Part shown: positions 1-64,000 of the stretch, in pieces | Layout: the number at the start of each line of letters is the position of its first letter | Position numbering within the stretch: position 1 is the first letter of the stretch | Assembly (NCBI GenBank): GCA_002269645.1 | Contig: NIVC01000894.1 | Coordinates: 186,001-250,000 of the forward strand | DNA length: 64,000 nt | Origin: Macrostomum lignano | Lineage: Eukaryota | Direction: 5' to 3' | Notes under the pieces: model-generated | What the model was told of the DNA's origin: nothing | What the model saw: the letters and a program-made list of their open reading frames with translations, nothing else | The model's database searches: none | Program-made: the position numbers and the translations under genes

Positions 1-22
1 CATCCGTGCTCATCCCCCAGAC

Positions 23-472
23 TCAGGCCCCGCCGCAAACTATGTAGTTGTGCGCTTGCTCCAACAGCGGCAGCATCTCTGGAAAGCCATCGCGAGCCAG
101 CTGGGTGGCTTCCGCTAGCTGGCACCAGCGAAAGTCGCGATGCTCGTGCGACAGCCGGACCGCGGCAGCTTCGGCCTCGTCAGCGACTTCAGCCAGCCAG
201 AAGGTGCAACTCTTCAATCGCTCCAGATGCCTCCGGCTGTTGTAGCAGATCTTTGTAGCGGCGAACTGATCCAGCAGTTTCAGCCGGGTCAGGCCGCTCT
301 CTTCGCGCGTCTCTCGCATAGCGCAGTCCAGCAGGGTCTCCCCAGCCTCCAGGTGACCCTTGGGCGGCGTCCAGCGGTCCTGGGTGCGCGACGAGTGCAG
401 CATGAGGTAGAGGGGCTCGCTGCCTGTCCGAGAGAACACCAGCAGCCCAGCGGCTTCAACAATCTCAGGCAT
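23..472 (-). CDS. NUDT2: Bis(5'-nucleosyl)-tetraphosphatase (asymmetrical Ap4A hydrolase), Nudix family, single coding exon
   Basis: 149-aa ORF with a full Nudix box (GHLEAGETLLDCAMRETREESGL) and the NUDT2-type motifs WTPPKGH, FWLAEV and RLSHEHRDFRW. A splice-acceptor-like AG lies 6 nt upstream of the ATG. Confidence 0.92.
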   Translation of the reverse strand: MPEIVEAAGLLVFSRTGSEPLYLMLHSSRTQDRWTPPKGHLEAGETLLDCAMRETREESGLTRLKLLDQFAATKICYNSRRHLERLKSCTFWLAEVADEAEAAAVRLSHEHRDFRWCQLAEATQLARDGFPEMLPLLEQAHNYIVCGGA

Positions 473-635
473 GACAGACTGCGAATGCGCTTGAGCAGTA
501 AGGGGGGATTGTAATATAAAAGTACATCAGTGTCTTGCAAGCAAATTAAGGAACTAACCTTTTCTAATAAATTCTACACGTCAAAACCTTGTAGTAGCAT
601 TCGTTGCTTTTGCTATTAAGCCGCTTAGCTCAAGA

Positions 636-1301
636 CAGAGTTGGCAAGTTTTTACCTAAAGAGCCAGATGAAGAATCTAGCGCATGACTGCGGGCCAGAG
701 GAAGGGAAATAGAAGAGGAGATAGGGAAGAGAGGAAAGAATAGAGAGTAGGGAGCGGAAAAATGTGAGAGGAGAGAAGGAAGAGGAGAGAGGGAAGAGAG
801 GAGAGCGGGGAGAAGAGGAGAGGAGAGGAGAGGAGAGAGGAGAGAAAGGAGAGGAGAGAGAGAAGGGAGAGGAGAGAGGGGAGAAGGAAGAGGAGAGAGG
901 GAAGAGAGGAGAGCGGGGAGAAGAGGAGAGGAGAGGAGAGAGGAGAGAAAGGAGAGGAGAGAGAGGAGAAGGGAGAGGAGAGAGGGGAGAAGGGAGAGGA
1001 GAGGAGAGGAGAGAAGTGAGGGTAGAGAAGAGGAGAGAGGGGAAAGGAGAGAAGGGAGAGGAGAGAAGAGAAGTGAGAGTAGAGAAGAGGAGAGAGGGGG
1101 AGAGGAGAGAAGGGAGAGGAGAGGAGAGGAGGGGAGGAGAGATGAGATAAGGAAGAAAGGGGGAGAGAAGGCTGAGAGCGCTGAGAAGAGACAAGCCTTG
1201 AGCGGGCTATATCACTATTGTGAAGTTTGAAAGGACCCGAGGGCCGTATAGAGGCTTGGCAGGCCGCATGTGGCCCGAGGGATGGATTTCACCTACCCCT
1301 G
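636..1301. mobile_element. Non-autonomous hAT (Charlie-like) MITE carrying an internal GA microsatellite
   Basis: Ends are CAGAGTTGGCAAG...CTACCCCTG, with a near-perfect 8-bp TSD (GCTCAAGA 628-635 / GCTTAAGA 1302-1309) and a hAT-like subterminal GGCCGCATGTGGCCCG. Internal flanks are shared with the elements at 21697 and 35639. Confidence 0.75.
705..1190. repeat. Polypurine (GA-rich) microsatellite inside the MITE
   Basis: Almost pure GA sequence. The overlapping Leu/Ser/Pro and Arg/Glu/Gly ORFs are artefacts. Confidence 0.95.
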
Positions 1302-1502
1302 GCTTAAGAAATCATCAGCATTTGTAACTGAGCCGTGGAAACCCCACCTAAAGCTAAGAACCTTCCCTTGATAGCAGATTACCTACTAATGAATAGCAAG
1401 AAAAGAATATAAATTTGATCTCGAACAAAATATTTGAAAACAGGCGTGAAAATGTGAAAATGGCCAACTATGTCCACATGTGAGGTACTAGATTTTACGA
1501 AC

Positions 1503-1696
1503 TTTACCAACTACAATTTTTATAAATCAGAATCTTCACCATCTACAATCTTCATAAATCATAATTTTCACCAACTACAATCTTAATAAATTAGAATCTT
1601 CACCAATTACAATCTTAATAATTTAGAATCTTCACCAATTACAATCTTAATAAATCAGAATCTTCACCAACTACAATCTTCATAAATTAAAGTCTT
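1503..1696. repeat. 32-bp AT-rich minisatellite, about 6 copies
   Basis: Unit TTCACCAACTACAATCTTAATAAATCAGAATC, read directly from the sequence. Confidence 0.9.
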
Positions 1697-2112
1697 ATAA
1701 AATACCCCAGGGATAAGTTCAGTGAACTGTTTGGTTTAAAAAATTCTGTAAACCTTACTTATCAGCCTTAAGAATCAATTGAAAAACGTAAAGAAATAAA
1801 AAAAAATGTTAACACCAGTGAAATCATTGATTAAACAAACATTTAATTAACAGGAGAATTGTATTTTATTAGCATTCAGTGTCTCCACAGGCCATACAGC
1901 TGTCGCACTCCCAGTTACTCAGGTACTTTGTTATCTTAAAGATATAAATGGAAACAATTGTAGACAAAAACTAATTAATATACTAAGAAATGTGTCACAA
2001 AAGTCACAAATAAACAAAATAAAAAAGATCGAACCTACAAGCACACAAGCAAAGCGCTGGGTCTAGATGTTGGTTTTATTTTTAACAATCAATCAATCAA
2101 TTCACAAGCGGC

Positions 2113-2523
2113 TCAGGGCTGGTTGCCACCCGCCTGAGCCTGAGCAGTGCTGGCCTGTTGGCTGGACACGGCCACTTTAACCTTGGCCTGAAGCACCTCC
2201 GTCACCACCTGTTTCGTGGCATACTTCTCCTGCAACCCCGGCTGAACTTTCTCAATCTCTTTAGCCAGAAATTCGGCTTTGCGCTGAAAGAAGTCAGCCG
2301 CTTGAGTTGGTGTCATATCGGCATAGTAGCCTGTGCCAATGTCCACCGTGACCTTGTCAGGCGGACACAGCCGGCCCAGCACATACAGGGTGCTGGTCAT
2401 TGGCACCAGAGTCTCAGAGTGGGCCCGATCGGGAGTTAATCGTTCCACAGCCTCTTTAGAGTCCATGAATTTCTGCTGTACTGTCTTGAGATTTTGCAGA
2501 CTACTAGTGAGAAATTCCATCTC
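2113..2523 (-). CDS. PFDN5: Prefoldin subunit 5, coding exon 2
   Basis: Translates EMEFLTSSLQNLKTVQQKF...LVPMTSTLYVLG...VTVDIGTGYY...FFQRKAEFL...KVQPGLQEKYATKQ, the alpha-type prefoldin 5 signature. Acceptor aacacag|GAG at 2524/2523. The ORF-track start (MFLNK...) is intronic. Confidence 0.93.
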   Translation of the reverse strand, partial: EMEFLTSSLQNLKTVQQKFMDSKEAVERLTPDRAHSETLVPMTSTLYVLGRLCPPDKVTVDIGTGYYADMTPTQAADFFQRKAEFLAKEIEKVQPGLQEKYATKQVVTEVLQAKVKVAVSSQQASTAQAQAGGNQP

Positions 2524-5470
2524 CTGTGTTTGATTAAACGTGGTTACAATGGTTAGTTTATTGAGAAACATTGGCTAAAAAAGTTTGTTTCAGGCCTAAA
2601 ATGCAAAATTATTCATTTCTAAAAGGTTACTTTTTTAATTAAGAATTGCTGCTTATATGCATATTGACAAGTCATAAGATCCTTATTGAGGTCCCTAATT
2701 CACTTAGGCTTAGCCTTGAGTGTCAGTCTATCAATGAGAAAATGAGAAAAATGTAATAATATTATTACAAAAAGAACATTTTAACAAATTTCTATTTAGT
2801 GCAATGTTGAACACCAGTCTATTATAAGCATTAAAATTTTGCATTGATGTTATGGACTACTATTAAGATTTTTTGTACTAATTAATTGATTAATAAATTT
2901 ATGCTAATGATTTTTTGAATAAACAACAAATTTATCATTAATGTTAATGACAATGTCAATGAGACCAAAGATATAAAGGAACAAACATAATTAAGTCTAA
3001 TAAGAAGTTACACTATTACATATATTGTAAGTTCCCTAGATATGAGCTACCTAAATAATATCTTTATTGATAATGATTAGGGGCCTACTACATTATATGC
3101 AATATGAGCAAATGTGAGCAAATTCTTGTTTAATAAACTTTATAAAAAATAAAAATTATTAATTATATTGATTTCATATTCAAGCATCATCACCTTGATT
3201 CAATTCTTTCCCAATATTTTGTAACTTTCTGCTATGTATGCCTTCTAGTGCTATTGAAACAACCTTCCTATTTTTATTTTATTATAATTAATCAGCTTTT
3301 AAGTTTCAAATAAATATTTAGGTTAGTTCTTATGTTATATATACTTCAGTAGTATTTTACACATAAGTTTTTACTTGTTATTTGCTACTTTTTAGCTTGT
3401 AATTTTGGTTGTATTGTCAATTGCTTTAGACAACCTTTCTATATCAGCTAAAAAATGGAAAAGCAATGCCAACAATATTTTATGCAATCTATTTTTAGTA
3501 GAAAAGGGCAAAATTCTAATTTTTTATGTTAACATGTGGGTCCAATAAGATTTTTTAATTTGAAAAAAACCCCAGAAATATTTGTATTCTATTGTATGGA
3601 TCTTTTTGAGAGGTTTTCAAAAGCATTAAGTTTTATAAAAATTGGTCCAGGAATAAAAAAGTTATGACCATTTTATTGCAACAATTTCTTTGACTTTTGA
3701 AGCATTTTTCCCATAAGGACTTTGATCTGTTAATATATAAGATAATTGAAAAAAATTGTTGGAAAATTATAATGAACATTTTTAAGAGAAAAACAAATAA
3801 CAAACGTAAATAAAGAAATAAAGAATAGATTATATGAAAGAAAAGGAAAAAGATATTTTTCTTTTAATATAAATAAACTTTTAATAGATAAAAAGTTTTT
3901 ATTTTTATCTTTTTATGTCTATGCAACAATATAGAATTTTATGTTAGCATATTATATCTTTTAACAATTTATTACTTTGCCATAAAGCGTTTATTGTGCT
4001 TTTGAATTGTGTCTGGTTCACTTTTATATTCATTTTCTTCATTTTAGGTACACACTTTGTGCTCCCAATCTGGTAGCAATATCAATATATATGATGCTAG
4101 GGGGGGGGGGGCATGCTCAAACAAGAATGCAGAAAAACTAGGGAGGGGAAAGTAAAAATGAATGCCTATAAAACAATCTACAATAAATTATGCATTAAAA
4201 AAATTGATGCCAGCAATGCAAGGCATCAATTTAAGGTACAATTTTTATTATGAAAAAAACTTTTTTTAAAATTACAAACATAAAAATGCATTTTTACTAT
4301 TCTATCAGAGTACAATAACATTGTTTTACTAAATGTTTTTTGTTTATGCATTTTTAAACATTTTAGATACATATTTTTTCAAAAAAGTGATAATTTTAAA
4401 AGCATATAAGTTTTAGTACTATACTTTACCATTTTGTAGTATACCATAGTCCAGATCATGGCAGGCATATGCCAGAATGAAAATTAATGTTTTTTTTCAA
4501 TTTTATACCAACATAAAATAAAAAATATTTTACACCAAGACTAAAATTTTTTATACATCATTTTTACAAAGAACATATATTTTTAGGAATTCAAACTTTT
4601 ACTTAACTGTAAAACAGCAGTTTTTTGCTAAAAACTGATACTCTTTGTTTTAATTTGGACTTTTTTGTAATTTTATGTTATTATTTTCTAGTTTAGTTTC
4701 CGATTTTTTTTAAAGATAGCAGGCTCTTTCACATTGGTTGATATTTAACTACACGATTACATTAGCCTTGAACTTGGCTATTTATTATATGCCAACTGTG
4801 TACACTTCATGTTGAAGTTGAAAATTATATATGCCAAGTGTATGCAAGATTGTCAGCGAGACCAAAAATATGCCAGAAAATTCCAGTATAAAGGCCACCT
4901 TCCAGACTATGGGTAGTATATGCTTACACTTTTTAAATGAAGAATTTTTTCTACTTTAATTTTTTATCGATTCATTTCATTGTATCCATAATTTCATTGT
5001 TTTTTAAGCAAAAAATAAAACTTGTTTTTATCCATTTTTTCACGTTTTTGTTCTTTTAATTTGGCTTACTGGACCCCCTAGCCTAGGAAACTTTAACTTC
5101 TTTGTTCTCAAAGTATTACTAAAGTTAAAATTAAAGTTAATATATTAGTAATATTAGCCTATTGCAAACAAAAACTATAGAAAAGCAATGATTTTACAAA
5201 TGGCCTCTTTTATAGAAAAAAATAAGCAGAAAGTTACATACTTGTTTTTTTTACAAAAGAAGTTATTTTGATTAATTTAATATTATTTATGAGTATGATG
5301 CTATATTATTATTTTTTAGTAATCATATAACAAGTGCTATTTGCAATAACCAATTGACTCTTAAAACAGATTTTATTGCATAATACTACATATGCCTATT
5401 ACAGCAGGCCAGCAGCCTTAGACAAACTAGGTGCCATTAACTACTAGGCCTACGCTACATAATAACTTAC

Positions 5471-5542
5471 CTCATCAATCTTTTCTAGAACCTCTCGTAA
5501 TTGGGGAATAGACAGTTGATTAATTGGAACCGATTGAGCCAT
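5471..5542 (-). CDS. PFDN5: Prefoldin subunit 5, coding exon 1 (MAQSVPINQLSIPQLREVLEKIDE)
   Basis: 72-nt exon not in the ORF track. It resembles the PFDN5 N-terminus, ends in a canonical GAG|gtaagt donor and joins exon 2 in phase 0 across a 2947-nt intron. Confidence 0.88.
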
Positions 5543-7758
5543 TGTTGTGGTATTGATTGCAAGAAGTATCTAGAATTTTTTCACTATTCTTAAAGTTGGT
5601 TTTGGTTTAGCGTTAAGATATGGATGCCTCGAATTTCGAAGTATAACTATATAAGACCTAGCCAAATGGTAAATAAGTTCTTTCTAATTAAGAAGACAAG
5701 ATAAGCGCAATTTTACACTAATTATAATTATTTATCGTATATGTAACTATAATTAGCTACGTCACTAATCAATAAGAAGCACAGAAATATGACTGAAAGG
5801 ACTGGTGCTCGATTGTGAGTTCAGAAGCAGTGGAGTTGGAGCTGGAGCTCTTTCTGTGAAAATCAAGGGCATAGTAGCATTTTAAATCTGCAATAAATAT
5901 ATTAACAAATTCTATTTTTTAATTGTTGTTATTTTAAGAGTTACAACAAAATTTTATAAGTGTTAACTCAAAAAACTAAAGACTTCCTTGATACAGAATA
6001 CGCATACAGATAGACTAGTTCAATTGTTATAAGCTTTGCTGATCGAATTGAGCCAGGGATAAGATCCACTAGACATACTTTTTGCAGTGTCGAATTGTTT
6101 TAAAAATGATGTGATAGTGATTCGCTAGGGAAATGTGAGTACTTGAAGTAGACTACTCTAAAAGAACCTAATGCTGGTTCTTGTTGATAAAAAAACAGTT
6201 GGGGGATCAAAGACATAATTGAATAACTTTGAACATCAGCTTTGTATTTTCCAAGACTCATGCTTCTCTAAAGAATTTCTTAAAATAGAGTAAAAAACTC
6301 TCGAACCGCAGCTATTTTGTTATGTTGCTGGTATTATCTCGCGAGGGCTGAGCAAATTAGTGAGGGACATATACATATACAGAGATGCATGGGGAGAGGC
6401 TTAACCCAAGAGGAAGGTAGCTGTAACTGTTTCTCCTCCCGCGCGTTTCCAAGAAGCCCATGCCCAGACAGCCTTAATACCCCCATTGTGCAATTAACTT
6501 GCGATAGGGGCTAAGTTTAATTTTTTTGTACTTCTACAAGCTGTTTGTGCATCGCTTCGCAGAGTTTAATAACATTTTTGCATTCTGTAATGAGCTGCAA
6601 GTTATCCGGCAGTTTGTGAGTCAGAATTGACACTAATCTCTTTTAGCATACTCGACTCATCGCAATAGTTTTGCGAGCTCACATGTGAAAAAAGTAGCGG
6701 GACTATTTTTGCGTTAGATGATTCTGAGCGGCACTGAGGAATAATGATGTCAAGTACTGCAATGGACAGATAGGAATACTGCTGAAGGGAAGGGATGCCG
6801 AGGGGAATGATGCTGGGGGAATGATGGGGCTGGGGGAAGGATGCTGAGAGGGAATATTGGTAGATTCCATTGACTTGAATTTCAATAGTATATTATAGTT
6901 TTACCTTCACGCAGTAGGAGAGCTGAAAAACTGAAAACTTTCGAATATATTTTGCTGATGCATTGTGATTTACGAGCGCGATTACGGTAATGAAACTCTC
7001 AAATTGATTCTCTTATTCTACTGGTTGCGTACATCGAATCTGATCTGACAGATCTTGAACTCGATGCCACATGTATGTTGTGCAATCGTGTTCTTTTTTC
7101 GCCCTCCTGCCCCGCCCCAACCCTTCCAGTCTGCCCCACCCCTCCAATCAATAATCAATGCGTACGCCAGTCACGCCACCTCGCACCACCTCCCCTACCG
7201 TAACGTACATTTGTTCTAAAAGTATTCATGTACTCGTAGGTCAGATAATAAATATAATGAATTTGCTGTCTAGTAGGCAGCCGCGCACCTGCGTTCTCTT
7301 GGTCCTATCGTTGGCCATTTCAAAAAAACCTACGTGTCTACCATAGCAAGTGCGAACTGTATCGGCTTTTGCGTGGAAGCTCTGAGTTCTGCTCTGTCGT
7401 TTTTCTGCTTCTCCCTGGGACACGGGACGAAAGCTCTGACCCAGATCTGGGGGTCGCAGCTTCCCAACAGGGTAACAGGGTTCAGCTGTAGGCGTCGCTC
7501 TGGAGGATCTCACAACATGTACATAAATTCATGTACAATATTGATTAGGTATCAGTAAGTAGGAATAGCAGAAGGAATTAGGTAAAATAAAACGCCTACT
7601 CTTTTTTTTACCGTAAAAAAGAGGAATTGAAAAAACCTAACAACCTTCAGCCGTTTATGCTAAAAAAATTTAAAGCGATTGATTTTCATTGTTCGTGTTA
7701 CATTGTATGAATATAAGTTAAGGCATGTACAGTCTCTGTGCCTTGGGGGTTGGCCCTG

Positions 7759-8007
7759 ATGGGTGTTCATTGGTGTTCATGGGTGTTCATGGGTGTTCAT
7801 GGGTGTTCATGGGTGTTCATGGGTGTTCATGGGTGTTCATGGGTGTTCATGGGTGTTCATGGGTGTTCATGGGTGTTCATGGGTGTTCATGGGTGTTCAT
7901 GGGTGTTCATGGGTGTTCATGGGTGTTCATTGGTGTTCATGGGTGTTGATGGGTGCTCATGGGTGTTCATTGGTGTTCATGGGTGTTCATGGGTGTTCAT
8001 GGGTGTT
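7759..8007. repeat. 10-bp minisatellite (GGGTGTTCAT)n, about 25 copies
   Basis: Read directly from the sequence. Confidence 0.95.
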
Positions 8008-8091
8008 GGCCCAAGGCGCGAGTAGCACAGCTTGACTCTATGAAAATCAACAACAAACATCTAGTTAAAAGACGAATGCTGAAATTTTAGC

Positions 8092-8335
8092 TTAGCTGCG
8101 GATGAAAAACTTGCCAGCAACATCGGAGGCCAGAGTGGCAGGCGGAGTGGGGAAATCCAGCAGATGGCAGAGGCCCAGGTCCTTGGAGTAGATGACAGCC
8201 TGACAATCAGACTGGTCGCACAGGCCGGTGCACTGGATCAGACTTCTGGCATTCGCGACCGTTTTGTAAGCTGGCGCTGTGGCGCTGTCCATTGTCGCCT
8301 AGGTGCGGTTGCCGGAGTGGAACTTGTGCAGTTCT
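8092..8335 (-). pseudogene. Possible PAN/Apple-like domain remnant
   Basis: ARSLIQCTGLCDQSDCQAVIYSKDLGLCHLL has PAN-like CxxxC...C..(V)xY...C spacing. There is an in-frame TAG just upstream of the Met and no signal-peptide exon could be found. Confidence 0.35.
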
Positions 8336-9117
8336 GCAGATTTATACTCATTTTATGTGTCTGTTTTTTAATGCAGAAAAATTGTAAAAAGTTTAATTCA
8401 CAGTGCTGCTTGTGGGCATTGCCGTTTTCGTAGTTTAGTACAAGTAATGTGCCAAGACTGGACCATCGCTGCACTGATTTTGCATCAAACAATCAACTAT
8501 AGCCACACTGTAACAATCATATTCCTACAGCTCCGTATCTAGATGAAGCTGATTAGCTGTGCCATCATCTATCTTTCTTTTCTCACCCTTTTGTCGTCGC
8601 CCGATTTTGACTGGAAATTAAGCGAACCATTGAAACCAGTGAAATTAAGAGAACTAGTGAGACTTTCTCCAAAGAGACCATAAGAAATTTTTCCGAGATA
8701 AGAGATATAAGAGATAAGAGACCCGAAGAGATTCAACAGAAATAAAAGGACGAAATTTTGCGGCCAACCGGTAAGCGCCGCCTTTTCTGTGGTATCCTTT
8801 TGGAATTGCCAGGACTACTACCATACCCGTATCGGTAAAAGCCAGGGCGCGTCTCATGCCTGTTCTGTAGCATATATATCAGCCATCATCATTAGATACA
8901 ACTATTATAACATTGCCACCTGTACTTACATAGAATTGTGTTTTGTGAGTGCCCCAGCACCACACTGCACCAGGCCGAAATTGCGTGTCCCAACGCCAAA
9001 GTAGGCAATTTCTCTACCTGGAGCATTCTAATGCCCGGAGACCACAAGCTATATAGTACATGTACTAATAGTAACAGTGGGCTGGGCTTCGAGCCTCCAC
9101 TGGCACTGCACCCGTGT

Positions 9118-9633
9118 ATTCTATCTGAATAATCTATCTGCACTATCTGGATATTGTATCTGGATGCTCTATCTGGATGTTCTATCTGGATATTGGATCT
9201 GGATGTTCTATCTGGATGTTCTATCTGGATATTGTATCTGGATGCTCTATCTGGACGTTCTATCTGGATATTTTATCTGGATGCTCTATCTGGATTTTCT
9301 ATCTGGATGCTCTATCTGGATGTTCTATCTGGATATATTGTATCTGGATGCTCTATCTGGATGTTCTATCTGGATATTGGATCTGGATGTTCTATCTGGA
9401 TGTTCTATCTGGATATTGTATCTGGATGCTCTATCTGGACGTTCTATCTGGATATTTTATCTGGATGCTCTATCTGGATGTTCTATCTGGATGCTCTATC
9501 TGGATGTTCTATCTGGATATATTGTATCTGGATGCTCTATCTGGATGTTCTATCTGGATATTTTATCTGGATGCTCTATCTGGATGTTCTATCTGGATGT
9601 TCCATCTGGATATTGTATCTGGATGTTCTATCT
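9118..9633. repeat. 13-bp minisatellite (ATCTGGATGTTCT)n, left part
   Basis: Read directly from the sequence. It continues at 10411 after the LTR insertion. Confidence 0.95.
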
Positions 9634-10410
9634 TGTTGTGATTCAATGTACTGGCCCGTACTGTAGCTCTCTCTCTCCCTCTGCCAACCCTCCCTACCCC
9701 TTCCATGCTCGCAACTTATTGTCAACTACTTTTATATGTACTTTACTGTATTTGGTGCCACTGCACTAAACCTATTTTATTGATTAATTTATTAGTGAAG
9801 TTTATTTATTTACCCAGTCATTGTCTGTGATTTCGGACCCCTGATTATGGTTAGACCTCTCTCCACGCGCCCTCTCATTGGCTGCCTCTGTCATCTGCAA
9901 CTCTTGTTTCCTACCCCCATTTGCGTTCTGCGTGGCTGCAGCCAATCCCCACTCGCTCTCTCTGCCCCACCCCGCCGTTTCTCTTACCCAGCAGCTTTCA
10001 CCCACCCCATTTGGAGCTGTCTTTTATTTATTGGCGTGCGCGCCGCCCTCCTGTCTCCCGTGAGAATTGTCTCTCCCCTTTCCGATTCGCTTCTGCTCGC
10101 TACCCTCTCAACTCCTGCTATTCCAAGCCCAATATAGCGCCTAATATAACACGAACTTACTACCGGAACGTCCAGAGCGCACGAGTGCCGAAACTGCGCA
10201 ACTGTAAGTGTCACCTGTCTTATTTCTTTTGGGGTTCAGTGCTTAGGATCTTGTCACCAGGGCCTATGCGTTTGCTGCGACCCTGGTTGCCAGCCTACTG
10301 CCTGCGCGTTAGTGCGACAGCGGGTTCGCAAGCAGCAGGACTGAGTGCTGAGTCTCCCTGCTCGTATAGAGCGCGAGACAAAGCCGGCTGGTCCGTCTCG
10401 GGACACAACA
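9634..10410 (-). mobile_element. Solo LTR (777 bp) inserted into the 13-bp satellite
   Basis: Termini TGTTGTG...CACAACA form a 7-bp inverted repeat. A 4-bp TSD ATCT is present on both sides. AATAAA signals cluster on the minus strand near 9775-9810. Confidence 0.8.
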
Positions 10411-10715
10411 ATCTGGATGCTCTATCTGGATATTGTATCTGGATGTTCTATCTGGGTGTTCTATCTGGATTTTCTATCTGGATGTTCTATCTGGATATTG
10501 TATCTGGATGTTCTATCTAGATTTTCTATCTGGATGTTCTATCTGGATGTTCTATCTGGATGTTCTATCTGGATGTTCTATCTGGATGCTCTATCTGGAT
10601 ATTCTATCTGGATGTTCTATCTGGATGCTCTATCTGGATATTCTATCTGGATGCTCTATCTGGATATTCTATCTGGACATTATATCTGCATATTCTCTCC
10701 GCATATTCCATCTAA
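10411..10715. repeat. 13-bp minisatellite, right part, grading into the ATCTGCATATTCT variant
   Basis: Read directly from the sequence. Confidence 0.93.
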
Positions 10716-10859
10716 CACTGTCGATTTTATTTCTCATTAAACCACTCCTCTCCTCTCTCAGCTGTGCCATTTTTCACTGCCCACTCGAATCTGCAAGTCT
10801 GCACTCCAACCGCTACTACCATAAGTAGTATGCATTCCGTACGTAAGAGAATTCGAGAT

Positions 10860-10981
10860 CGAAGCACCGGGCTCGCATTGAGCCAATCAGGCACGAGCAG
10901 TGCATATCTCAGGCACTGTCTTCTCAGAACGATATAAAATATCCTGTGCTGAAGCGGCTGCTCATGCAGTTTTCTTTTCAG
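10860..10981 (+). promoter_or_regulatory. Putative promoter of ANK-kinase copy 1 (CCAAT about 10883, TATAAAA about 10933) followed by an acceptor ttttcttttcag
   Basis: Motifs lie upstream of ATG 11017, with an in-frame TGA at 10984. The CCAAT-containing block recurs at about 33830-34020 and 61460-61560. Confidence 0.35.
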
Positions 10982-11016
10982 GCTGACTTGAGAAGAAGCT
11001 GGTCGGGGTGCGCATA

Positions 11017-14000
11017 ATGGGCAGTGAAGCCTCTAAGGAACAGGATAAGGTACCTTATTAAATTACTGTTTAGTTTTGATTAAAGTATTATATTTGTTTC
11101 TGTGTGTTAAAGCAGTAAATTAAATAAAATATTTTTTCTTTGTACTTACTTCCTCGTGTGCAGCGCGTGTGCCTCAGTTGTAGTTGCAGCAACTCACTCA
11201 CATGTTCGAATCTCCAGACTCTCGACCAGCTTGTCAGCCGAGGTGACTTCGGCCAGGTGCGGCGGCTGGCAACGCGCCAGCTGGTCACCAGCGCTGATGA
11301 AGCTCGTCGGACCGTCCTCATGCTGGTGGCCGACGCTTCTGAAACTCCCATGCACACTGAAAAGTGCATCTTGTACTTATTTGAGCTGGGCGCGAACCCC
11401 AAGGCGACTGACGCGAACGGCGACACGGCTGCGCACCTGGCAGCCCGGCGGGACCACCTGCGGCTGCTGACGCTGCTTTCGTTCGATGCGAAGTGGCTGC
11501 GGAACGACAACGGCGCCACTCCGCTGATGGAGGCGGCGCAGACTGGAAGCTGGAAATGCGCCAAGCACCTGCTGCACCTGCTCAGGCAGAAAAGTTTCAT
11601 TAAGTGTCTGGAGCATGGAAACTCGAAGAGGCTGCTCGAACTGAAGAATTCCGAGGGTCGGACGGCGTCGGACCTGGCGAAGCTCAGCGGCCACTCAGAG
11701 CTGGCCAGCTACATCGAGCGGTGAGTGAGCAGTTCGCTTCTGTGTCCATGCCTCCCAGCTAATGGGGTGGCGGTTGATCTTAGTTGCTGTTGCGCAGAAG
11801 CTGTAGGGCCTCGTATTGCAGTGAGAGTGTGTGGGTTGAGCTGCAGATGGAGAACTGGGAGGCTGTGCGTGAGTGCTTTGTGAGACATTGTGAGATGGAA
11901 GGAAACTCATGCTGCAGAAATTGAAAATGAGCTGCGTGTGAGAAGTCGGATGCGCTCTCGCCAATGCTGATTGTTGCAGAGCTGCTGCAGTCCTCTTCGA
12001 AACTGTCTGTGGGCAGCTCAGATAATTAAGAATTCATATACTAAAAATGGTTTGTCGGTAGGTGGGTAGGCAGGTAGGCATCCATGTGATCGATAAGAGA
12101 AAAAATTTTGTCCTGCAACTTCTTAAACTTTATTTTAGCAATCGTAATTGTCGTGTTTGAGACAACTGCGACATCGCTGCTCATTGTTGCTGTTGCAGGG
12201 AGATGCGGCTGGTTGTGGATGCACACGGCTATATCTCCGGCCTGACAGCCCAGGTGAGCGGCATCTGCGGTGCCGATGCGGCTGCAGCTGAGCAGCTGTG
12301 CTCAAATTTCCCGCTCGCCTTTGCAGGAGGAGGCGGATCGACAGGAGCTGCAGCGGCTGGCCAAGGCGGGCGACTCGGCGGGGCTGCGGCGAGCGGCGAC
12401 CTGCGGCAGCTGCGACCTGCCTGACGATGAGGGTCGCACCGCGTTGATGTGGGCAGCTCAAAGCAGCTCGTGCGGTGATGAGGCTCTGTGGGAGCAGCTG
12501 GTGCAGCTGGGTGACCCCACCTGTGCGGATAAATGTGCTGACAGTTGCCTGCACCATGCAGCCTTGGCTGGCAATTCTTCCGCAGCCTCCGCTCTGCTGG
12601 CTGCCGGAGCCTCCACCAATGCCAGGGGTCACTGGAAATTCACGGCCCTCATGGGGGCGGCCTTTGCGCACCCCGCCACCGCCGCCGCAGTCGGTCAGGT
12701 TCTGCTGAACTCAGGGGCGGATTGGAGCCTGAAGGACAGAAACGGCAGGACTGCGCTGGATTTGGCCACACAAAAGGGAAGGAGCGAACTGGCTGAGCTG
12801 CTGCGTGGGTGAGTTTCCATGGCGACTGAGAATGTCACTCTCACTTTGATTTATCATTGATAAACAATATGCTGTAATTTATGATTGAATATTGAATGAG
12901 TTTTGTAGTTTAAATGGAGTTTGCAGTGCAGTTTGACTGCAGATTGCAAGTTAAATGTTAATGTTCAGCTGCCTGCGAGCTGTGAGACACCAGCAAGAAG
13001 CATTGTGGTGTGGCATTTGAGCTCAAAATTATTAGGAATAGTTATTTTAATAAAAAACAATAAAAACTATATAATGAAGCACAGAGCATGGATGGACTCC
13101 TATCTGAATTTCCTGACTTAAGACTTTGCACTGCCCATTTAGGTACGACGACAAGATCTACTTCGATGAGCCTATGGCACTGCCGTGAGTTCCTTCAGCA
13201 CACAGCTACAGCACACAGCTACAGCACACAGCTACAGGACACAGCTACAGCACACAGCTACAGCACACAGCTACAGCACACAAAGCTACATCACACACAG
13301 CTACAGCACACAGCTACAGCACACACAGCTACAGCACACACAGCTACAGCACACAGCTACAGGACACAGCTACAGCACACAGCTACAGCACACAGCTACA
13401 GCACACACAGCTACAGCACACAGCTACAGCACACAAAGCTACATCACACACAGCTACAGCACACAGCTACAGCACACACAGCTACATCACACACAGCTAC
13501 AGCACACAGCTACAGCACACACAGCTACATCACACACAGCTACAGCACACAGCTACAGTACACAGCTACAGCACACAGCTACAGCACACACAGCTACAAC
13601 ACACAGCTACAGCACATAGCTAAAGCACACACAGCTACAGCACACACAGCTACATCACACAGCTACAGCACACAGCTACAGCACACACAGCTACAGCACA
13701 CACAGCTACAACACACAGCTACAGCACACACAGCTACAACACACAGCTACAGCACACAGCTACAGCACACACAGCTACAGCATGCAAATTATCCCTCATT
13801 GCTTCACTTCGCATCCTCTCAGTCCCGAAGGCCCCCCGTTCCGGGAGCGCTGGGACGCCGTTCGCCTCATCGGTCGCGGTGGCTTCGGCGAAGTCCACGA
13901 AGTTCGAACTGACACGGGCGTCACGTGCGCTGCCAAGACTCTTAAACTTCCTGTGCAGCTTGTTGATGAGCTGCCCTCTGTGAGCACAGAGATCCACAGA

Positions 14001-16101
14001 GCTGTCGAGAGCGAGAGAAACCTGTGCCGACTGCGGCATCCCAACATCGTCAGGTTCTTGCACATCGCTCAGCCGGAGCCCGCCACAGTCGTTGTGTTCA
14101 TGGAGCTGCTGGACGGCCGAAGCTTGGAGAGGTTTATCGACAACAGGCCACTGTACGAGCTGACGATTCGAGACTTCAGCGAGCAGGTGAGCATTGTGCA
14201 TCCTTGATGCTCCTGTTCCATGTTCTCATAAATGATGACTGCTCACTGACCGACCGCTCGCAGATCTGCCGCGCGCTGATCTACCTGCACAGCCGGCAGC
14301 CGCCCGTGATCCACAGAGACATCAACTGCTCGAACATAATTGTTTGTGCCGACAACACGCGAATCAAGCTGATCGACTTCGGCCTGTCAGTCAAGCTGGA
14401 GCAGTCAGTCAGCCACATCTCAGCCTCCAAAGCCACCCCGAAGGCACTCTTAACTTCTTGGCTCCGGAGCTGCTGGCACCGGAAGAGTCGGACAGCCCGC
14501 GGTACAGCAGAGAGTCGGACATCTGGGCGTTCGGCTGCTCGGTCTTCCAGATGGCCTCGGGCAGGCGGCCCTTCGCTGAGCACAAAATGCCCCAGACGCT
14601 GCCCGAGAAGCTGAGAAGCGGCGGTGCCCCCGCCCTGCTGACGGGCTGCTCTGCGGAGCTGCAGGACTTCTACAGCCGCTGCACCGCCATGGACCGAAAA
14701 AGCAGAAAGTCCGCACTGGAGCTGATGGGGCACGAGTTCCTCATCGTCAGGTACAAATGTACAGTAATTCGGCTAGACTTAGATACCTGTGCGATATGAT
14801 GCTGATGCAGAGGTGAGACCAATGTTGCACTTTTCATCAGTAGTCAAGCGGCCTCACCATGTGCTCACGCTAAAGTTGCACCGCATACTTTGAGCACTGA
14901 TCATTGAGGCGCCAGCTTGAAGCTCGGAGAAATATTGTGCTCAATTCCCTTCGATGAAGCAGAAGCCCTGATCAGACTTAAAAACAGTGCGAGCAATTTG
15001 CCGTGAATCTGTGAGAGCTGAGTTTTACTGGAATGAAATCCAATCAATTCCTTCAACTGCTGTGACTCCGCGCATCTCCTCATTTTAGCCTGTCTGTCAG
15101 GCGATGCCAAAATTCTGATCAGCGGCTTAACGCATCCTGACTCGCTTTCCACTTTTCCTAACAGCCCCGTTTTCAGGGAGAGTTGGGACTCCACTCGGTT
15201 CGTTGCAAGAGGATTCTTTGGTGACATTCAGGAAGTTGTCACTGACAGAGACATCAGGTGCGCTGCCAAGACTCTCAGACTGCCTGTGCAGCTCGGTGAT
15301 GACCAAACCTCTGTGAGCACAGAGATCCACAGAGCTGTCGAGAGCGAGAGAAACCTGTGCCGACTGCGGCATCCCAACATCGTCAGGTTCTTGCACATCG
15401 CTCAGCCGGAGCCCGCCACAGTCGTTGTGTTCATGGAGCTGCTGGACGGCCGAAGCTTGGAGAGGTTTATCGACAACAGGCCACTGTACGAGCTGACGAT
15501 TCGAGACTTCAGCGAGCAGGTGAGCATTGTGCATCCTTGATGCTCCTGTTCCATGTTCCCATGAATGATGCTGCTCACTGACCGACCGCTCGCAGATCTG
15601 CCGCGCGCTGCTCTACCTGCACAGCCGCAGCCGCCCGTGATCCACAGAGACATCAACTGCTCCAACATAATTGTTTGTGCTGACAACACGCGAATCAAGC
15701 TGATCGACTTCGGCCTGTCAATCAAGCTGGAGCAGATAGTCCGTCGCCACTCATCATTCCCGGAGGCATTGAAAGGCACTCTGAACTTCATGGCGCCAGA
15801 GCTGCTCGGAATCGGCACCTCGGAATGCGAGCAGTGCAGCAGAGAGTCGGACATCTGGGCGTTCGGCTGCTCGGTCTTCCAGATGGCCTCCGGTAACAAA
15901 CCATTCACCAGAGTCAAAAGCTTCTGGGAAATGGCCCAGCATCTTGACAGGAAGGGCGCCCCCGCCCTGCCGGACGGCCGGTCTGCGGAACTGAGGGATT
16001 TCTACAGCCGCTGCACCGCCAAGGACCGCAGGAGAAGAAGATCCGCACAGGAGCTGCTGAAGCACGAGTTCCTGGTGAAAAAGTCTGACTCGCAGCGCTA
16101 A
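11017..16101 (+). CDS. Ankyrin-repeat tandem-kinase gene, copy 1 (ANK-ANK-K1-K2; about 960 aa if two 1-nt deletions are corrected)
   Basis: Exons 11017-11049, 11164-11720, 12199-12253, 12327-12808, 13143-13184, 13823-14186, 14264-14750, 15165-15519, 15596-16101. All introns are GT-AG with matching phases (0,2,0,2,2,0,2,0). 1-nt deletions at about 14437 and 15627. Confidence 0.75.
11164..11720 (+). CDS. Copy 1 exon 2: ankyrin block A (about 4 repeats)
   Basis: [48 protein letters not shown]. Ends at the GAGCG|gtgagt donor. Confidence 0.88.
12327..12808 (+). CDS. Copy 1 exon 4: ankyrin block B (about 4 repeats)
   Basis: DDEGRTALMWAA, CLHHAALAGN...LLAAGASTNA, FTALMGAA...LLNSGADWSLKDRNGRTALDLA. 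Confidence 0.9.
13197..13781. repeat. Intronic (CACAGCTACAGCA)-type microsatellite, copy 1
   Basis: Lies between exon 5 and the first kinase exon. Confidence 0.95.
13823..14750 (+). pseudogene. Copy 1 kinase K1 (MEKK/STE11-like Ser/Thr kinase), frameshifted in the activation segment
   Basis: [26 protein letters not shown] and DFG are in one frame. [25 protein letters not shown] and HEFL are in the -1 frame after ACCCCGAAGGC (about 14437). Confidence 0.8.
15165..16101 (+). pseudogene. Copy 1 kinase K2 with a 1-nt deletion (mutation or sequencing error)
   Basis: ARGFFGDI, AAK, HRD, DFG, APE. Reads AGCCGCAG instead of AGCCGGCAG at about 15627. Acceptor tttccacttttcctaacag|. Confidence 0.78.
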
Positions 16102-16599
16102 GCCGAGATACTTCTGAATATGTTTGTAAAGATTTTAGATATTTTATGCACGATGCACGTAAGTAAAGCACTATTTAAAGTTGTTTTGTGCTTTTTTTTC
16201 CATTTTCCTGAATTTTTTACATGACTTTTTGCAGTGCTAAAACTTGCATACTGCATCAATTCCCCTGTGACTGAGTTCCAGATGCACCAATTGACGTTTC
16301 TCATTTAAGCTCAACTTGTTTATCTGCACCGCAGGCGTTAACTGATCTCCTCTATCCTCAAGCAGTTTAACTGCTCAAATGCTTTGCTTCACTCAATTTC
16401 TTTGCTGTTAGCCATCAGCTGCTGTCGCTATTTTGTGAGCTTTGTGAGGAATTACTCAAATATACTCATTTGCGACTCTCTAGCATACCGGAACTGCCCG
16501 ACTCTCATCACTGAGTGGTTGCCGTGTTTGTTTAACTCAACTGCTGATAAAGTGTTAAATGAAATTGGGGCGGTGGAAGAGAGTGAGATGCTGAAACAG

Positions 16600-17200
16600 C
16601 AGCTGCAGAGAGAGTAGAGGCAGCTGCAGAGAGAGTAGAGGCGGCTGCAGAGAGAGTAGATGCAGCTGCAGAGAGAGTAGATGCAGCTGCAGAGAGAGTA
16701 GAGGCGGCTGCAGAGAGAGTAGAGGCGGCTGCAGAGAGAGTAGATGCAGCTGCAGAGAGAGTAGAGGCGGCTGCAGAGAGAGTAGATGCAGCTGCAGAGA
16801 GAGTAGATGCAGCTGCAGAGAGAGTAGAGGCGGCTGCAGAGAGAGTAGAGGCGGCTGCAGAGAGAGTAGAGGCGGCTGCAGAGAGAGTAGATGCAGCTGC
16901 AGAGAGAGTAGATGCAGCTGCAGAGAGAGTAGATGCAGCTGCAGAGAGAGTAGAGGCGGCTGCAGAGAGAGTAGAGGCGGCTGCAGAGAGAGTAGAGGCA
17001 GCTGCAGAGAGAGTAGATGCAGCTGCAGAGAGAGTAGAGGCGGCTGCAGAGAGAGTAGAGGCAGCTGCAGAGAGAGTAGATGCAGCTGCAGAGAGAGTAG
17101 AGGCGGCTGCAGAGAGAGTAGAGGCAGCTGCAGAGAGAGTAGAAGCAGCTGCAGAGAGAGTAGAGGCAGCTGCAGAGAGAGTAGAGGCAGCTGCAGAGAT
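16600..17200. repeat. 21-bp minisatellite (GCAGCTGCAGAGAGAGTAGAG)n
   Basis: Read directly from the sequence. Homologous arrays at 44727-44785 and 56530-56965. Confidence 0.95.
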
Positions 17201-17484
17201 TAGAGGACCCTTCTCAGCGGACCACACAACACCAGGCCTTTACCCAGATGGCTTGACTGACTTTGGAATGTGAGCTCGAGGTAGTGTCGAAAGACTGGGT
17301 CAGTCCGTCCTCAGTTCCAAAATTTAGGTCCGAGGTCTCGAAGAGAAGCTCGAGAGAGATGCTCGGCAATGAAGTCTAAACCGAATTGGACTTGTGACAA
17401 GCCGGGTTTTTTCAGGCTGCAGACCGCACACGGCACGGGCAACTTTGCCTGCTGCAGCTGCAGAAGAAATTGGTCACAGGCAGG

Positions 17485-17910
17485 TCAAGTCCTCATGTGA
17501 GCAACCCTCGGACAAGTCCTCATGTGAGCAATCCTGAGACAAGTCCTCATGTGAGCAACCCTGGGACAAGTCCTCATGTGAGCAACCCTGGGACAAGTCC
17601 TCATGTGAGCAACCCTGGGACAAGTTCTCATGTGAGCTACCCTGGGACAAGTCCTCATGTGAGCAACCCTCGGACAAGTCCTCATGTGAGCAATCCTGAG
17701 ACAAGTCCTCATGTTAGCAACCCTGGACAAGTCCTCATGTGAGCAACCCTGGGACAAGTCCTCATGTGGGCAACACTGAAACAAGTCCTCATGTGAGCAA
17801 CCCTGGGACAAGTCCTCATGTGAGCAACCCTGGGACAAGTCCTCATGTGAGCAACCCTGGGACAAGTCCTCATGTGAGCAACCCTGGGACAAGTCCTCAT
17901 GTGGGCAACA
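17485..17910. repeat. 27-bp minisatellite (GACAAGTCCTCATGTGAGCAACCCTGG)n
   Basis: About 15 copies, read directly. Confidence 0.95.
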
Positions 17911-18239
17911 CCTGTCCAGCCAAATTCAGTCGGAGGTCAAAAGCTGGGTTGCGTGGCTCAGTTGGGGAAGAAATGCAATACCGGGCCCACCTGATCAAGT
18001 AGAACCAGAGATCGGCATCGCTTTTCGGTGTCAATGCAGCCTAGCACAAAACATTCACGAGACGTAAGCGCCCGAATGGGTATTTATCAATGTCATAGCC
18101 TTGTGTTTTAAACTGGCTTTCGGAACAAATCTCTTGCCCTATGAAGATGTCTCTTAAGTTTTGATCGCATAGTTGGATAAGTTGTCTGATTCGATCTATG
18201 TGAAATGCAATGCTTGTTGAATGCTTGTAATCACGCCGT

Positions 18240-18378
18240 AGGAGAGGCACTCCGGGAGAGGCACTCAGGGAAAGGCACTCAGGGAGAGGCACTCAGGGAG
18301 AGGCACTCGGGGAGAGGCACTCCGGGAGAGGCACTCAGGGAGAGGCACTCAGGGAGAGGCACTCCGGGAGAGGCACTT
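18240..18378. repeat. 15-bp minisatellite (GGGAGAGGCACTCA/CC-type)
   Basis: Read directly. A degenerate homologue lies at about 45000-45080. Confidence 0.88.
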
Positions 18379-18822
18379 AGATTCACACGACTTCAAAACA
18401 GAAATTCACAGAAGAAATACGAGAGCCATTGCTCCCATCCAGTTTCAGAAATCAATACTGTGCCTGCATAATCAATACTGTGCCTGCATAATCAATACTG
18501 TGCCTGCAAAATCAATATTGTGCCTGGGACAGACGCAGCTCCCTGGCGAGCATTCGTTACTGAATTCCTAGGCATTGCTTGGGCCACAGCATTCAGTACA
18601 GGTTAGCTGCCCAACTAGTTTAAGAAATGCAGTGAGACTCTAACCAACCTCTTTGCTACTAGCCACTTTTTTGGCAACTGGATTTGGCATCGCCATCAGG
18701 CCATAAAATCGGCATTCCTGGCGCACCTGGAGGCCGGTGGGATTCCCGTATTTACCTACGCAAGACATGCACCGACTGCTGCTACCCAAGATATGAAAAA
18801 CAGTTCCCAAGCCGACACCCAC

Positions 18823-19008
18823 ACTCAGACACCCAGCACTCAGACACCCAGCACTCAGACACCCAGCACTCAGACACCCAGCACTCAGACACCCAGCACT
18901 CAGACACCCAGCACTCAGACACCCAGCACTCAGACACCCAGCACTCAGACACCCAGCACTCAGACACCCAGCACTCAGACACCCAGCACTCAGACACCCA
19001 GCACTCAG
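18823..19008. repeat. 15-bp minisatellite (CAGCACTCAGACACC)n
   Basis: Read directly. Homologous array at 46140-46404. Confidence 0.93.
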
Positions 19009-20444
19009 AGCCATCAGTGGCTCCGATTAGTCAAAGTTTTGAACCCATCGCAGCCAATCGCTATGGCTGCAATGTACATCCTGTACTTTATAAGTGCATA
19101 TTCAAAGTCACGTGGTTGTGCTCGGCTCCAGAGCGAACCCGCAACTCGCACTGCTCCGACTCTCCAGCTGCCTGCATTTGCTCAAAGTCTGCTGGGCTCA
19201 ATGGATTTCAGTTGCATGCTGGTCTGCGCGCATTTGCCAGTCTCTGTGCTGCTTTTGCATGCCGGTGAATCTGGAAAAACCGTGTGTGATTTTCGGTAGA
19301 CAAAACCATTGCTTTTTCAGAAAGAAGGGGTTTAGAAGGAGCAGGAGAAAAGAGGATTCGATGGACACTCGCTGTAAATGCGGGGTCCTTCAAAGACTCA
19401 TAGGCGGCTGTAGCGACTTCGACCCGCCACTGCTTTTCTCCCCACACCTCCCTGCTCCCACTCCAACCCCAGGCTTTCCTATTGCGGCTTATCCTACTCA
19501 TAGCCACAGCTCTCTAAGACAAGGAAGTTCTGTGCCGGAGAAATAAAGAAACAGCTGCTGAGAGATTAAGAGATGAGTAGAATTTTAGGGAGAGACCAGT
19601 TTGCAAGTTTGTCTTCCAGCCCAGCGTATTTTGGGAGGGCTTGGGGCTGCAACAGGAGAGAGTGGAGAGCTGCATGCGTGTGAGCAGTCAAACAGGAAGA
19701 GATCAGCAGAGCAGTGCTCTCCCAGGCCAGCTTATGAGTAATGGCGTTGCGACAGTGCGTTTGGGGTTGCCGCGAAAAGTCATTGATTTTTCTTGCGGAC
19801 CAACCTGTCGTTGGGGAAGAGAAGCTCAACTCGAGGTAGCTGTAGGACTGTGTTCGAGCCTGTGTGGAATTTCTGAATTATTCGCCCGTTAATTACTTTT
19901 TCAGTTCTTCAAGCAATGCGCATTAGCAAAAAACTTCAATTTATCAAAACTTTCATAGCTTACGCTGCTCATTCGCTTATCATATCTTCATCTGCTCTGG
20001 CACCCGCTTCAGTATATCAGTAGCAGTGTGAGCCTCAGTAGTAGCAGTGGCACCGGGACTCTGCTAAATACTCTATGTATTACTCTACTCTAAGTAGTTA
20101 GTAGTCCCTGCAGTGGCACCAGCGTCTTTTATCCATCACTTTATTGCAGAAATACTGATAGCCTATTACAAAATTATATTAATACATAATACTATATTCT
20201 AAGAACGGATCCACTAAAAAAACTGAAATCTCTGTGCACGAGTGGAAATCAGGGTACAATACGCTGAAATTCTCCGCATGATGACTTGTCATGTTGATGC
20301 AGCCTGTTCTGCAGCTTCTTTTCATGCATTAATGGCGAGATCACTGATCTCAGAGTTTAGCTGCCCCATCTCATTCTATTGAAGTTCATTGTCCTAAAAT
20401 TGATGCTGTATAAAAGCGCGAAGCCTGATCCAAATTTAGTCTGT

Positions 20445-20666
20445 ATGATGTAACCGCCCTTGTCGCCTGTCCGCTCCGTAGAGAGACGAACGCATGACTG
20501 GAGGGGGCAATGACCGTAGGCTGCCTATGACCGGGCAACGACCTGACGGACCTCCAGCACCAGACTGTCCCGCCCACATGATTAGTAGCTTTTGGTAGCG
20601 CTTCGTGACCAGAGGGCCAAGGACCCACATGGACCCCACCTGTAGCCAAGGAGCAATAGTTGGTGC
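20445..20666. mobile_element. 222-bp insertion with TG...CA ends and no TSD
   Basis: Absent from the homologous empty site agtctgta|aaagtttt at about 34608 and from the diverged copy at about 62400. Confidence 0.45.
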
Positions 20667-21250
20667 AAAAGTTTTATAGCGAGGATTTTGCCAGCCGAAC
20701 ATGCTGCAAACCTTGCACTTTGCTCGCTTATCTATGCGATTTCATTGCTATTCGATAGTGCAGTAAAAGTGACTCCCTGCTTAGACAAATCATACTGTCC
20801 GCCACAAACATTTTGGTTCTGCCGCACCTCACCACGCACTCTTCAGGCAAATGTTCTTGTATTAATGGTGAAGATCTTTACATTTGTTGCTCATTATGGG
20901 CTGTTCTGTCTGCGCTTTGTCATGAAACCACCAGCGCTAAATACACACAATATCAAACGTACTCGTATTCATAGAATGCTTTAACAAAGGCGGCTTCGAA
21001 AACTCTCACATCCCAAAGCAAGAAGACGTTTTCAGTAACAAAGTTTGGAGTCTGAGTGGGTGTGAAGAAAATGAGAAAGGTACAATGAGTGAGGTGTGTA
21101 ATAAAAACACATTATATCGCGAGATGAAAAATACACTTGAATGTCGATCTTCTGCTGGATTGGAATCTTACAGCTTCAGTGTGTTTGGATTAGAGATGTT
21201 TCCAGACTCCTCCATAAGCAGCGCCAGCAGCAGCACCTGCACATGGCTTT

Positions 21251-21696
21251 GGCAAGGACCACTGGGAACACTGTATGCAGTGCCATACAGGACCATACTT
21301 CAACGCCATAGACTTGAGAACTCTTACGGCCCTCAAAAGAGCGAAATACAACACAGTCAAGCTTGAGTCCTCGTGGACGTCGGAAGCCAGACCGTAGAGG
21401 AAAAATGCTGACATGACGTACTTTCAGGAGCCTGACGTAGAAAAAAGTATTAAAATTAGAAACACTTATATTTATAATTAAAATTTATACTAAATCAAAA
21501 ATTAGAACCTACTCTGGCCCTTCTGCAACCTTGAAAACGAAGATGCCAAGCTGCACTTCGTCTGCCTCTGCCGAGCCTTCAACCGAGACCGACTCCACTA
21601 CCTCGAACCCAACCCGTCCCCAGACGATGCCGGCTGGCCCGAGTTTCTCGGGGCCAAAAGACGAGCCTCTGTCTCTGGGCTTTTCAGGGTTTAGTG
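21251..21696 (+). mobile_element. 3' remnant of a non-LTR retrotransposon ORF2 (C-terminal Cys-His finger)
   Basis: Translates PYFNAIDLRTLTALKRAKYNTVKLE...FCNLENEDAKLHFVCLCRAFNRDRLHYL, the CxxC...HF..xC...R..YL motif of LINE ORF2 ends. Interrupted by an AT-rich insert. Confidence 0.5.
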
Positions 21697-22200
21697 CAGG
21701 GTTTAAAAACTTTTACCTGAAGTGCCCGATGGAGAATCTAGCGCATGCCTGCGGGCGGGAGAGAGGAGTGCATTAGGAGGAGAGATAAGAGGAGATAGGA
21801 GAGAAAAGAAGGGGAGAAGAGAAGATAAGGGAGAGGACAGGAGAGAAGGGAGAGGAGAGAGGAGAGGAGAGGAGAGAAGGGAGAGCAGAGAAGAGAAGGG
21901 AGATGAGAGAAGAGAAGAGAGACGGGACGAGAGAAGCGAAGGGGAGGAGAGAAAAGAAGGGAGAGGAAAGAAGGGAGATGAGAGAACGGAGAGGAAAGGA
22001 GAGGAGAGAAGAGATAGGAGAGTAGAGAAGAGATAGGAGAGTAGAATAAAGAAGGGAGAGAAGAGAGGGAGAGAGGAGGGAAGTAGAGAGAGAAAAGGGG
22101 GATGAGAGGATTAGAGAGGAGAGAGCTGAGAAGAGACACAAACCTTGAGCGGGCCGGAGTGTTATTGTGGGCCGGGTAGAGCGGCCTGTAGTTGCCCCTG
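21697..22200. mobile_element. hAT-like MITE with internal GA microsatellite
   Basis: CAGGG...CCCCTG termini and a degenerate 8-bp TSD (GTTTAGTG/AATTAGTG). Same flanks as 636-1301. Confidence 0.7.
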
Positions 22201-23023
22201 AATTAGTGGAATGGCCGAGTCTTCGGCCCGCCCTGCAGCCAATTCAATGGAAACTGCGAGCGTAGTTGCAACAAACAGGCTGCCGCTGAGCGCGTATCGA
22301 GCCTAGGACCTGCCTAGCAACTAGAAAAGACCTGCATTCGATTTGAATCGAGTCAGTTTTTTTAACGTTTTTTTATTTCTGTGGACCTAAAATATGATAT
22401 GTCTCAGCAAGTCTTCGTAATCAAACGTGTCACGGCACGTGAGCCAGAAGAGCTGCTCTGCCCCTTCTTCTGATCTGTTTAGACTGTTAGACTGTTTCAG
22501 TTTGAAACCATTCTTATGCTCGCAGAAATGAAAAAATGTCGCATGTCTTTCACGTTGTCGATGCGTCGATGCTTCTTCTTTTTCTTGAAAAAAGACTAGA
22601 CAAAAAGGTCAATGAGCCTGAGAGCAGAGGGACAGTCTGAACTACAATGCCTATCATTGTTGGCGAGAATAAGCCAGTACAAGCATAAAGCTTCAGTCCT
22701 GAGCAGCGCACCTGTACTCACTCTTGAATTCCGCTTAGTGGCAGAGTCTTGAGACAGAAGTGCACACAGAGGCCATCAGCTATTTGAGGTAAAGCAATTA
22801 ATTAGTTGTTCTGAAGACTGAGTGCAGACATGACCTTCTAGCGACCTGGAGTTGAGGATTTTCAAGTCTCTCTGCATGCATTGCAGGAACAAAATTCAGT
22901 TTTATTCGTCATCAGCAACACCTTCGGATGCTGGCAAGTCGTGAGCAAAAAAACTTTTCCTATTAACCCTAATCTCATGGAAATCCCAGCCCACAGATTA
23001 GGCAGAATATGCATTGAGTGGCT

Positions 23024-23863
23024 TGTAGTGTGAGCATCTTTTGTGTAATTTTTGAATTCTATTAGTTAGTTAGCTTCTGTATTATTGTTGATAATTATTG
23101 TATTTTGCTTTAATTTAGTCACGTTTTCAATGTACTTTTTTCTTGTTAGTTAGAATCTAATTTTGCGTAAACAGGGTAAAAGTCAGACGCCAATTTCGTG
23201 ACTCAGCGGAGGGTTGAAGTTTTTGCGAACCCCAGCGTTGCGCGGCCAGCCAATCAAGATCGGCCTGGACCCCGGCACGCGGCAAAATCCAACTCTACCC
23301 GGCGCCGCGGGCACAGTGCAATTCAGCTTAGCGAGCGGCCGGCCAGACGACCACCACCCGGCTTGAGGGGGGTTGTGAGGGGTCTGACAGTGACTATAAA
23401 TGAAAGTGTGTTTGGCGGTCAAATCTCACTTCTCTCCCCGGCTTTTGGTTTTGTTCCAACTTCCCGGCCGTTTTGCCCTATTTTTGGTTCGCGCTTTGAG
23501 GCGCCCGATTTCATCACCAGTTTCACTCCCTGCCCGACCGCTTCAGTCTTATAGCGTAACGATACGGCACCAGTGTCTGAAGTCGTCGCTATTAAGCGCG
23601 GTCTAGATAGAGTGACGGATTCGACAAAGTACGTGGCCTCTACCCAGAGGGCCTCAGTGTCACACTGAAGGGCAGCGCTGACAGAACTTAGTCAGTGCTC
23701 CGCTGAACAGCCGATTCGTCAGGGCTCTCGCTGAGAGTAGGTCCTGGGTTAGGCCAGTGGTTAGGAGTCTTCCTCCGTGGTCCTGTTCGGTTTATTATTC
23801 AAGCTGAGATCCGCTTGCCAGTTGCGTAATTAATTTACTATTATTAATCGTTGTATCGATTAA
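23024..23863. mobile_element. LTR-like insertion (starts TGTAGTG; CCAAT and TATAAA inside), right end truncated
   Basis: Interrupts the block at gcattgagtggct| relative to the copy at 37088. No terminal CACTACA and no TSD found. Confidence 0.45.
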
Positions 23864-23864
23864 C

Positions 23865-24062
23865 TGCCAATTGAGTTGCAGCTTCTCCATCCATCAGGCA
23901 TCCGCGGAGACAGCAAAATTGAGTTGCAGCTTCTCCATCCATCAGGCATCCGCGGAGACAGCCGATTGAGTTGCAGCTTCTCCATCCATCAGGCATCCGC
24001 GGAGACAGCCGATTGAGTTGCAGCTTCTCCATCCATCAGGCATCCGCGGAGACAGCCGATTG
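23865..24062. repeat. 47-bp minisatellite (CCGATTGAGTTGCAGCTTCTCCATCCATCAGGCATCCGCGGAGACAG) x4
   Basis: Read directly. Homologous array at 37141-37337. Confidence 0.92.
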
Positions 24063-24738
24063 ATGGAGTAGCGAGTGAGCTTTAGTCCTGGCCATGAGCA
24101 TGAGCACACACTCAGGGAGGGCTGAGAACACAGCACACACACAAGGCGTCGTTTTTGTTGCCATGACAACAAAACATTTTAGGCCTCTACAAAAAACGAT
24201 TTTTCCAAGTCTTCCACATTTTTATTCAGTTTAAATAGTGAAAAAATGAGAGTGATAAATTCATTTTAAAAAAATTAAATAAATATCTTTGCATTCAAAG
24301 ATATGAGTGAGAATTCAAGATTGAGTCTTGTAGTTGAGTCTGAGAAGAACAATCATGTGCTCACGCTGTTTATTTTTGCACTGATCTGCTTAACCGCAAC
24401 AAAGTATTTCCCAGTTCTAGAGCTGGCCATTTATTCTTATTTAAATATAAATAAATAAATAAAGTTAAATATAAATAAAAATATTATTCTTTTTTGCTTT
24501 CTAGTTGCACCAATTTTGCAATAAAAGCCACAGTAGCACACCGACTGCTTTAAGTAGCCACGCACTGACATTACAGCAGTTCTGCTGTCCCCTCAGAGCC
24601 AATGGGAGAGGCAGAAAGGCAGGGTGAGAAGGAATTCGCTGCAGCTGCTCCAGGGCCAATAAAACCTGCTGCAGAGGTGGCCGCTGCCCTGCCGGACTCT
24701 CGGGCTGAGCTGAGACACCTGCGACTGAGCTTGCAGCC

Positions 24739-27700
24739 ATGGCAGAGCGAGGGCGACTACCACCACCACCACCAGCATCACCACCACCATCACCACCAAT
24801 AAGACGACGAAGTTCACTAGGAGAGCCACCAAAGCCACCAAAGCCACCAAAGCCACCAAAGCCACCAAAGCCACCAAAGCCACCAAAGCCACCAAAGCCA
24901 CCAAAGCCACCAAAGCCACCAAGGCCACTACTTGACGAAGAAGTAAGTGACGTTAAAGTGACCAAATTAAAACACATTAATACCTGAAGGAGGTTCCACT
25001 GCAGTTGCAAAGACTCACTCACCTGTTTGAATGAGCAGCTTGGGTGCCTCAATTGCAGTTGCAGGAGCTCACTCAGCCGGACCCCACCAACCGGGCAAGC
25101 GTCAGATCCTCACCAGCCGATCTCCAGACTCTCGCCCACGACGTCATCCGAGGTGACTTCGACCAGGTGCGGCGGCTGGCAACGCTCCAGCTGGTCACCA
25201 GCGCTGATGCAGCTCGTCGGACCGTCCTCATGCTGGTGGCCGACGCTCCTGAGACTCCCGTGCACACTGAAAAGTGCATCTTGTACTTATTTGAGCTGGG
25301 CGCGAAACCCAAGGCGGCTGACGCGAACGGCGACACGGCTGCGCACCTGGCAGCCCGTCGGGACCACCTGCGGCTGCTGACGCTGCTGTCGTTCGATGCG
25401 AAGTGGCTGCGGAACGACGACGGCGCCACTCCGCTGATGGAGGCGGCGCGGACTGGAAGCTGGAAATGCGCCAAGCACCTGCTGCATCTGCTCAGGCAGA
25501 TAAGATTCAATGAGTTTTTTCAGCACGGAAACTCAAAGAGGTCGCTGCTGCTCGGACTGCAGGATCGCGAGGGTCGGACGGCGTCGGACCTGGCGAGTCG
25601 CAGTGGTCACTCAGAGCTGGCCAGCTACATCGAGCGGTGAGTGAGCAGTTCGCTGCTGTGTCCATCAAGTTTTGCAGCATTCGGCTGGGGTGGCCAGACC
25701 TGCAGTCTCAGGTCAGCCAATCAGAGCCAGTCAGCTGAGCTTGTCTCTGTCTGACTGCTTGATGGGCGACAGCTGTGATTGGCTGGCTGCCTCACAGCCA
25801 ATGGGGTGCCGGCTGATCTCAGTCGAGAGTGGAAACTGTAGGGACTGTGCGTACGTGCTTTTTTGGAGACATTGTGAGATGGAAGGAAACTCATGCTGCA
25901 GAAATGGAAAATGAGCTGCGTATGAGAAGTCGGATGCGCTCTCAATGCTGATTGTCGCAGAGCTGCTGCAGTTCTCTTGGAAACTCCATCTGCGAGCAGC
26001 TCAGATAGTTAGGAATTTATTCTGCTTACTAAATTTATCATAAATATTTATTTTGGCGATCGTAGTTGTCGGATTTGAGAAAATTGGAAATTCGCTGCTC
26101 ATTTTTGCTGTTGCAGGGAGATGTGGCTGCTTGTGGATGCATCTGGCAGGATCTCCGGTCTGACAGACCAGGTGAGCGGCATCTGCGGTGCCGATGCGGC
26201 TGCAGCTGAGCAGCTGTGCTCAAATTTCCCGCTCGCTTTTGCAGGAGGAGGCAGATCGACAGGAACTGCGGCGGCTGGCCAAGGCGGGCGACTCGGCGGG
26301 GCTGCGGCGAGCGGTGACCCGCGGCAGCTGCGACCTGCCTGACCATGAGGGTCGCACTGCGTTGACGTGGGCTGCTGAGAACAGCTCGTGCGGTGATGAG
26401 GCTCTGTGGGAGCAGCTGGTGCTGCTGGGTGACCCCACCTGTGCGACCATATGGGCTACAAGTTGCCTGCACTGGGCAGCCGAGGCTGGCAATTCTGCCG
26501 CATCCTCCGCTCTGCTGGCTTCCGGAGCCTCCGCCAATGCCAGGGGTCGGGCTGAATTCACGCCCCTCATGCTGGCAGCCATCATTGCGCCCCCCGACAC
26601 CGCCGCCGCAGTGGGTCGGGTTCTGCTGGACTCAGGGGCGGATTGGAACCTGAAGACCAGAGACGGCAGGACTGCGCTGTATTTGGCCACACAGAAGGGA
26701 AATATCGAACTGGCTGAGCTGCTGCGTGGGTGAGTTTCCATGGCGACTGAGAATGTCTCTCTGACTTTGATTTATCATTGATAAAATCATGCTGTACTTT
26801 ATGATTGAATATTGAGCAGCTGACTGCAGTTGCTCTGAGTGGGCATTTTAACATTTTTGTAGTTTAAATGGGCAGCAGACACTGACTGAGCTGCATTGAG
26901 GGAGTTTGCAGTGCAGTTTGACTGCAGATTGCCAGTTGAATATTAATGTTCAGCTGCCTGCGAGCTGTGAGACACCAGCAAACATTTTGCTGTGACAGTT
27001 GAGTTTAATTTCAACATCTGAAATTTTTTGTGCTTTTCTGCTAATATCATTTTTTACAATAAAACAAAAGTATTAATGAAATCTGTTTCATAGTTAATTA
27101 AAACAAAATGAAGAAATGAAGCACAGAGCATGGGCTCTCAACTGAATTCCCTCTTGACTTCAGACTCCGCACTGCCTATTTAGGTACGACGGCAAGATTT
27201 ACTTCGAGGAGTCTCTGGCACCGCCGTGAGTTCCTTCAGCACACACAGCTACAGCACACACAGCTACAGCACACAGCTACAGCACACACAGCTACAGCAC
27301 ACAGCTACAGCACACAGCTACAGCACACAGCTACAGCACACACAGCTACAGCACACACAGCTACAACACACAGCTACAGCACACAGCAACAGCACACAGC
27401 TACAGCACAGACAGCTACAGCATGCAAATTATCCCTCATTGCTTCAATTCGCATTCCCTCAGACCCGAAGGTCCTCCGTTCCTGAAGCGCTGGGACGCCG
27501 TTCGCCTCATCGGCCGAGGAGGCTTCGGCGAAGTCCAGGAAGTTCGAACTGACACGGGCGTCACGTGCGCTGCCAAGACTCTCAGACTGCCTGTGCAGCT
27601 CGGTGATGACCAAACCTCTGTGAGCACAGAGATCCACAGAGCTGTCGAGAGCGAGAGAAACCTGTGCCGACTGCAGCATCCCAACATCGTCAGATTCTTG

Positions 27701-29758
27701 CACATCGCTCAGCCGAAGCCCGCCACAGTCGTTGTATTCATGGAGCTGCTGGACGGCCGAAGCTTGGGAGGTTTATCGACAACAAGCCGCTGGACGAGCT
27801 GACGATTCGAGACTTCAGCGAGCAGGTGAGCATTGTGCATCCTTGATGCTCCAGTTCCATGTTCCATGAATGATGACTGCTCACTGACCGACCGCTCGTA
27901 GATCTGCCGCGCGCTGCTTTACCTGCACAGCCGGCAGCCGCCCGTGATCCACAGAGACATCAACTGCTCGAACATAATTGTTTGTGCTGACAACACGCGA
28001 ATCAAGCTGATCGACTTTGGCCTGTCAGTCAAGCTGGAGCAGTCAGTCAGCCACATCTCAGCCTCCAAAGCCACCCCGAAGGCACTCTGAACTTCTTGGC
28101 TCCGGAGCTGCTGGCACCGGAAGAGTCGGACAGCCCGCGGTACAGCAGAGAGTCGGATATCTGGGCGTTCGGCTGCTCGGTCTTCCAGATGGTCTCGGGC
28201 AGGCGGCCCTTCGCTGAGCACAAAATGCTTCACACGCTGCCCGAAAGGCTGAGAAGCAGCGGCGCCCCCGCCCTGCCGACGGGCTGCTCAGTGGAGCTGC
28301 AAGACTTCTACAGCCGCTGCACCGCCATGGACCGCAAAAGCAGAAAGTCCGCACTGGAGCTGATGGGGCACGAGTTCCTCATCGTCAGGTAGAAATGTAC
28401 AGTTACTGGGCTAGCCTTAGATGCCTATGCGATATGATGCTAATGCATAGGTGAGAACGGAGTTGCATTGTTTTATAACCAGTCATGCGGGCTCACTGTG
28501 CTCACGCTAAAGATGCGCCACCTAAATTGAGCAGTGAGCATTGAGAGGTGTTAGCTTGAACCTCAGAAAAATAAAATTGTGCCTATACTGCATTGATAAA
28601 GCGAAATCCCTGCTCAGACGTAGACAGTTCGAGGGAGTTCCTGGGAATCTGTGGGGCTGCTGTGTCAGATGCGTTTTACTGAATATGATATCCGACAAAA
28701 TCCTCCAACTGCAGTGACGCCCGTGCATCCCCTAATTTTAGTCTGTCTGTCAGGCAATGCAAAAAGTCTGAATAGCAGCTCAACGCTTTCTGAGTCGCTT
28801 TCCAATGTTCCCAACAGCTCCATTTTCAGGAAGAGCTGGGACTCCACTCGGTTCGTTGCAAGAGGATGCTTTGGTGACATCCAGGAAGTTGTCACCGACA
28901 GAGGCATCAGGTGCACCGCCAAGACTCTCAGACTGCCTGTGCAGCTTGGTGATGACCAAATCTCTGTGAGCACAGAGATCCACAGAGCTGTCGAGAGCGA
29001 GAAAAACCTGTGCCGACTGCGGCATCCCAACATCGTCAGGTTCTTGCACATCGCTCAGCCGGAGCCCGCCACAGTCGTTGTGTTCATGGAGCTGCTGGAC
29101 GGCCGAAGCTTGGAGAGGTTCATCGACAACAACAAGCCGCTCGACGAGCTGACGATTCGAGACTTCAGCGAGCAGGTGAGCATTGTGCATCCTTGATGCT
29201 ACTGTTCCATGTTCCATGAATGATGACTGCTCACTGACCAACCGCTCGTAGATCTGCTGCACGCTGCTCTACCTGCACAGCCGGCAGCCGCCCGTGATCC
29301 ACAGAGACATCAACTGCTCGAACATAATTGTTTGTGCTGACAACACGCGAATCAAGCTGATCGACTTCGGCCTGTCGATCAAGCTAGAGCAGTCAGTCAG
29401 TCGCCACTCAGCTTTTCCCGAGTCATTGAAAGGTACTTTGAGCTTCATGGCGCCAGAGCTGCTCGGAATCGGCACCTCGGAATGCGAGCAGTACAGCAGA
29501 GAGTCGGACATCTGGGCGTTCGGCTGCTCGGTCTTCCAGATGGCCTCCGGTACCAAACCGTTCTCAAAAGTAAAAAACTTCTGGGAAATGGCACTTGATC
29601 TTTACAGGAGGGGCGCCCCCGCCCTGCCGGAGGGCCGGTCCGCAGAGTTTCAGGATTTCTACAGCCGCTGCACCGCCAAGGACCGCAGTGAGAGACACTC
29701 GGCAGAAAAGCTGTTGGAGCACGAGTTCTTGAGGAAAAAGTCTGACTCACAGCACTAA
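24739..29758 (+). CDS. Ankyrin-repeat tandem-kinase gene, copy 2 (Pro-rich N-term-ANK-ANK-K1-K2; about 1024 aa if corrected)
   Basis: Exons 24739-24942, 25065-25636, 26117-26171, 26245-26729, 27184-27225, 27463-27825, 27902-28388, 28818-29175, 29252-29758. K1 has 1-nt deletions at about 27767 and 28075. K2 is intact. Confidence 0.77.
24826..24925 (+). repeat. Coding microsatellite (CCAAAGCCA)n encoding about 10 PPK repeats in copy 2 exon 1
   Basis: In frame within [12 protein letters not shown]...[11 protein letters not shown]...PRPLLDEE|gtaagt. Confidence 0.85.
25065..25636 (+). CDS. Copy 2 exon 2: ankyrin block A
   Basis: Same ankyrin motifs as copy 1; GAGCG|gtgagt donor. Confidence 0.88.
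26245..26729 (+). CDS. Copy 2 exon 4: ankyrin block B
   Basis: [39 protein letters not shown]. Confidence 0.9.
27238..27421. repeat. Intronic CACAGCTACAG-type microsatellite, copy 2 (short)
   Basis: Read directly from the sequence. Confidence 0.93.
27463..28388 (+). pseudogene. Copy 2 kinase K1, two 1-nt deletions
   Basis: TTGGGAGG vs TTGGAGAGG at about 27767, plus the same ACCCCGAAGGC frameshift as copy 1 at about 28075. Confidence 0.8.
28818..29758 (+). CDS. Copy 2 kinase K2, intact MEKK/STE11-like domain (2 exons)
   Basis: [54 protein letters not shown]; no disruption. Confidence 0.87.
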
Positions 29759-30707
29759 GCCGAGTTGCTTTAAATACCATCTATGAAGATTTTGTATCTT
29801 TTTTGTATGCTACGCGTCAATTAAGATTTCTGTTTTTCAAAGTTCAGCCAACAGTACTTGGCCAAGGACTAGCTACTCAAAAGAACTCTACGAAATTTAG
29901 ACTTTAGAACTATTGTCAAATAGATCAAGCCTACTGGCAACGCTTTCAATTGTCACACGCTAGAGCAGATATTTTGAACATAGACTGTAAACTAAAATAA
30001 TATGAAGATCAATTATTCATGAAAATATCTTTACAAAATCCGTTGAAGCAACATGTTTTGTAAGTTATATCAAAAGAAGAGCATTGTATCGGCTTCCAAT
30101 AAAAAGCTATCACCATTTTAGAGTGAAAAAAAGTGAAAATTTCCTATCTCGCTAGTGCATTTTTCCGTGAAAATCAGCCTTTAATAAATTTTCCAAGAAA
30201 CGAAGTGTCCCGTCCTTCTGCTTCTAGTGGTCCTTGGTATTAAGCGTTCAACGATTGCGTGCAAACAATTTTCACAGAAAAAAATATGAATATGAGAACA
30301 ACAAGCAAAAAGCGAAACAAATACGACTCATGTAAGTACAAAAAAACGTGGTGAACACAGATGTTATTGCTCTGTCACTTATTCCTACTACTTATTGATA
30401 TTGTATTGATATTGATAGTGCAATTTGCGAACTGGCAGTTGAAGAACACTGCAGCATTGGTATTCTCACGAACAGTTGCTGCCTCGTGGCTGATGATGCT
30501 TTTGCTGCTAGTCGAGACGAATTTTTGTTGCAGCTACTTACGTCTATGGTTCAAATCAGACTCTTACAAGCTTCGTTCTGGCGAAGAAAAAACTTGTCTA
30601 TAGCCTCAAGCAACCAAAATTTCTCGTCTTTTTAGCGTCGAACAATCAGATTCGCTTTATCGTTGAACAATGATGGATTGTTCAACGCTGATCAAAAGCG
30701 TACATCT

Positions 30708-30899
30708 ATGAGACAATGTTGATGCGTATGTGGTTTGATCATTGACAATGATTAAGTGTCACTCGTGGCCTATGAGACAATGTGGATGCGTATGTGGTTT
30801 GATCATTAACAATGATTAAGTATCACTCGTGGCCTATGAGACAATGTGGATGCGTATGTGGTTTGATCATTAACAATGATTAAGTGTCACTCCTGGCTC
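30708..30899. repeat. 64-bp tandem repeat x3
   Basis: ATGAGACAATGTGGATGCGTATGTGGTTTGATCATTAACAATGATTAAGTGTCACTCGTGGCCT. Confidence 0.9.
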
Positions 30900-31142
30900 A
30901 GGGATCTGATGGAGAAATGGGGAAGGAGAGCAATAATTTACTTGTACATTAGAGTTCATTCACTGGCTGAGGCAGGGTTCGTGTCCTCAGCTTTTCCGGC
31001 TGAGCGCTCGCATTGGCTGAAAGCAAAGCCCTTACAGTTGAATTCGGATGCATTGCAGCACAAAAGTTTCACTTCATCATGATGCACAATTGCCAGGCTT
31101 CTCAAAAACCCTCCGAAGTGTTTTGCTTGCAAAAGCAAAAGT

Positions 31143-31424
31143 TTATTTAAATCTTTTCGAAAGATGACCAAACAAGAGCTTCAGATTCGCTGCAAGGACA
31201 GACCAAAAAGGGCAAAAGTGCCACAGGCCGCACCTCAAGGCAGACAACTGTAGAAAAGCAAGATAAGTGGAGCCACCGAGGCTGCACCTGAGCTTAGATC
31301 GAGCAAGGTCTTCCCGATAAGAGAGTCGCGGAAAGCTCACCTGAGAGCAGGCAGCCATGCAGCCCCAAGAATCAGCTGACACTGACGTCAAGATCAAAAG
31401 CAGCACGGGACAGGAGAGCTGCAT
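31143..31424 (-). CDS. Candidate small secreted Cys-containing peptide (exons 31424-31341, 31247-31143; 62 aa)
   Basis: Signal-peptide-like MQLSCPVLLLILTSVSA, then DSWGCMAACSQ|LSALRCGLWHFCPFWSVLAANLKLLFGHLSKRFK. Donor CAG|gtgagc and acceptor cttgcttttctacag|, in phase. Splice sites are conserved in degenerate copies at about 58070-58353 and 59470-59700. Confidence 0.35.
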   Translation of the reverse strand: MQLSCPVLLLILTSVSADSWGCMAACSQVSFPRLSYREDLARSKLRCSLGGSTYLAFLQLSALRCGLWHFCPFWSVLAANLKLLFGHLSKRFK

Positions 31425-31977
31425 AATAAGCTGTTTAGCTGTTTACTAATTTTGAGCAGCTGTGCGAGCTTTGAAAGCTTTGGGTTATGATAAAAATTTT
31501 CTGTTGGTTGCGGAACTCACAGTGAGGCAGTTTGACTGCAGCGGAAAGTTCAAGAATCACGTCATAGTGCTGTTCAGCCAACCTTTGCTGCCTGCGTGCT
31601 TTGCATGTGGTCATGATTAAGCATTTTCTCATTTTAGAATTAATTGTTAGCTAAAGAGCTTGGCTTTAAAGTGAGCTGCGTCTGATATAGCTCAGGGAAG
31701 GGCTGATTGAGAGTGCTCAGACAAATACGCTTAAATTATTGAAACATTTTTACTGAAAACTTTTAATTTTGTGTCACCAGACAGCCATTTCGGTTTTTCA
31801 ATCTATTTCAATTTTCATATCCATATACTAAAAATTCTCCTTAATTCTGCACACCAAGCTGGCTCCGCGTCATGCTACTGTCAGCACATCGAGTGCTTGA
31901 GTCGCTTATTTTTGTTGAAATAAAAAAAAACTGAGAAAGTTTGATGTGAGAGTTTCTTTGTTTTTTTAGAGTGCCGA

Positions 31978-32145
31978 ATTCTCAGATGCTGGGAGATTCT
32001 GAGATGCTGGGAGATTCTGAGATGCTGGGAGATTCTGAGATGCTGGAAGATTCTGAGATGCTGGGAGATTCTGAGATGCTGGGAGATTCTGAGATGCTGG
32101 GAGATTCTGAGATGCTGGAAGATTCTGAGATGCTGGGAGATTCTA
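31978..32145. repeat. 18-bp minisatellite (TTCTGAGATGCTGGGAGA)n
   Basis: Homologous to 60008-60458. Confidence 0.93.
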
Positions 32146-32207
32146 AGGATAAAAATTATGCCAATCGACATAGACCAATGAATTGAACCGGACACAAACC
32201 GCAGTGA

Positions 32208-33790
32208 ATTCTATCTGCATATTCTATCTGCATATTCTATCTGCATATTCTATCTGCATATTCCATCTGCATATTCTATCTGCATATTCTATCTGCATAT
32301 TCTATCTGCATATTCTATCTGCATATTCTATCTGCATATTCTATCTGCATATTCTATCTGCATATTCCATCTGCATATTCTATCTGCATATTCTATCTGC
32401 ATATTCTATCTGCATATTCTATCTGCATATTCTATCTGCATATTCTATCTGCATATTCTATCTGCATATTCTATCTGCATATTCTATCTGCATATTCTAT
32501 CTGCATATTCTATCTGCATATTCTATCTGCATATTCTATCTGCATATTCTATCTGCATATTCTATCTGCATATTCCATCTGCATATTCTATCTGCATATT
32601 CCATCTGCATATTCCATCTGCATATTCTCTCTGCATATTCCATCTGCATATTCCATCTGCATATTCCATCTGCATATTCTATCTGCATATTCTATCTGCA
32701 TATTCTATCTGCATATTCTATCTGCATATTCTATCTGCATATTCTCTCTGTATATTCTATCTGCATTTTCTATCTGCATTTTCTCTCTGCATATTCCATC
32801 TGCATATTCTATCTGCATTTTCTCTCTGCATATTCCATCTGCATATTCTATCTGCATATTCTATCTGCATATTCCATCTGCATATTCTATCTGCATATTC
32901 TATCTGCATATTCTATCTGCATATTCTATCTGCATATTCCATCTGCATATTCTATCTGCATATTCTATCTGCATATTCTATCTGCATATTCTCTCTGTAT
33001 ATTCCATCTGCATATTCTATCTGCATATTCTATCTGCATATTCTATCTGCATATTCCATCTGCATATTCTATCTGCATATTCTATCTGCATATTCTATCT
33101 GCATATTCTATCTGCATATTCCATCTGCATATTCCATCTGCATATTCTATCTGCATATTCTATCTGCATATTCCATCTGCATATTCTATCTGCATATTCT
33201 ATCTGCATATTCTATCTGCATATTCTATCTGCATATTCTCTCTGTATATTCTATCTGCATATTCTATCTGCATATTCTATCTGCATATTCTATCTGCATA
33301 TTCTCTCTGTATATTCTATCTGCATATTCTATCTGCATATTCTATCTGCATATTCTATCTGCATATTCTCTCTGTATATTCTATCTGCATATTCTATCTG
33401 CATATTCCATCTGCATATTCTATCTGCATATTCTATCTGCATATTCTCTCTGCATATTCTCTCTGCATATTCTATTTGCATTTTCTCTCTGCATATTCCA
33501 TCTGCATATTCTATCTGCATATTCTCTCTGTATATTCTATCTGCATATTCTATCTGCATTTTCTCTCTGCATATTCCATCTGCATATTCTATCTGCATTT
33601 TCTCTCTGCATATTCTATCTGCATATTCTCTCTGCATATTCTCTCTGCATATTCTATCTGCATATTCCATCTGCATATTCTATCTGCATATTCTCTCTGC
33701 ATATTCTCTCTGCATATTCTATCTGCATATTCTATCTGCATATTCTATCTGCATATTCTCTCTGCATACTCTCTCTGCATATTCCATCTG
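32208..33790. repeat. 13-bp minisatellite (ATCTGCATATTCT)n, about 1.6 kb
   Basis: Read directly. The 574-aa ORF over it is an artefact. Related to the 9118-10715 satellite. Confidence 0.97.
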
Positions 33791-35191
33791 CTACTCTCAA
33801 GTATACCAGTATTTTCACATCAAATCACTCTCCACCTCTCTCATCTCTGCATTTTTTCACTGCCCACTCGACTCTGCAAGTCTGCACTCAAACCTCTACT
33901 GCCATAAGTAGTATGCGTTCCGTATAAAGGAGAGTCCGAGACCGAGGCACCGGGCTCGCATTCAGCCAATCAGGTGCAGGCAGTGCATCTCTCAGACACT
34001 GTCTTCTCATACGATAATCGCGGTATCTTTAGGACTGTGTGCCAGCCTGTGTGGAACTTCTGACTTTTTTAGTTCTTCAAGCAATGCACATTTACAAAAA
34101 ACTTCATTTTTCAAATATTTCATAGCTTGCGCTGTCCATTAACTTATTATTTCCTAATCTGCGCTGGCACCCGCTTTAGTATATCAGTAGCAGCATGAGC
34201 CTCAGTAGTAGCAGTGGCACAGGGACTACTAAATACTCTAAGTATTGCTCTGCTCTAAGTATTTAGTAGTCCCTGTAGCTGCACCAGCGTCTTCAATCTA
34301 TCACTTTACAAATTTATTACTTTATTACAGAATACTGATTGCATATAAAAATTATACTATTACATAATGCTTAATTCAAAGCGGATACATTAAAACAACT
34401 AAAATCTGTTTCAGTGGAAATCAGGCTACGATACGCTGATGACTTACCATGTTGATGCAGCCTGTTCTGCAGCTTCTTTTCATGCTTATCATTAATGGCG
34501 AGATTACTGATCTCAGAGTTTAGCTGCCCCATCTCATTCTATTGAAGTTCATTGTCTTAAAATTGATGCTGCATAAAAGCGCGAAGCCTGATCCAAATTT
34601 AGTCTGTAAAAGTTTTATAGCGAGGATTTTGCTAGCCGAACATGCTGCATACCTTGCACTTTGCTCGCTTTTCTATGCGATCTCATTGCTATTCGATAGT
34701 GCAGTAAAAGTGACTCCCTGCTTAGACAAATCATACTGTCCGCCACAGACATTTTGGTTCTGCCGCACCTCACCACGCACTCTTCAGGCAAATGTTCCTG
34801 TATTAATGGTGAAGATCTTTACATTTGTTGCTCATTATGGGCTGTTCTGTCTGCGCTTTGTCATGAAACCACCAGCGCTAAATACACACATTATCAAACG
34901 TACTCGTATTCATAGAATGCTTTAACAAAGGCGGCTTCGAAAACTCTCACATCCCAAAGCAAGAAGACGTTTTCAGTAACAAAGTTTGGAGTCTGAGTGG
35001 GTGTGAAGAAAATGAGAAAGGTACAATGAGTGAGGTGTGTAATAAAAACACATTATATCGCGAGATGAAAAATACACTTGAATGTCGATCTTCTGCTGGA
35101 TTGGAATCTTACAGCTTCAGTGTGTTTGGATTAGAGATGTTTCCAGACTCCTCCATAAGCAGCGCCAGCAGCAGCACCTGCACATGGCTTT

Positions 35192-35638
35192 GGCAAGGAC
35201 CACTGGGAACACTGTATGCAGTGCCATACAGGACCATACTTCAACGCCATAGACTTGAGAACTCTTACGGCCCTCAAAAGAGCGAAATACAACACAGTCA
35301 AGCTTGAGTCCTCGTGGACGTCGGAAGCCAGACCGTAGAGGAAAAATGCTGACATGACGTACTTTCAGGAGCCTGACGTAGAAAAAAAGTATTAAAATTA
35401 GAAACACTTATATTTATAATTAAAATTTATACTAAATCAAAAATTAGAACCTACTCTGGCCCTTCTGCAACCTTGAAAACGAAGATGCCAAGCTGCACTT
35501 CGTCTGCCTCTGCCGAGCCTTCAACCGAGACCGGCTCCGCTGCCTCGGGTCCAACCCGTCCGCAGACGATTCCGGCTGGCCCGAGTTTCTCGGGGCCAAA
35601 AGACGAGCCTCTGTCTCTGGGCTTTTCAGGGTTTAGTG
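35192..35638 (+). mobile_element. LINE ORF2 3' remnant (duplicate of 21251-21696)
   Basis: Same Cys-His finger translation. Confidence 0.5.
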
Positions 35639-36276
35639 CAGGGTTTAAAAACTTTTACCTGAAGTGCCCGATGGAGAATCTAGCGCATGCCTGCGGGCGG
35701 GAGAGAGGAGTGCATTAGGAGGAGAGATAAGAGGAGATAGGAGAGAAAAGAAGGGGAGAAGAGAAGATAAGGGAGAGGACAGGAGAGAAGGGAGAGGAGA
35801 GAGGAGAGGAGAGGAGAGAAGGGAGAGCAGAGAAGAGAAGGGAGAGGAGAGAAGAAAAGAGAGACGAGAGAAGGGAGAGGAAAGGAGAGAAGGGAAGGGA
35901 GAGGAGAGAAGGGAGAGGAAAGGAGAGAAGGGAGAGGAAAGGAGAGAAGGGAGAGGAAAGGAGAGAAGAGAAGGGAGATGAGAGAAGAGAAGAGAGACGA
36001 GACGAGAGAAGCGAAGGGGAGGAGAGAAAAGAAGGGAGAGGAGAGAAGAGAGATGAGAGAACGGAGAGAAAAGGAGAGGAGAGAAGAGATAGGAGAGTAG
36101 AGAAGAGATAGGAGAGTAGAATAAAGAAGGGAGAGAAGAGAGGGAGAGAGGAGGGAAGTAGAGAGAGAAAAGGGGGATGAGAGGATTAGAGAGGAGAGAG
36201 CTGAGAAGAGACACAAACCTTGAGCGGGCCGGAGTGTTATTGTGGGCCGGGTAGAGCGGCCTGTAGTTTGCCCCTG
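35639..36276. mobile_element. hAT-like MITE with a longer internal GA microsatellite
   Basis: CAGGG...CCCCTG termini; duplicate of 21697-22200. Confidence 0.7.
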
Positions 36277-37140
36277 AATTAGCGGAATGGCCGTGTCTTC
36301 GGCCCGCCCTGCAGCCAATTCAATGGAAACTACGAGCGTAGTTGCAACAAACAGGCTGCCGCTGAGCGCGTATCGAGCCTAAGACCTGCCTAGCAACTAG
36401 AAAAGACCTGCATTCGATTTGAATCGAGATCTGTGGACCTAAAATATGATATGTCTCAGCAAGTCTTCGTAATCAAACGTGTCACGGCACGTGAGCCAGA
36501 CGAGTTTACCACAGAGCTGCTCTGCCCCTTCTTCTGGTATGTTTAGACTATTAGACTGTTTAAGTTTGAAACCATTCTTATGCTCGCAGAAATGAAAAAT
36601 GTCGCGTGTCTTTCACGTTGTCGATCCGTCGATGCTTCTTCTTTTTCTTGAAAGAAGACTAGACAAAAAGGTCAATGAGCCTGAGAGCAGAGGGACAGTC
36701 TGAACTACAATGCCTATCATTGTTGGCGAGAATAAGCCAGTACAAGCATAAAGCTTCAGTCCTGAGCAGCGCACCTGTACTCACTCTTGAATTCCGCTTA
36801 GTGGCAGAGTCTTGAGACAGAAGTGCACACAGAGGCCATCAGCTGTTTGAGGTAAAGCAATAAATTAGTTGTTGTGAAGACTGAGTGCAGACATGACCTT
36901 CTAGCGACCTGGACTTGAGCATTTTCAAGTCTCTCTACATGCATTGCAGGAGCAAAATTCAGTTCTATTCGTCATCAGCAACAACACCTTCGGATGCTGG
37001 CAAGTCGTGAGCAAAAAAACTTTCCCTATTATCCCTAATCCCACGGAAATCCCATCCGCAGATTAGGCAGAAAATGCATTGAGTGGCTGACCAAAAAACT
37101 GCTCTAAACACTGCACGCTGCATCAGAGGCCTCGTGAAGC

Positions 37141-37337
37141 TGCCGATTGAGTTGCAGCTTCTCCATCCATTTGGCATCTGTGGAGACAGCCGATTGAGTT
37201 GCAGCTTCTCCATCCATTCGGCATCCGCGGAGACAGCCGATTGAGTTGCAGCTTCTCCATCCATCAGGCATCCGCGGAGACTGCCGATTGAGTTGCAGCT
37301 TCTCCATCCATTTGGCATCCGCGGAGACAGCCGATTG
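37141..37337. repeat. 47-bp minisatellite x4
   Basis: Homologous to 23865-24062. Confidence 0.92.
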
Positions 37338-37869
37338 ATGGAGTAGCGAGTGAGCTTTAGTCCTGACCATGAGCATGAGCACACACTCAGAGAGGTCTGA
37401 GAACACAGCACTCACACAAAAGGCGTCGTTTTTGTTACCTTGACGACAAAGCATTTTTAGCCTCTACAAAAAAACGATTTTTTCAAGTCTCTCACACTTT
37501 TATTCAGTTTACGCTCGTAAATAGTGAAAAAAATCAGATTGAAATTCATTTCAAAAAATCATTTAAATATCTGAGCATTCAAAGTTATACGAAGGACTCT
37601 GATTCTTGAATTGAGTTTCCAGATCAATACAGATATAAAGCACCTAGCTGAACTAAATTTATCATAACGTAATGCAGATCCACTGTTCTCTGAAAGCATA
37701 TCTGTAGTTTTATAATACAAGTTAGCCAATGTAAAATAGTGTGCTGTGTGGTATGGATATACTACTTACTATAGTAACGTGATTGGATTCTTATCTCGTC
37801 GTATCAACTACATTTCAGTGGCTTATTGTTGAAAATTGTAGAAAAAAAGGAGAGGCGGTGGAGAGAGTG

Positions 37870-40170
37870 AAAGGATAGAAGGATGGGAGGAGAGGGGAGA
37901 TAGGGAAGGGAGGAGAAGGGAGATAGGGAAGGGAGGAGAGGGGAGATGGGGAAGGGAGGAGAGGGGAGATGGGGAAGGGAGGAGAGTGCAGATGGGGAAG
38001 GGAGGAGAAAGAAGATAGGGAAGGGAGGAGAGGGAAGATAGGGAAGGGAGGAGAGGGAAGATAGGGAAGGGAGGAGAGGGAAGATAGGGAAGGGAGGAGA
38101 GGGAAGATAGGGAAGGGAGGAGAGGGAAGATAGGGAAGGGAGGAGAGGGAAGATAGGGAAGGGAGGAGAGGGAAGATAGGGTAGGGAGGAGAGGGGAGAT
38201 GGGGAAGGGAGGAGAGGGGAGATGGGGAAGGGAGGAGAGTGGAGATGGGGAAGGGAGGAGAGGGAAGATAGGGAAGGGAGGAGAGGGGAGATGGGGAAGG
38301 GAGGAGAGGGAAGATAGGGAAGGGAGGAGAGGGGAGATGGGGAAGGGAGGAGAGGGAAGATAGGGAAGGGAGGAGAGGGGAGATAGGGAAGGGAGGAGAG
38401 GGGAGATAGGGAAGGGAGGAGAGGGGAGATAGGGAAGGGAGGAGAGGGAAGATAGGGTAGGGAGGAGAGGGGAGATGGGGAAGGGAGGAGAGGGAAGATA
38501 GGGAAGGGAGGAGAGGGAAGATAGGGAAGGGAGGAGAGGGAAGATAGGGAAGGGAGGAGAGGGAAGATAGGGAAGGGAGGAGAGGGGAGATAGGGAAGGG
38601 AGGAGAGGGAAGATAGGGTAGGGAGGAGAGGGGAGATGGGGAAGGGAGGAGAGGGAAGATAGGGAAGGGAGGAGAGGGAAGATAGGGTAGGGAGGAGAGG
38701 GGAGATGGGGAAGGGAGGAGAGGGGAGATGGGGAAGGGAGGAGAGTGGAGATGGGGAAGGGAGGAGAGGGGAGATGGGGAAGGGAGGAGAGGGGAGATAG
38801 GGAAGGGAGGAGAGTGGAGATGGGGAAGGGAGGAGAGGGAAGATAGGGAAGGGAGGAGAGGGAAGATAGGGAAGGGAGGAGAGGGAAGATAGGGTAGGGA
38901 GGAGAGGGGAGATAGGGAAGGGAGGAGAGGGAAGATAGGGTGGGGAGGAGAGGGGAGATGGGGAAGGGAGGAGAGGGGAGATGGGGAAGGGAGGAGAGTG
39001 GAGATGGGGAAGGGAGGAGAGGGGAGATGGGGAAGGGAGGAGAGGGGAGATAGGGAAGGGAGGAGAGTGGAGATGGGGAAGGGAGGAGAGGGAAGATAGG
39101 GAAGGGAGGAGAGGGAAGATAGGGAAGGGAGGAGAGGGGAGATAGGGAAGGGAGGAGAGGGGAGATAGGGAAGGGAGGAGAGGGAAGATAGGGAAGGGAG
39201 GAGAGGGAAGATAGGGTAGGGAGGAGAGGGGAGATGGGGAAGGGAGGAGAGGGGAGATGGGGAAGGGAGGAGAGTGGAGATGGGGAAGGGAGGAGAGGGG
39301 AGATGGGGAAGGGAGGAGAGGGGAGATAGGGAAGGGAGGAGAGGGGAGATAGGGAAGGGAGGAGAGGGAAGATAGAGAAGGGAGGAGAGGGGAGATAGGG
39401 AAGGGAGGAGAGGGAAGATAGGGAAGGGAGGAGAAGGGAGATAGGGAAGGGAGGAGAGGGGAGATGGGGAAGGGAGGAGAGGGGAGATGGGGAAGGGAGG
39501 AGAGTGGAGATGGGGAAGGGAGGAGAGGGAAGATAGAGAAGGGAGGAGAGGGGAGATAGGGAAGGGAGGAGAGGGAAGATAGGGAAGGGAGGAGAAGGGA
39601 GATAGGGAAGGGAGGAGAGGGGAGATGGGGAAGGGAGGAGAGGGGAGATGGGGAAGGGAGGAGAGTGGAGATGGGGAAGGGAGGAGAGGGAAGATAGGGA
39701 AGGGAGGAGAGGGAAGATAGGGAAGGGAGGAGAGGGGAGATAGGGAAGGGAGGAGAGGGGAGATAGGGAAGGGAGGAGAGGGAAGATAGGGAAGGGAGGA
39801 GAGGGATGATAGGGTAGGGAGGAGAGGGGAGATGGGGAAGGGAGGAGAGGGGAGATGGGGAAGGGAGGAGAGTGGAGATGGGGAAGGGAGGAGAGGGGAG
39901 ATAGGGAAGGGAGGAGAGGGGAGATGGGGAAGGGAGGAGAGTGGAGATAGGGAAAGAGGAGAGGGGAGATAGGGATGGGAGGAGAGGGGAGATGGGGAAG
40001 GGAGGAGAGGGGAGATGGGGAAGGGAGGAGAGTGGAGATGGGGAAGGGAGGAGAGGGAAGATAGGGAAGGGAGGAGAGGGGAGATGGGGAAGGGAGGAGA
40101 GGGAAGATAGGGAAGGGAGGAGAGGGAAGATAGGGAAGGGAGGAGAGTGGAGATGGGGAAGGGAGGAGGG
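37870..40170. repeat. 2.3-kb polypurine minisatellite, about 23-bp unit (TAGGGAAGGGAGGAGAGGGGAGA)
   Basis: Read directly. The 804-aa minus-strand ORF is an artefact. Confidence 0.97.
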
Positions 40171-41014
40171 GATATACTGATGAAAGAGGAGGGGAGATTA
40201 AGAGACAGAGTTAGAGCCTGCGACTTCAAAGGTTTCTGCTTTAGTTTTGTGATTTCAGGGGCAACAAGGGAGGCCCCGAAGGCCTGCAGATCGCCAATCC
40301 TGACGTCTTTAAACTCAGGAGGCCCCCTTCAGCTGGCCAGCAGTTAAAAAGTGAATTTCTAAATTTCTCATTTCACAACTCGCCTCCTGGTTTCTGGCTT
40401 TTCCAAATTCCAAAAAATTACCGATCATATGCACCTCATGCTGCAGTGCTCTCATCTCCCTTCTCATTTTGTCGAACTCGTGGAGTTTTCAACCAGCGCA
40501 GTTGCGACTCAAAACAATTTTTGTCAAAATAAAACTTGAGCGGAAGTCCATCCACTAAAAAAACACCTATGAGTTTGTGAAAGCTTTACTGACTACTGTT
40601 GAGTAGCAGTTCGAGTCTTGCAGTTGAGTCTGAGAAGAACAATCATGTGCTCAAGCTGTTTATGTTTGCACTGATCTGCTTCACCGCAACAAAGTATTTT
40701 CCAGTTTGAAATTCCTGATGGATAAATGGAGCTGGCCTGCGAATAAAAATATTATTCCTATTTGCTTTTTAATTGCACAAACTTTGCAAGCAAATCCGCA
40801 GTCGCACACTGACTACTTCAAGTAGCCACGCACTGACATTGCAGCAGTTCTGCTGTCCCCTCAGAGCCAATGGGAGAGGCAGAAAGGCAGGGTGAGAAGG
40901 AATTCGCTGCAGCTGCTCCAGGGCCAATAAAACCTGCTGCAGAGGTGGCCGCTGCCCTGTCGGACTCTCAGGCTGAGCTGAGACACCTGCGACTGACGGA
41001 CTGAGCTTGCAGCC

Positions 41015-43853
41015 ATGGCAGAGCGAGGGCCAAAAGCCTTGCTTAATAAGTTAATAAGAAGAAAAAAGAAACCATTTCTCTTTTCTGATGAAAAAGTAAG
41101 TAAAAATGCCTTAAATAAATATGCCTTGGGCTTGATTGCATTTTGCAGGAACTCACTCACATGTTTGAATGTGCAGCTTGGGTGCCTCAATTGCAGTTGC
41201 AGGAACTCACTCAGCCGGACCCCTGCAACCAAGCAGGCGTCGGAGGCTCACCAGCCGATCTCCAGACTCTCGCTCATGACGTCATCCAAGGTGACTTCGG
41301 CCAGGTGCGGCGGCTGGCAACGCGCCAGCTGGTCACCAGCGCTGATGCAGCTCGTGGGACCGTCCTCATGCTGGTGGCCGACGCTCCTGAAACTCCCGTG
41401 CACACTGAAAAGTGCATCTTGTACTTATTTGAGCTAGGCGCGAACCCCAAGGCGGCTGACGCGAACGGCGACACGGCTGCGCACCTGGCAGCCCGGCGGG
41501 ACCACTTGCGGCTGCTGACGCTGCTGTCGTTCGATGCGAAGTGGCTGCGGAACGACAACGGCGCCACTCCGCTGATGGAGGCGGCGCGGACTGGAAGCTG
41601 GAAATGCGCCAAGCACCTGCTGCACCTGCTCAGACAATGGAGGTTCAATGAGTGCTTTGAGCACGGAAACTCGAAGAGGACTCGGCTGCTCGGACTGAAG
41701 GATCGCAAGGGTCGGACGGCGTCGGACCTGGCGATGCGCAGTGGTCACTCAGAGCTGGCCAGCTACATCGAGCGGTGAGTGAGCAGTCAGCTGAGCTTGT
41801 CTCTGTCTCTGACTGCTTATAGACGAGAGCTGTGATTGGCTGGCTGCCTCCCAGCCAATGGGGTGCCGGTTAATCTCAGTCGAAAATGGAAGCTGTAGGG
41901 CCTCGGTGTGCAGTGGGAGTGTGTGGGTTGAGCTGCAGATGGAGAACTGGGAGGCTGCAGTGCGTGAGTGCTTTCTGTGCCATTGTGAAATGGAAAGAAA
42001 CTCATGCGGAAGAAATGAAAAATGAGCTGCGTGTGAGAAGTCGGATGCGCTCTCGCCAATGCTGATTGTTGCAGAGCAGCTGCAGTCCTCTTGGAAACTC
42101 CATCTGCGAGCAGCTCAGATAACTAGGAATTTCTGTCTACTGAATTTAGTACGAAAATTGAAGCAGATCAAAGAGATTTAATCGTACAAGATAATTTTAT
42201 TTTGGCCATGGTAATTGTCTGATTTGAGAAAACTGCAAATTGGCTGCTCATTTTTGCTGTTGCAGGGAGATGCGGCTGGTCGTAGATGCACTCGGCGAGA
42301 TTTCCGGCCTGACAGCCCAGGTGAGCGGCATCTGAGGTGCCGATGCGGCTGCAGCTGAGCAGCTGTGCTCAAATTTCCCGCTCGCCTTTGCAGGATCAGG
42401 CGGATCGACAGGAACTGCAGCGGCTGGCCAAAGCGGGCGACTCGGCGGGGCTGCGGCGAGCGGCGACCCGCGGCAGCTGCGACCTGCCTGATCATGAGGG
42501 TCAAACCGCGTTGATGTGGGCAGCTCAGAACAGCTCGTGCGGTGATGAGGCTTTGTGGGAGCAGCTGGTGCAGCTGGGTGACCCCACATGTGCGACTATA
42601 TTAGCTGAAAGTTGCCTGCACCGTGCAGCCAAGGCAGGCAATTCTGCCTCAGCCTCCGCTCTGCTGGCTGCCAGAGCCTCCGCCAATGCCAGGGAAGATT
42701 GGAGTGAATCCACGCCCCTCATGCTGGCAGCCATCAATGCGCCCCTCGCCAGCGCCGCCGCAGTCGGTCAGGTTCTGCTGGACTCAGGGGCGGATTGGAG
42801 CCTGAAGGACATGCGGGGCAGGACTGCGCTGGATTTGGCCACACAGCACGGAAAGAGCGAACTGGCTGAGCTGCTGCGTGGGTGAGTTTCCATGGCGACT
42901 GAGAATGTCTCTCCGACTTTGATTTATCATTGATAAACATTATGCTGTAATTTATGATTGAATATTGAGCAGCTGACTGCAGTTGCTCTGAGTGGGCATT
43001 TTTACATTTTTGTAGTTTAAATGGGCAGCAGGGACTGACTGAGCTGCATTGAGGGAGTTTGCAGTGCAGTTTGACTGCAGATTGCCAGTTGAATGTTAAT
43101 GTTCAGCTGCCTGCGAGCTGTGAGACACCAGCAAGCATTTTGCTGAGTCAGAAATCAGAAAAAAAGTAAGAGCTTAGAAAGAATGATGTTGGCAAGAAAT
43201 TTTGCAAAAATTATAGTAATTCTTTGAATGCTAGCTAGATGTATAGAACATATACGGTCAACTTTCTTTCAGATTTGAAGGAGTGATCTACTTCGATGAG
43301 TCCCTGTGAGTTTGCTACAGCACACACAGCTACAGCACACACAGCTACAGCACACACATCTACAGCACACACAGCTACAGCACACACACCTACAGCACAC
43401 AGCTACAGCACACAGCTACAGCACACAGCTACAGCACACAGCTACAGCACACAGCTACAGCACACATAGCTACAGCACACAGCTACAGCACACAGCTACA
43501 GCACACACAGCTACAGCACACACAGCTACACCACACACAGCTACAGCACACACAGCTACAGCACACACAGCTACAGCACACACAGCTACAGCACACAGCT
43601 ACAGCACACACAGCTACACCACACACAGCTACACCACACACAGCTACAGCACACACAGCTACAGCACACACAGCTACACCACACACAGCTACACCACACA
43701 CAGCTACAGCACACAGCTACAGCACACAGCTACAACACACACAGCTACAGCACACAGCTACAGCACACAGCTACAGCACTCAGCTACAGCACACAGCTAC
43801 AGCACTCAGCTACAGCACACAGCACGGAGCACGAGTTCCTGACGCGCGGGTAG
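41015..43853 (+). CDS. Ankyrin-only paralogue, copy 3 (kinase deleted; about 420-437 aa)
   Basis: Exons 41015-41095, 41149(or 41203)-41774, 42266-42320, 42394-42881, 43273-43305 and a speculative 43823-43853. The microsatellite abuts GAGCACGAGTTCCTGACG, the last codons of the kinase. Confidence 0.72.
41149..41774 (+). CDS. Copy 3 exon 2: ankyrin block A
   Basis: Ankyrin motifs as in the other copies; open frame. Confidence 0.88.
42394..42881 (+). CDS. Copy 3 exon 4: ankyrin block B
   Basis: GQTALMWAA, CLHRAAKAGN, STPLMLAA, KDMRGRTALDLA. Confidence 0.9.
43315..43822. repeat. CACAGCTACAG-type microsatellite, copy 3 (at the kinase deletion breakpoint)
   Basis: Read directly from the sequence. 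Confidence 0.94.
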
Positions 43854-46139
43854 CAGAAGATGAGCTGGTCGTTGGTTTGCCACCATCCACCCCATCATCA
43901 TCATCTTCAACTCAACTGAAAATGCGGCTAAAAATGAGACCTAGCAAACCATTTTTGCTCACGCCAGGATTAGCTTAGACTGCTTTCCTTGCTGTGCAGA
44001 GACTGGGTGGGGATTTCTCTGAATTCGATGCGGCTTGAGAAGTGTAGTATCATTCTTTTGCTGGATGAAGCTTTGTTTTTGCTGAAAATTTTATTTTAAG
44101 CTGATCTTACGCCGTCGTTTTTCTATTGGACTTTGTTGCAAGGACAATTAAGTTGAACTTAGAACAGCTTGAAATTAATTTCTGAGAATTTTTTAATAGC
44201 TAAGTTTAATAATTTTCGCTTTAATATTTAACGTGTCTGCTCAAATTTCAGACAATATTTACTCAAATTTTCAGTTCCTTGTCTTGAGTTCTCCCAAATT
44301 TCCCATTATTTATCCATGAACTCTCTGATGAATATCCCGCATACACAGGCTGTGACTGCTTCAATTCCGCCTGAGACTGAGTGCCAGGTGCACCCAGGAA
44401 ATTTACTCATTTTGAACTCATTTTGTTTATCTGCACCGCAGGCGTTACCGCCTCTGTTTTCTCTGCCCCACCACTCTTTTACACTCTGCCTTCCCTTGAG
44501 CTGCTCAAATTCCAATCTGTACTAAAGCTCTGCTATTTGCCATCTGCTGCTGTCTCTTTTTTGCGAGCTTTGTGACGAATTACTCAAATATACTCGTGTG
44601 TGACTCTCTAGCATACCGGAACTGCCCGACTATCAGCACTGAGTGGCTGCCGTGTTTGTTGAACTCAACTGCTGATAAAAATGGAAATGAAATTCAGGGA
44701 GTAGGAGAGTGAGATGCTATAATGGCAGCTGCAGAGAGAGTAGAGCCAGCTGCAGAGAGAGTCGATGGAGCTGCAGAGAGAGATACATACACGAAAGGTA
44801 AGCGCCTTAATGGGTATCATTCATCATTTTTTCAGCTGGCTTTCGGGACAAATCTCTTGGCCTATGAAGATTTCGCTTAGTTTTCCCGCATAGTTAAATG
44901 AGTTGTCTGAGTCGATCTGTGTGAAATGCAATAATGCTTGTTGAATCAATGTGCAAAATTAATTCAATTAATGTAGCCTATGAATGACATCACTCCGTGG
45001 GGAAACACTTAGAAAGAGGCACTCAGGGAGAAGCACTCCGGGAGAAGCACTCTATGAGAAGCACTCAGCGTGAGGCACTTACATTCGCACGACTTCCAAA
45101 CAGAAATTCACGGAAGAAAGACGAGAGCCATTTCCCCAATTCAGTTTCTCAGACGGCTCTTCCTAGCCCACTGGCTCTGAGACTTCGAAGAGTGTGAGAT
45201 CCCACACAGCTAATCCTGCTTCTCAAACCCTTTCCTCAAGCCTCCACCCCTGCCCAACTGAGCTGCTCAGCTCTGCAGCTGGCCAGCTTGGCTCGCTCTG
45301 TCAACTCCAACTCGGGAGCAGAGCCTCCCATACAGAAGTATACAGGAGCGCATGCTAAACTCCTCTCCAATGCCCCAGACAGCCACCAGCAGGATTTCCC
45401 AGCCCCAGCTTGGCTTCGCTGAGAAATTGCCGCCTGACTGGCGTGGCGATCAGCTCTCCCCGCGTTCAGAGCCGCTCTTTGGTGCACAGCCTGCATAATC
45501 AATACTGTGCCTGCATAATCAATACTGTGCCTGGGACAGACGGAGCTTTTAGCAAAGCTTTTGTTACTGAATTCCCAAGGCAATGCTTGGGCCAAAGCAT
45601 TCAGTACTGGGCAGTTGCTCAATTAATTCAAGAAATGCAGGGAGACTCCAATTAAATATGAAGTTAAAAATACGGCAGAGAAGAGTTTTGCCAAACATGC
45701 CATTGTGGCAGCTGGATTTGCAGATGCAGGAGTTTGAAGTCCAGTGCCATAAAAGCAATGACATCACTGAGCAACCGGCACCAATGCAGTGAACTCCCAG
45801 TCCCATTGCACTGACGGATTGGCTCAGGCCCGGAGGTCCTGGATCGAGTCCGGAGCCATCAGCTCTTCAGCCCCTGAGAGTAGCCGAGCTGCTCCCAGTC
45901 ACCTGAGCTCAGAGCGAGCCCAGCGGGTCACGTGACGGGCTGCGGCATCTCAGCAGAAGCGCCTGGAGAGGCCAAGTGAAGCCGCTGTCAGTTGCCAGCC
46001 CGATTGGCATCGCCATCAGGCCATGAAATCGGCATTCCTGGCGCACCTGGGGGCCGGTGGTATTCCCGCATTTACCTACACAAGAGATACACCGACCGCT
46101 GCTGCCCAAGATATGAAAAACAGTTCCCAAGCCGACACC

Positions 46140-46404
46140 TAGCACTCAGACACCCAGCACTCAGACACCCAGCACGAAGACACCCAGCACTCAGACACCC
46201 AGCACTCAGACACCCAGCACTCAGACACCCAGCACGAAGACACCCAGCACTCAGACACCCAGCACGAAGACACCCAGCACTCAGACACCCAGCACTCAGA
46301 CACCCAGCACTCAGACACCCAGCACTCAGACACCCAGCACTCAGACACCCAGCACTCAGACACCCAGCACTCAGACACCCAGCACTCAGACACCCAGCAC
46401 TCAG
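46140..46404. repeat. 15-bp minisatellite (CAGCACTCAGACACC)n
   Basis: Homologous to 18823-19008. Confidence 0.93.
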
Positions 46405-46994
46405 TCATCAGTGGCTCCCATTAGTCAAAGTGTTTGACCCCATCGCAGCCAATCACTATGGCCGCAAAGTAAATCATGTACTTTAAAAGTGCAAATCCAA
46501 AGTCACGTGGTTGTGCTCGGCTCCAGAGCGAACCCGCAACTCGCACTGCTCCGACTCTCCAGCTGCCTGCATTTGCTCAAAGTCTGCTGGGCTCAATGAA
46601 CTCCTTTTGCATGCTGGTCTGCGCGCATTTGCCAGTCTCTGTGCTGCTTTTGCATGCCGGTGAATCTGGTAAAACCGTGTGTGATTTCCGGTAAACAAAA
46701 CCATTGCTTTTTCAGAAAGAAGAGGTTTAGAAGGAGCAGGAGAAAAGAGGATTCGATGGACACTCGCTGTAAATGCGGGGTCCTTCAAAGACTCATAGGC
46801 GGCTGTAGCGACTTCGACCCGTCACTGCTTTTCTCCCCACGCCTCCCTGCTCCCACTCCAACCCCAGGCTTTCCTAATGCGGCTTATCCTACTCATAGCC
46901 ACAGCTCTCTAAGACAAGTTAAAGGAAGTTCCGTGTCGGAGAAAAAAAAACAGCTGCCGAAAGATTACGAGCCGAAAATTTGGAAGAGAGCAGT

Positions 46995-47762
46995 TGTAGA
47001 GTTATTAAAACTATCCCATAATGTCCTACTTAAAGTAATATACAAAGAAAGTCAATTCATTTTAGTCATATCTATTTTTAGGAGTCATGCGCAAACAGAG
47101 TGACTCAGAACCCCACGTAGGACCAATGTTAGTTTGATCAAGGAATCGGTTTCCAACAGCTGTATTTGCTTAACCCTATACCGGTATATGGTAATGCTCA
47201 AACATACATGACAGCTTAATACTGAATGACTTAAGTAAATATCCGATCCCAAACCGGTTTTTCTCCAAAATTTAGCTATAAATATAAGTGAAAATCCGAG
47301 TCAAAAATTCAGACTCAGAGTGGTCTCTAAGAAGACTTTGAAGGAACAAAGAATAAGACCAATCTCTGAGGGACCACACTTGTCCAATTGGTAACTTAAG
47401 GCCTCCTTGTTTCCTAGGATATATTCTTAGAGGATTTATTGATTTGATTTGAGTTATCCGTTACGTTTCGGACGTAACGAAGAAGACGCCCTTCAGGAGG
47501 ACCCATTAAAGAAACTCAGAGAATTAAGTTCTTCATTAGGGCGCACGTTCTATTGTTCATTCCGAGCTCGAGGACCGTCAAGAAATTCTGATTCGCTCTC
47601 TCGTTGTGGTCGACCTACAGATAAAGTCAACGACTCACAGAGGCAACACCTCACCGACGCTGAACCAAGAAGTCAAGAAGCTACTAAAGGAGTCGCTCCA
47701 GTAGGAGTTATTTGATTTTGTATATACCGAGGTACTTGATCCCCGAGGCATACCGAGGTTCT
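46995..47762. mobile_element. LTR-like insertion starting TGTAGAG
   Basis: Replaces the sequence found in the homologous block at 19600-19757. Shares AAACCGGTTT, ATAAGTGAAAA, GGCCTCC, GAAGAAGACGCCCTT and TAGGGCGCA with 49720-50535. No clear TSD. Confidence 0.45.
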
Positions 47763-48129
47763 TGCGTTTGGGGTTGCCGGAAAGTCATTAATTTTTCTTG
47801 CAGACGTACCTGGAGTTGGGGAAAAACAAGCTCAACTCGCGGTAGCTGTAAGACTGTGTGCGAGCCTGTATGGAACTTCTGAATTATTTGCCCGTTAGTT
47901 CTTTTCAGTTCTTCAAGCAGTGTGCATTTACAAAACGCTTCAATTTATCAAGACTTTCATCTTTGATCTACTTCTGGTTGAAAACATACAGCTAAATGCT
48001 CACTATGCTTAGAATAAAGATGTTTCCAGACTCCTTCATAAGCAGCTGACCAATCATTATGCTGCAGCTATCTGCCGATAGTCTAAAACATTACAGTGGG
48101 AAGAGAAAAGCTCACAGAGCACGAAATTA

Positions 48130-49719
48130 CCGTAAGATGACCCACTTACTAATTACTACATATGAGGCGAAACAGCGCGATTAGGCTTCCTGCCCCTATT
48201 GCAATCCAATGCTAAAAACAGAAAGGCGTTAGTCTTGAGGCTGCGCCCATCTTTCGCCAGCGGTAGAAAAGCTCGCGAGAGAGGCAACCGCGATCTTCAT
48301 CCGGCCGGTGTCCCGGACGAATGCGCGTTAGTCACGGATCCGGTCCGGGGTGGTCAGCTCGTCCAACCTTAGCAGCAGGTAGCTGAGCTGGTGTCTCCGC
48401 GCTACGTTGAAGTGCAGGCAGGAGGCGTCGCGTGATGCGCCACAGTTTCCTACTCCAAGTCACAAAAGGCGAATGGGGGAGCAGCTAATTTGCATTCAAA
48501 AATGTCTTTGGAAGAAGCCATGGCCAGTAATGACAATGCACATCTCACTGAGGTCAGTTTTACTCAAGGAGATTAGGCATTCAGATACTTTCCAGTTAAT
48601 TGGAGGCATCGCATCGCACGTTTGTTGATATTCGGAGCAGCCTCTCCAGTGCAGCGGGTGTTGGTGGCTGCTGAAGCATTTGCGAATGGCGCGGTTGACG
48701 GATGACTTCGGGGTAGACAGCTCGACCGAGTGCTGCGCTCCACCCAGGGTGCTGTCTCGCTTGGCGAGTGGATCCACCATCTCGTTGCCAAGGATATCGC
48801 TGTGGCCTGGTGTCCAGATCACGTTGATTCTATTGAGAATCGCTGCAAGCTTTTGCAAGCTTTTGAAACAAGGCGAAACTGACTTGGCTGATAGCTTGAT
48901 GGAAGACAAGGACTTTATAGCGGCCTGGTAGTCAGAGTAGAAACTGTGTCAAAGTTTGTGCAGCTGCTTAGTACATTGGTTGACGGTTGATGGATTGAAA
49001 ATCGATATATATATACATTAATTTATAAAGGCTCTCTTGCAGGATCGCCTCACCGGTGTGGAAAACGGATGTGCCGGCTCCAGCCAGGCCATCGCACAGG
49101 GATCCGTCAGTGAAGCAGTGGATGCCCTGACTCCATCGGTTGACGCCCGCGTCTAGTGGTAGCGATCTCGCGGCTGAATGGTTCACTTGAATTCCTTCCT
49201 GATGAGTTAAGGAATGGCACCTCGACAAGGTTGAGGTGGATGTGTTGTAGACTGCGACGTATATACGCGCTATTCCTTGTGCGGAATGAGCGTCCTCTCA
49301 GGCGTGAAGCCCGAGGGGAATTTAATAATAAATCTATCCCAGATTAAACGCGTGGCAGCTTGAATCGTCTCAGTTTCGATAGCCAGGTGCAGCGGAGGCA
49401 TGTTGAGGATGCTTTTGAAGAGAGAGAGAGAGAGAGAGAGAAAGCCCCTCTTAGAGGTTAGAGGGGTACCCTGCAGCTGGTACAGCCGTTTTAATCTCTA
49501 GCGCACTGGACCAAATCAAACACGTGTAGGTGATGCTGGTTCAGATGATTCCCGTGTAGATCCACCGGATGTCTTGGGAGAGAGCCCTCAGGTATGGCTC
49601 TTTTTACTTGTGCGAAACATTTTTTAGCGTGCACGATGACGCTGTCAACATTTTTGCTTCGAAGCATATACCATACGTGAGCGTTGCACCTTTTGTTACC
49701 TTGACTATGGGGTTGCCTT
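48130..49719 (-). mobile_element. Degenerate RNase H-containing non-LTR retrotransposon (I/LOA/R1-group-like): RT C-terminus, RNase H, Cys-His tail
   Basis: CFTDGS (48968-49228 ORF); [24 protein letters not shown]...[13 protein letters not shown] (48496-48909); GLSPK..RWIYTGII fragments near 49560-49600. Many stops and frameshifts. Confidence 0.85.
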
Positions 49720-50535
49720 TGTAGAGATTTCCAAGCATAGTAGACTACTAGAAGTAGTAAGATAAAATTACGAATACAAATTAAAAAATAACATGCGTTA
49801 TACTCGGTTTCTAGTAAATACCAGTAATATCACGAAAACAGCGAGTGATCATCCTATTGTTCGAAAAACCGGTTCTCTAGATCTATTTTTAAAACTCCAA
49901 AATATGGTAAATGTTAACATAAAACCAACCCAAGTTTCACCTTTGCTATTCATAGAACCCCACCTGTAAAACGATAAAAATCCTTTCTTGACCTTATCAA
50001 AAAACCGGTTTGAGCTCAAGGTCGACTCAAATAAGTGAAAAATTCGAGCTGAAATCTTAGACTCGGAGCTAGAGCAGCCAAACGAGTCTACACCTCCAAG
50101 GTTGACAAATACGAATTGGTATGTCTTTGTCAGAGTCTTTGTTATTTTATTAGTGAGAGCTGAGTCATTGCCGGCTGTTACTAATCAGTTGATTTCTATT
50201 TGGTTATTGAATTTGAGGCCTCCATATTCCTAAGGGATTGGATAGGAGCTGCGGACCGATTCAAATACTCTTAGACGATTATTGATTGATTGATTTTAGT
50301 ACTCTAGAGTAACCGATAGGGGCACAGGACTCTGATTCTGTTATTTCTAGAAGAAGACGCCCTTTTGGAGGACCTCGATATTATTATAGAGATGATTTTG
50401 TCACTTAGGGCGCATCCCGGATATCAGTGATTACTAGTTACAATATATACATTTAACGTCGACGGATTAAGTTGTTGCGGTCATTAAAGTGCTCTCATAT
50501 TCAGCCGACTTCAAAAAACTCCGGAGGAAACTACA
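49720..50535. mobile_element. LTR-like element (TGTAGAG...CTACA) nested in the LINE
   Basis: TGTAG/CTACA inverted ends; related to 46995-47762. No TSD recognised and the right boundary is uncertain. Confidence 0.45.
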
Positions 50536-50852
50536 TTGAGGAGACGACAAAGAAGAGGAGCCCTCAATAGTAAGTATTCACTAAATTCTGTGCCCAGACT
50601 TGCGGTCTGGAAGCGGGAGTTCGTGCGTTTATACACTAGACTTCAATCTATTTATCTCTCTCTCTTTATCTCTCTCTCTAGTGTGCTAAAGCAAACTCTT
50701 CACCTTCACCATAGATGGTGAGGTTCTGCATGCTCCACTTCCGCTTCTAGGTGAAGACAGTGGAGAGACAGTGTACGGCTTGAGAGTGCAATAATGCCAT
50801 AGACACTCGTGCGCTAACGCTCACTCGTGGAGATCAAGCCGTGCATCTATCA

Positions 50853-51058
50853 CATTGCCGACTGGTATAGCCAACTAAGGAGAATACTTCAAATGTACCA
50901 CAGACAAAGATCAATTACCGGGGTAGCATGCATAATTGTGCCATTGTCTAGCCATTTGATTAATCTACCAAGTATTTTTATTCACAGTATTTACAGTACG
51001 TCTATGGTATAGACCGTGATTAACTGCATTTTCTAATTGGCTATACCATTCGGCAATG
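50853..51058. mobile_element. MITE-like element, about 206 bp, with about 24-bp terminal inverted repeats
   Basis: CATTGCCGACTGGTATAGCCAACT ... AATTGGCTATACCATTCGGCAATG. TSD not resolved. Confidence 0.55.
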
Positions 51059-51063
51059 GTATA

Positions 51064-51277
51064 GTTAGGCCATGTCGGGTGGCCCAGATTTTCACCTTGT
51101 CGGTGAACTTCTGCATCAGGTTTCGGAGAGAGCTGTTGTCAGAGCCACTGACAATTATAGCTGCGACCGACTTTGACGATACTGCTGGGGACGGCAGCCG
51201 TCAGGAGTTCGTCAATCACATGGTTCCAGAGCAGTGGGATGAGCACCTCGCCTTGGGCTCCGCCCTTCATCACCAGG
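51064..51277 (-). mobile_element. Reverse-transcriptase core fragment of the same LINE
   Basis: Minus-strand translation KGGAQGEVLIPLLWNHVIDELL...(YADD deleted)...AIIVSG...LMQKFTDKVKIWATRHGL. Confidence 0.75.
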
Positions 51278-51725
51278 TTCGTTTATTAAGTTCTTAGGTT
51301 CGTTCATTAAGTGTTCAGGTTTGTTCATCAAGTGCTCAGGATGGTTCATCAAGTGTTCAGGTTTGTTCATTTAGTGTTCAGACTTGTTCATTAAGTGCTC
51401 AGGTTTGTTTATCAAGTGCTCAGGTTTGTTCATCAAGTGCTCAGGATGGTTCATCAAGTGTTCAGGTTTGTTCATTAAGTGTTCAGACTTGTTCATCAAG
51501 TGCTCAGGATGGTTCATCAAGTGTTCAGGTTTGTTCATTTAGTGTTCAGACTTGTTCATTAAGTGCTCAGGTTTGTTTATCAAGTGCTCAGGTTTGTTCA
51601 TCAAGTGCTCAGGATGGTTCATCAAGTGTTCAGGTTTGTTCATTAAGTGTTCAGACTTGTTCATTAAGTGCTCAGGTTTGTTCATTAAGTGATCAGGTTT
51701 GTTTATCAAGTGCTCAGGTTTGTTT
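51278..51725. repeat. 21-bp minisatellite (CAGGTTTGTTCATCAAGTGCT)n
   Basis: Read directly from the sequence. Confidence 0.94.
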
Positions 51726-52842
51726 ATTAGTTTTTTTTCAGATTACCTACGAGTAGGAGACTGTAAAAAAGGTTCAATAAATAGCGCAGTAAAATTTAAC
51801 TTCATAAAAATGTAGAGACGCCATATATTAATTACCCGGATTTTTCAACTTTCTGTTAAACGGAAACACCGGCCTAAGCCTGAAGGGGCCAACAACAGCC
51901 TTTCCCATATTTTCTAGCTTCACGGGGTCCCTGGCTGTGCAAAGGTCTCAAGTTTTGTTTATGCGGTCTGAAGTTTCCCTTAAATAGCGTGATTTTTCTG
52001 ACACTGCTCGCAAGCACTGCTCCCAGCAGATTACCACTACCAGGTCAGGTTGATGTACTGTATGCTACAAGTGTATGATTTTTTAAATATTAATAAGCGT
52101 TTGTCTATCACCTTTGTCCTTCGAGTTGTCTGCGGCTTTAAACGTTTCTGCTTTGGATTTGTTATTGCAGAGGCAACAAAGGAGGCCTGGAAAGCCGCAG
52201 ACCACTAATGCTGGCCTGTCAGCTGGCCAGCGGTTTAATAAGTGAATTTCTGAATTTCTCATTTCCAACTCGCCTCCTGGTTTCTGGCACTGCCAACTTT
52301 CCAAATATTCACGACCATATGCTACAGTGGTCTCATCAAAGTTCCAGCCAGTGCAGTTGCAAATCCAGCACTTTTTGTCAGTCTGAAGTTTTGAGCTGAA
52401 GTAACACTTATTTACTACTGTTCAGTAGCAGTCCGTGTCTTGCAGTTGAGTCTGAGCAGAACACTGATCTGGCTTCACCGCAAAAAAAGTATATTCCAGC
52501 TCGAAATTCACGATCGATAAATGAAGTTCGTCTGCAAAAAAATTATTTTTCCTAGTTGGAATTTTATTTGAACAAAAAATCCGCAGTCGCACACCGACTG
52601 CTTTAAGTAGGCACGAACTGACATTGCAGCAGTTCTGCTGTTCCCTCAGAGCCAACGGAAGAGGCAGAAAGCTGGGCAGAGGCGGCCGCACAAGCCAGCA
52701 AAAGCAGCCGCAATCTGAGCAGGCAGGGTGAGAAGGAATTCGCTGCAGCTGCTCCAGTGCCAATAAAATCTGCTGCAGAGGCGGCCGCTGCCCTGCCGGA
52801 CTCTCGGGCTGAGCTGAGACACCTGCGACTGAGCTTTCTGCC

Positions 52843-55800
52843 ATGGCAGAGCAAGTGCCAACATCATTTCCTGGTGAAAAAGTAAGTAAAGTTAAAGTGA
52901 GACATTTAACAATCTGTAGGCTCGATTGCAGTTGCACGAACTCGAACTCACAATTTCATTCGTATGTTTGAATACGAGTATGCAGCTTGGGTGCCTCAAT
53001 TGCAGTTGCAGGAACTCACTCAGCCGGACCCCAGAGACCGGGCAAGCGTCGGATCCTCACCAGCCGATCTCCAGACTCTCGCCCACGACGTCATCCGAGG
53101 TGACTTCGGCCAGGTGCGGCGGCTGGCAACGCGCCAGCTGGTCACCAGCGCTGATGCAGCTCGTCGGACCGTCCTCATGCTGGTGGCCGACGCTCCTGAG
53201 ACTACCGTGCAGACTGAAAAGTGCATCTTGTACTTATTTGAGCTGGGCGCGAACCCCAAGGCGGCTGACGCGAACGGCGACACGGCTGCGCACCTGGCAG
53301 CCCGGCGGGACCACCTGCGGCTGCTGACGCTGCTGTCGTTCGATGCGAAGTGGCTGCGGAACGACAACGGCGCCACTCCGCTGATGGAGGCGGCGCGGAC
53401 TGGAAGCTGGAAATGCACCAAGCACCTGCTGCACCTGCTCAGGCAGAAAAAGTTCAATGAGTACAACAAGCACGGAAACTTGAAGAGGTCGCGGCTGCTC
53501 GGACTGGAGGATCGCGAGGGTCGGACGGCGTCGGACCTGGCGAGGCTCAGCGGCCACTCAGAGCTGGCCAGCTACATCGAGCGGTGAGTGAGCAGTTCGC
53601 TGCAGTGTCTGTCTGATCGTATTTGTCCGTTTTGAGAAAATTGCAAAATCGCTGCTCATTTTTGCTGTTGCAGGGAGATGCGGCTGGTTGTTGTTGGTAA
53701 ATATGGCACAATCTCCGGCCTGACAGCCCAGGTGAGCGGCATCTGCGGTGCCGATGCGGCTACAGCTGAGCAGCTGTGCTCAAATTTCCCGCTCGCCTTT
53801 GCAGGAGGAGGCGGATCGACAGGAGCTGCAGCGGCTGGCCGAGGTGGGCAACTCAGCGGGGCTGCGGCGAACGGCGACCCGCGGCAGCTGCGACCTGCCT
53901 GACGAATGGGGTCGCACCGCGTTGATGTGGGCAGCTCGGAACAGCTCGTGCAGTGATGAGGCTCTGTGGGAGCAGCTGGTACAGCTGGGTGACCCCACCT
54001 GTGCGACTATATCCGCTGCCGAATATATGACTACCAGTTGCCTGCACCATGCATCCGATGCTGGCAATTCTGCCGCAGCCTCCGCTCTGCTGGCTGCCGG
54101 AGCCTCCGCCAATTCCAGGAATTGCTGGGAGTTCACGCCCATCATGGAGACAGCCGATGCGCCCCCCACCTCCGCCGCCGCAGTCGGTCGGGTTCTGCTG
54201 GACTCAGGGGCGGATTGGAGCCTGAAGGACTGTCAGGGCAGAACTGCGCTGGATTTAGCCACGGACAATGGAAGCGGCGAACTGGCTGAGCTGCTGCGTG
54301 GGTGAGTTTCCTGAGAACGTCTCTTTGATTTAGATTTATCATTTATGAACGTTATGCTATAATTTATGATTGAATATTGAGCAGCGGACTGTAGTTTCTC
54401 TGAGTGGGCATTTTTACATTTTGTAGTTTAAATGGGCAGCAGGGACTGACTGAGCTGCATTGAGGGAATGCCGTGCTGTTTGACTGCAGATTTCTAGTAG
54501 AATATTAATTTTCAGCTGCCTGCGAGCTGAGAGACACCTGTTTGAACAATATAGCAAATAATATTAAGGAGCTCAGAGCATAGGCTCTCCCATCAGAATT
54601 CCCTTAACTTCAGACTTTGCATTGCATATTTAGGTACGACGGCAAGATTTACTTCGACGAGCCTCTGGCACTGTCGTGAGTTCCTTCAGCACACACAGCT
54701 ACAGCCTACAGCCACAGCACACACAGCTACGGCACACACAGCTACAGCACACACAGCTACAGCACACAGCTACAGCACACACAGCTACAGCACACAGCTA
54801 CAGCACACACAGCTACAGCACACAGCTACAGCACACACAGCTACAGCACACACAGCTACAGCATACAGCTACAGCACACAGCTACAGCGCACACAGCTAC
54901 AGCACACACAGCTACAGCACACAGCTACAGCACACACAGCTACAGCACACACAACTACAGCACACTTAGCTGCAGCACACAGCTACAGCACACAGCTACA
55001 ACTCACAGCTACAGTATGCAAATTATCCCTCATTGCCTCAATTCGCGTTTCCTCAGACCCAAAGGCCCCCCGTTCCGGGAGCGCTGGGACGCCGTTCGCC
55101 TCATCGGCCGCGGAGGCTTCGGCGAAGTCCACGAAGTTCGAACTGACACGGGCGTCACGTGCGCTGCCAATACTCTCAGACTGCCTGTGCAGCTCGGTGA
55201 TGAGTTACCCTCTGTAAGCACAGAGATCCACAGAGCTGTCGAGAGCGAGAGAAACCTGTGCCGACTGCGGCATCCCAACATCGTCAGGTTCTTGCACATC
55301 GCTCAGCCGGAGCCCGCCACAGTCGTTGTGTTCATGGAGCTGCTGGACGGCCGAAGCTTGGAGAGGTTTATCGACAACAAGCCGCTGGACGAGCCAAAGA
55401 TTCGAGACTTCAACAAGCAGGTGAGCATTGTGCATCCTTGATGCTCCTGTTCCATGTTCTCATGAATGATGACTGCTCACTGACCGACCGCTCGCAGATC
55501 TGCCGCGCGCTGCTCTACCTGCACAGCCGGCAGCCGCCCGTGATCTACAGAGACATCAACTGCTCGAACATAATTGTTTGTGCCGACAACACGCGAATCA
55601 AGCTGATCGACTTCGGTCTGTCAATCAAGCTGTCAGTCAGCCACTTCTCAGCCTCCACTCAGTCACCCAAAGGCACTCTGAACTTCATGGCGCCAGAGCT
55701 GCTCGGAGCGGGAGAGTCGGACAGCGTGCAGTACAGCAGAGAGTCGGACATCTGGGCGTTCGGCTGCTCGGTCTTCCAGATGGCGTCCGGCTCGAGGCCG

Positions 55801-56034
55801 TTCGCGAACACCAAAAGCCTGTTAGAAATGACCCAGCTGATCGACAGGAGGGGCGCCCCCGCCCTGCCGGACGGCCGGTCCGCAGAGCTGAGGGATTTCT
55901 ACAGCCGCTGCACCGCCAAGAACCACAAAAGAAGAAGATCCGCACAGGAGCTGCTCGAGCACGAGTTCCTGACGGGCGGGAGCTGCAGCTGGGATTCTTC
56001 ATCTCGTTGGTGGTTTATTAGATCATTCATTTAG
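52843..56034 (+). CDS. Ankyrin-repeat (pseudo)kinase, copy 4: intact 702-aa ORF with a single kinase domain
   Basis: Exons 52843-52881, 53012-53583, 53674-53731, 53805-54301, 54634-54675, 55057-55420, 55498-56034 sum to 2109 nt (703 codons including the stop), all GT-AG. The beta3 Lys is replaced by Asn (CAANT) and HRD reads YRD. Confidence 0.85.
53012..53583 (+). CDS. Copy 4 exon 2: ankyrin block A
   Basis: Ankyrin motifs; open frame. Confidence 0.88.
53805..54301 (+). CDS. Copy 4 exon 4: ankyrin block B
   Basis: GRTALMWAA, CLHHASDAGN, FTPIMETA, KDCQGRTALDLA. Confidence 0.9.
54688..55014. repeat. Intronic CACAGCTACAG-type microsatellite, copy 4
   Basis: Read directly from the sequence. 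Confidence 0.94.
55057..56034 (+). CDS. Copy 4 kinase domain (MEKK/STE11-like, predicted pseudokinase), 2 exons
   Basis: [12 protein letters not shown] (Lys lost), [40 protein letters not shown]. Confidence 0.85.
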
Positions 56035-56529
56035 ATCAAGCAGCGATTTGAGTCTCAGCAAACCTTTTTCGCTCACGCCATATTAAGCATACACTGCGAT
56101 TTTCAGCTTTTTTATTCCAGAACTGTTTTTTGATTTCCCGCACACACAGGCTGTGTTTGCTTCAATTCCCCTGTGACTGAGTGCCAGATGCACCCATGAA
56201 CTTTTCTAGTTTTAAGCTCAACTTGTTTAACTGCACCGCAGGCGTTATCGTCTCTGTTTTTCTGCCCCACCGCTCTTTTACTCTCTGCCCTCCCTCTAGT
56301 AGTTTAGCTGCTCAAATGGCAATCTGTACTCAAGCCCTGCTATTTGCAATCTGCTACTGTTGCTATTTTGTGAGCTTTGTGACGAATTGATCAAATATAC
56401 TCATGTGTGACTCTCTAGCATACCGGAACTGCCCGACTCAGCACTGAGTGGCTGTCGTGTTTGTTGAACTCAACTGCTGATAAAAATGAAAATGAAATTT
56501 GCCGAGTGGGAGAGTGAGATGCCGAAATG

Positions 56530-56965
56530 GCAGCTGCAGAGAGAGTAGAGGCAGCTGCAGAGAGAGTAGAGACAGCTGCAGAGAGAGTAGAGGCAGCTGC
56601 AGAGAGAGTAGAGGCAGCTGCAGAGAGAGTAGAGGCAGCTGCAGAGAGAGTAGAGGCAGCTGCAGAGAGAGTAGAGGCAGCTGCAGAGAGAGTAGAGGCA
56701 GCTGCAGAGAGAGTAGAGACAGCTGCAGAGAGAGTAGATGCAGCTGTAGAGAGAGTAGAGGCAGCTGCAGAGAGAGTAGATGCAGCTGTAGAGAGAGTAG
56801 AGGCAGCTGCAGAGAGAGTAGAGACAGCTGCAGAGAGAGTAGAGACAGCTGCAGAGAGATTAGAGACAGCTGCAGAGAGAGTAAAGGCAGCTGCAGAGAA
56901 AGTAGAGGAGCTGCAGAGAGAGTAGAGGCAGCTGCAGAGAGAGTAGAGGCAGCTGCAGAGAGAGA
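56530..56965. repeat. 21-bp minisatellite (GCAGCTGCAGAGAGAGTAGAG)n
   Basis: Homologous to 16600-17200. Confidence 0.95.
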
Positions 56966-57589
56966 GTTCGATCTAAAGTGACGAAACGAGAAAGCTTCCT
57001 AGAGGCATCCAACGCTTCAGCACGGCAGGCGTTCAAGGAATGCCGAGAAAATTTTCTACTCTTCAACTCTGAGCCGCTTCGCAACATTTCAGAGATCACT
57101 GCCGATGGAAAACAGAATTTCGGAATTTTATGGAGAAGGAGGAAGCTGAGTTGGGATTTGATGGAGAATGGGGAAGCTGAGCTCGGATCTGACGAAGCAG
57201 AGAGCTGGAATCGCTGTGAAGCATCTTATGGGTCACACAAGGATTTGCATTGCTTTCCCAGGAGAACATTACATTTAAAAATTACATATACATCGGAGGC
57301 AGGGTTCGTGTCCTCAGCTTTGCCGGCTGAGCGCTTGCATTGGCTGAGAGCAAAGCCCTGACAGTTGAATTCGGATGCATTGCAGCACAAATGTTTCACT
57401 TCATCATGTTGCACAATTGCAATGAATGCCAAGAATAAGCAATGCTGGCTTCTCAAAAACCCTTAATGTGTTTTGCTTGCAAAAGCAAAAGTTTATTCAA
57501 AGCTTATCGTAAGAGTCTCCGCCTCATGCCAGTTTTTGCTCTCCCAGTGCAGCAGAAGTCTCGCAGAGCAGATAAGCCGGACTCGAGGC

Positions 57590-59830
57590 AGTTTCTGCAC
57601 TGGGGAGTCGGCAGCCCTTATCAGTGCCGCAGTGCCTGCAGTGCGACTTGGCGCTGAACTTGGCCCGCCTGCGGCTCTGTGTGTGCATAATGCATAAGGG
57701 TGAACCAATCTCAAACTATAAATTCTTAGATAACTCATGACTGCTCAAAGAAGAATTACGTGAAGTTTGAGTTTTGCTTTAAACAGAAAAATGCTTCTTT
57801 AGCCGTAAATTGTCTGCGAATTTCTGTACATTACCCATGAGTGCTTGGTTTTCATTGATTTTATTTTATGGATTATCTGGGAAATGTCAGATCCAAAACT
57901 TGAAGATCCTGGGAGGCTGTCTGGGGAGTAGCAGATTCATGAGCAGGTCGGGCGTAGGATCAAGGCTTAGTCTGGGTACCTTACAATGTACGCTCGTATT
58001 TGGTTCAAAGGCCTGGCTGAGCATGTTACCTGTTGGAGTCACCTGACCGAGGCAGGCGGAGGTCGGACTGGACACTGGGGTGCCAGTGAGGTGTCTCATG
58101 AAGACGATGACCAAACAAAAGCTTCAGATTTGCATCAAGGCCAGACTAAAAAGGGCAAAAGTGCCACAGGTCGCAACTAAAGGCAGACACTGTAGAAAAA
58201 AAGATAAGTGAAGTCACCAAAGCTGCACAGGAGCTCAGATCGAGCAAGGTCTTCCCGATAAGAGAGTCACGGAGAGCTCACCTAAGAAGAGCAGCCATGC
58301 AGCCCTAAGAATCAGCTGACATTCGAAAGCAGCACTGGGCCAGAGAGCTGCATGAGCAGCTGTTCAACTGTTAACTATTTTGAGTAGCTGTGCGAGCGTT
58401 CAAAGCTTTGTGATAAGATAAACATTGTCAGTTTGTTGCGGAGCCGCAGTGTAGCTCACTGACTGCAGCGGAAAGTTAAGTTAAAAAATCATGCCATTGT
58501 GCTGTTCAGCCATCCTTTGCTGCCTGCGTGCTTTGCATGTGGTCCTGATTCAGCATTTTTTCATTTTAGAATTAATTGTTAGCTGAAGGGCTTGGCTTTA
58601 CAGTGAGCTGCATCCGAGTTAGCTCGGATGAGGGCGAGAGTGCTCGCCCAGTTTGTCGCTTTTTATTCTAAACTATCTATAGTTGTTCTACCGCGCCTTT
58701 GCTGTTGAGCAGTTCCGTCTGTCTAATTTGCTTAATTTTTGCCTACTGACGATCGGTGCAATGGCGTAGAAATGCAACTTCATTAAGCATGAATAAATAG
58801 CTCGTAAAGGAGCCGCATCACTGTCTGTTTTGCTGGCTGCTATCTCCAGATGAGGACTGCTTTTTTATTTAAATTAATATATAATAACCTACTGAAACGA
58901 GGAAAATGTCGATTAAAAAGTCTAAAAGTTTAAATGTCACACAAAGCAGATAAGCCCGACTTGTGAAAGTTTCTGCTCTGGGGACGTGGCAGCCCTTATC
59001 AGCACCGCAGTGACTGCAGTGCGACTTGGCGCTGAAGTTGGCCGCCTGCGGCTCTGTGTATGTCCCGCGCATAGAGGTGGAGCAATCTTAAAATATGAAT
59101 TATTTGATAAATCGTGACCACTTTAAGCCGAAGCCGAATCACGTGAATCTGAGTTTTGTTTTAGTCAGAAAATACGTTTTTGGCTGTTAGCGTGTCTGCG
59201 AATTTCCGTGTGTTAGCCATGAGTACTTAGTTTTTATTGATTTTATGGATTGTATAGCAAATGACAGATCCATGAATCGCTGTTTGGGATCCATGGGAAC
59301 TGTCTGGGAAGTAACAGATCCATGAGCCGTTGTTGCGTAGGATCAAGGCTTAGCCTGGGCACCCTACAATGTACGTTTCTATTTGGTTCAAAGGCCTGGC
59401 TGAGCATGTCACCTGTCGGAGTCACCTGACCGAGGCAGGCGGAGGTCAAACTGGACACTGGGGTGCCAGTGAGGTGTCTCACGAAGACGATGACCAAACA
59501 AGAGCTTCAGATTTGCTGCGAGGCCAGACCGAAAATGGAAAAAGTCGCACAGGCCGCACCTCAAGGCAAACACTGTAGAAAGAATTGGAGCCACTGAGTT
59601 GCACCGGAGCTCAGACCAAAGGTCTTCCCGATAAGAGAGTCGCGGAGATCCTTGAGAAGAGCAGCGTTCAGCCCAAGAGTCAGCTGACACTGACGTCAAG
59701 GCCGAAAGCAACTGTGATAAGATAAACACTGTCAGTTGGTTGCGGAGCTCACAGTGAGGCTTTTTAACTGCAAGTTCTGAAAGTTCAAGAATCGCGCCAT
59801 AGTGCTGTTCAGCCAACCTTTGCTGCTTTT
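57590..59830. repeat. Local tandem duplication (about 57590-58620 vs 58980-59830) containing degenerate copies of the 31143-31424 peptide gene
   Basis: Collinear diverged blocks: GCCCTTATCAG...GCGACTTGGCGCTGAA, TCAAGGCTTAG, GACACTGGGGTGCCAGTGAGG, TCTTCCCGATAAGAGAGTC. Confidence 0.85.
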
Positions 59831-60007
59831 GCGCCTTGAATGTTGAATGCGCCTTGAATGCCTCGAATTCCATTGGTTCCATTTTATACTACTGTCAGGA
59901 CTCATTAAAGCTAAGGGTGCTTATTTTTGTTTGAATTTGAAGCCGAAAAATGGATCTGAGAAATTAATTTTGCTCGTATTTTGCTTTAAATGAGTGCAAA
60001 ACTCTAA

Positions 60008-60458
60008 TCTTTGAGATTCTGAGTTGCTGAGAGATTCTGAGTTGCTGAGAGATTCTGAGATGCTGAGAGACTCTGAGATGCTGAGAGATTCTTAGATGCT
60101 GAGAGATTCTGAGATGCTGAGAGATTCTGAGATGCTGAGAGATTCAGAGATGCTGAGAGATTCTGAGATGCTGAGAGATTCTGAGATGCTGAGAGACTCT
60201 GAGATGCTGAGAGATTCTGAGATGCTGAGAGACTCTGAGATGCTGAGAGATTCTGAGATGCTGAGAGATTCTGAGATGCTGGGAGATTCTGAGATGCTGA
60301 GAGATTCAGAGATGCTGAGAGATTCTGAGATGCTGAGAGATTCTGAGATGCTGAAAGATTCTGAGATGCTGAAAGATTCTGAGATGCTGAGAGATTCTGA
60401 GATGCTGAGAGATTCAGAGATGCTGAGAGATTCTGAGATGCTGAGAGATTCTGAGATG
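60008..60458. repeat. 18-bp minisatellite (TTCTGAGATGCTGAGAGA)n
   Basis: Read directly from the sequence. Confidence 0.95.
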
Positions 60459-60474
60459 CAAAGAGGGCACAGAC

Positions 60475-61048
60475 TAATGAATAGAACCGGACACAAGCCA
60501 ATGAATAGAACCGGACACAAACCAGTGAATAGAACCGGACACAAACAAGTGAATAGAACCGGACACAAACAAGTGAATAGAACCGGACACAAACCAGTGA
60601 ATAGAACCGGACACAAACAAGTGAATAGAACCGGACACAAACCAGTGAATAGAACCGGACACAAACCAGTGAATAGAACCGGACACAAACAAGTGAATAG
60701 AACCGGACACAAACAAGTGAATAGAACCGGACACAAACCAGTGAATAGAACCGGACACAAACAAGTGAATAGAACCGGACACAAACAAGTGAATAGAACC
60801 GGACACAAACAAGTGAATAGAACCGGACACAAACAAGTGAATAGAACCGGGCACAAACAAGTGAATAGAACCGGACACAAACAAGTGAATAGAACCGGAC
60901 ACAAACAAGTGAATAGAACCGGACACAAACAAGTGAATAGAACCGGACACAAACAAGTGAATAGAACCGGACACAAACAAGTGAATAGAACCGGACACAA
61001 ACAAGTGAATAGAACCGGACACAAACAAGTGAATAGAACCGGACACAA
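60475..61048. repeat. 24-bp minisatellite (GAATAGAACCGGACACAAACAAGT)n, about 24 copies
   Basis: Read directly. A roughly single copy of the monomer exists at about 32175-32200. Confidence 0.96.
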
Positions 61049-63084
61049 AATAGGGCACCAGCGCAGTCAGAATTAAGAGTAGCAGAAGTTCCACAGTTAG
61101 CTGAAGAGAAGCAATGATGGCAGAGGTCTGTCTCGGGCAGACTACGTGGGCGGTGGCATCTGGTGGATGCTTCGACGAGTTGAAAGCGTCTTGCACAGCT
61201 GAAGCAGAAGAGCGCTGCTGCCGATTTTATTAGAAATTCAGTGGCCATTTTTCGGAGAAAACAGTCTATGGTATAACCCCGTTCAGCGCTATGTAAAAGT
61301 ACATGTCATGTCCTCTCTAAGAATTCGATAATTTGAAGTACAGTTCGATAATAGTACATTCTCCCGTGTACAGACACTCGCTTAGACTCTCAGAAAAAAC
61401 ACGGAAGTCCTCTGTGTCCCTACATGGTCAATGCGATCGGGTCCCAGCAGTGTCCTTTTTACGTTCCGTATAAAGGAGAATTCGAGACCGAGATACCTGG
61501 CTTGTATTCAGCCAATCAGACACGAGCAGTGCATCTCTCAGACACTGTCTTCTCAGACGATAGTCGCAGCATCTTTAGGACTCTGTGCGAGCCTGCGTGG
61601 AACTTCTGAATCATTCACCCGGTAATTACTTTTTCAGTTCTTCAAGCAAGCACATTTATAAAAGTCAAATACTACATAGCTTGCGCTGGCCCATTCACTT
61701 ATCATTTCCTTATCTGCGCTGGCACCCGCTTAGGTATATCAGTAGTGTTATGTCTTCCTTTGCACCGAAGAAAGACGGAAGATAGTGTTTGAGCGTTTGC
61801 GAGCTTATGCCACTCGAGAGCATAGCCGTTTCAGAAACTTAATATAATTCTTTAGCTCGCGAGCCGTCTCAAGCATTTAATACTGTACCGAGTATCTAAA
61901 GTTTCAACCCTAGACACTTTAGAAGCAGAAAGCAAACTAGGCCGAAGTCTATAAGAAGTCAGAAGTCACGTCACAACAAGTAGCAACGTGAGCCTCAGTG
62001 TATTAGTGGCACAGGGACTGTTAATTTCTTTAAGAACTGCTCTATTCTGAGTATTTAGTAGTCCCCGTAGTTGCACCAGCGCCTTCAATCTATCACTTTA
62101 CTACTCTACTACTTTATCACAGAATACTGATTCCATAGCTCGTATTACTAAAAATTATACTATTACATAATGTTTTATTCAAGGAAGATACATTAAAACA
62201 ACTAAAATCTGTTAGAGTGGAAATCAGGGTACGATAGAGAGGCTGATGACTTGTCATGTTGATGCAGCCAGTTCTGCAGCTTCCTTTGGTGCTCATAATT
62301 GATAGCGAGATCACTGATCTCGGAGTTTTGCTGTCTCATCTCATTTGATTGAAGTTCATTGTCTTAAAATTGATTATGTATAAAATCGTCAAGCCCGATA
62401 CAAATTTCTACAAGTTTCTAGCACTCGCTTTGCCAGACAAACATGCTACATGTTTTTTAGTTTGCTCTCTTATCTTTGCAATCTCATTGCAGTTCGACAG
62501 TGCAGTAAAAGTGACTCTCAGCATAGAGAAATTATACTGTCCCACCACAGAGACCTTTTGATTCTGCCGCACCTCGCCACGCACTCTTCAGGCAAATGAT
62601 CCTGTATAAATGGTGAAAATCGTTGCATTTGTTGCGCACTACGGGCTGCTCTGTTTGCGGCTTATCATGAAATTAATACCACAAGCCCTAAATACACACA
62701 TTATCAAATGTATTTCAACCGCTTTCATAGAATGCTTTAACAAAGGAATCAACTTTGACAAAGGCGGCTTGGAAAACTCTCACATTCCATAGCAAAAGAA
62801 ATTTCCAGTAACAAAGTTTGGAGTCTGAGTGGGTGTGAAGAAAATGAGAAAGGTACAAGCAGTGAGGTGTGCAATAAAAACACAGCAGACCCCGAGATGA
62901 AAAAGACACTTGGATGTCGATCTTCTGCTTGTTGAAGAGCCTAATGCTCACTGTGTTTAGATTAAAGATGTTTCAAGACTCCTTAAAAAAACAAATCATT
63001 ATGAAGCTGCAGCGATCTGCCGATAGTCTAAAATATAACAGTGGACCTGAGAAAAGCTTGCAGAGCACGAATTAACCTGTAAAG

Positions 63085-64000
63085 ATGACCCACATACTCG
63101 CTTACTACAGATGGGGGCGGAACGCCGCGATTAGGCCTCTAGGCTCCTATCGCAACCCAAAGCTAAAAAACGGAGAGCGTCAGGCTTGGGGCAGCGCCCA
63201 CCCCTCCTCAGCGGTAGAAGGGCTCGCGAGAGAGCCGTCTGTGATGATCATCTGGCCGGTGTCCTGGACGAATGCGCGAAGGTCCCGGGTGGTCAGCTCA
63301 TCCAACCTTAGCGGGTACGGTAGCTAAGCTGGTGTCTCCGCGATAAGTTCAAGTGCGAGCAGAAGGTGACATGGTGCGCCGCAGTTTCCTACTCCAAGTA
63401 GCAAAAAGCGATTAGGGAGCAGCTACTTTGTGTTCAAAGTGTCTTTGGAAGAAGCCATTGTCAGTAATGATAATACACACTGAGATCAGTTTTACTCAAG
63501 GAGATGAGGCATTCAGATACTTTCCGGTTGATTGGAGGCATCGCAGCGCACATTGCTCATATTCGGTGCAGCCTCTCCAGTGCAGCTGGTGTTGGTGGCT
63601 GCCGAACCATTTGCGAATTGCGCGGTTGACGGATGACTTCGGGGCAGGCAGCTCGACCGAGTGCTGCGCTCCACCCAGGGTGCTGCCTCGCTTGACCAGT
63701 GAATCCACCATCTCGTTGCCAAGGATATCGCTGTGGCCTGGTGTCCAGATCACGTTGATCCAATTGAGAATCGCCGCTAGCTTTTGCAAGCTTTTGAAAC
63801 AAGCTGAAATTCTGACTTGGCCGATTGCTCGATGAAAGACAAGGCCTTAATAGCGGCCTGGTGGTCAGAGTAGAAACTATGTCAAAGTTCATGCAGTTGC
63901 TTAGTACATTAGTTGATGCTTTATGAATTGAAAATCGAGATATATACATACCAACTCGAATAAAGGCTCTCTTTAAGGAGCGCCTCACCGTTGTGGAAAA
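63085..64000 (-). mobile_element. Second copy of the RNase H-containing LINE (3' part), continuing beyond the window
   Basis: [25 protein letters not shown] (63496-63789 ORF). Collinear with 48130-49060, including the 3' flank. Confidence 0.85.

Follow-up and report, generated by a model that had tools for sequence, protein, structure and literature searches.

A tandem array of young ankyrin–kinase paralogues in Macrostomum lignano, a candidate intracellular sensor family

Gene models of the array

The window analysed is a 64-kb stretch of the Macrostomum lignano contig NIVC01000894.1, and all coordinates refer to it. Self-BLASTN of the window returned four head-to-tail paralogous units at 85–95% DNA identity, all on the + strand, starting where the initial annotation had placed them: 11017 (P1), 24739 (P2), 41015 (P3) and 52843 (P4). 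The paralogues are young (dS ~0.07–0.15). Exon models were built independently of the GenBank annotation and then compared with the GenBank products; M. lignano gene annotation is derived purely from RNA-seq and transcripts (PMC5730564). All exons of P1–P4 were joined via GT-AG introns with consistent phases, and the translation of the P4 model was identical to the RNA-seq-derived BOX15_Mlig017273g1 (P0008); the separate reading frames are thus exons of single genes, as had been proposed. Each gene runs from a variable first exon through two five-repeat ankyrin clusters, separated by a micro-exon of 55–58 nt that would form a short β-hairpin, to a linker micro-exon (42 nt, 33 nt in P3) and then to any kinase cassettes. 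This order is the one first described, from which both micro-exons were missing. P1 and P2 have two kinase cassettes each, P3 none and P4 one, a pseudokinase that has lost its β3 Lys and HRD His, which bears out the three architectures reported.

P1 (11017–16101, +; ANK(5+5)-linker-K1-K2) is frameshifted as assembled. Its exons were modelled at 11017–11049 (first exon, predicted, as is its acceptor), 11164–11720 (cluster 1), 12199–12253 (micro-exon), 12327–12808 (cluster 2), 13143–13184 (linker), 13823–14186 and 14264–14750 (K1), and 15165–15519 and 15596–16101 (K2). The predicted first exon encodes MGSEASK, which we take to be compatible with the N-myristoylation consensus. P2 (24739–29758, +) has the same layout, with K1 broken twice and K2 intact, in exons 24739–24942, 25059–25636 (cluster 1), 26117–26171, 26245–26729 (cluster 2), 27184–27225 (linker), 27463–27825 and 27902–28388 (K1), and 28818–29175 and 29252–29758 (K2).

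P3 (41015–43309, +) is ankyrin-only and encodes 412 aa in exons 41015–41095, 41197–41774 (cluster 1), 42266–42320, 42394–42881 (cluster 2) and 43273–43305 (the shortened linker), with read-through to a TGA at 43307–43309. GenBank calls a 412-residue ankyrin-only gene directly upstream of P4, in agreement with P3 by length, position and domains; an ankyrin-only gene in this place has transcript support. Self-BLASTN homology of P3 to the other units extends to ~43145 and resumes at 44306 with the sequence found downstream of the kinase genes; a homology search of the window found no kinase homology in between. P4 (52843–56034, +; ANK(5+5)-linker-pseudokinase, 704 aa) has exons 52843–52881, 53006–53583 (cluster 1), 53674–53731, 53805–54301 (cluster 2), 54634–54675 (linker), and 55057–55420 and 55498–56034 (kinase).

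The 42-nt linker exon (YDDKIYFDEPMAL in P1, YDGKIYFDEP) was also found in many paralogue models besides P0008, caspase-bearing ones included. A CAGCACACAGCTA minisatellite lies in the intron between the linker exon and K1 of P1 (13196–13782, +) and at the equivalent position in P3 (43314–43821) and P4 (54687–55014), as located with TRF; open reading frames at ~27230–27440 in P2 derive from the same repeat. Rfam and tRNA scans of the 64-kb window gave no matches.

Kinase cassettes, splicing and frameshifts

The kinase cassettes are phase-symmetric (2/2) exon units, and those of the window genes match Pfam Pkinase (E 8.6e-45). Each is divided by an intron on the + strand, 77 nt long in P1 K1 (14187–14263), with counterparts at 15520–15595, 27826–27901, 29176–29251 and 55421–55497. 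The intron reads GTGAGC...CTGAC...(C/T)AG, interrupts FSEQ|ICRAL and shows 93–99% identity in every pairing of cassettes, evidence of gene conversion. The cassettes are mosaic, with core and intron homogenised. K1 3' ends carry a splice donor and no stop codon, and the K1-type 3' and K2-type 5' ends are kept in P1, P2 and another locus.

Joining of two kinases was seen in the transcript-derived models P0001, P0171 and P0167. BOX15_Mlig034440g1 (P0001, 985 aa) is an intact ANK-kinase-kinase paralogue elsewhere in the genome, and its kinase–kinase junction (...EFFIV|SPVFRDSWD) falls exactly where the predicted phases place it. The proposed ANK-to-K1-to-K2 splicing is thereby backed by this paralogue rather than by the window genes: the phases of P1 and P2 permit K1–K2 joining, but both genes are frameshifted as assembled. 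Mlig002250 and Mlig009993 are further M. lignano ANK+2-kinase genes. K1 and K2 might instead be alternative cassettes, one per mRNA, with mature proteins that are single-kinase ANK-kinases. A phase-symmetric cassette can be skipped in frame, and omitting K1 from P2 leaves an intact ANK+kinase open reading frame of 742 aa; a single kinase is by a wide margin the most frequent architecture in the family, and the P0001 model takes only two of the three genomic cassettes at the Mlig034440 locus. We nevertheless hold this to be improbable, as each of the three transcript-derived models joins two kinases, K1 lacks its own stop codon, and the K1-type 3' and K2-type 5' ends are conserved under purifying selection.

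In the assembly, the reading frames of P1 and P2 are both interrupted. The exon cassettes of two ANK-K1-K2 genes stand as first annotated, but their reading frames do not: four 1-nt deletions hit three of the four kinase cassettes (P2 K2 is intact). A −1 frameshift in a C4 run of the K1 activation loop is common to P1 (14436–14439) and P2 (28074–28077); C5 in place of C4 at the P1 site would restore a 17-residue kinase stretch. The alignment placed the other two deletions, likewise on the + strand, in the N-lobe of P2 K1 (27767–27768) and immediately before HRD in P1 K2 (GG to G, 15626–15627). The earliest in-frame stops are at 14612 in P1 and 27800 in P2. With 1-nt corrections, each gene reads through ~570 codons without a stop, at a dN/dS of 0.26 (K1) and 0.37 (K2). 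In the codons 3' of the common K1 frameshift, 8 synonymous and 7 non-synonymous changes give a dN/dS of 0.25 when the kinase frame is read, vs 4.4 for the assembled frame. Because of these values and the lack of stops after correction, the common frameshift is probably a homopolymer assembly error, and the P1 and P2 lesions would mostly be PacBio consensus errors, not decay.

Four independent deletions across three quarters of the cassettes also fit a history in which P1 and P2 became pseudogenes recently through real frameshifts, only P3 and P4 are functional, and the tandem kinases here are relics of birth and death. Protein searches gave no match to P1 or P2, while both P3 and P4 coincide in position with called genes, and the ML2-based prediction P0013 needed frame jumps at the same places. 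We regard this history as somewhat unlikely. ML2 and Mlig_3_7 were built from the same PacBio reads and are therefore not independent. A common frameshift would be older than the P1/P2 split, yet the kinase-frame dN/dS downstream of it is low, and the corrected genes are free of stops. Each of the four lesions removes a single base from a short run, an error profile that characterises PacBio CLR consensus in paralogous regions, which Pilon polishes poorly. Mlig_3_7 is a Canu/PacBio assembly with Pilon polishing, and transcripts overlapping repeats were left out of the GenBank submission (PMC5730564). For users of Mlig_3_7, these sites are flagged as four likely consensus errors, and P1 and P2 as two apparently unannotated genes.

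P4 is a pseudokinase. Its β3 Lys is replaced by Asn (CAANTL; codon AAT, 55169–55171, +) and its HRD His by Tyr (YRD; codon TAC, 55546–55548, +). It is the sole member among 43 clusters scanned to lack one of the VAIK Lys, HRD Asp and DFG Asp; all the remaining family kinases in the scan read CAAK or nearly so. An origin of the P4 kinase as a K1/K2 deletion chimera was rejected, its 3' end being 75% identical to K1 and 76–80% to K2. The P4 kinase agrees with the widespread single-kinase type, probably the ancestral one.

In P1 and P2, both kinases retain the VAIK Lys, HRD Asp and DFG Asp, in the motifs CAAK or CTAK, HRD and DFG. In all window-type kinases the catalytic loop reads HRDINCSN, with Asn in place of the catalytic-loop Lys, and catalytic output is therefore uncertain. 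The domains could be non-catalytic scaffolds, pseudokinases in practice, with output by conformational change or oligomerisation instead of phosphorylation. The Lys-to-Asn change is family-wide (HRDINCxN), related Mlig002250 kinases retaining HRDIKCSN; the K2 glycine loop is ARGxFG, further catalytic residues are gone from P4 and from K2 of P0167, and QACRG is replaced by QAGRG or HTLAN in some caspase partners. However, even paralogues ~45% identical overall (52–56% in the kinase) keep the β3 Lys, HRD Asp, Asn at +5, DFG and APE without exception. Together with the low dN/dS, which shows purifying selection on the kinases, this argues for retained nucleotide binding or catalysis, and we consider a scaffold-only role rather unlikely. 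AlphaFold2 models of the P4 kinase and of P2 K2 (7-sequence alignment) had pLDDT mostly <60, and no structural conclusion was drawn from them.

The ankyrin module and a proposed sensor role

The ankyrin module matches Pfam Ank_2, Ank and Ank_4 and consists of tandem 33-residue helix-turn-helix repeats. AlphaFold2 predicted ten helix-pair repeats (5+5) with pLDDT >90; the two blocks first annotated are upheld, and their count of about eight repeats becomes ten. Cluster 1 (repeats 1–5) is nearly invariant in the paralogue alignment, with a mean entropy of 0.34 bits and dN/dS of 0.50–0.78 among P2–P4. Cluster 2 (repeats 6–10) is hypervariable, with dN/dS of 1.05–1.92 in all six pairs of P1–P4. 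Among 16 paralogues, its entropy is 2.21 bits at the canonical binding positions 2, 3, 5, 13 and 14 vs 0.62 elsewhere (p=2e-9). When dN/dS was partitioned, omega was not >1 at the canonical binding codons (pN 0.42 and pS 0.47, vs 0.080 and 0.069 elsewhere), and positive selection is therefore not claimed as proven. High turnover at these codons could come from patchy gene conversion or multi-hit saturation, and a whole-exon omega of ~1 in cluster 2 is equally expected under relaxed constraint. Hypervariability at the predicted binding surface fits a sensor role.

The family comprises ~100 M. lignano protein clusters; in these the ankyrin module either stands alone or is followed by one to three kinases or by a caspase. 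ANK-caspase and ANK-kinase-caspase architectures are present in M. lignano, and at one locus (L002) a caspase domain lies directly upstream of a tandem-kinase gene. The window genes carry no C-terminal Peptidase_C14 domain, and no caspase homology was found within the 64-kb window. Outside Macrostomum, protein and sequence database searches gave nothing closer than generic ankyrin or kinase matches, and the multigene family appears, on these searches, to be Macrostomum-restricted. ENA/Logan short contigs with ankyrin modules 55–70% identical were set aside as single-exon genomic fragments that hold no splicing evidence. Multi-kinase proteins of birds, oomycetes, fungi and amoebae ranked high in HMMER because their scores sum several domains, and were not accepted as close relatives. 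The lineage-specific, birth-and-death character first suggested is sustained: the family evolves by birth and death, as seen in cassette numbers of 0–3, absence of the kinase block from P3, the P4 pseudokinase and gene conversion.

That no described family has this architecture holds for the literature, in which we found no paper on an ANK-kinase family; six Mlig gene IDs were absent from full-text literature and from the searched supplements of M. lignano papers. It does not hold for databases, where ANK+2-kinase M. lignano models are already deposited as hypothetical proteins, nor for the caspase-bearing branch, already noted with an M. lignano 'kinase pro-domain caspase' (Genome Biol Evol 2024, PMC11463336).

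We read the window, with a probability of roughly 0.55, as an array of young paralogues in a Macrostomum-restricted, cytosolic, modular family that combines a variable ankyrin surface with exchangeable effector cassettes and acts as an intracellular sensor/adaptor. Each gene comprises, in this order, a variable N-terminal exon, the near-invariant cluster 1, the β-hairpin micro-exon, the hypervariable cluster 2, the linker and an exchangeable C-terminal effector, the slot holding zero to two STE-group-like kinases in the window and up to three kinases, or a caspase, elsewhere. Cluster 2 would be a ligand-recognition surface diversifying under conflict, and the kinase(s) or caspase would turn binding into output. 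Immunity or cell death is the most plausible setting. Members that are ankyrin-only or carry a pseudokinase may compete without signalling themselves. An immune or sensor function is plausible; specific roles in immunity or allorecognition, and as decoys or executors, we purely infer.

Tandem expansion, lineage restriction and elevated dN/dS are no less characteristic of genes for reproduction, and M. lignano is a sexual-conflict model. A family serving reproduction or sexual conflict, in germline, sperm or prostate, was nonetheless judged unlikely: this ankyrin module also occurs fused to caspases, and ANK-prodomain caspases are considered possible initiator caspases in those flatworms that have lost the DED/FADD pathway (PMC11463336). 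Going beyond the sensor/adaptor reading, Macrostomum might, after loss of the DED-caspase/FADD extrinsic pathway, have evolved its own intracellular recognition, with cluster 2 acting like the LRRs of NLRs, exchangeable tandem-kinase or caspase cassettes giving the signalling or executioner output, and ankyrin-only, pseudokinase and pseudocaspase members as decoys or regulators. We give this proposal little credence; if true, this animal lineage would have arrived independently at a functional counterpart of plant tandem-kinase/NLR immunity. Among invertebrates, receptors for immunity and cell death are often restricted to one lineage, and those of flatworms are poorly known. A diversifying ankyrin surface, a plug-in effector slot and tandem-array dynamics together make a concrete candidate for a flatworm-specific sensing system. 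RNAi is routine in M. lignano. Transgenesis is also established (PMC5730564).

Comparison with known systems

The best sequence and profile matches of the kinases are STE-group kinases (TNIK/MAP4K, PAK, SLK, MAP3K2/5) and WNK, over the full catalytic domain at E 4e-34 to 1e-30. A profile search of the PDB gave TNIK (4.1e-34), WNK1 (1.7e-33), MAP3K2 (3.1e-33), MAP3K5 (~9e-33) and PAK1 (8e-32), with SLK also matched; the closest non-Macrostomum kinase match is a plant NPK1-type MAP3K (33% identity). Judged from these matches, the kinases are STE-group-like in general, with the non-STE WNK1 equally close. The MEKK/STE11 affinity first assigned survives at the level of the group, but these matches favour no one subfamily, STE20-type TNIK and WNK1 scoring at least as well as MAP3K2/5. 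Similarity to these kinases is modest, and the catalytic-loop Lys-to-Asn change sets the M. lignano kinases apart.

ILK, TNNI3K, RIPK4/ANKK1 and DAPK1 likewise combine ankyrin repeats with one kinase or pseudokinase in one protein. ILK and TNNI3K have the ANK-then-kinase order of the M. lignano genes, and ILK is a pseudokinase, as is P4. None of them was among the best 60 PDB matches in sequence and profile searches, matches that gave no sign of ILK/TNNI3K-type (TKL group) kinase orthology. They are TKL or CAMK-type, single-kinase and conserved single-copy proteins, unlike the hypervariable tandem arrays described here. The best fold matches of the ankyrin module (Foldseek, E ~1e-15) were two-module DARPin fusions and tankyrase ARC clusters, which share five-repeat clusters arranged as two modules; the positions randomised in DARPins are those that vary in cluster 2. 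At 24–26% identity, this is structural analogy only.

Closest to home are the M. lignano ANK-caspases P0023 and P0026, with an ankyrin module 80–84% identical in cluster 1 and the same linker exon, and P0027, an ANK-kinase-caspase. Platyhelminth ANK-caspases differ from the window genes, which have no caspase domain; they were reported as limited to parasitic flatworms, in a study in which the kinase-only and tandem-kinase branch is not described (PMC11463336).

Plant tandem kinase proteins (Rpg1, Yr15/WTK1, WTK3/Rwt4, Sr62-TK) share with the M. lignano family, in its transcript-derived models P0001, P0171 and P0167, at least two kinase or pseudokinase domains in one cytosolic polypeptide, and more generally a multigene and fast-evolving nature, and kinase+pseudokinase members (K2 of P0167 reads HRN/GFG). 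In plants, one kinase domain or an integrated domain binds effectors; in M. lignano, recognition would most likely reside in the N-terminal ankyrin module. Plant tandem kinases are RLK/Pelle-derived, whereas the PDB matches of the M. lignano kinases are STE-group-like and give no indication of RLK/Pelle descent. Plant tandem kinases give resistance to specific pathogens by recognising effectors, often with an NLR as helper; we know of no NLR partner for the M. lignano family. The resemblance first noted therefore extends to architecture and not to kinase lineage, and is analogy, not homology. Duplication of phase-symmetric exon cassettes gives rise to tandem-kinase architectures time and again, and these are therefore not peculiar to cereals.

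Gene structure and layout of the array

Self-BLASTN of the window resolved four head-to-tail units, 85–95% identical, and exon models were built from reading frames, canonical splice sites and alignments across paralogues. Both agreed with the starts given in the initial annotation for the four + strand genes, 11017 (P1), 24739 (P2), 41015 (P3) and 52843 (P4). The rebuilt models also returned its three architectures: an ankyrin module followed by two kinase cassettes (K1 and K2) in P1 and P2, ankyrin only in P3, and ankyrin plus pseudokinase in P4. The proposal that the separate reading frames form single spliced genes was correct, but two micro-exons had been overlooked.

Each model begins with a variable first exon, wholly different in sequence between paralogues; that of P2 carries a CCACCAAAG microsatellite within coding sequence (24826-24924), giving a (PPK)n tract of ~11 units. 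The first exons of P1 (MGSEASK) and of an ankyrin-caspase protein, P0023 (MGSAASS), may fit an N-myristoylation consensus. Ankyrin repeats 1–5 (cluster 1) are encoded by one exon of 557–578 nt and repeats 6–10 (cluster 2) by one exon of 482–497 nt (12327-12808 in P1, 26245-26729 in P2, 42394-42881 in P3 and 53805-54301 in P4), with a micro-exon of 55–58 nt between them. The linker exon is 42 nt long (YDGKIYFDEP), or 33 nt in P3, where read-through past it into a TGA gives a 412-aa product. A kinase cassette consists of two exons separated by a 76–77-nt intron at FSEQ|ICRAL, and is in phase 2 at both entry and exit, so that the frame is kept however many cassettes there are.

The translated P4 model matched GenBank BOX15_Mlig017273g1 (P0008, 704 aa; annotated on NIVC01000894.1, assembly Mlig_3_7, GCA_002269645.1) exactly, and the position of P4 there places the window at about 186001-250000 of the contig. 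An ankyrin-only gene annotated just upstream of P4 has the same size as the P3 model, a match of size, position and domains. Mlig_3_7 is a Canu assembly of PacBio reads with Pilon polishing; RNA-seq and transcript assemblies (StringTie/TACO, TransDecoder) were the sole source of its GenBank annotation, and repeat-overlapping transcripts were taken out before submission (PMC5730564).

Matching pairs of flanks were found beyond the genes (16356-17034/56293-56964, 18684-19572/46004-46971, 20664-23023/34605-37088 and 24474-24754/40742-41030; self-BLASTN). The duplicated sequence includes several kb downstream of the genes as well as the upstream/5' region, and thus an entire unit of ~12–16 kb was duplicated. 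No additional family copy was found within window positions 1-11000, where two unrelated, housekeeping-type ORFs on the - strand, one with a NUDIX hydrolase domain (26-526, Pfam E 1.6e-18), the other for a prefoldin subunit (2116-2574, Pfam E 8.6e-23), mark the edge of the array.

A 23-nt purine-only minisatellite, GGAAGGGAGGAGAGGGGAGATAG, extends for 99.5 copies (2.3 kb) at 37881-40168, with a GC skew of 1.0 and an AT skew of 0.73; shorter purine-rich, repeat-like stretches with GE/R-rich ORFs lie at 21700-22100 and 35650-36100 and are absent from the TRF output. At 9143-9633, 10411-10696 and 32208-33791 the genes are flanked by similar minisatellites of a 13-nt unit (CTATCTGGATGTT / ATTCTATCTGCAT), with as many as 122 copies, which create long spurious ORFs in every frame. 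A degenerate RNase H-like ORF runs along the - strand of a ~1.07-kb repeat found at 47995-49065 and 62943-64000 (84% identical); its Pfam E values, 6e-4 and 1e-3, fall short of the gathering score, and the repeat is probably a retrotransposon fragment. A CAGCACACAGCTA-type minisatellite was detected by TRF in the intron from the linker exon to the first kinase exon at 13196-13782 (P1) and 54687-55014 (P4), and at 43314-43821 in P3; P2 has the same repeat-derived ORFs at about 27230-27440. In P3 this minisatellite lies directly 3' of the linker exon with no kinase exons after it, and so may mark the breakpoint of their deletion.

Kinase cassettes and the frameshifts in P1 and P2

Sequence and profile matches in the PDB (TNIK, WNK1, MAP3K2, MAP3K5, PAK1 and SLK, E 1e-34 to 1e-30) place the kinase domain as STE-group-like, with no subfamily assigned. 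The original MEKK/STE11-like label is right in part, with MAP3K2 and MAP3K5 among the best matches, but TNIK, WNK1, PAK1 and SLK rank there too. The beta-3 Lys, the HRD Asp, the Asn at +5, DFG and APE are conserved family-wide, and the catalytic-loop Lys is replaced by Asn (HRDINCSN) in every window-type member. P4 additionally has beta-3 Lys to Asn and HRD His to Tyr, and counts as a pseudokinase by the standard criterion, as first proposed.

Tandem cassettes were also found elsewhere in M. lignano. The transcript-derived protein P0001 (BOX15_Mlig034440g1, 985 aa) is an ankyrin protein with two kinases whose junction, ...EFFIV|SPVFRDSWD..., equals that predicted by the window splice phases. 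Its locus (L002, 20065-23671) holds three complete, intact cassettes, two of which are used in the GenBank model; either a cassette is skipped or near-identical cassettes were collapsed by short-read transcript assembly. P0002, an ab initio model from an older assembly, joins three kinases in series. When the kinase profile was used in an exhaustive HMMER scan, further M. lignano ankyrin genes with two kinases were recovered, among them Mlig002250g1/2/4/5, in which the ankyrin array is long and canonical, with eight Pfam Ank_2 matches, and both kinases have the canonical HRDIKCSN, and Mlig009993g1, in which the second kinase is degenerate (HRN, GFG). Multi-kinase proteins of other eukaryotes were rejected as close relatives, their high HMMER rank being a sum over several domains. 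Judged by sequence, tandem kinases are real within the M. lignano ankyrin-kinase family.

K1-type cassettes diverge from K2-type ones by ~30% both at the 5' end, from the glycine loop to beta-3, and at the 3' end, from the activation loop to alpha-I; the core, intron included, is shared with 94–96% identity in every pair. The cassettes are mosaics, and the homogeneous core and intron indicate gene conversion. In P4 and other single-kinase genes a K1-type 5' end is joined to a terminal-type 3' end, from which a single cassette is probably ancestral, and the cassette duplication probably old yet continually homogenised.

As assembled, the reading frames of P1 and P2 are interrupted. Alignment of the five kinase cassettes located four single-base deletions: in a C-run of the K1 activation loop in both genes (14436-14439 and 28074-28077), in the K1 N-lobe of P2 (27767/8) and immediately before HRD in K2 of P1 (15626/7). 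Literal translation stops at 14612 in P1 and 27800 in P2. K2 of P2 is the only intact cassette of the two genes, and P2 without K1 is an open 742-aa ankyrin-kinase. Adding one base per lesion left zero stop codons in any cassette, and dN/dS between the corrected P1 and P2 was 0.26 for K1 and 0.37 for K2. All four lesions lie within short runs; where paralogous sequence is assembled from PacBio CLR reads, single-base deletions of this kind are the usual error left in the consensus. P0013, an older ML2-based prediction, switches frame at the same sites, and the same PacBio reads underlie ML2 and Mlig_3_7. Genuine frameshifts with very recent decay would fit the protein searches, which returned no protein corresponding to P1 or P2, but the frameshift common to both genes would then have to be older than their duplication, and the 103 codons 3' of it are constrained in the kinase frame (8 synonymous, 7 non-synonymous, dN/dS 0.25) and not in the assembled frame (1 synonymous, 12 non-synonymous, dN/dS 4.4). 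Given the absence of stops after correction, the low kinase-frame dN/dS and the PacBio-type lesions, assembly error is the more likely explanation, at least at the common C-run.

The ankyrin module

The AlphaFold2 model contained ten ankyrin helix pairs (5+5) with pLDDT above 90, so that the earlier figure of about eight repeats was an undercount; the micro-exon folded as a beta-hairpin between the two clusters. The best fold matches were two-module DARPin fusions and tankyrase ARC clusters.

In a set of 16 paralogues, cluster 1 hardly varies, at 0.34 bits per column. Cluster 2 gave dN/dS of 1.05–1.92 in 6/6 window pairs, and variability in repeats 7–10 was concentrated at the canonical target-binding positions 2, 3, 5, 13 and 14 (2.21 bits vs 0.62 elsewhere; Mann-Whitney p=2e-9). 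Synonymous as well as non-synonymous change was raised at the 23 canonical binding codons (pS 0.47 vs 0.069 elsewhere); each class was five to six times as frequent as elsewhere, with an omega of 0.89. The raised pS could come from multi-nucleotide codon replacement, micro-gene-conversion from diverged paralogues or multiple-hit saturation. Since both classes are raised and saturation or patchy gene conversion could contribute, cluster 2 is described as predicted binding-surface hypervariability, with positive selection unproven.

Family distribution and possible role

Protein searches returned ~100 M. lignano protein clusters with the window-type ankyrin module; beyond Macrostomum they returned a few short contigs of unidentified samples and then generic ankyrin proteins, in keeping with the lineage-specific family first proposed. 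One kinase per ankyrin module is the commonest architecture; others have two or three kinases or ankyrin only. About ten clusters combine ankyrin with a caspase, P0027 has ankyrin, kinase and caspase, and P0030 fuses a different ankyrin array to the same kinase type. At L002 the start of the tandem-kinase gene is preceded, at a distance of ~7 kb, by a caspase domain (1986-2928). Among the ankyrin-caspase paralogues examined (P0026, P0042 and P0027), some are without the catalytic cysteine (QAGRG, HTLAN) and others retain QACRG; degenerate effectors are thus present in both branches of the family.

Flatworm 'ANK caspases' had been described in 2024, in a survey of apoptosis genes across Lophotrochozoa (PMC11463336), which stated that they are confined to parasitic flatworms and also reported one M. 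lignano caspase whose pro-domain is a kinase; the ten or so clusters above come from a free-living species. The literature search found nothing on the kinase-only branch. The ankyrin-kinase family is undescribed, its gene models having been deposited as 'hypothetical proteins'.

The array is genuine, and its first interpretation plausible but supported in part. The family is lineage-restricted, tandemly arrayed and modular: one ankyrin cluster is hypervariable, the kinase cassettes are constrained, and their number varies. Cluster 2 would bind diverse ligands, kinases or caspases would serve as outputs, and ankyrin-only and degenerate members would be competitors. Platyhelminths have lost DED-caspase signalling (PMC11463336), and with the tie to caspases in such a phylum the most attractive of the plausible roles lies in immunity or cell death; reproductive conflict is a possible alternative. 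Searches of M. lignano papers returned no expression or functional data on the family, which is experimentally tractable. What these genes share with plant tandem kinases is architecture, and perhaps logic, but not descent.

Follow-up and report, generated by a model that had tools for sequence, protein, structure and literature searches.

Position-specific hypervariability in the second ankyrin domain of a tandem gene family of Macrostomum lignano

In a stretch of 64,000 nucleotides of Macrostomum lignano DNA (hereafter the window), four tandem genes (c1 to c4) encode two successive ankyrin (ANK) domains, A and B, and domain B varies among the copies at a few positions of the ankyrin register. 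Residues at positions 2, 3, 5, 13, and 14, together with 1 and 10, are close to random among copies, whereas the exon 4 framework and the flanking introns differ by 2-10%. The explanation that we favor as a whole, with a probability of about 0.55, would be a diversified binding surface on a framework homogenized by duplication and gene conversion, with a sensor-effector read-out.

Structure of the Tandem Genes

In each gene, a short hairpin exon separates ANK domain A from ANK domain B, which is encoded by exon 4, and between zero and two STE/MAP3K-like kinase domains come after domain B. The parts are located as follows.

41015-41095, plus strand: c3 exon 1 (MAERGPKALLNKLIRRKKKPFLFSDEK, donor GTAAGT)
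25059-25636, plus strand: c2 exon 2, ANK domain A (alignment)
11190-11720 (c1), 41197-41774 (c3), 53006-53583 (c4), plus strand: exon 2 homologues (alignment)
11593-11720 (c1), 25503-25636 (c2), 41641-41774 (c3), 53450-53583 (c4), plus strand: block A tail (insert loop and last repeat)
12199-12253 (c1), 26117-26171 (c2), 42266-42320 (c3), plus strand: exon 3, 55 nt
53674-53731, plus strand: c4 exon 3, 58 nt
12254-12326 (c1, 73 nt), 26172-26244 (c2), 42321-42393 (c3), 53732-53804 (c4), plus strand: intron 3
12327-12808, plus strand: c1 exon 4, ANK domain B with an N-cap repeat and four repeats (splice motifs, open frame, Pfam Ank_2/Ank above the curated cut-off)
26245-26729, plus strand: c2 exon 4, ANK domain B (splice motifs, open frame)
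42394-42881, plus strand: c3 exon 4, ANK domain B (splice motifs, open frame)
53805-54301, plus strand: c4 exon 4, ANK domain B (splice motifs, open frame)
13839-14742 (frame change) and 15172-16077, plus strand: two c1 kinase domains (tblastn, Pfam Pkinase)
27488-28380 (frame change) and 28825-29731, plus strand: two c2 kinase domains (tblastn, Pfam Pkinase)
55073-55971, plus strand: c4 STE/MAP3K-like kinase in two exons, 55073-55423 and 55495-55971 (tblastn, Pfam Pkinase)

Exon 4 has an open frame in all four copies, with the acceptor TTTGCAG and the donor GTGAGT, and exons 2, 3, and 4 of c3 together code exactly for the database protein P0001. The splice join of c3 exon 1 agrees with the DEK/LQELTQ junction of protein P0003, from which the exon 2 acceptor is deduced to lie probably 6 nt upstream. 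The first exons of c2 and c4 are of the MAE type and differ in length, and none was found for c1 in the 420 nt upstream of its exon 2, which has lost 35 nt on its 5′ side and is thereby out of frame with the acceptor. Exon 3 encodes a β-hairpin linker joining the two ANK domains, its strands being residues 204-212 of the AlphaFold model.

No kinase domain was found in c3. The kinases of the other genes, whose best solved relatives are MAP3K2 and MAP3K5, possess the motifs GxGxxG, AAK, HRD (YRD in c4), DFG, and APE, and their dN/dS is about 0.5. Between the two kinase copies, K1 and K2, identity is 48-66% at the ends and rises to 96-100% over a central segment of about 320 nt that includes the intron; gene conversion between them is thus directly visible. 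In four relatives from M. lignano, P0010, P0030, P0043, and P0054 (locus L006), the same ANK-A/ANK-B module is followed by a caspase p20 domain, and neither NACHT nor NB-ARC domains are present in the window genes. The four units would be members of a Macrostomum-specific multigene family of cytoplasmic proteins, which has roughly 55 members and would be built of a short variable first exon, a constant domain A, a β-hairpin, a variable domain B, and then an STE/MAP3K-like kinase, a caspase, or nothing.

Variable Positions in the Ankyrin Register

The ankyrin register was anchored on the helices of the AlphaFold model of P0001, a confident two-domain ANK fold (pLDDT 92.1, pTM 0.89) for which Foldseek ranks DARPin-DARPin fusions and tankyrase ARC modules highest. 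A reading of the window from its letters (the sequence-only reading) had proposed that hypervariability falls on the ligand-binding positions that are randomized in designed ankyrin binders. The observation as a whole is real and far beyond chance, as 17 of 23 columns at the DARPin-randomized positions (2, 3, 5, 13, 14, and 33) are variable vs. 39 of 137 elsewhere (Fisher p = 4.7e-5). Among 11 paralogues the highest mean entropies are indeed those of positions 2 (2.65 bits), 3 (2.17), 13 (1.96), 5 (1.93), and 14 (1.47), followed by 10 (1.36) and 1 (1.19), but position 33, at 0.49 bits, is not variable and departs from the designed pattern. The framework residues T6, L8, A11, and A12 stay at or below 0.22 bits. 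This profile recurs in all four repeats of domain B. Relatives elsewhere in the M. lignano genome show it too, and a family alignment of 24 proteins, with identity down to 45%, has its peaks at the same positions.

By structural element, mean entropy declines from the turn (1.20 bits) through the inner helix (0.75) to the outer helix (0.38). Variable residues occupy the β-turn tips and an i, i+3, i+4 stripe on the inner helix, with conservation at buried sites and in the outer helix; the assignment of the variable residues to the concave face is a model-based one, resting on register and secondary structure. Every string quoted in the sequence-only reading was recovered in the four translations, both for the turns (DDE/DHE/DHE/DEW, DKCAD/TIWAT/TILAE/TISAAEYMTT, GHWK/GRAE/EDWSE/NCWE, and DRN/TRD/DMR/DCQ) and for the helices (HHAAL/HWAAE/HRAAK/HHASD, MGAAFA/MLAAII/MLAAIN/METADA, and TQK/TQK/TQH/TDN); in c4 the turn of repeat 2 carries a 15-nt in-frame insertion (AEYMT). 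In c1 the hypervariable patches, taken from variable columns of the codon table, are as follows.

12423-12437 (turn) and 12459-12464 (positions 13-14), plus strand: repeat 1
12528-12542 (turn) and 12555-12566 (positions 10-13), plus strand: repeat 2
12627-12641 (turn) and 12654-12665 (positions 10-14), plus strand: repeat 3
12735-12743 (turn) and 12771-12785 (positions 13-17), plus strand: repeat 4

The face is enriched in Trp, Tyr, and Phe and in charged residues, with aromatic residues at 11.2% vs. 1.9% in the framework and charged residues at 38.8% vs. 20.2%. Patches are shared reticulately with identical nucleotides; c1, for example, matches L5a in repeat 1 but falls with L3 and L4 in repeat 2.

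The core of block A was described as almost invariant, and so it is (pS 0.059, pN 0.046), with face entropies of 0-0.72 bits in its repeats 2-3, an internal control in which the same register positions are invariant. Restriction of the variability to block B was overstated, since the block A tail forms a second variable region (pS 0.118, pN 0.149), the tip of the exon 3 hairpin reads DAHGY/DASGR/DALGE/VGKYGT, and many scattered framework sites vary with dN/dS of about 0.8-0.9, which is high for a constrained protein. These other stretches (the hairpin tip and, in domain A, the insert loop and last repeat) lie closest to domain B along the chain, so the variable surface may be an intramolecular or intra-family interface instead of a receptor site for foreign ligands, where the face packs on the block A tail and hairpin, or on a partner paralogue, kinase, or caspase, and the two sides co-evolve in lock-and-key autoinhibition or pairing specificity. 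The high pTM of the model, from which a fixed relative arrangement of domains A and B would follow, is in line with such an interface, but family members devoid of an effector show the same pattern, and we regard it as improbable.

Divergence at the Face and Decay of Copies

Intron 3, near-identical between copies, served as the neutral yardstick, with a pairwise difference of 0.021 for the window's four copies and 0.047 for the 11 paralogues. Face codons of the window copies differ at 27-42% of nonsynonymous sites compared with 2.1% for intron 3, and among the paralogues face pN is 0.414 vs. a framework pS of 0.099.

Several copies look damaged, namely c1 with its exon 2 deletion and missing first exon, c1K1 and c2K1 with their frame changes, and c3 without a kinase, and together with the high framework omega this could be taken as decay of redundant copies, the differences being neutral drift in pseudogenes. 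Drift cannot produce the face pattern, however, because the face has diverged 4-9 times as much as introns and synonymous sites have; variation is strictly periodic with structure, and in all 12 exon 4 copies the frame is open, the splice sites are intact, and any indels are in frame. For exon 4, pseudogene decay is largely refuted by these open frames, the divergence excess, and the periodicity, and with kinase omega at about 0.5 and frame changes that could be long-read assembly errors, decay is a highly improbable account.

Substitution Rates and Selection

Rate tests were performed on 11 sequences (the four window copies and seven more paralogues) with a coarse rate grid and a fixed NJ tree that ignores recombination. 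The MG94 partition likelihood gave alpha = 4 and beta = 8 at the face and omega = 0.88 in the framework. Since the nonsynonymous rate at the DARPin-randomized positions is thus 8 times the background synonymous rate in the codon likelihood model, relaxed constraint alone cannot account for the face. Face codons are also fast at synonymous sites, at about 4 times background (LRT 18.3, p = 1.9e-5), so that omega against the local synonymous rate is only about 2 (beta vs. alpha, LRT 4.86, p = 0.028). The dN/dS ratio at the face is above 1 by either denominator and does not refute the proposed diversifying selection. In repeat 4 alpha is 13, beta is 5, and the nonsynonymous excess is absent (omega < 1). 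The raw binomial test of N vs. S counts was not significant (p = 0.094).

In its simplest form, the proposal was of recent duplicates in which positive selection acted on point mutations arising at the ordinary rate, with neither conversion nor older patches, and the tandem arrangement, the nearly identical introns, and the 8-fold rate speak for it. Yet alpha = 1 at the face is rejected by the test above, and the synonymous excess extends as a gradient into neighboring codons, from about 2 times background within two codons of the face to 0.5 times at 5 codons or more (LRT 13.97, p = 1.9e-4). Simulated point-mutation selection at the background rate reached the synonymous excess in 0 of 60 runs at omega 3-12 and 2 of 60 at omega 20, and the synonymous rate appeared as 0.7-1.4 per site (omega 3-20), below the 2.06 observed. 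This simple version is already disfavored and seems a poor prospect; the patches are therefore either older than the framework, conversion homogenizing the rest, or locally more mutable.

Local mutability could even suffice with little or no selection, if the face codons were an unconstrained surface in short hot spots of hypermutation or micro-conversion, fed by clustered multi-nucleotide mutations, error-prone repair, or templated micro-conversion from many diverged paralogues, and if purifying selection on framework residues shaped the 33-residue periodicity. The raised synonymous rate and its gradient, alpha exceeding beta in repeat 4, three codon positions that are equally variable with Ts/Tv of 0.55 as in randomized sequence, and frequent multi-nucleotide branch changes (36-39 in 24 codons) all agree with this. 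On the other side, beta exceeds alpha overall, neutral simulations with any rate multiplier reach the observed N/S ratio in 0-6% of runs, no base-specific bias was found at face codons, and residue usage is paratope-like. Framework codons adjoining the face have a raised synonymous rate while their beta remains 0.75, hence the region is not free of selection. To our knowledge, there is no mechanism that targets sites spaced by protein register. We consider such hot spots unlikely as the main cause, and selection rather than mutation probably drives most of the face excess. Selection would act on top of patch age or local mutability, and the interpretation given in the sequence-only reading is partly supported.

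In the diversified-surface explanation that we favor, recent tandem duplication, and gene conversion both inside arrays and from one array to another, would maintain the similarity of framework, introns, and domain A, and diversifying selection for distinct binding specificities would hold the paralogues apart at the face. The patches would therefore be effectively older than the surrounding sequence, and synonymous sites in close linkage would be carried along, so that conversion may explain the synonymous gradient. Because the PHI test gave no distance-dependent recombination signal inside exon 4 (p = 0.21), conversion there is putative, judged from the kinase region and the mosaicism of patches.

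Comparison with Known Systems

The closest known parallel appears to be the hypervariable ANK repeats of fungal NLRs. Pa_3_8560 of Podospora anserina and its relatives belong to families with hypervariable ANK, TPR, and WD40 repeat domains, in which the positively selected positions of ANK lie in the inner helix and β-hairpin, i.e., on the concave surface, and a highly conserved framework was explained by concerted evolution; kinase and protease effectors occur in the same protein families, which were proposed to act in non-self recognition and regulated cell death (Dyrka et al., 2014; PMC4986451). The natural ankyrin scaffold, variable concave-surface positions, conserved framework, and kinase or protease effectors are common to both. 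However, the window genes are without NACHT or NB-ARC, their host is an animal, their effector is C-terminal to the repeats, and repeat number was not seen to be polymorphic. Within domain B the four repeats are also unlike one another, and the diversity therefore lies between paralogous genes, not in near-identical repeats shuffled within a gene.

In DARPin libraries, six concave-face positions are randomized in every repeat (PMC3602593), and five of these (2, 3, 5, 13, and 14) are the five most variable in the Macrostomum family, where the framework including T6, L8, A11, and A12 is likewise constant and DARPin fusions are the best structural matches. By contrast, position 33 is not variable and positions 1 and 10 are, loop lengths change (a 5-residue insertion in c4), and the repeats deviate from the consensus and carry inserts of as many as 5 residues, in an evolved gene family as opposed to a synthetic library.

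In Schistosoma and other parasitic flatworms, ANK-caspases carry an ankyrin pro-domain N-terminal to the caspase; they were described as confined to parasitic species with the exception of one annelid ANK-caspase, only a caspase with a kinase-like pro-domain was reported for M. lignano, and hypervariability was not reported (PMC11463336). The four caspase-bearing relatives from M. lignano resemble them in their ANK-A/ANK-B and caspase p20 domains, whereas the window copies have kinases or no effector. No Schistosoma protein was among the matches listed (120 of 153) in the homology search. LRR receptors such as plant NLRs, including the highly variable NLRs of Arabidopsis (PMC8226289), share tandem multigene arrays, variability on a solvent-exposed solenoid face, exchange between genes, and a birth-and-death mode of evolution that includes damaged copies, but the Macrostomum family has another repeat fold, no nucleotide-binding switch domain, and a direct kinase or caspase fusion.

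A Candidate Binding Module

Most likely, domain B is a candidate specificity-determining module for ligand binding, in which exposed side chains of the turn tips (positions 1-5) and of the inner-helix stripe (10, 13, and 14) in four repeats would be presented on a common framework. The face would accordingly bind a ligand, and the fused effector (kinase or caspase) would read out the binding. Such a sensor-effector design would suit, and may serve, immunity, cell death, or some other conflict. A diversified receptor family would be expected to look like this, with a near-randomized binding surface on an almost constant framework, here wired to kinase or caspase domains.

Organization of the Tandem Array

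The 64-kb window is eukaryotic and minisatellite-rich, and comparison of the window with itself resolves four tandem gene copies on the + strand (copies 1 to 4, in window order). The interval 12327-54301, which the sequence-only reading had named, is bounded exactly by the start of exon 4 in copy 1 and the end of exon 4 in copy 4. The parts of the gene are as follows.

Gene organization, 5′ to 3′ (+ strand)
Exon 1: short first exon of MAE type, seen in copies 2, 3, and 4
Exon 2: ankyrin (ANK) domain A
Exon 3: 55-58 nt, hairpin
Exon 4: ANK domain B; 12327-12808 (copy 1), 26245-26729 (copy 2), 42394-42881 (copy 3), 53805-54301 (copy 4)
Intron 4: long, with a (CAGCACACAGCTA)n array inside
Kinase: protein kinase encoded by two exons, 3′ of intron 4

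Splice phases agree between the copies, exon 2 ending in phase 2, exon 3 adding one base and exon 4 starting in phase 0, and the database protein P0001 corresponds exactly to copy 3. Copies 1 and 2 carry two kinase domains each, copy 4 carries one and copy 3 none. Ranked under the M. lignano relatives, the matches listed comprise only generic, distant ankyrin proteins at E-values no better than 5e-15, most of them unnamed sequences from metagenomes and bacteria.

First exons vary strongly in length and sequence from copy to copy, and that of copy 2 (~24740-24990) contains an in-frame (PPK)n coding microsatellite. For copy 1 no MAE-type first exon was found within 420 nt upstream of exon 2, and its exon 2 has a 35-nt 5′ deletion (in the region 11040-11230), with the ANK frame shifted relative to the conserved acceptor; copy 1 may be in decay or may simply begin differently on its 5′ side. 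The damage in exon 2 of copy 1 and in the kinase frames, together with the missing kinase of copy 3, could reflect birth-and-death decay or indel errors of the long-read assembly. Exon 4 is intact in every copy.

Further features of the window
23-472, - strand: NUDIX hydrolase ORF, 149 aa, one uninterrupted frame, upstream of the array
2113-2571, - strand: prefoldin subunit ORF, 152 aa, one uninterrupted frame, upstream of the array
48496-48909, - strand: RNase H-like retrotransposon ORF fragment, between copies 3 and 4
63496-63988, - strand: RNase H-like retrotransposon ORF fragment, near the window end
13196-13782, ~27226-27552, 43314-43821, 54687-55014: (CAGCACACAGCTA)n arrays
37881-40168: 2.3-kb array between copies 2 and 3, 23-nt unit GGAAGGGAGGAGAGGGGAGATAG, ~100 copies
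32208-33791, 60013-61049, 16599-17199, 56529-56964: further large arrays

The two retrotransposon fragments are related to each other, and their Pfam RNase_H match is weak (20 bits, under the cut-off). The (CAGCACACAGCTA)n minisatellite is variable in length and is located in intron 4 of all copies, between ANK domain B and the kinase. The + strand of the GGAAGGGAGGAGAGGGGAGATAG array contains G without C, giving a GC skew of 1.0, and the arrays at 16599-17199 and 56529-56964 have a common unit, both lying downstream of a kinase.

Ankyrin Fold and Position of the Variable Residues

Domain B scores 64.3 bits against Pfam Ank_2 (cut-off 27.3) and 56.7 bits against Ank (cut-off 21.1), and domain A scores 56.4 bits against Ank_2; judged by these profiles, the assignment to the Ank families and, for the effector, to Pkinase can be regarded as secure. 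Profile scores and the predicted solenoid fold both place the domains in the ankyrin repeat domain (Pfam CL0465). P0001 was modeled with AlphaFold from an alignment of 24 family sequences; the model has a pLDDT of 92.1 and a pTM of 0.89, and shows paired helices in each repeat within a two-domain ANK structure, which Foldseek matches (E=3e-16) to rigid DARPin-DARPin fusions, tankyrase ARC modules, and ankyrin-B.

Designed ankyrin binders (DARPins) are randomized at six positions located on the concave, target-contacting face (PMC3602593). As a guard against circularity, site classes were set beforehand by a 33-residue register anchored on the helices of the model (D1 x2 x3 G4 x5 T6 ... A11 A12 x13 x14 G15), and the six DARPin positions (2, 3, 5, 13, 14, and 33) were taken as the face class. 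The alignment of exon 4 with its flanks contains near-identical introns and, within the exon, differences grouped in short clusters, as had been described from the sequence, and all peptide strings quoted in that description were found in the translations. Comparison of copies 1 to 4 reveals variation in 17 of 23 face columns and in 39 of 137 others (Fisher p=4.7e-5). Seven more distinct paralogues were then added from six loci of GCA_002269645.1; this brought the exon-4 copies to 12, of which two are identical, and every one has an open frame, in-frame indels only and intact AG/GT sites.

Mean entropy per register position of domain B, 11 distinct sequences
Position 2: 2.65 bits
Position 3: 2.17 bits
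Position 13: 1.96 bits
Position 5: 1.93 bits
Position 14: 1.47 bits
Position 10: 1.36 bits
Position 1: 1.19 bits
All other positions: 0.65 bits or less
A11, A12: 0.22 bits
L8: 0.11 bits
T6: 0 bits

By structural element, entropy falls from the turn (1.20 bits) through the inner helix (0.75 bits) to the outer helix (0.38 bits), and identical peaks occur in the 24-protein family alignment, where identity goes down to 45%. Face residues are rich in aromatic (11.2% vs. 1.9% in the framework) and charged residues (38.8% vs. 20.2%).

The sequence-only reading held that variability follows the designed-binder positions, is restricted to domain B and leaves the core of domain A almost invariant. The last point is borne out, with a pN of 0.046 for that core and 0-0.72 bits at the face-equivalent positions of domain A repeats 2 and 3. 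Position 33, at only 0.49 bits, does not behave as a variable face site, and "restricted" is too strong a word, as the tail of domain A (pN 0.149, pS 0.118) and the tip of the exon-3 hairpin, different in every copy, vary too. The variable tail consists of an insert loop (W154, C159, F160, E161) and, in the last repeat, the turn plus positions 13-14. As a less probable alternative to ligand recognition, the face of domain B may form an internal or pairing interface which co-evolves with this tail and the hairpin, both as variable as the face itself.

Substitution Rates on the Putative Binding Face

Divergence of intron 3 is 2.1% within the window and 4.7% across the 11 paralogues, and synonymous divergence amounts to 9.9% in the framework of exon 4 and 5-12% in exon 2. 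At face codons 41% of nonsynonymous sites differ, which is 4-9 times the neutral level, and therefore relaxed constraint alone cannot be the cause. Pseudogene drift of exon 4 was rejected on the same excess together with the open frames of 12/12 copies. The face codons are near-randomized, their three codon positions being equally variable with a Ts/Tv of 0.55 vs. 1.24 in the framework, and counting methods are thus unreliable there. Nei-Gojobori pS of face codons (0.35-0.38) is as high as pN, but the resulting pairwise dN/dS of ~1 was dropped as a verdict because the codons are half-saturated and path averaging miscounts multiple hits; it was replaced by tree counts, simulation, and likelihood.

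Counted by parsimony on an NJ tree, changes per site were 2.69 nonsynonymous and 2.06 synonymous for the face, and 0.43 and 0.55, respectively, for the framework. Simulated sequences were analyzed in the same way. Selection alone, at the background rate and with an omega (nonsynonymous over synonymous rate) of 8-12, matched the nonsynonymous count, producing only 0.8-0.95 apparent synonymous changes per site; at omega 3-12 no run reached the value of 2.06, and at omega 20 it was reached by 2 of 60. Evolution without selection but at a raised rate has an expected N/S of ~0.9 and attained the observed 1.31 in 0-6% of runs under three codon-frequency settings. Compatible combinations joined a 3-5-fold local rate or age with an omega of 1.5-3.

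Likelihoods for the 11 sequences, on a fixed tree ignoring recombination, were obtained from our own fixed-partition MG94 grid with F3x4 frequencies and a fitted kappa of 2.86; the p-values are approximate.

Fitted synonymous (alpha) and nonsynonymous (beta) rates by site class
Face: alpha 4, beta 8; beta vs. alpha LRT 4.86, p=0.028; alpha vs. 1 LRT 18.3, p=1.9e-5
Extra positions 1, 4, 10, 16 (post hoc choice): alpha 2, beta 3; beta vs. alpha p=0.18; alpha vs. 1 LRT 4.16, p=0.041
Framework: alpha 1 (reference class), beta 0.88 (continuous fit)

The nonsynonymous rate of the face is eight times the background synonymous rate, and the framework, with omega ~0.8-0.9, is not strictly constant. Among framework codons alpha drops away from the variable codons, from 2.0 within 2 codons to 0.75 at 3-4 and 0.5 at 5 or more (heterogeneity by distance, LRT 13.97, p=1.9e-4); this synonymous gradient around hypervariable codons was the least expected result of the analysis. 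By repeat, beta/alpha is 2.5 in repeat 1, 5 in repeat 2, 2 in repeat 3, and 0.4 in repeat 4, and repeat 4 taken alone has alpha 13 and beta 5. Per-site estimates, of low power with 11 sequences, place beta above alpha at p<0.1 in eight sites, six of which are turn or inner-helix residues (251, 286, 289, 318, 328, and 332 in P0001 numbering).

The diversifying selection proposed from sequence for the face residues holds in part: beta exceeds alpha over the face as a whole (p=0.028), but the excess is modest relative to local silent sites, whose rate is itself raised, and the variable region reaches beyond domain B. In the proposed comparison of exon 4 with exon 2 and introns, the face diverges at 4-9 times the neutral level. 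Of the explanations considered, diversifying selection acting on a binding-type surface fits these data best.

Origin of the Synonymous Excess

We favor the reading in which the hypervariable codon clusters (patches) are older than the framework around them. Duplication and gene conversion would keep framework, introns, and domain A alike, whereas conversions erasing a distinct binding surface would be selected against; patches and tightly linked silent sites would thus retain a deeper divergence, a situation known from other loci where diversifying selection is long-lasting. Within the array itself, conversion can be seen directly. The first and second kinase domains of copies 1 and 2 (13780-16095 and 27420-29750) share 48-66% identity at either end and 96-100% across the central ~320 nt including the intron, a clear gene-conversion tract. 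Patches are also common to copies in reticulate combinations with identical codons. In the turn of repeat 1, copy 1 equals paralogue L5a (GAC GAT GAG GGT CGY), and in repeat 2 it groups with L3 and L4, while L2 groups with L3 in repeat 1 and with L1a in repeat 2. Applied to exon 4, the PHI test for recombination gave p=0.21; since sites are highly incompatible whatever the distance between them, this outcome carries no information rather than being a negative.

A local mutational process also fits the data, either as clustered multi-nucleotide mutations or as templated micro-conversion from many diverged paralogues, and such a process (micro-conversion or targeted mutagenesis) would explain why the synonymous excess is 4-fold and fades over a few codons. 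Mutagenesis of the DGR type is countered by the lack of a base bias: the majority base at variable face sites is A in 15 cases, C in 14, G in 21, and T in 13, and adenine-directed mutagenesis was rejected on this count. The RNase H/RT fragments of the window amount to the retrotransposon remnants at 48496-48909 and 63496-63988, the search for a template copy being non-exhaustive. That the binding-face codons were diversified by selection together with a local process (patch-wise micro-conversion among ~55 paralogues, or targeted mutagenesis), in an NLR-independent germline receptor repertoire of flatworms, in effect a "DARPin library" of natural origin with direct coupling to MAP3K-like kinases and caspases, is a proposal to which we would give roughly one chance in eight. 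A dN/dS test built on a single synonymous rate would inflate the apparent selection at these codons ~4-fold.

Kinase and Caspase Effectors

The kinases retain the GxGxxG, AAK, HRD, DFG, and APE motifs and evolve with an omega of ~0.5; their nearest solved structures, in a similarity ranking rather than a phylogeny, are MAP3K2 (6e-27), MAP3K5/ASK1, TNIK, WNK, and PAK, and the STE group (STE11/STE20 type) is a candidate assignment. In the kinase of copy 4 (55498-55971), YRD replaces the HRD of the catalytic loop. Kinase exon b shifts frame at a similar place (residues ~48-64) in three kinases, namely the first of copy 1 (14261-14742), the first of copy 2 (27902-28380), and one of the paralogue locus L005 (12233-12738); a frameshift common to all three, an additional small intron or an indel error of the long reads could account for it.

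Caspase was not among the window effectors, a tblastn search with the ANK-kinase protein P0004 placing a kinase or nothing directly 3′ of exon 4 in each copy; the caspase query covered the six fetched loci (L001-L006). Paralogues elsewhere join ANK-A and ANK-B to a caspase p20 domain, at L006 5302-9608 (caspase 8518-9608), L001 105-1366, and in the proteins P0010, P0030, P0043, and P0054, and other relatives consist of the ANK-A/ANK-B module without effector. The N-termini of P0010 and P0030 read MGSxxS, which we take to be a possible N-myristoylation signal. The domain composition of this set shows bona fide ANK-caspase paralogues in the free-living M. lignano. This goes against the current description, in which ANK-caspases are unique to parasitic flatworms, one annelid ANK-caspase apart, and the only pro-domain caspase given for M. 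lignano is one of kinase-like type (PMC11463336).

The most economical mechanism would be a sensor-effector protein, in which the constant domain A may serve docking, regulation or oligomerization, the variable domain B would act in putative ligand recognition, and output would pass through the kinase or caspase.

Comparison with Known Repeat Systems

Among natural systems, the ANK repeat domain of fungal NLRs comes closest, and the family has in common with it the nonsynonymous excess on the concave surface (face beta 8, alpha 4, p=0.028). However, fungal-type NLRs would be expected to carry NACHT or NB-ARC, and neither Pfam family is listed for the M. lignano relatives (P0001-P0055); the fungal proteins have a central NOD, whereas the window genes run ANK-A, hairpin, ANK-B, kinase. 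Fungal repeats are over 85% identical to one another and polymorphic in number, whereas domain B contains four repeats unlike in length and sequence, the same four in all 12 exon-4 copies. Being without a NOD domain, with repeats that are not near-identical and a fixed repeat number, the M. lignano ANK family is not an NLR. With DARPin libraries the agreement is partial and extends to five of six positions, namely 2, 3, 5, 13, and 14, which lead the entropy ranking; library position 33 is not variable here, and positions 1 and 10 are additionally so.

In the literature searched we found no description of hypervariability in this family, and a flatworm duplication preprint mentions the ankyrin and kinase superfamilies generically only. 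We rate the genes as a diversified solenoid-repeat receptor family in an animal, consisting of ANK repeats without a NOD domain fused to kinase or caspase.

Significance

The raised synonymous rate at selected codons has a methodological bearing on dN/dS tests. The recognition of pathogens, parasites, and non-self by flatworms is poorly understood. Much of the canonical machinery of extrinsic apoptosis has been lost in flatworms (PMC11463336). A tandemly expanded ANK family, hypervariable on the putative binding surface of an ankyrin domain and fused directly to caspase or MAP3K-like kinase, is a candidate sensor-effector system in a tractable model flatworm. It would also be an animal counterpart of the diversification regime of fungal ANK-NLRs, reached without a NOD domain.
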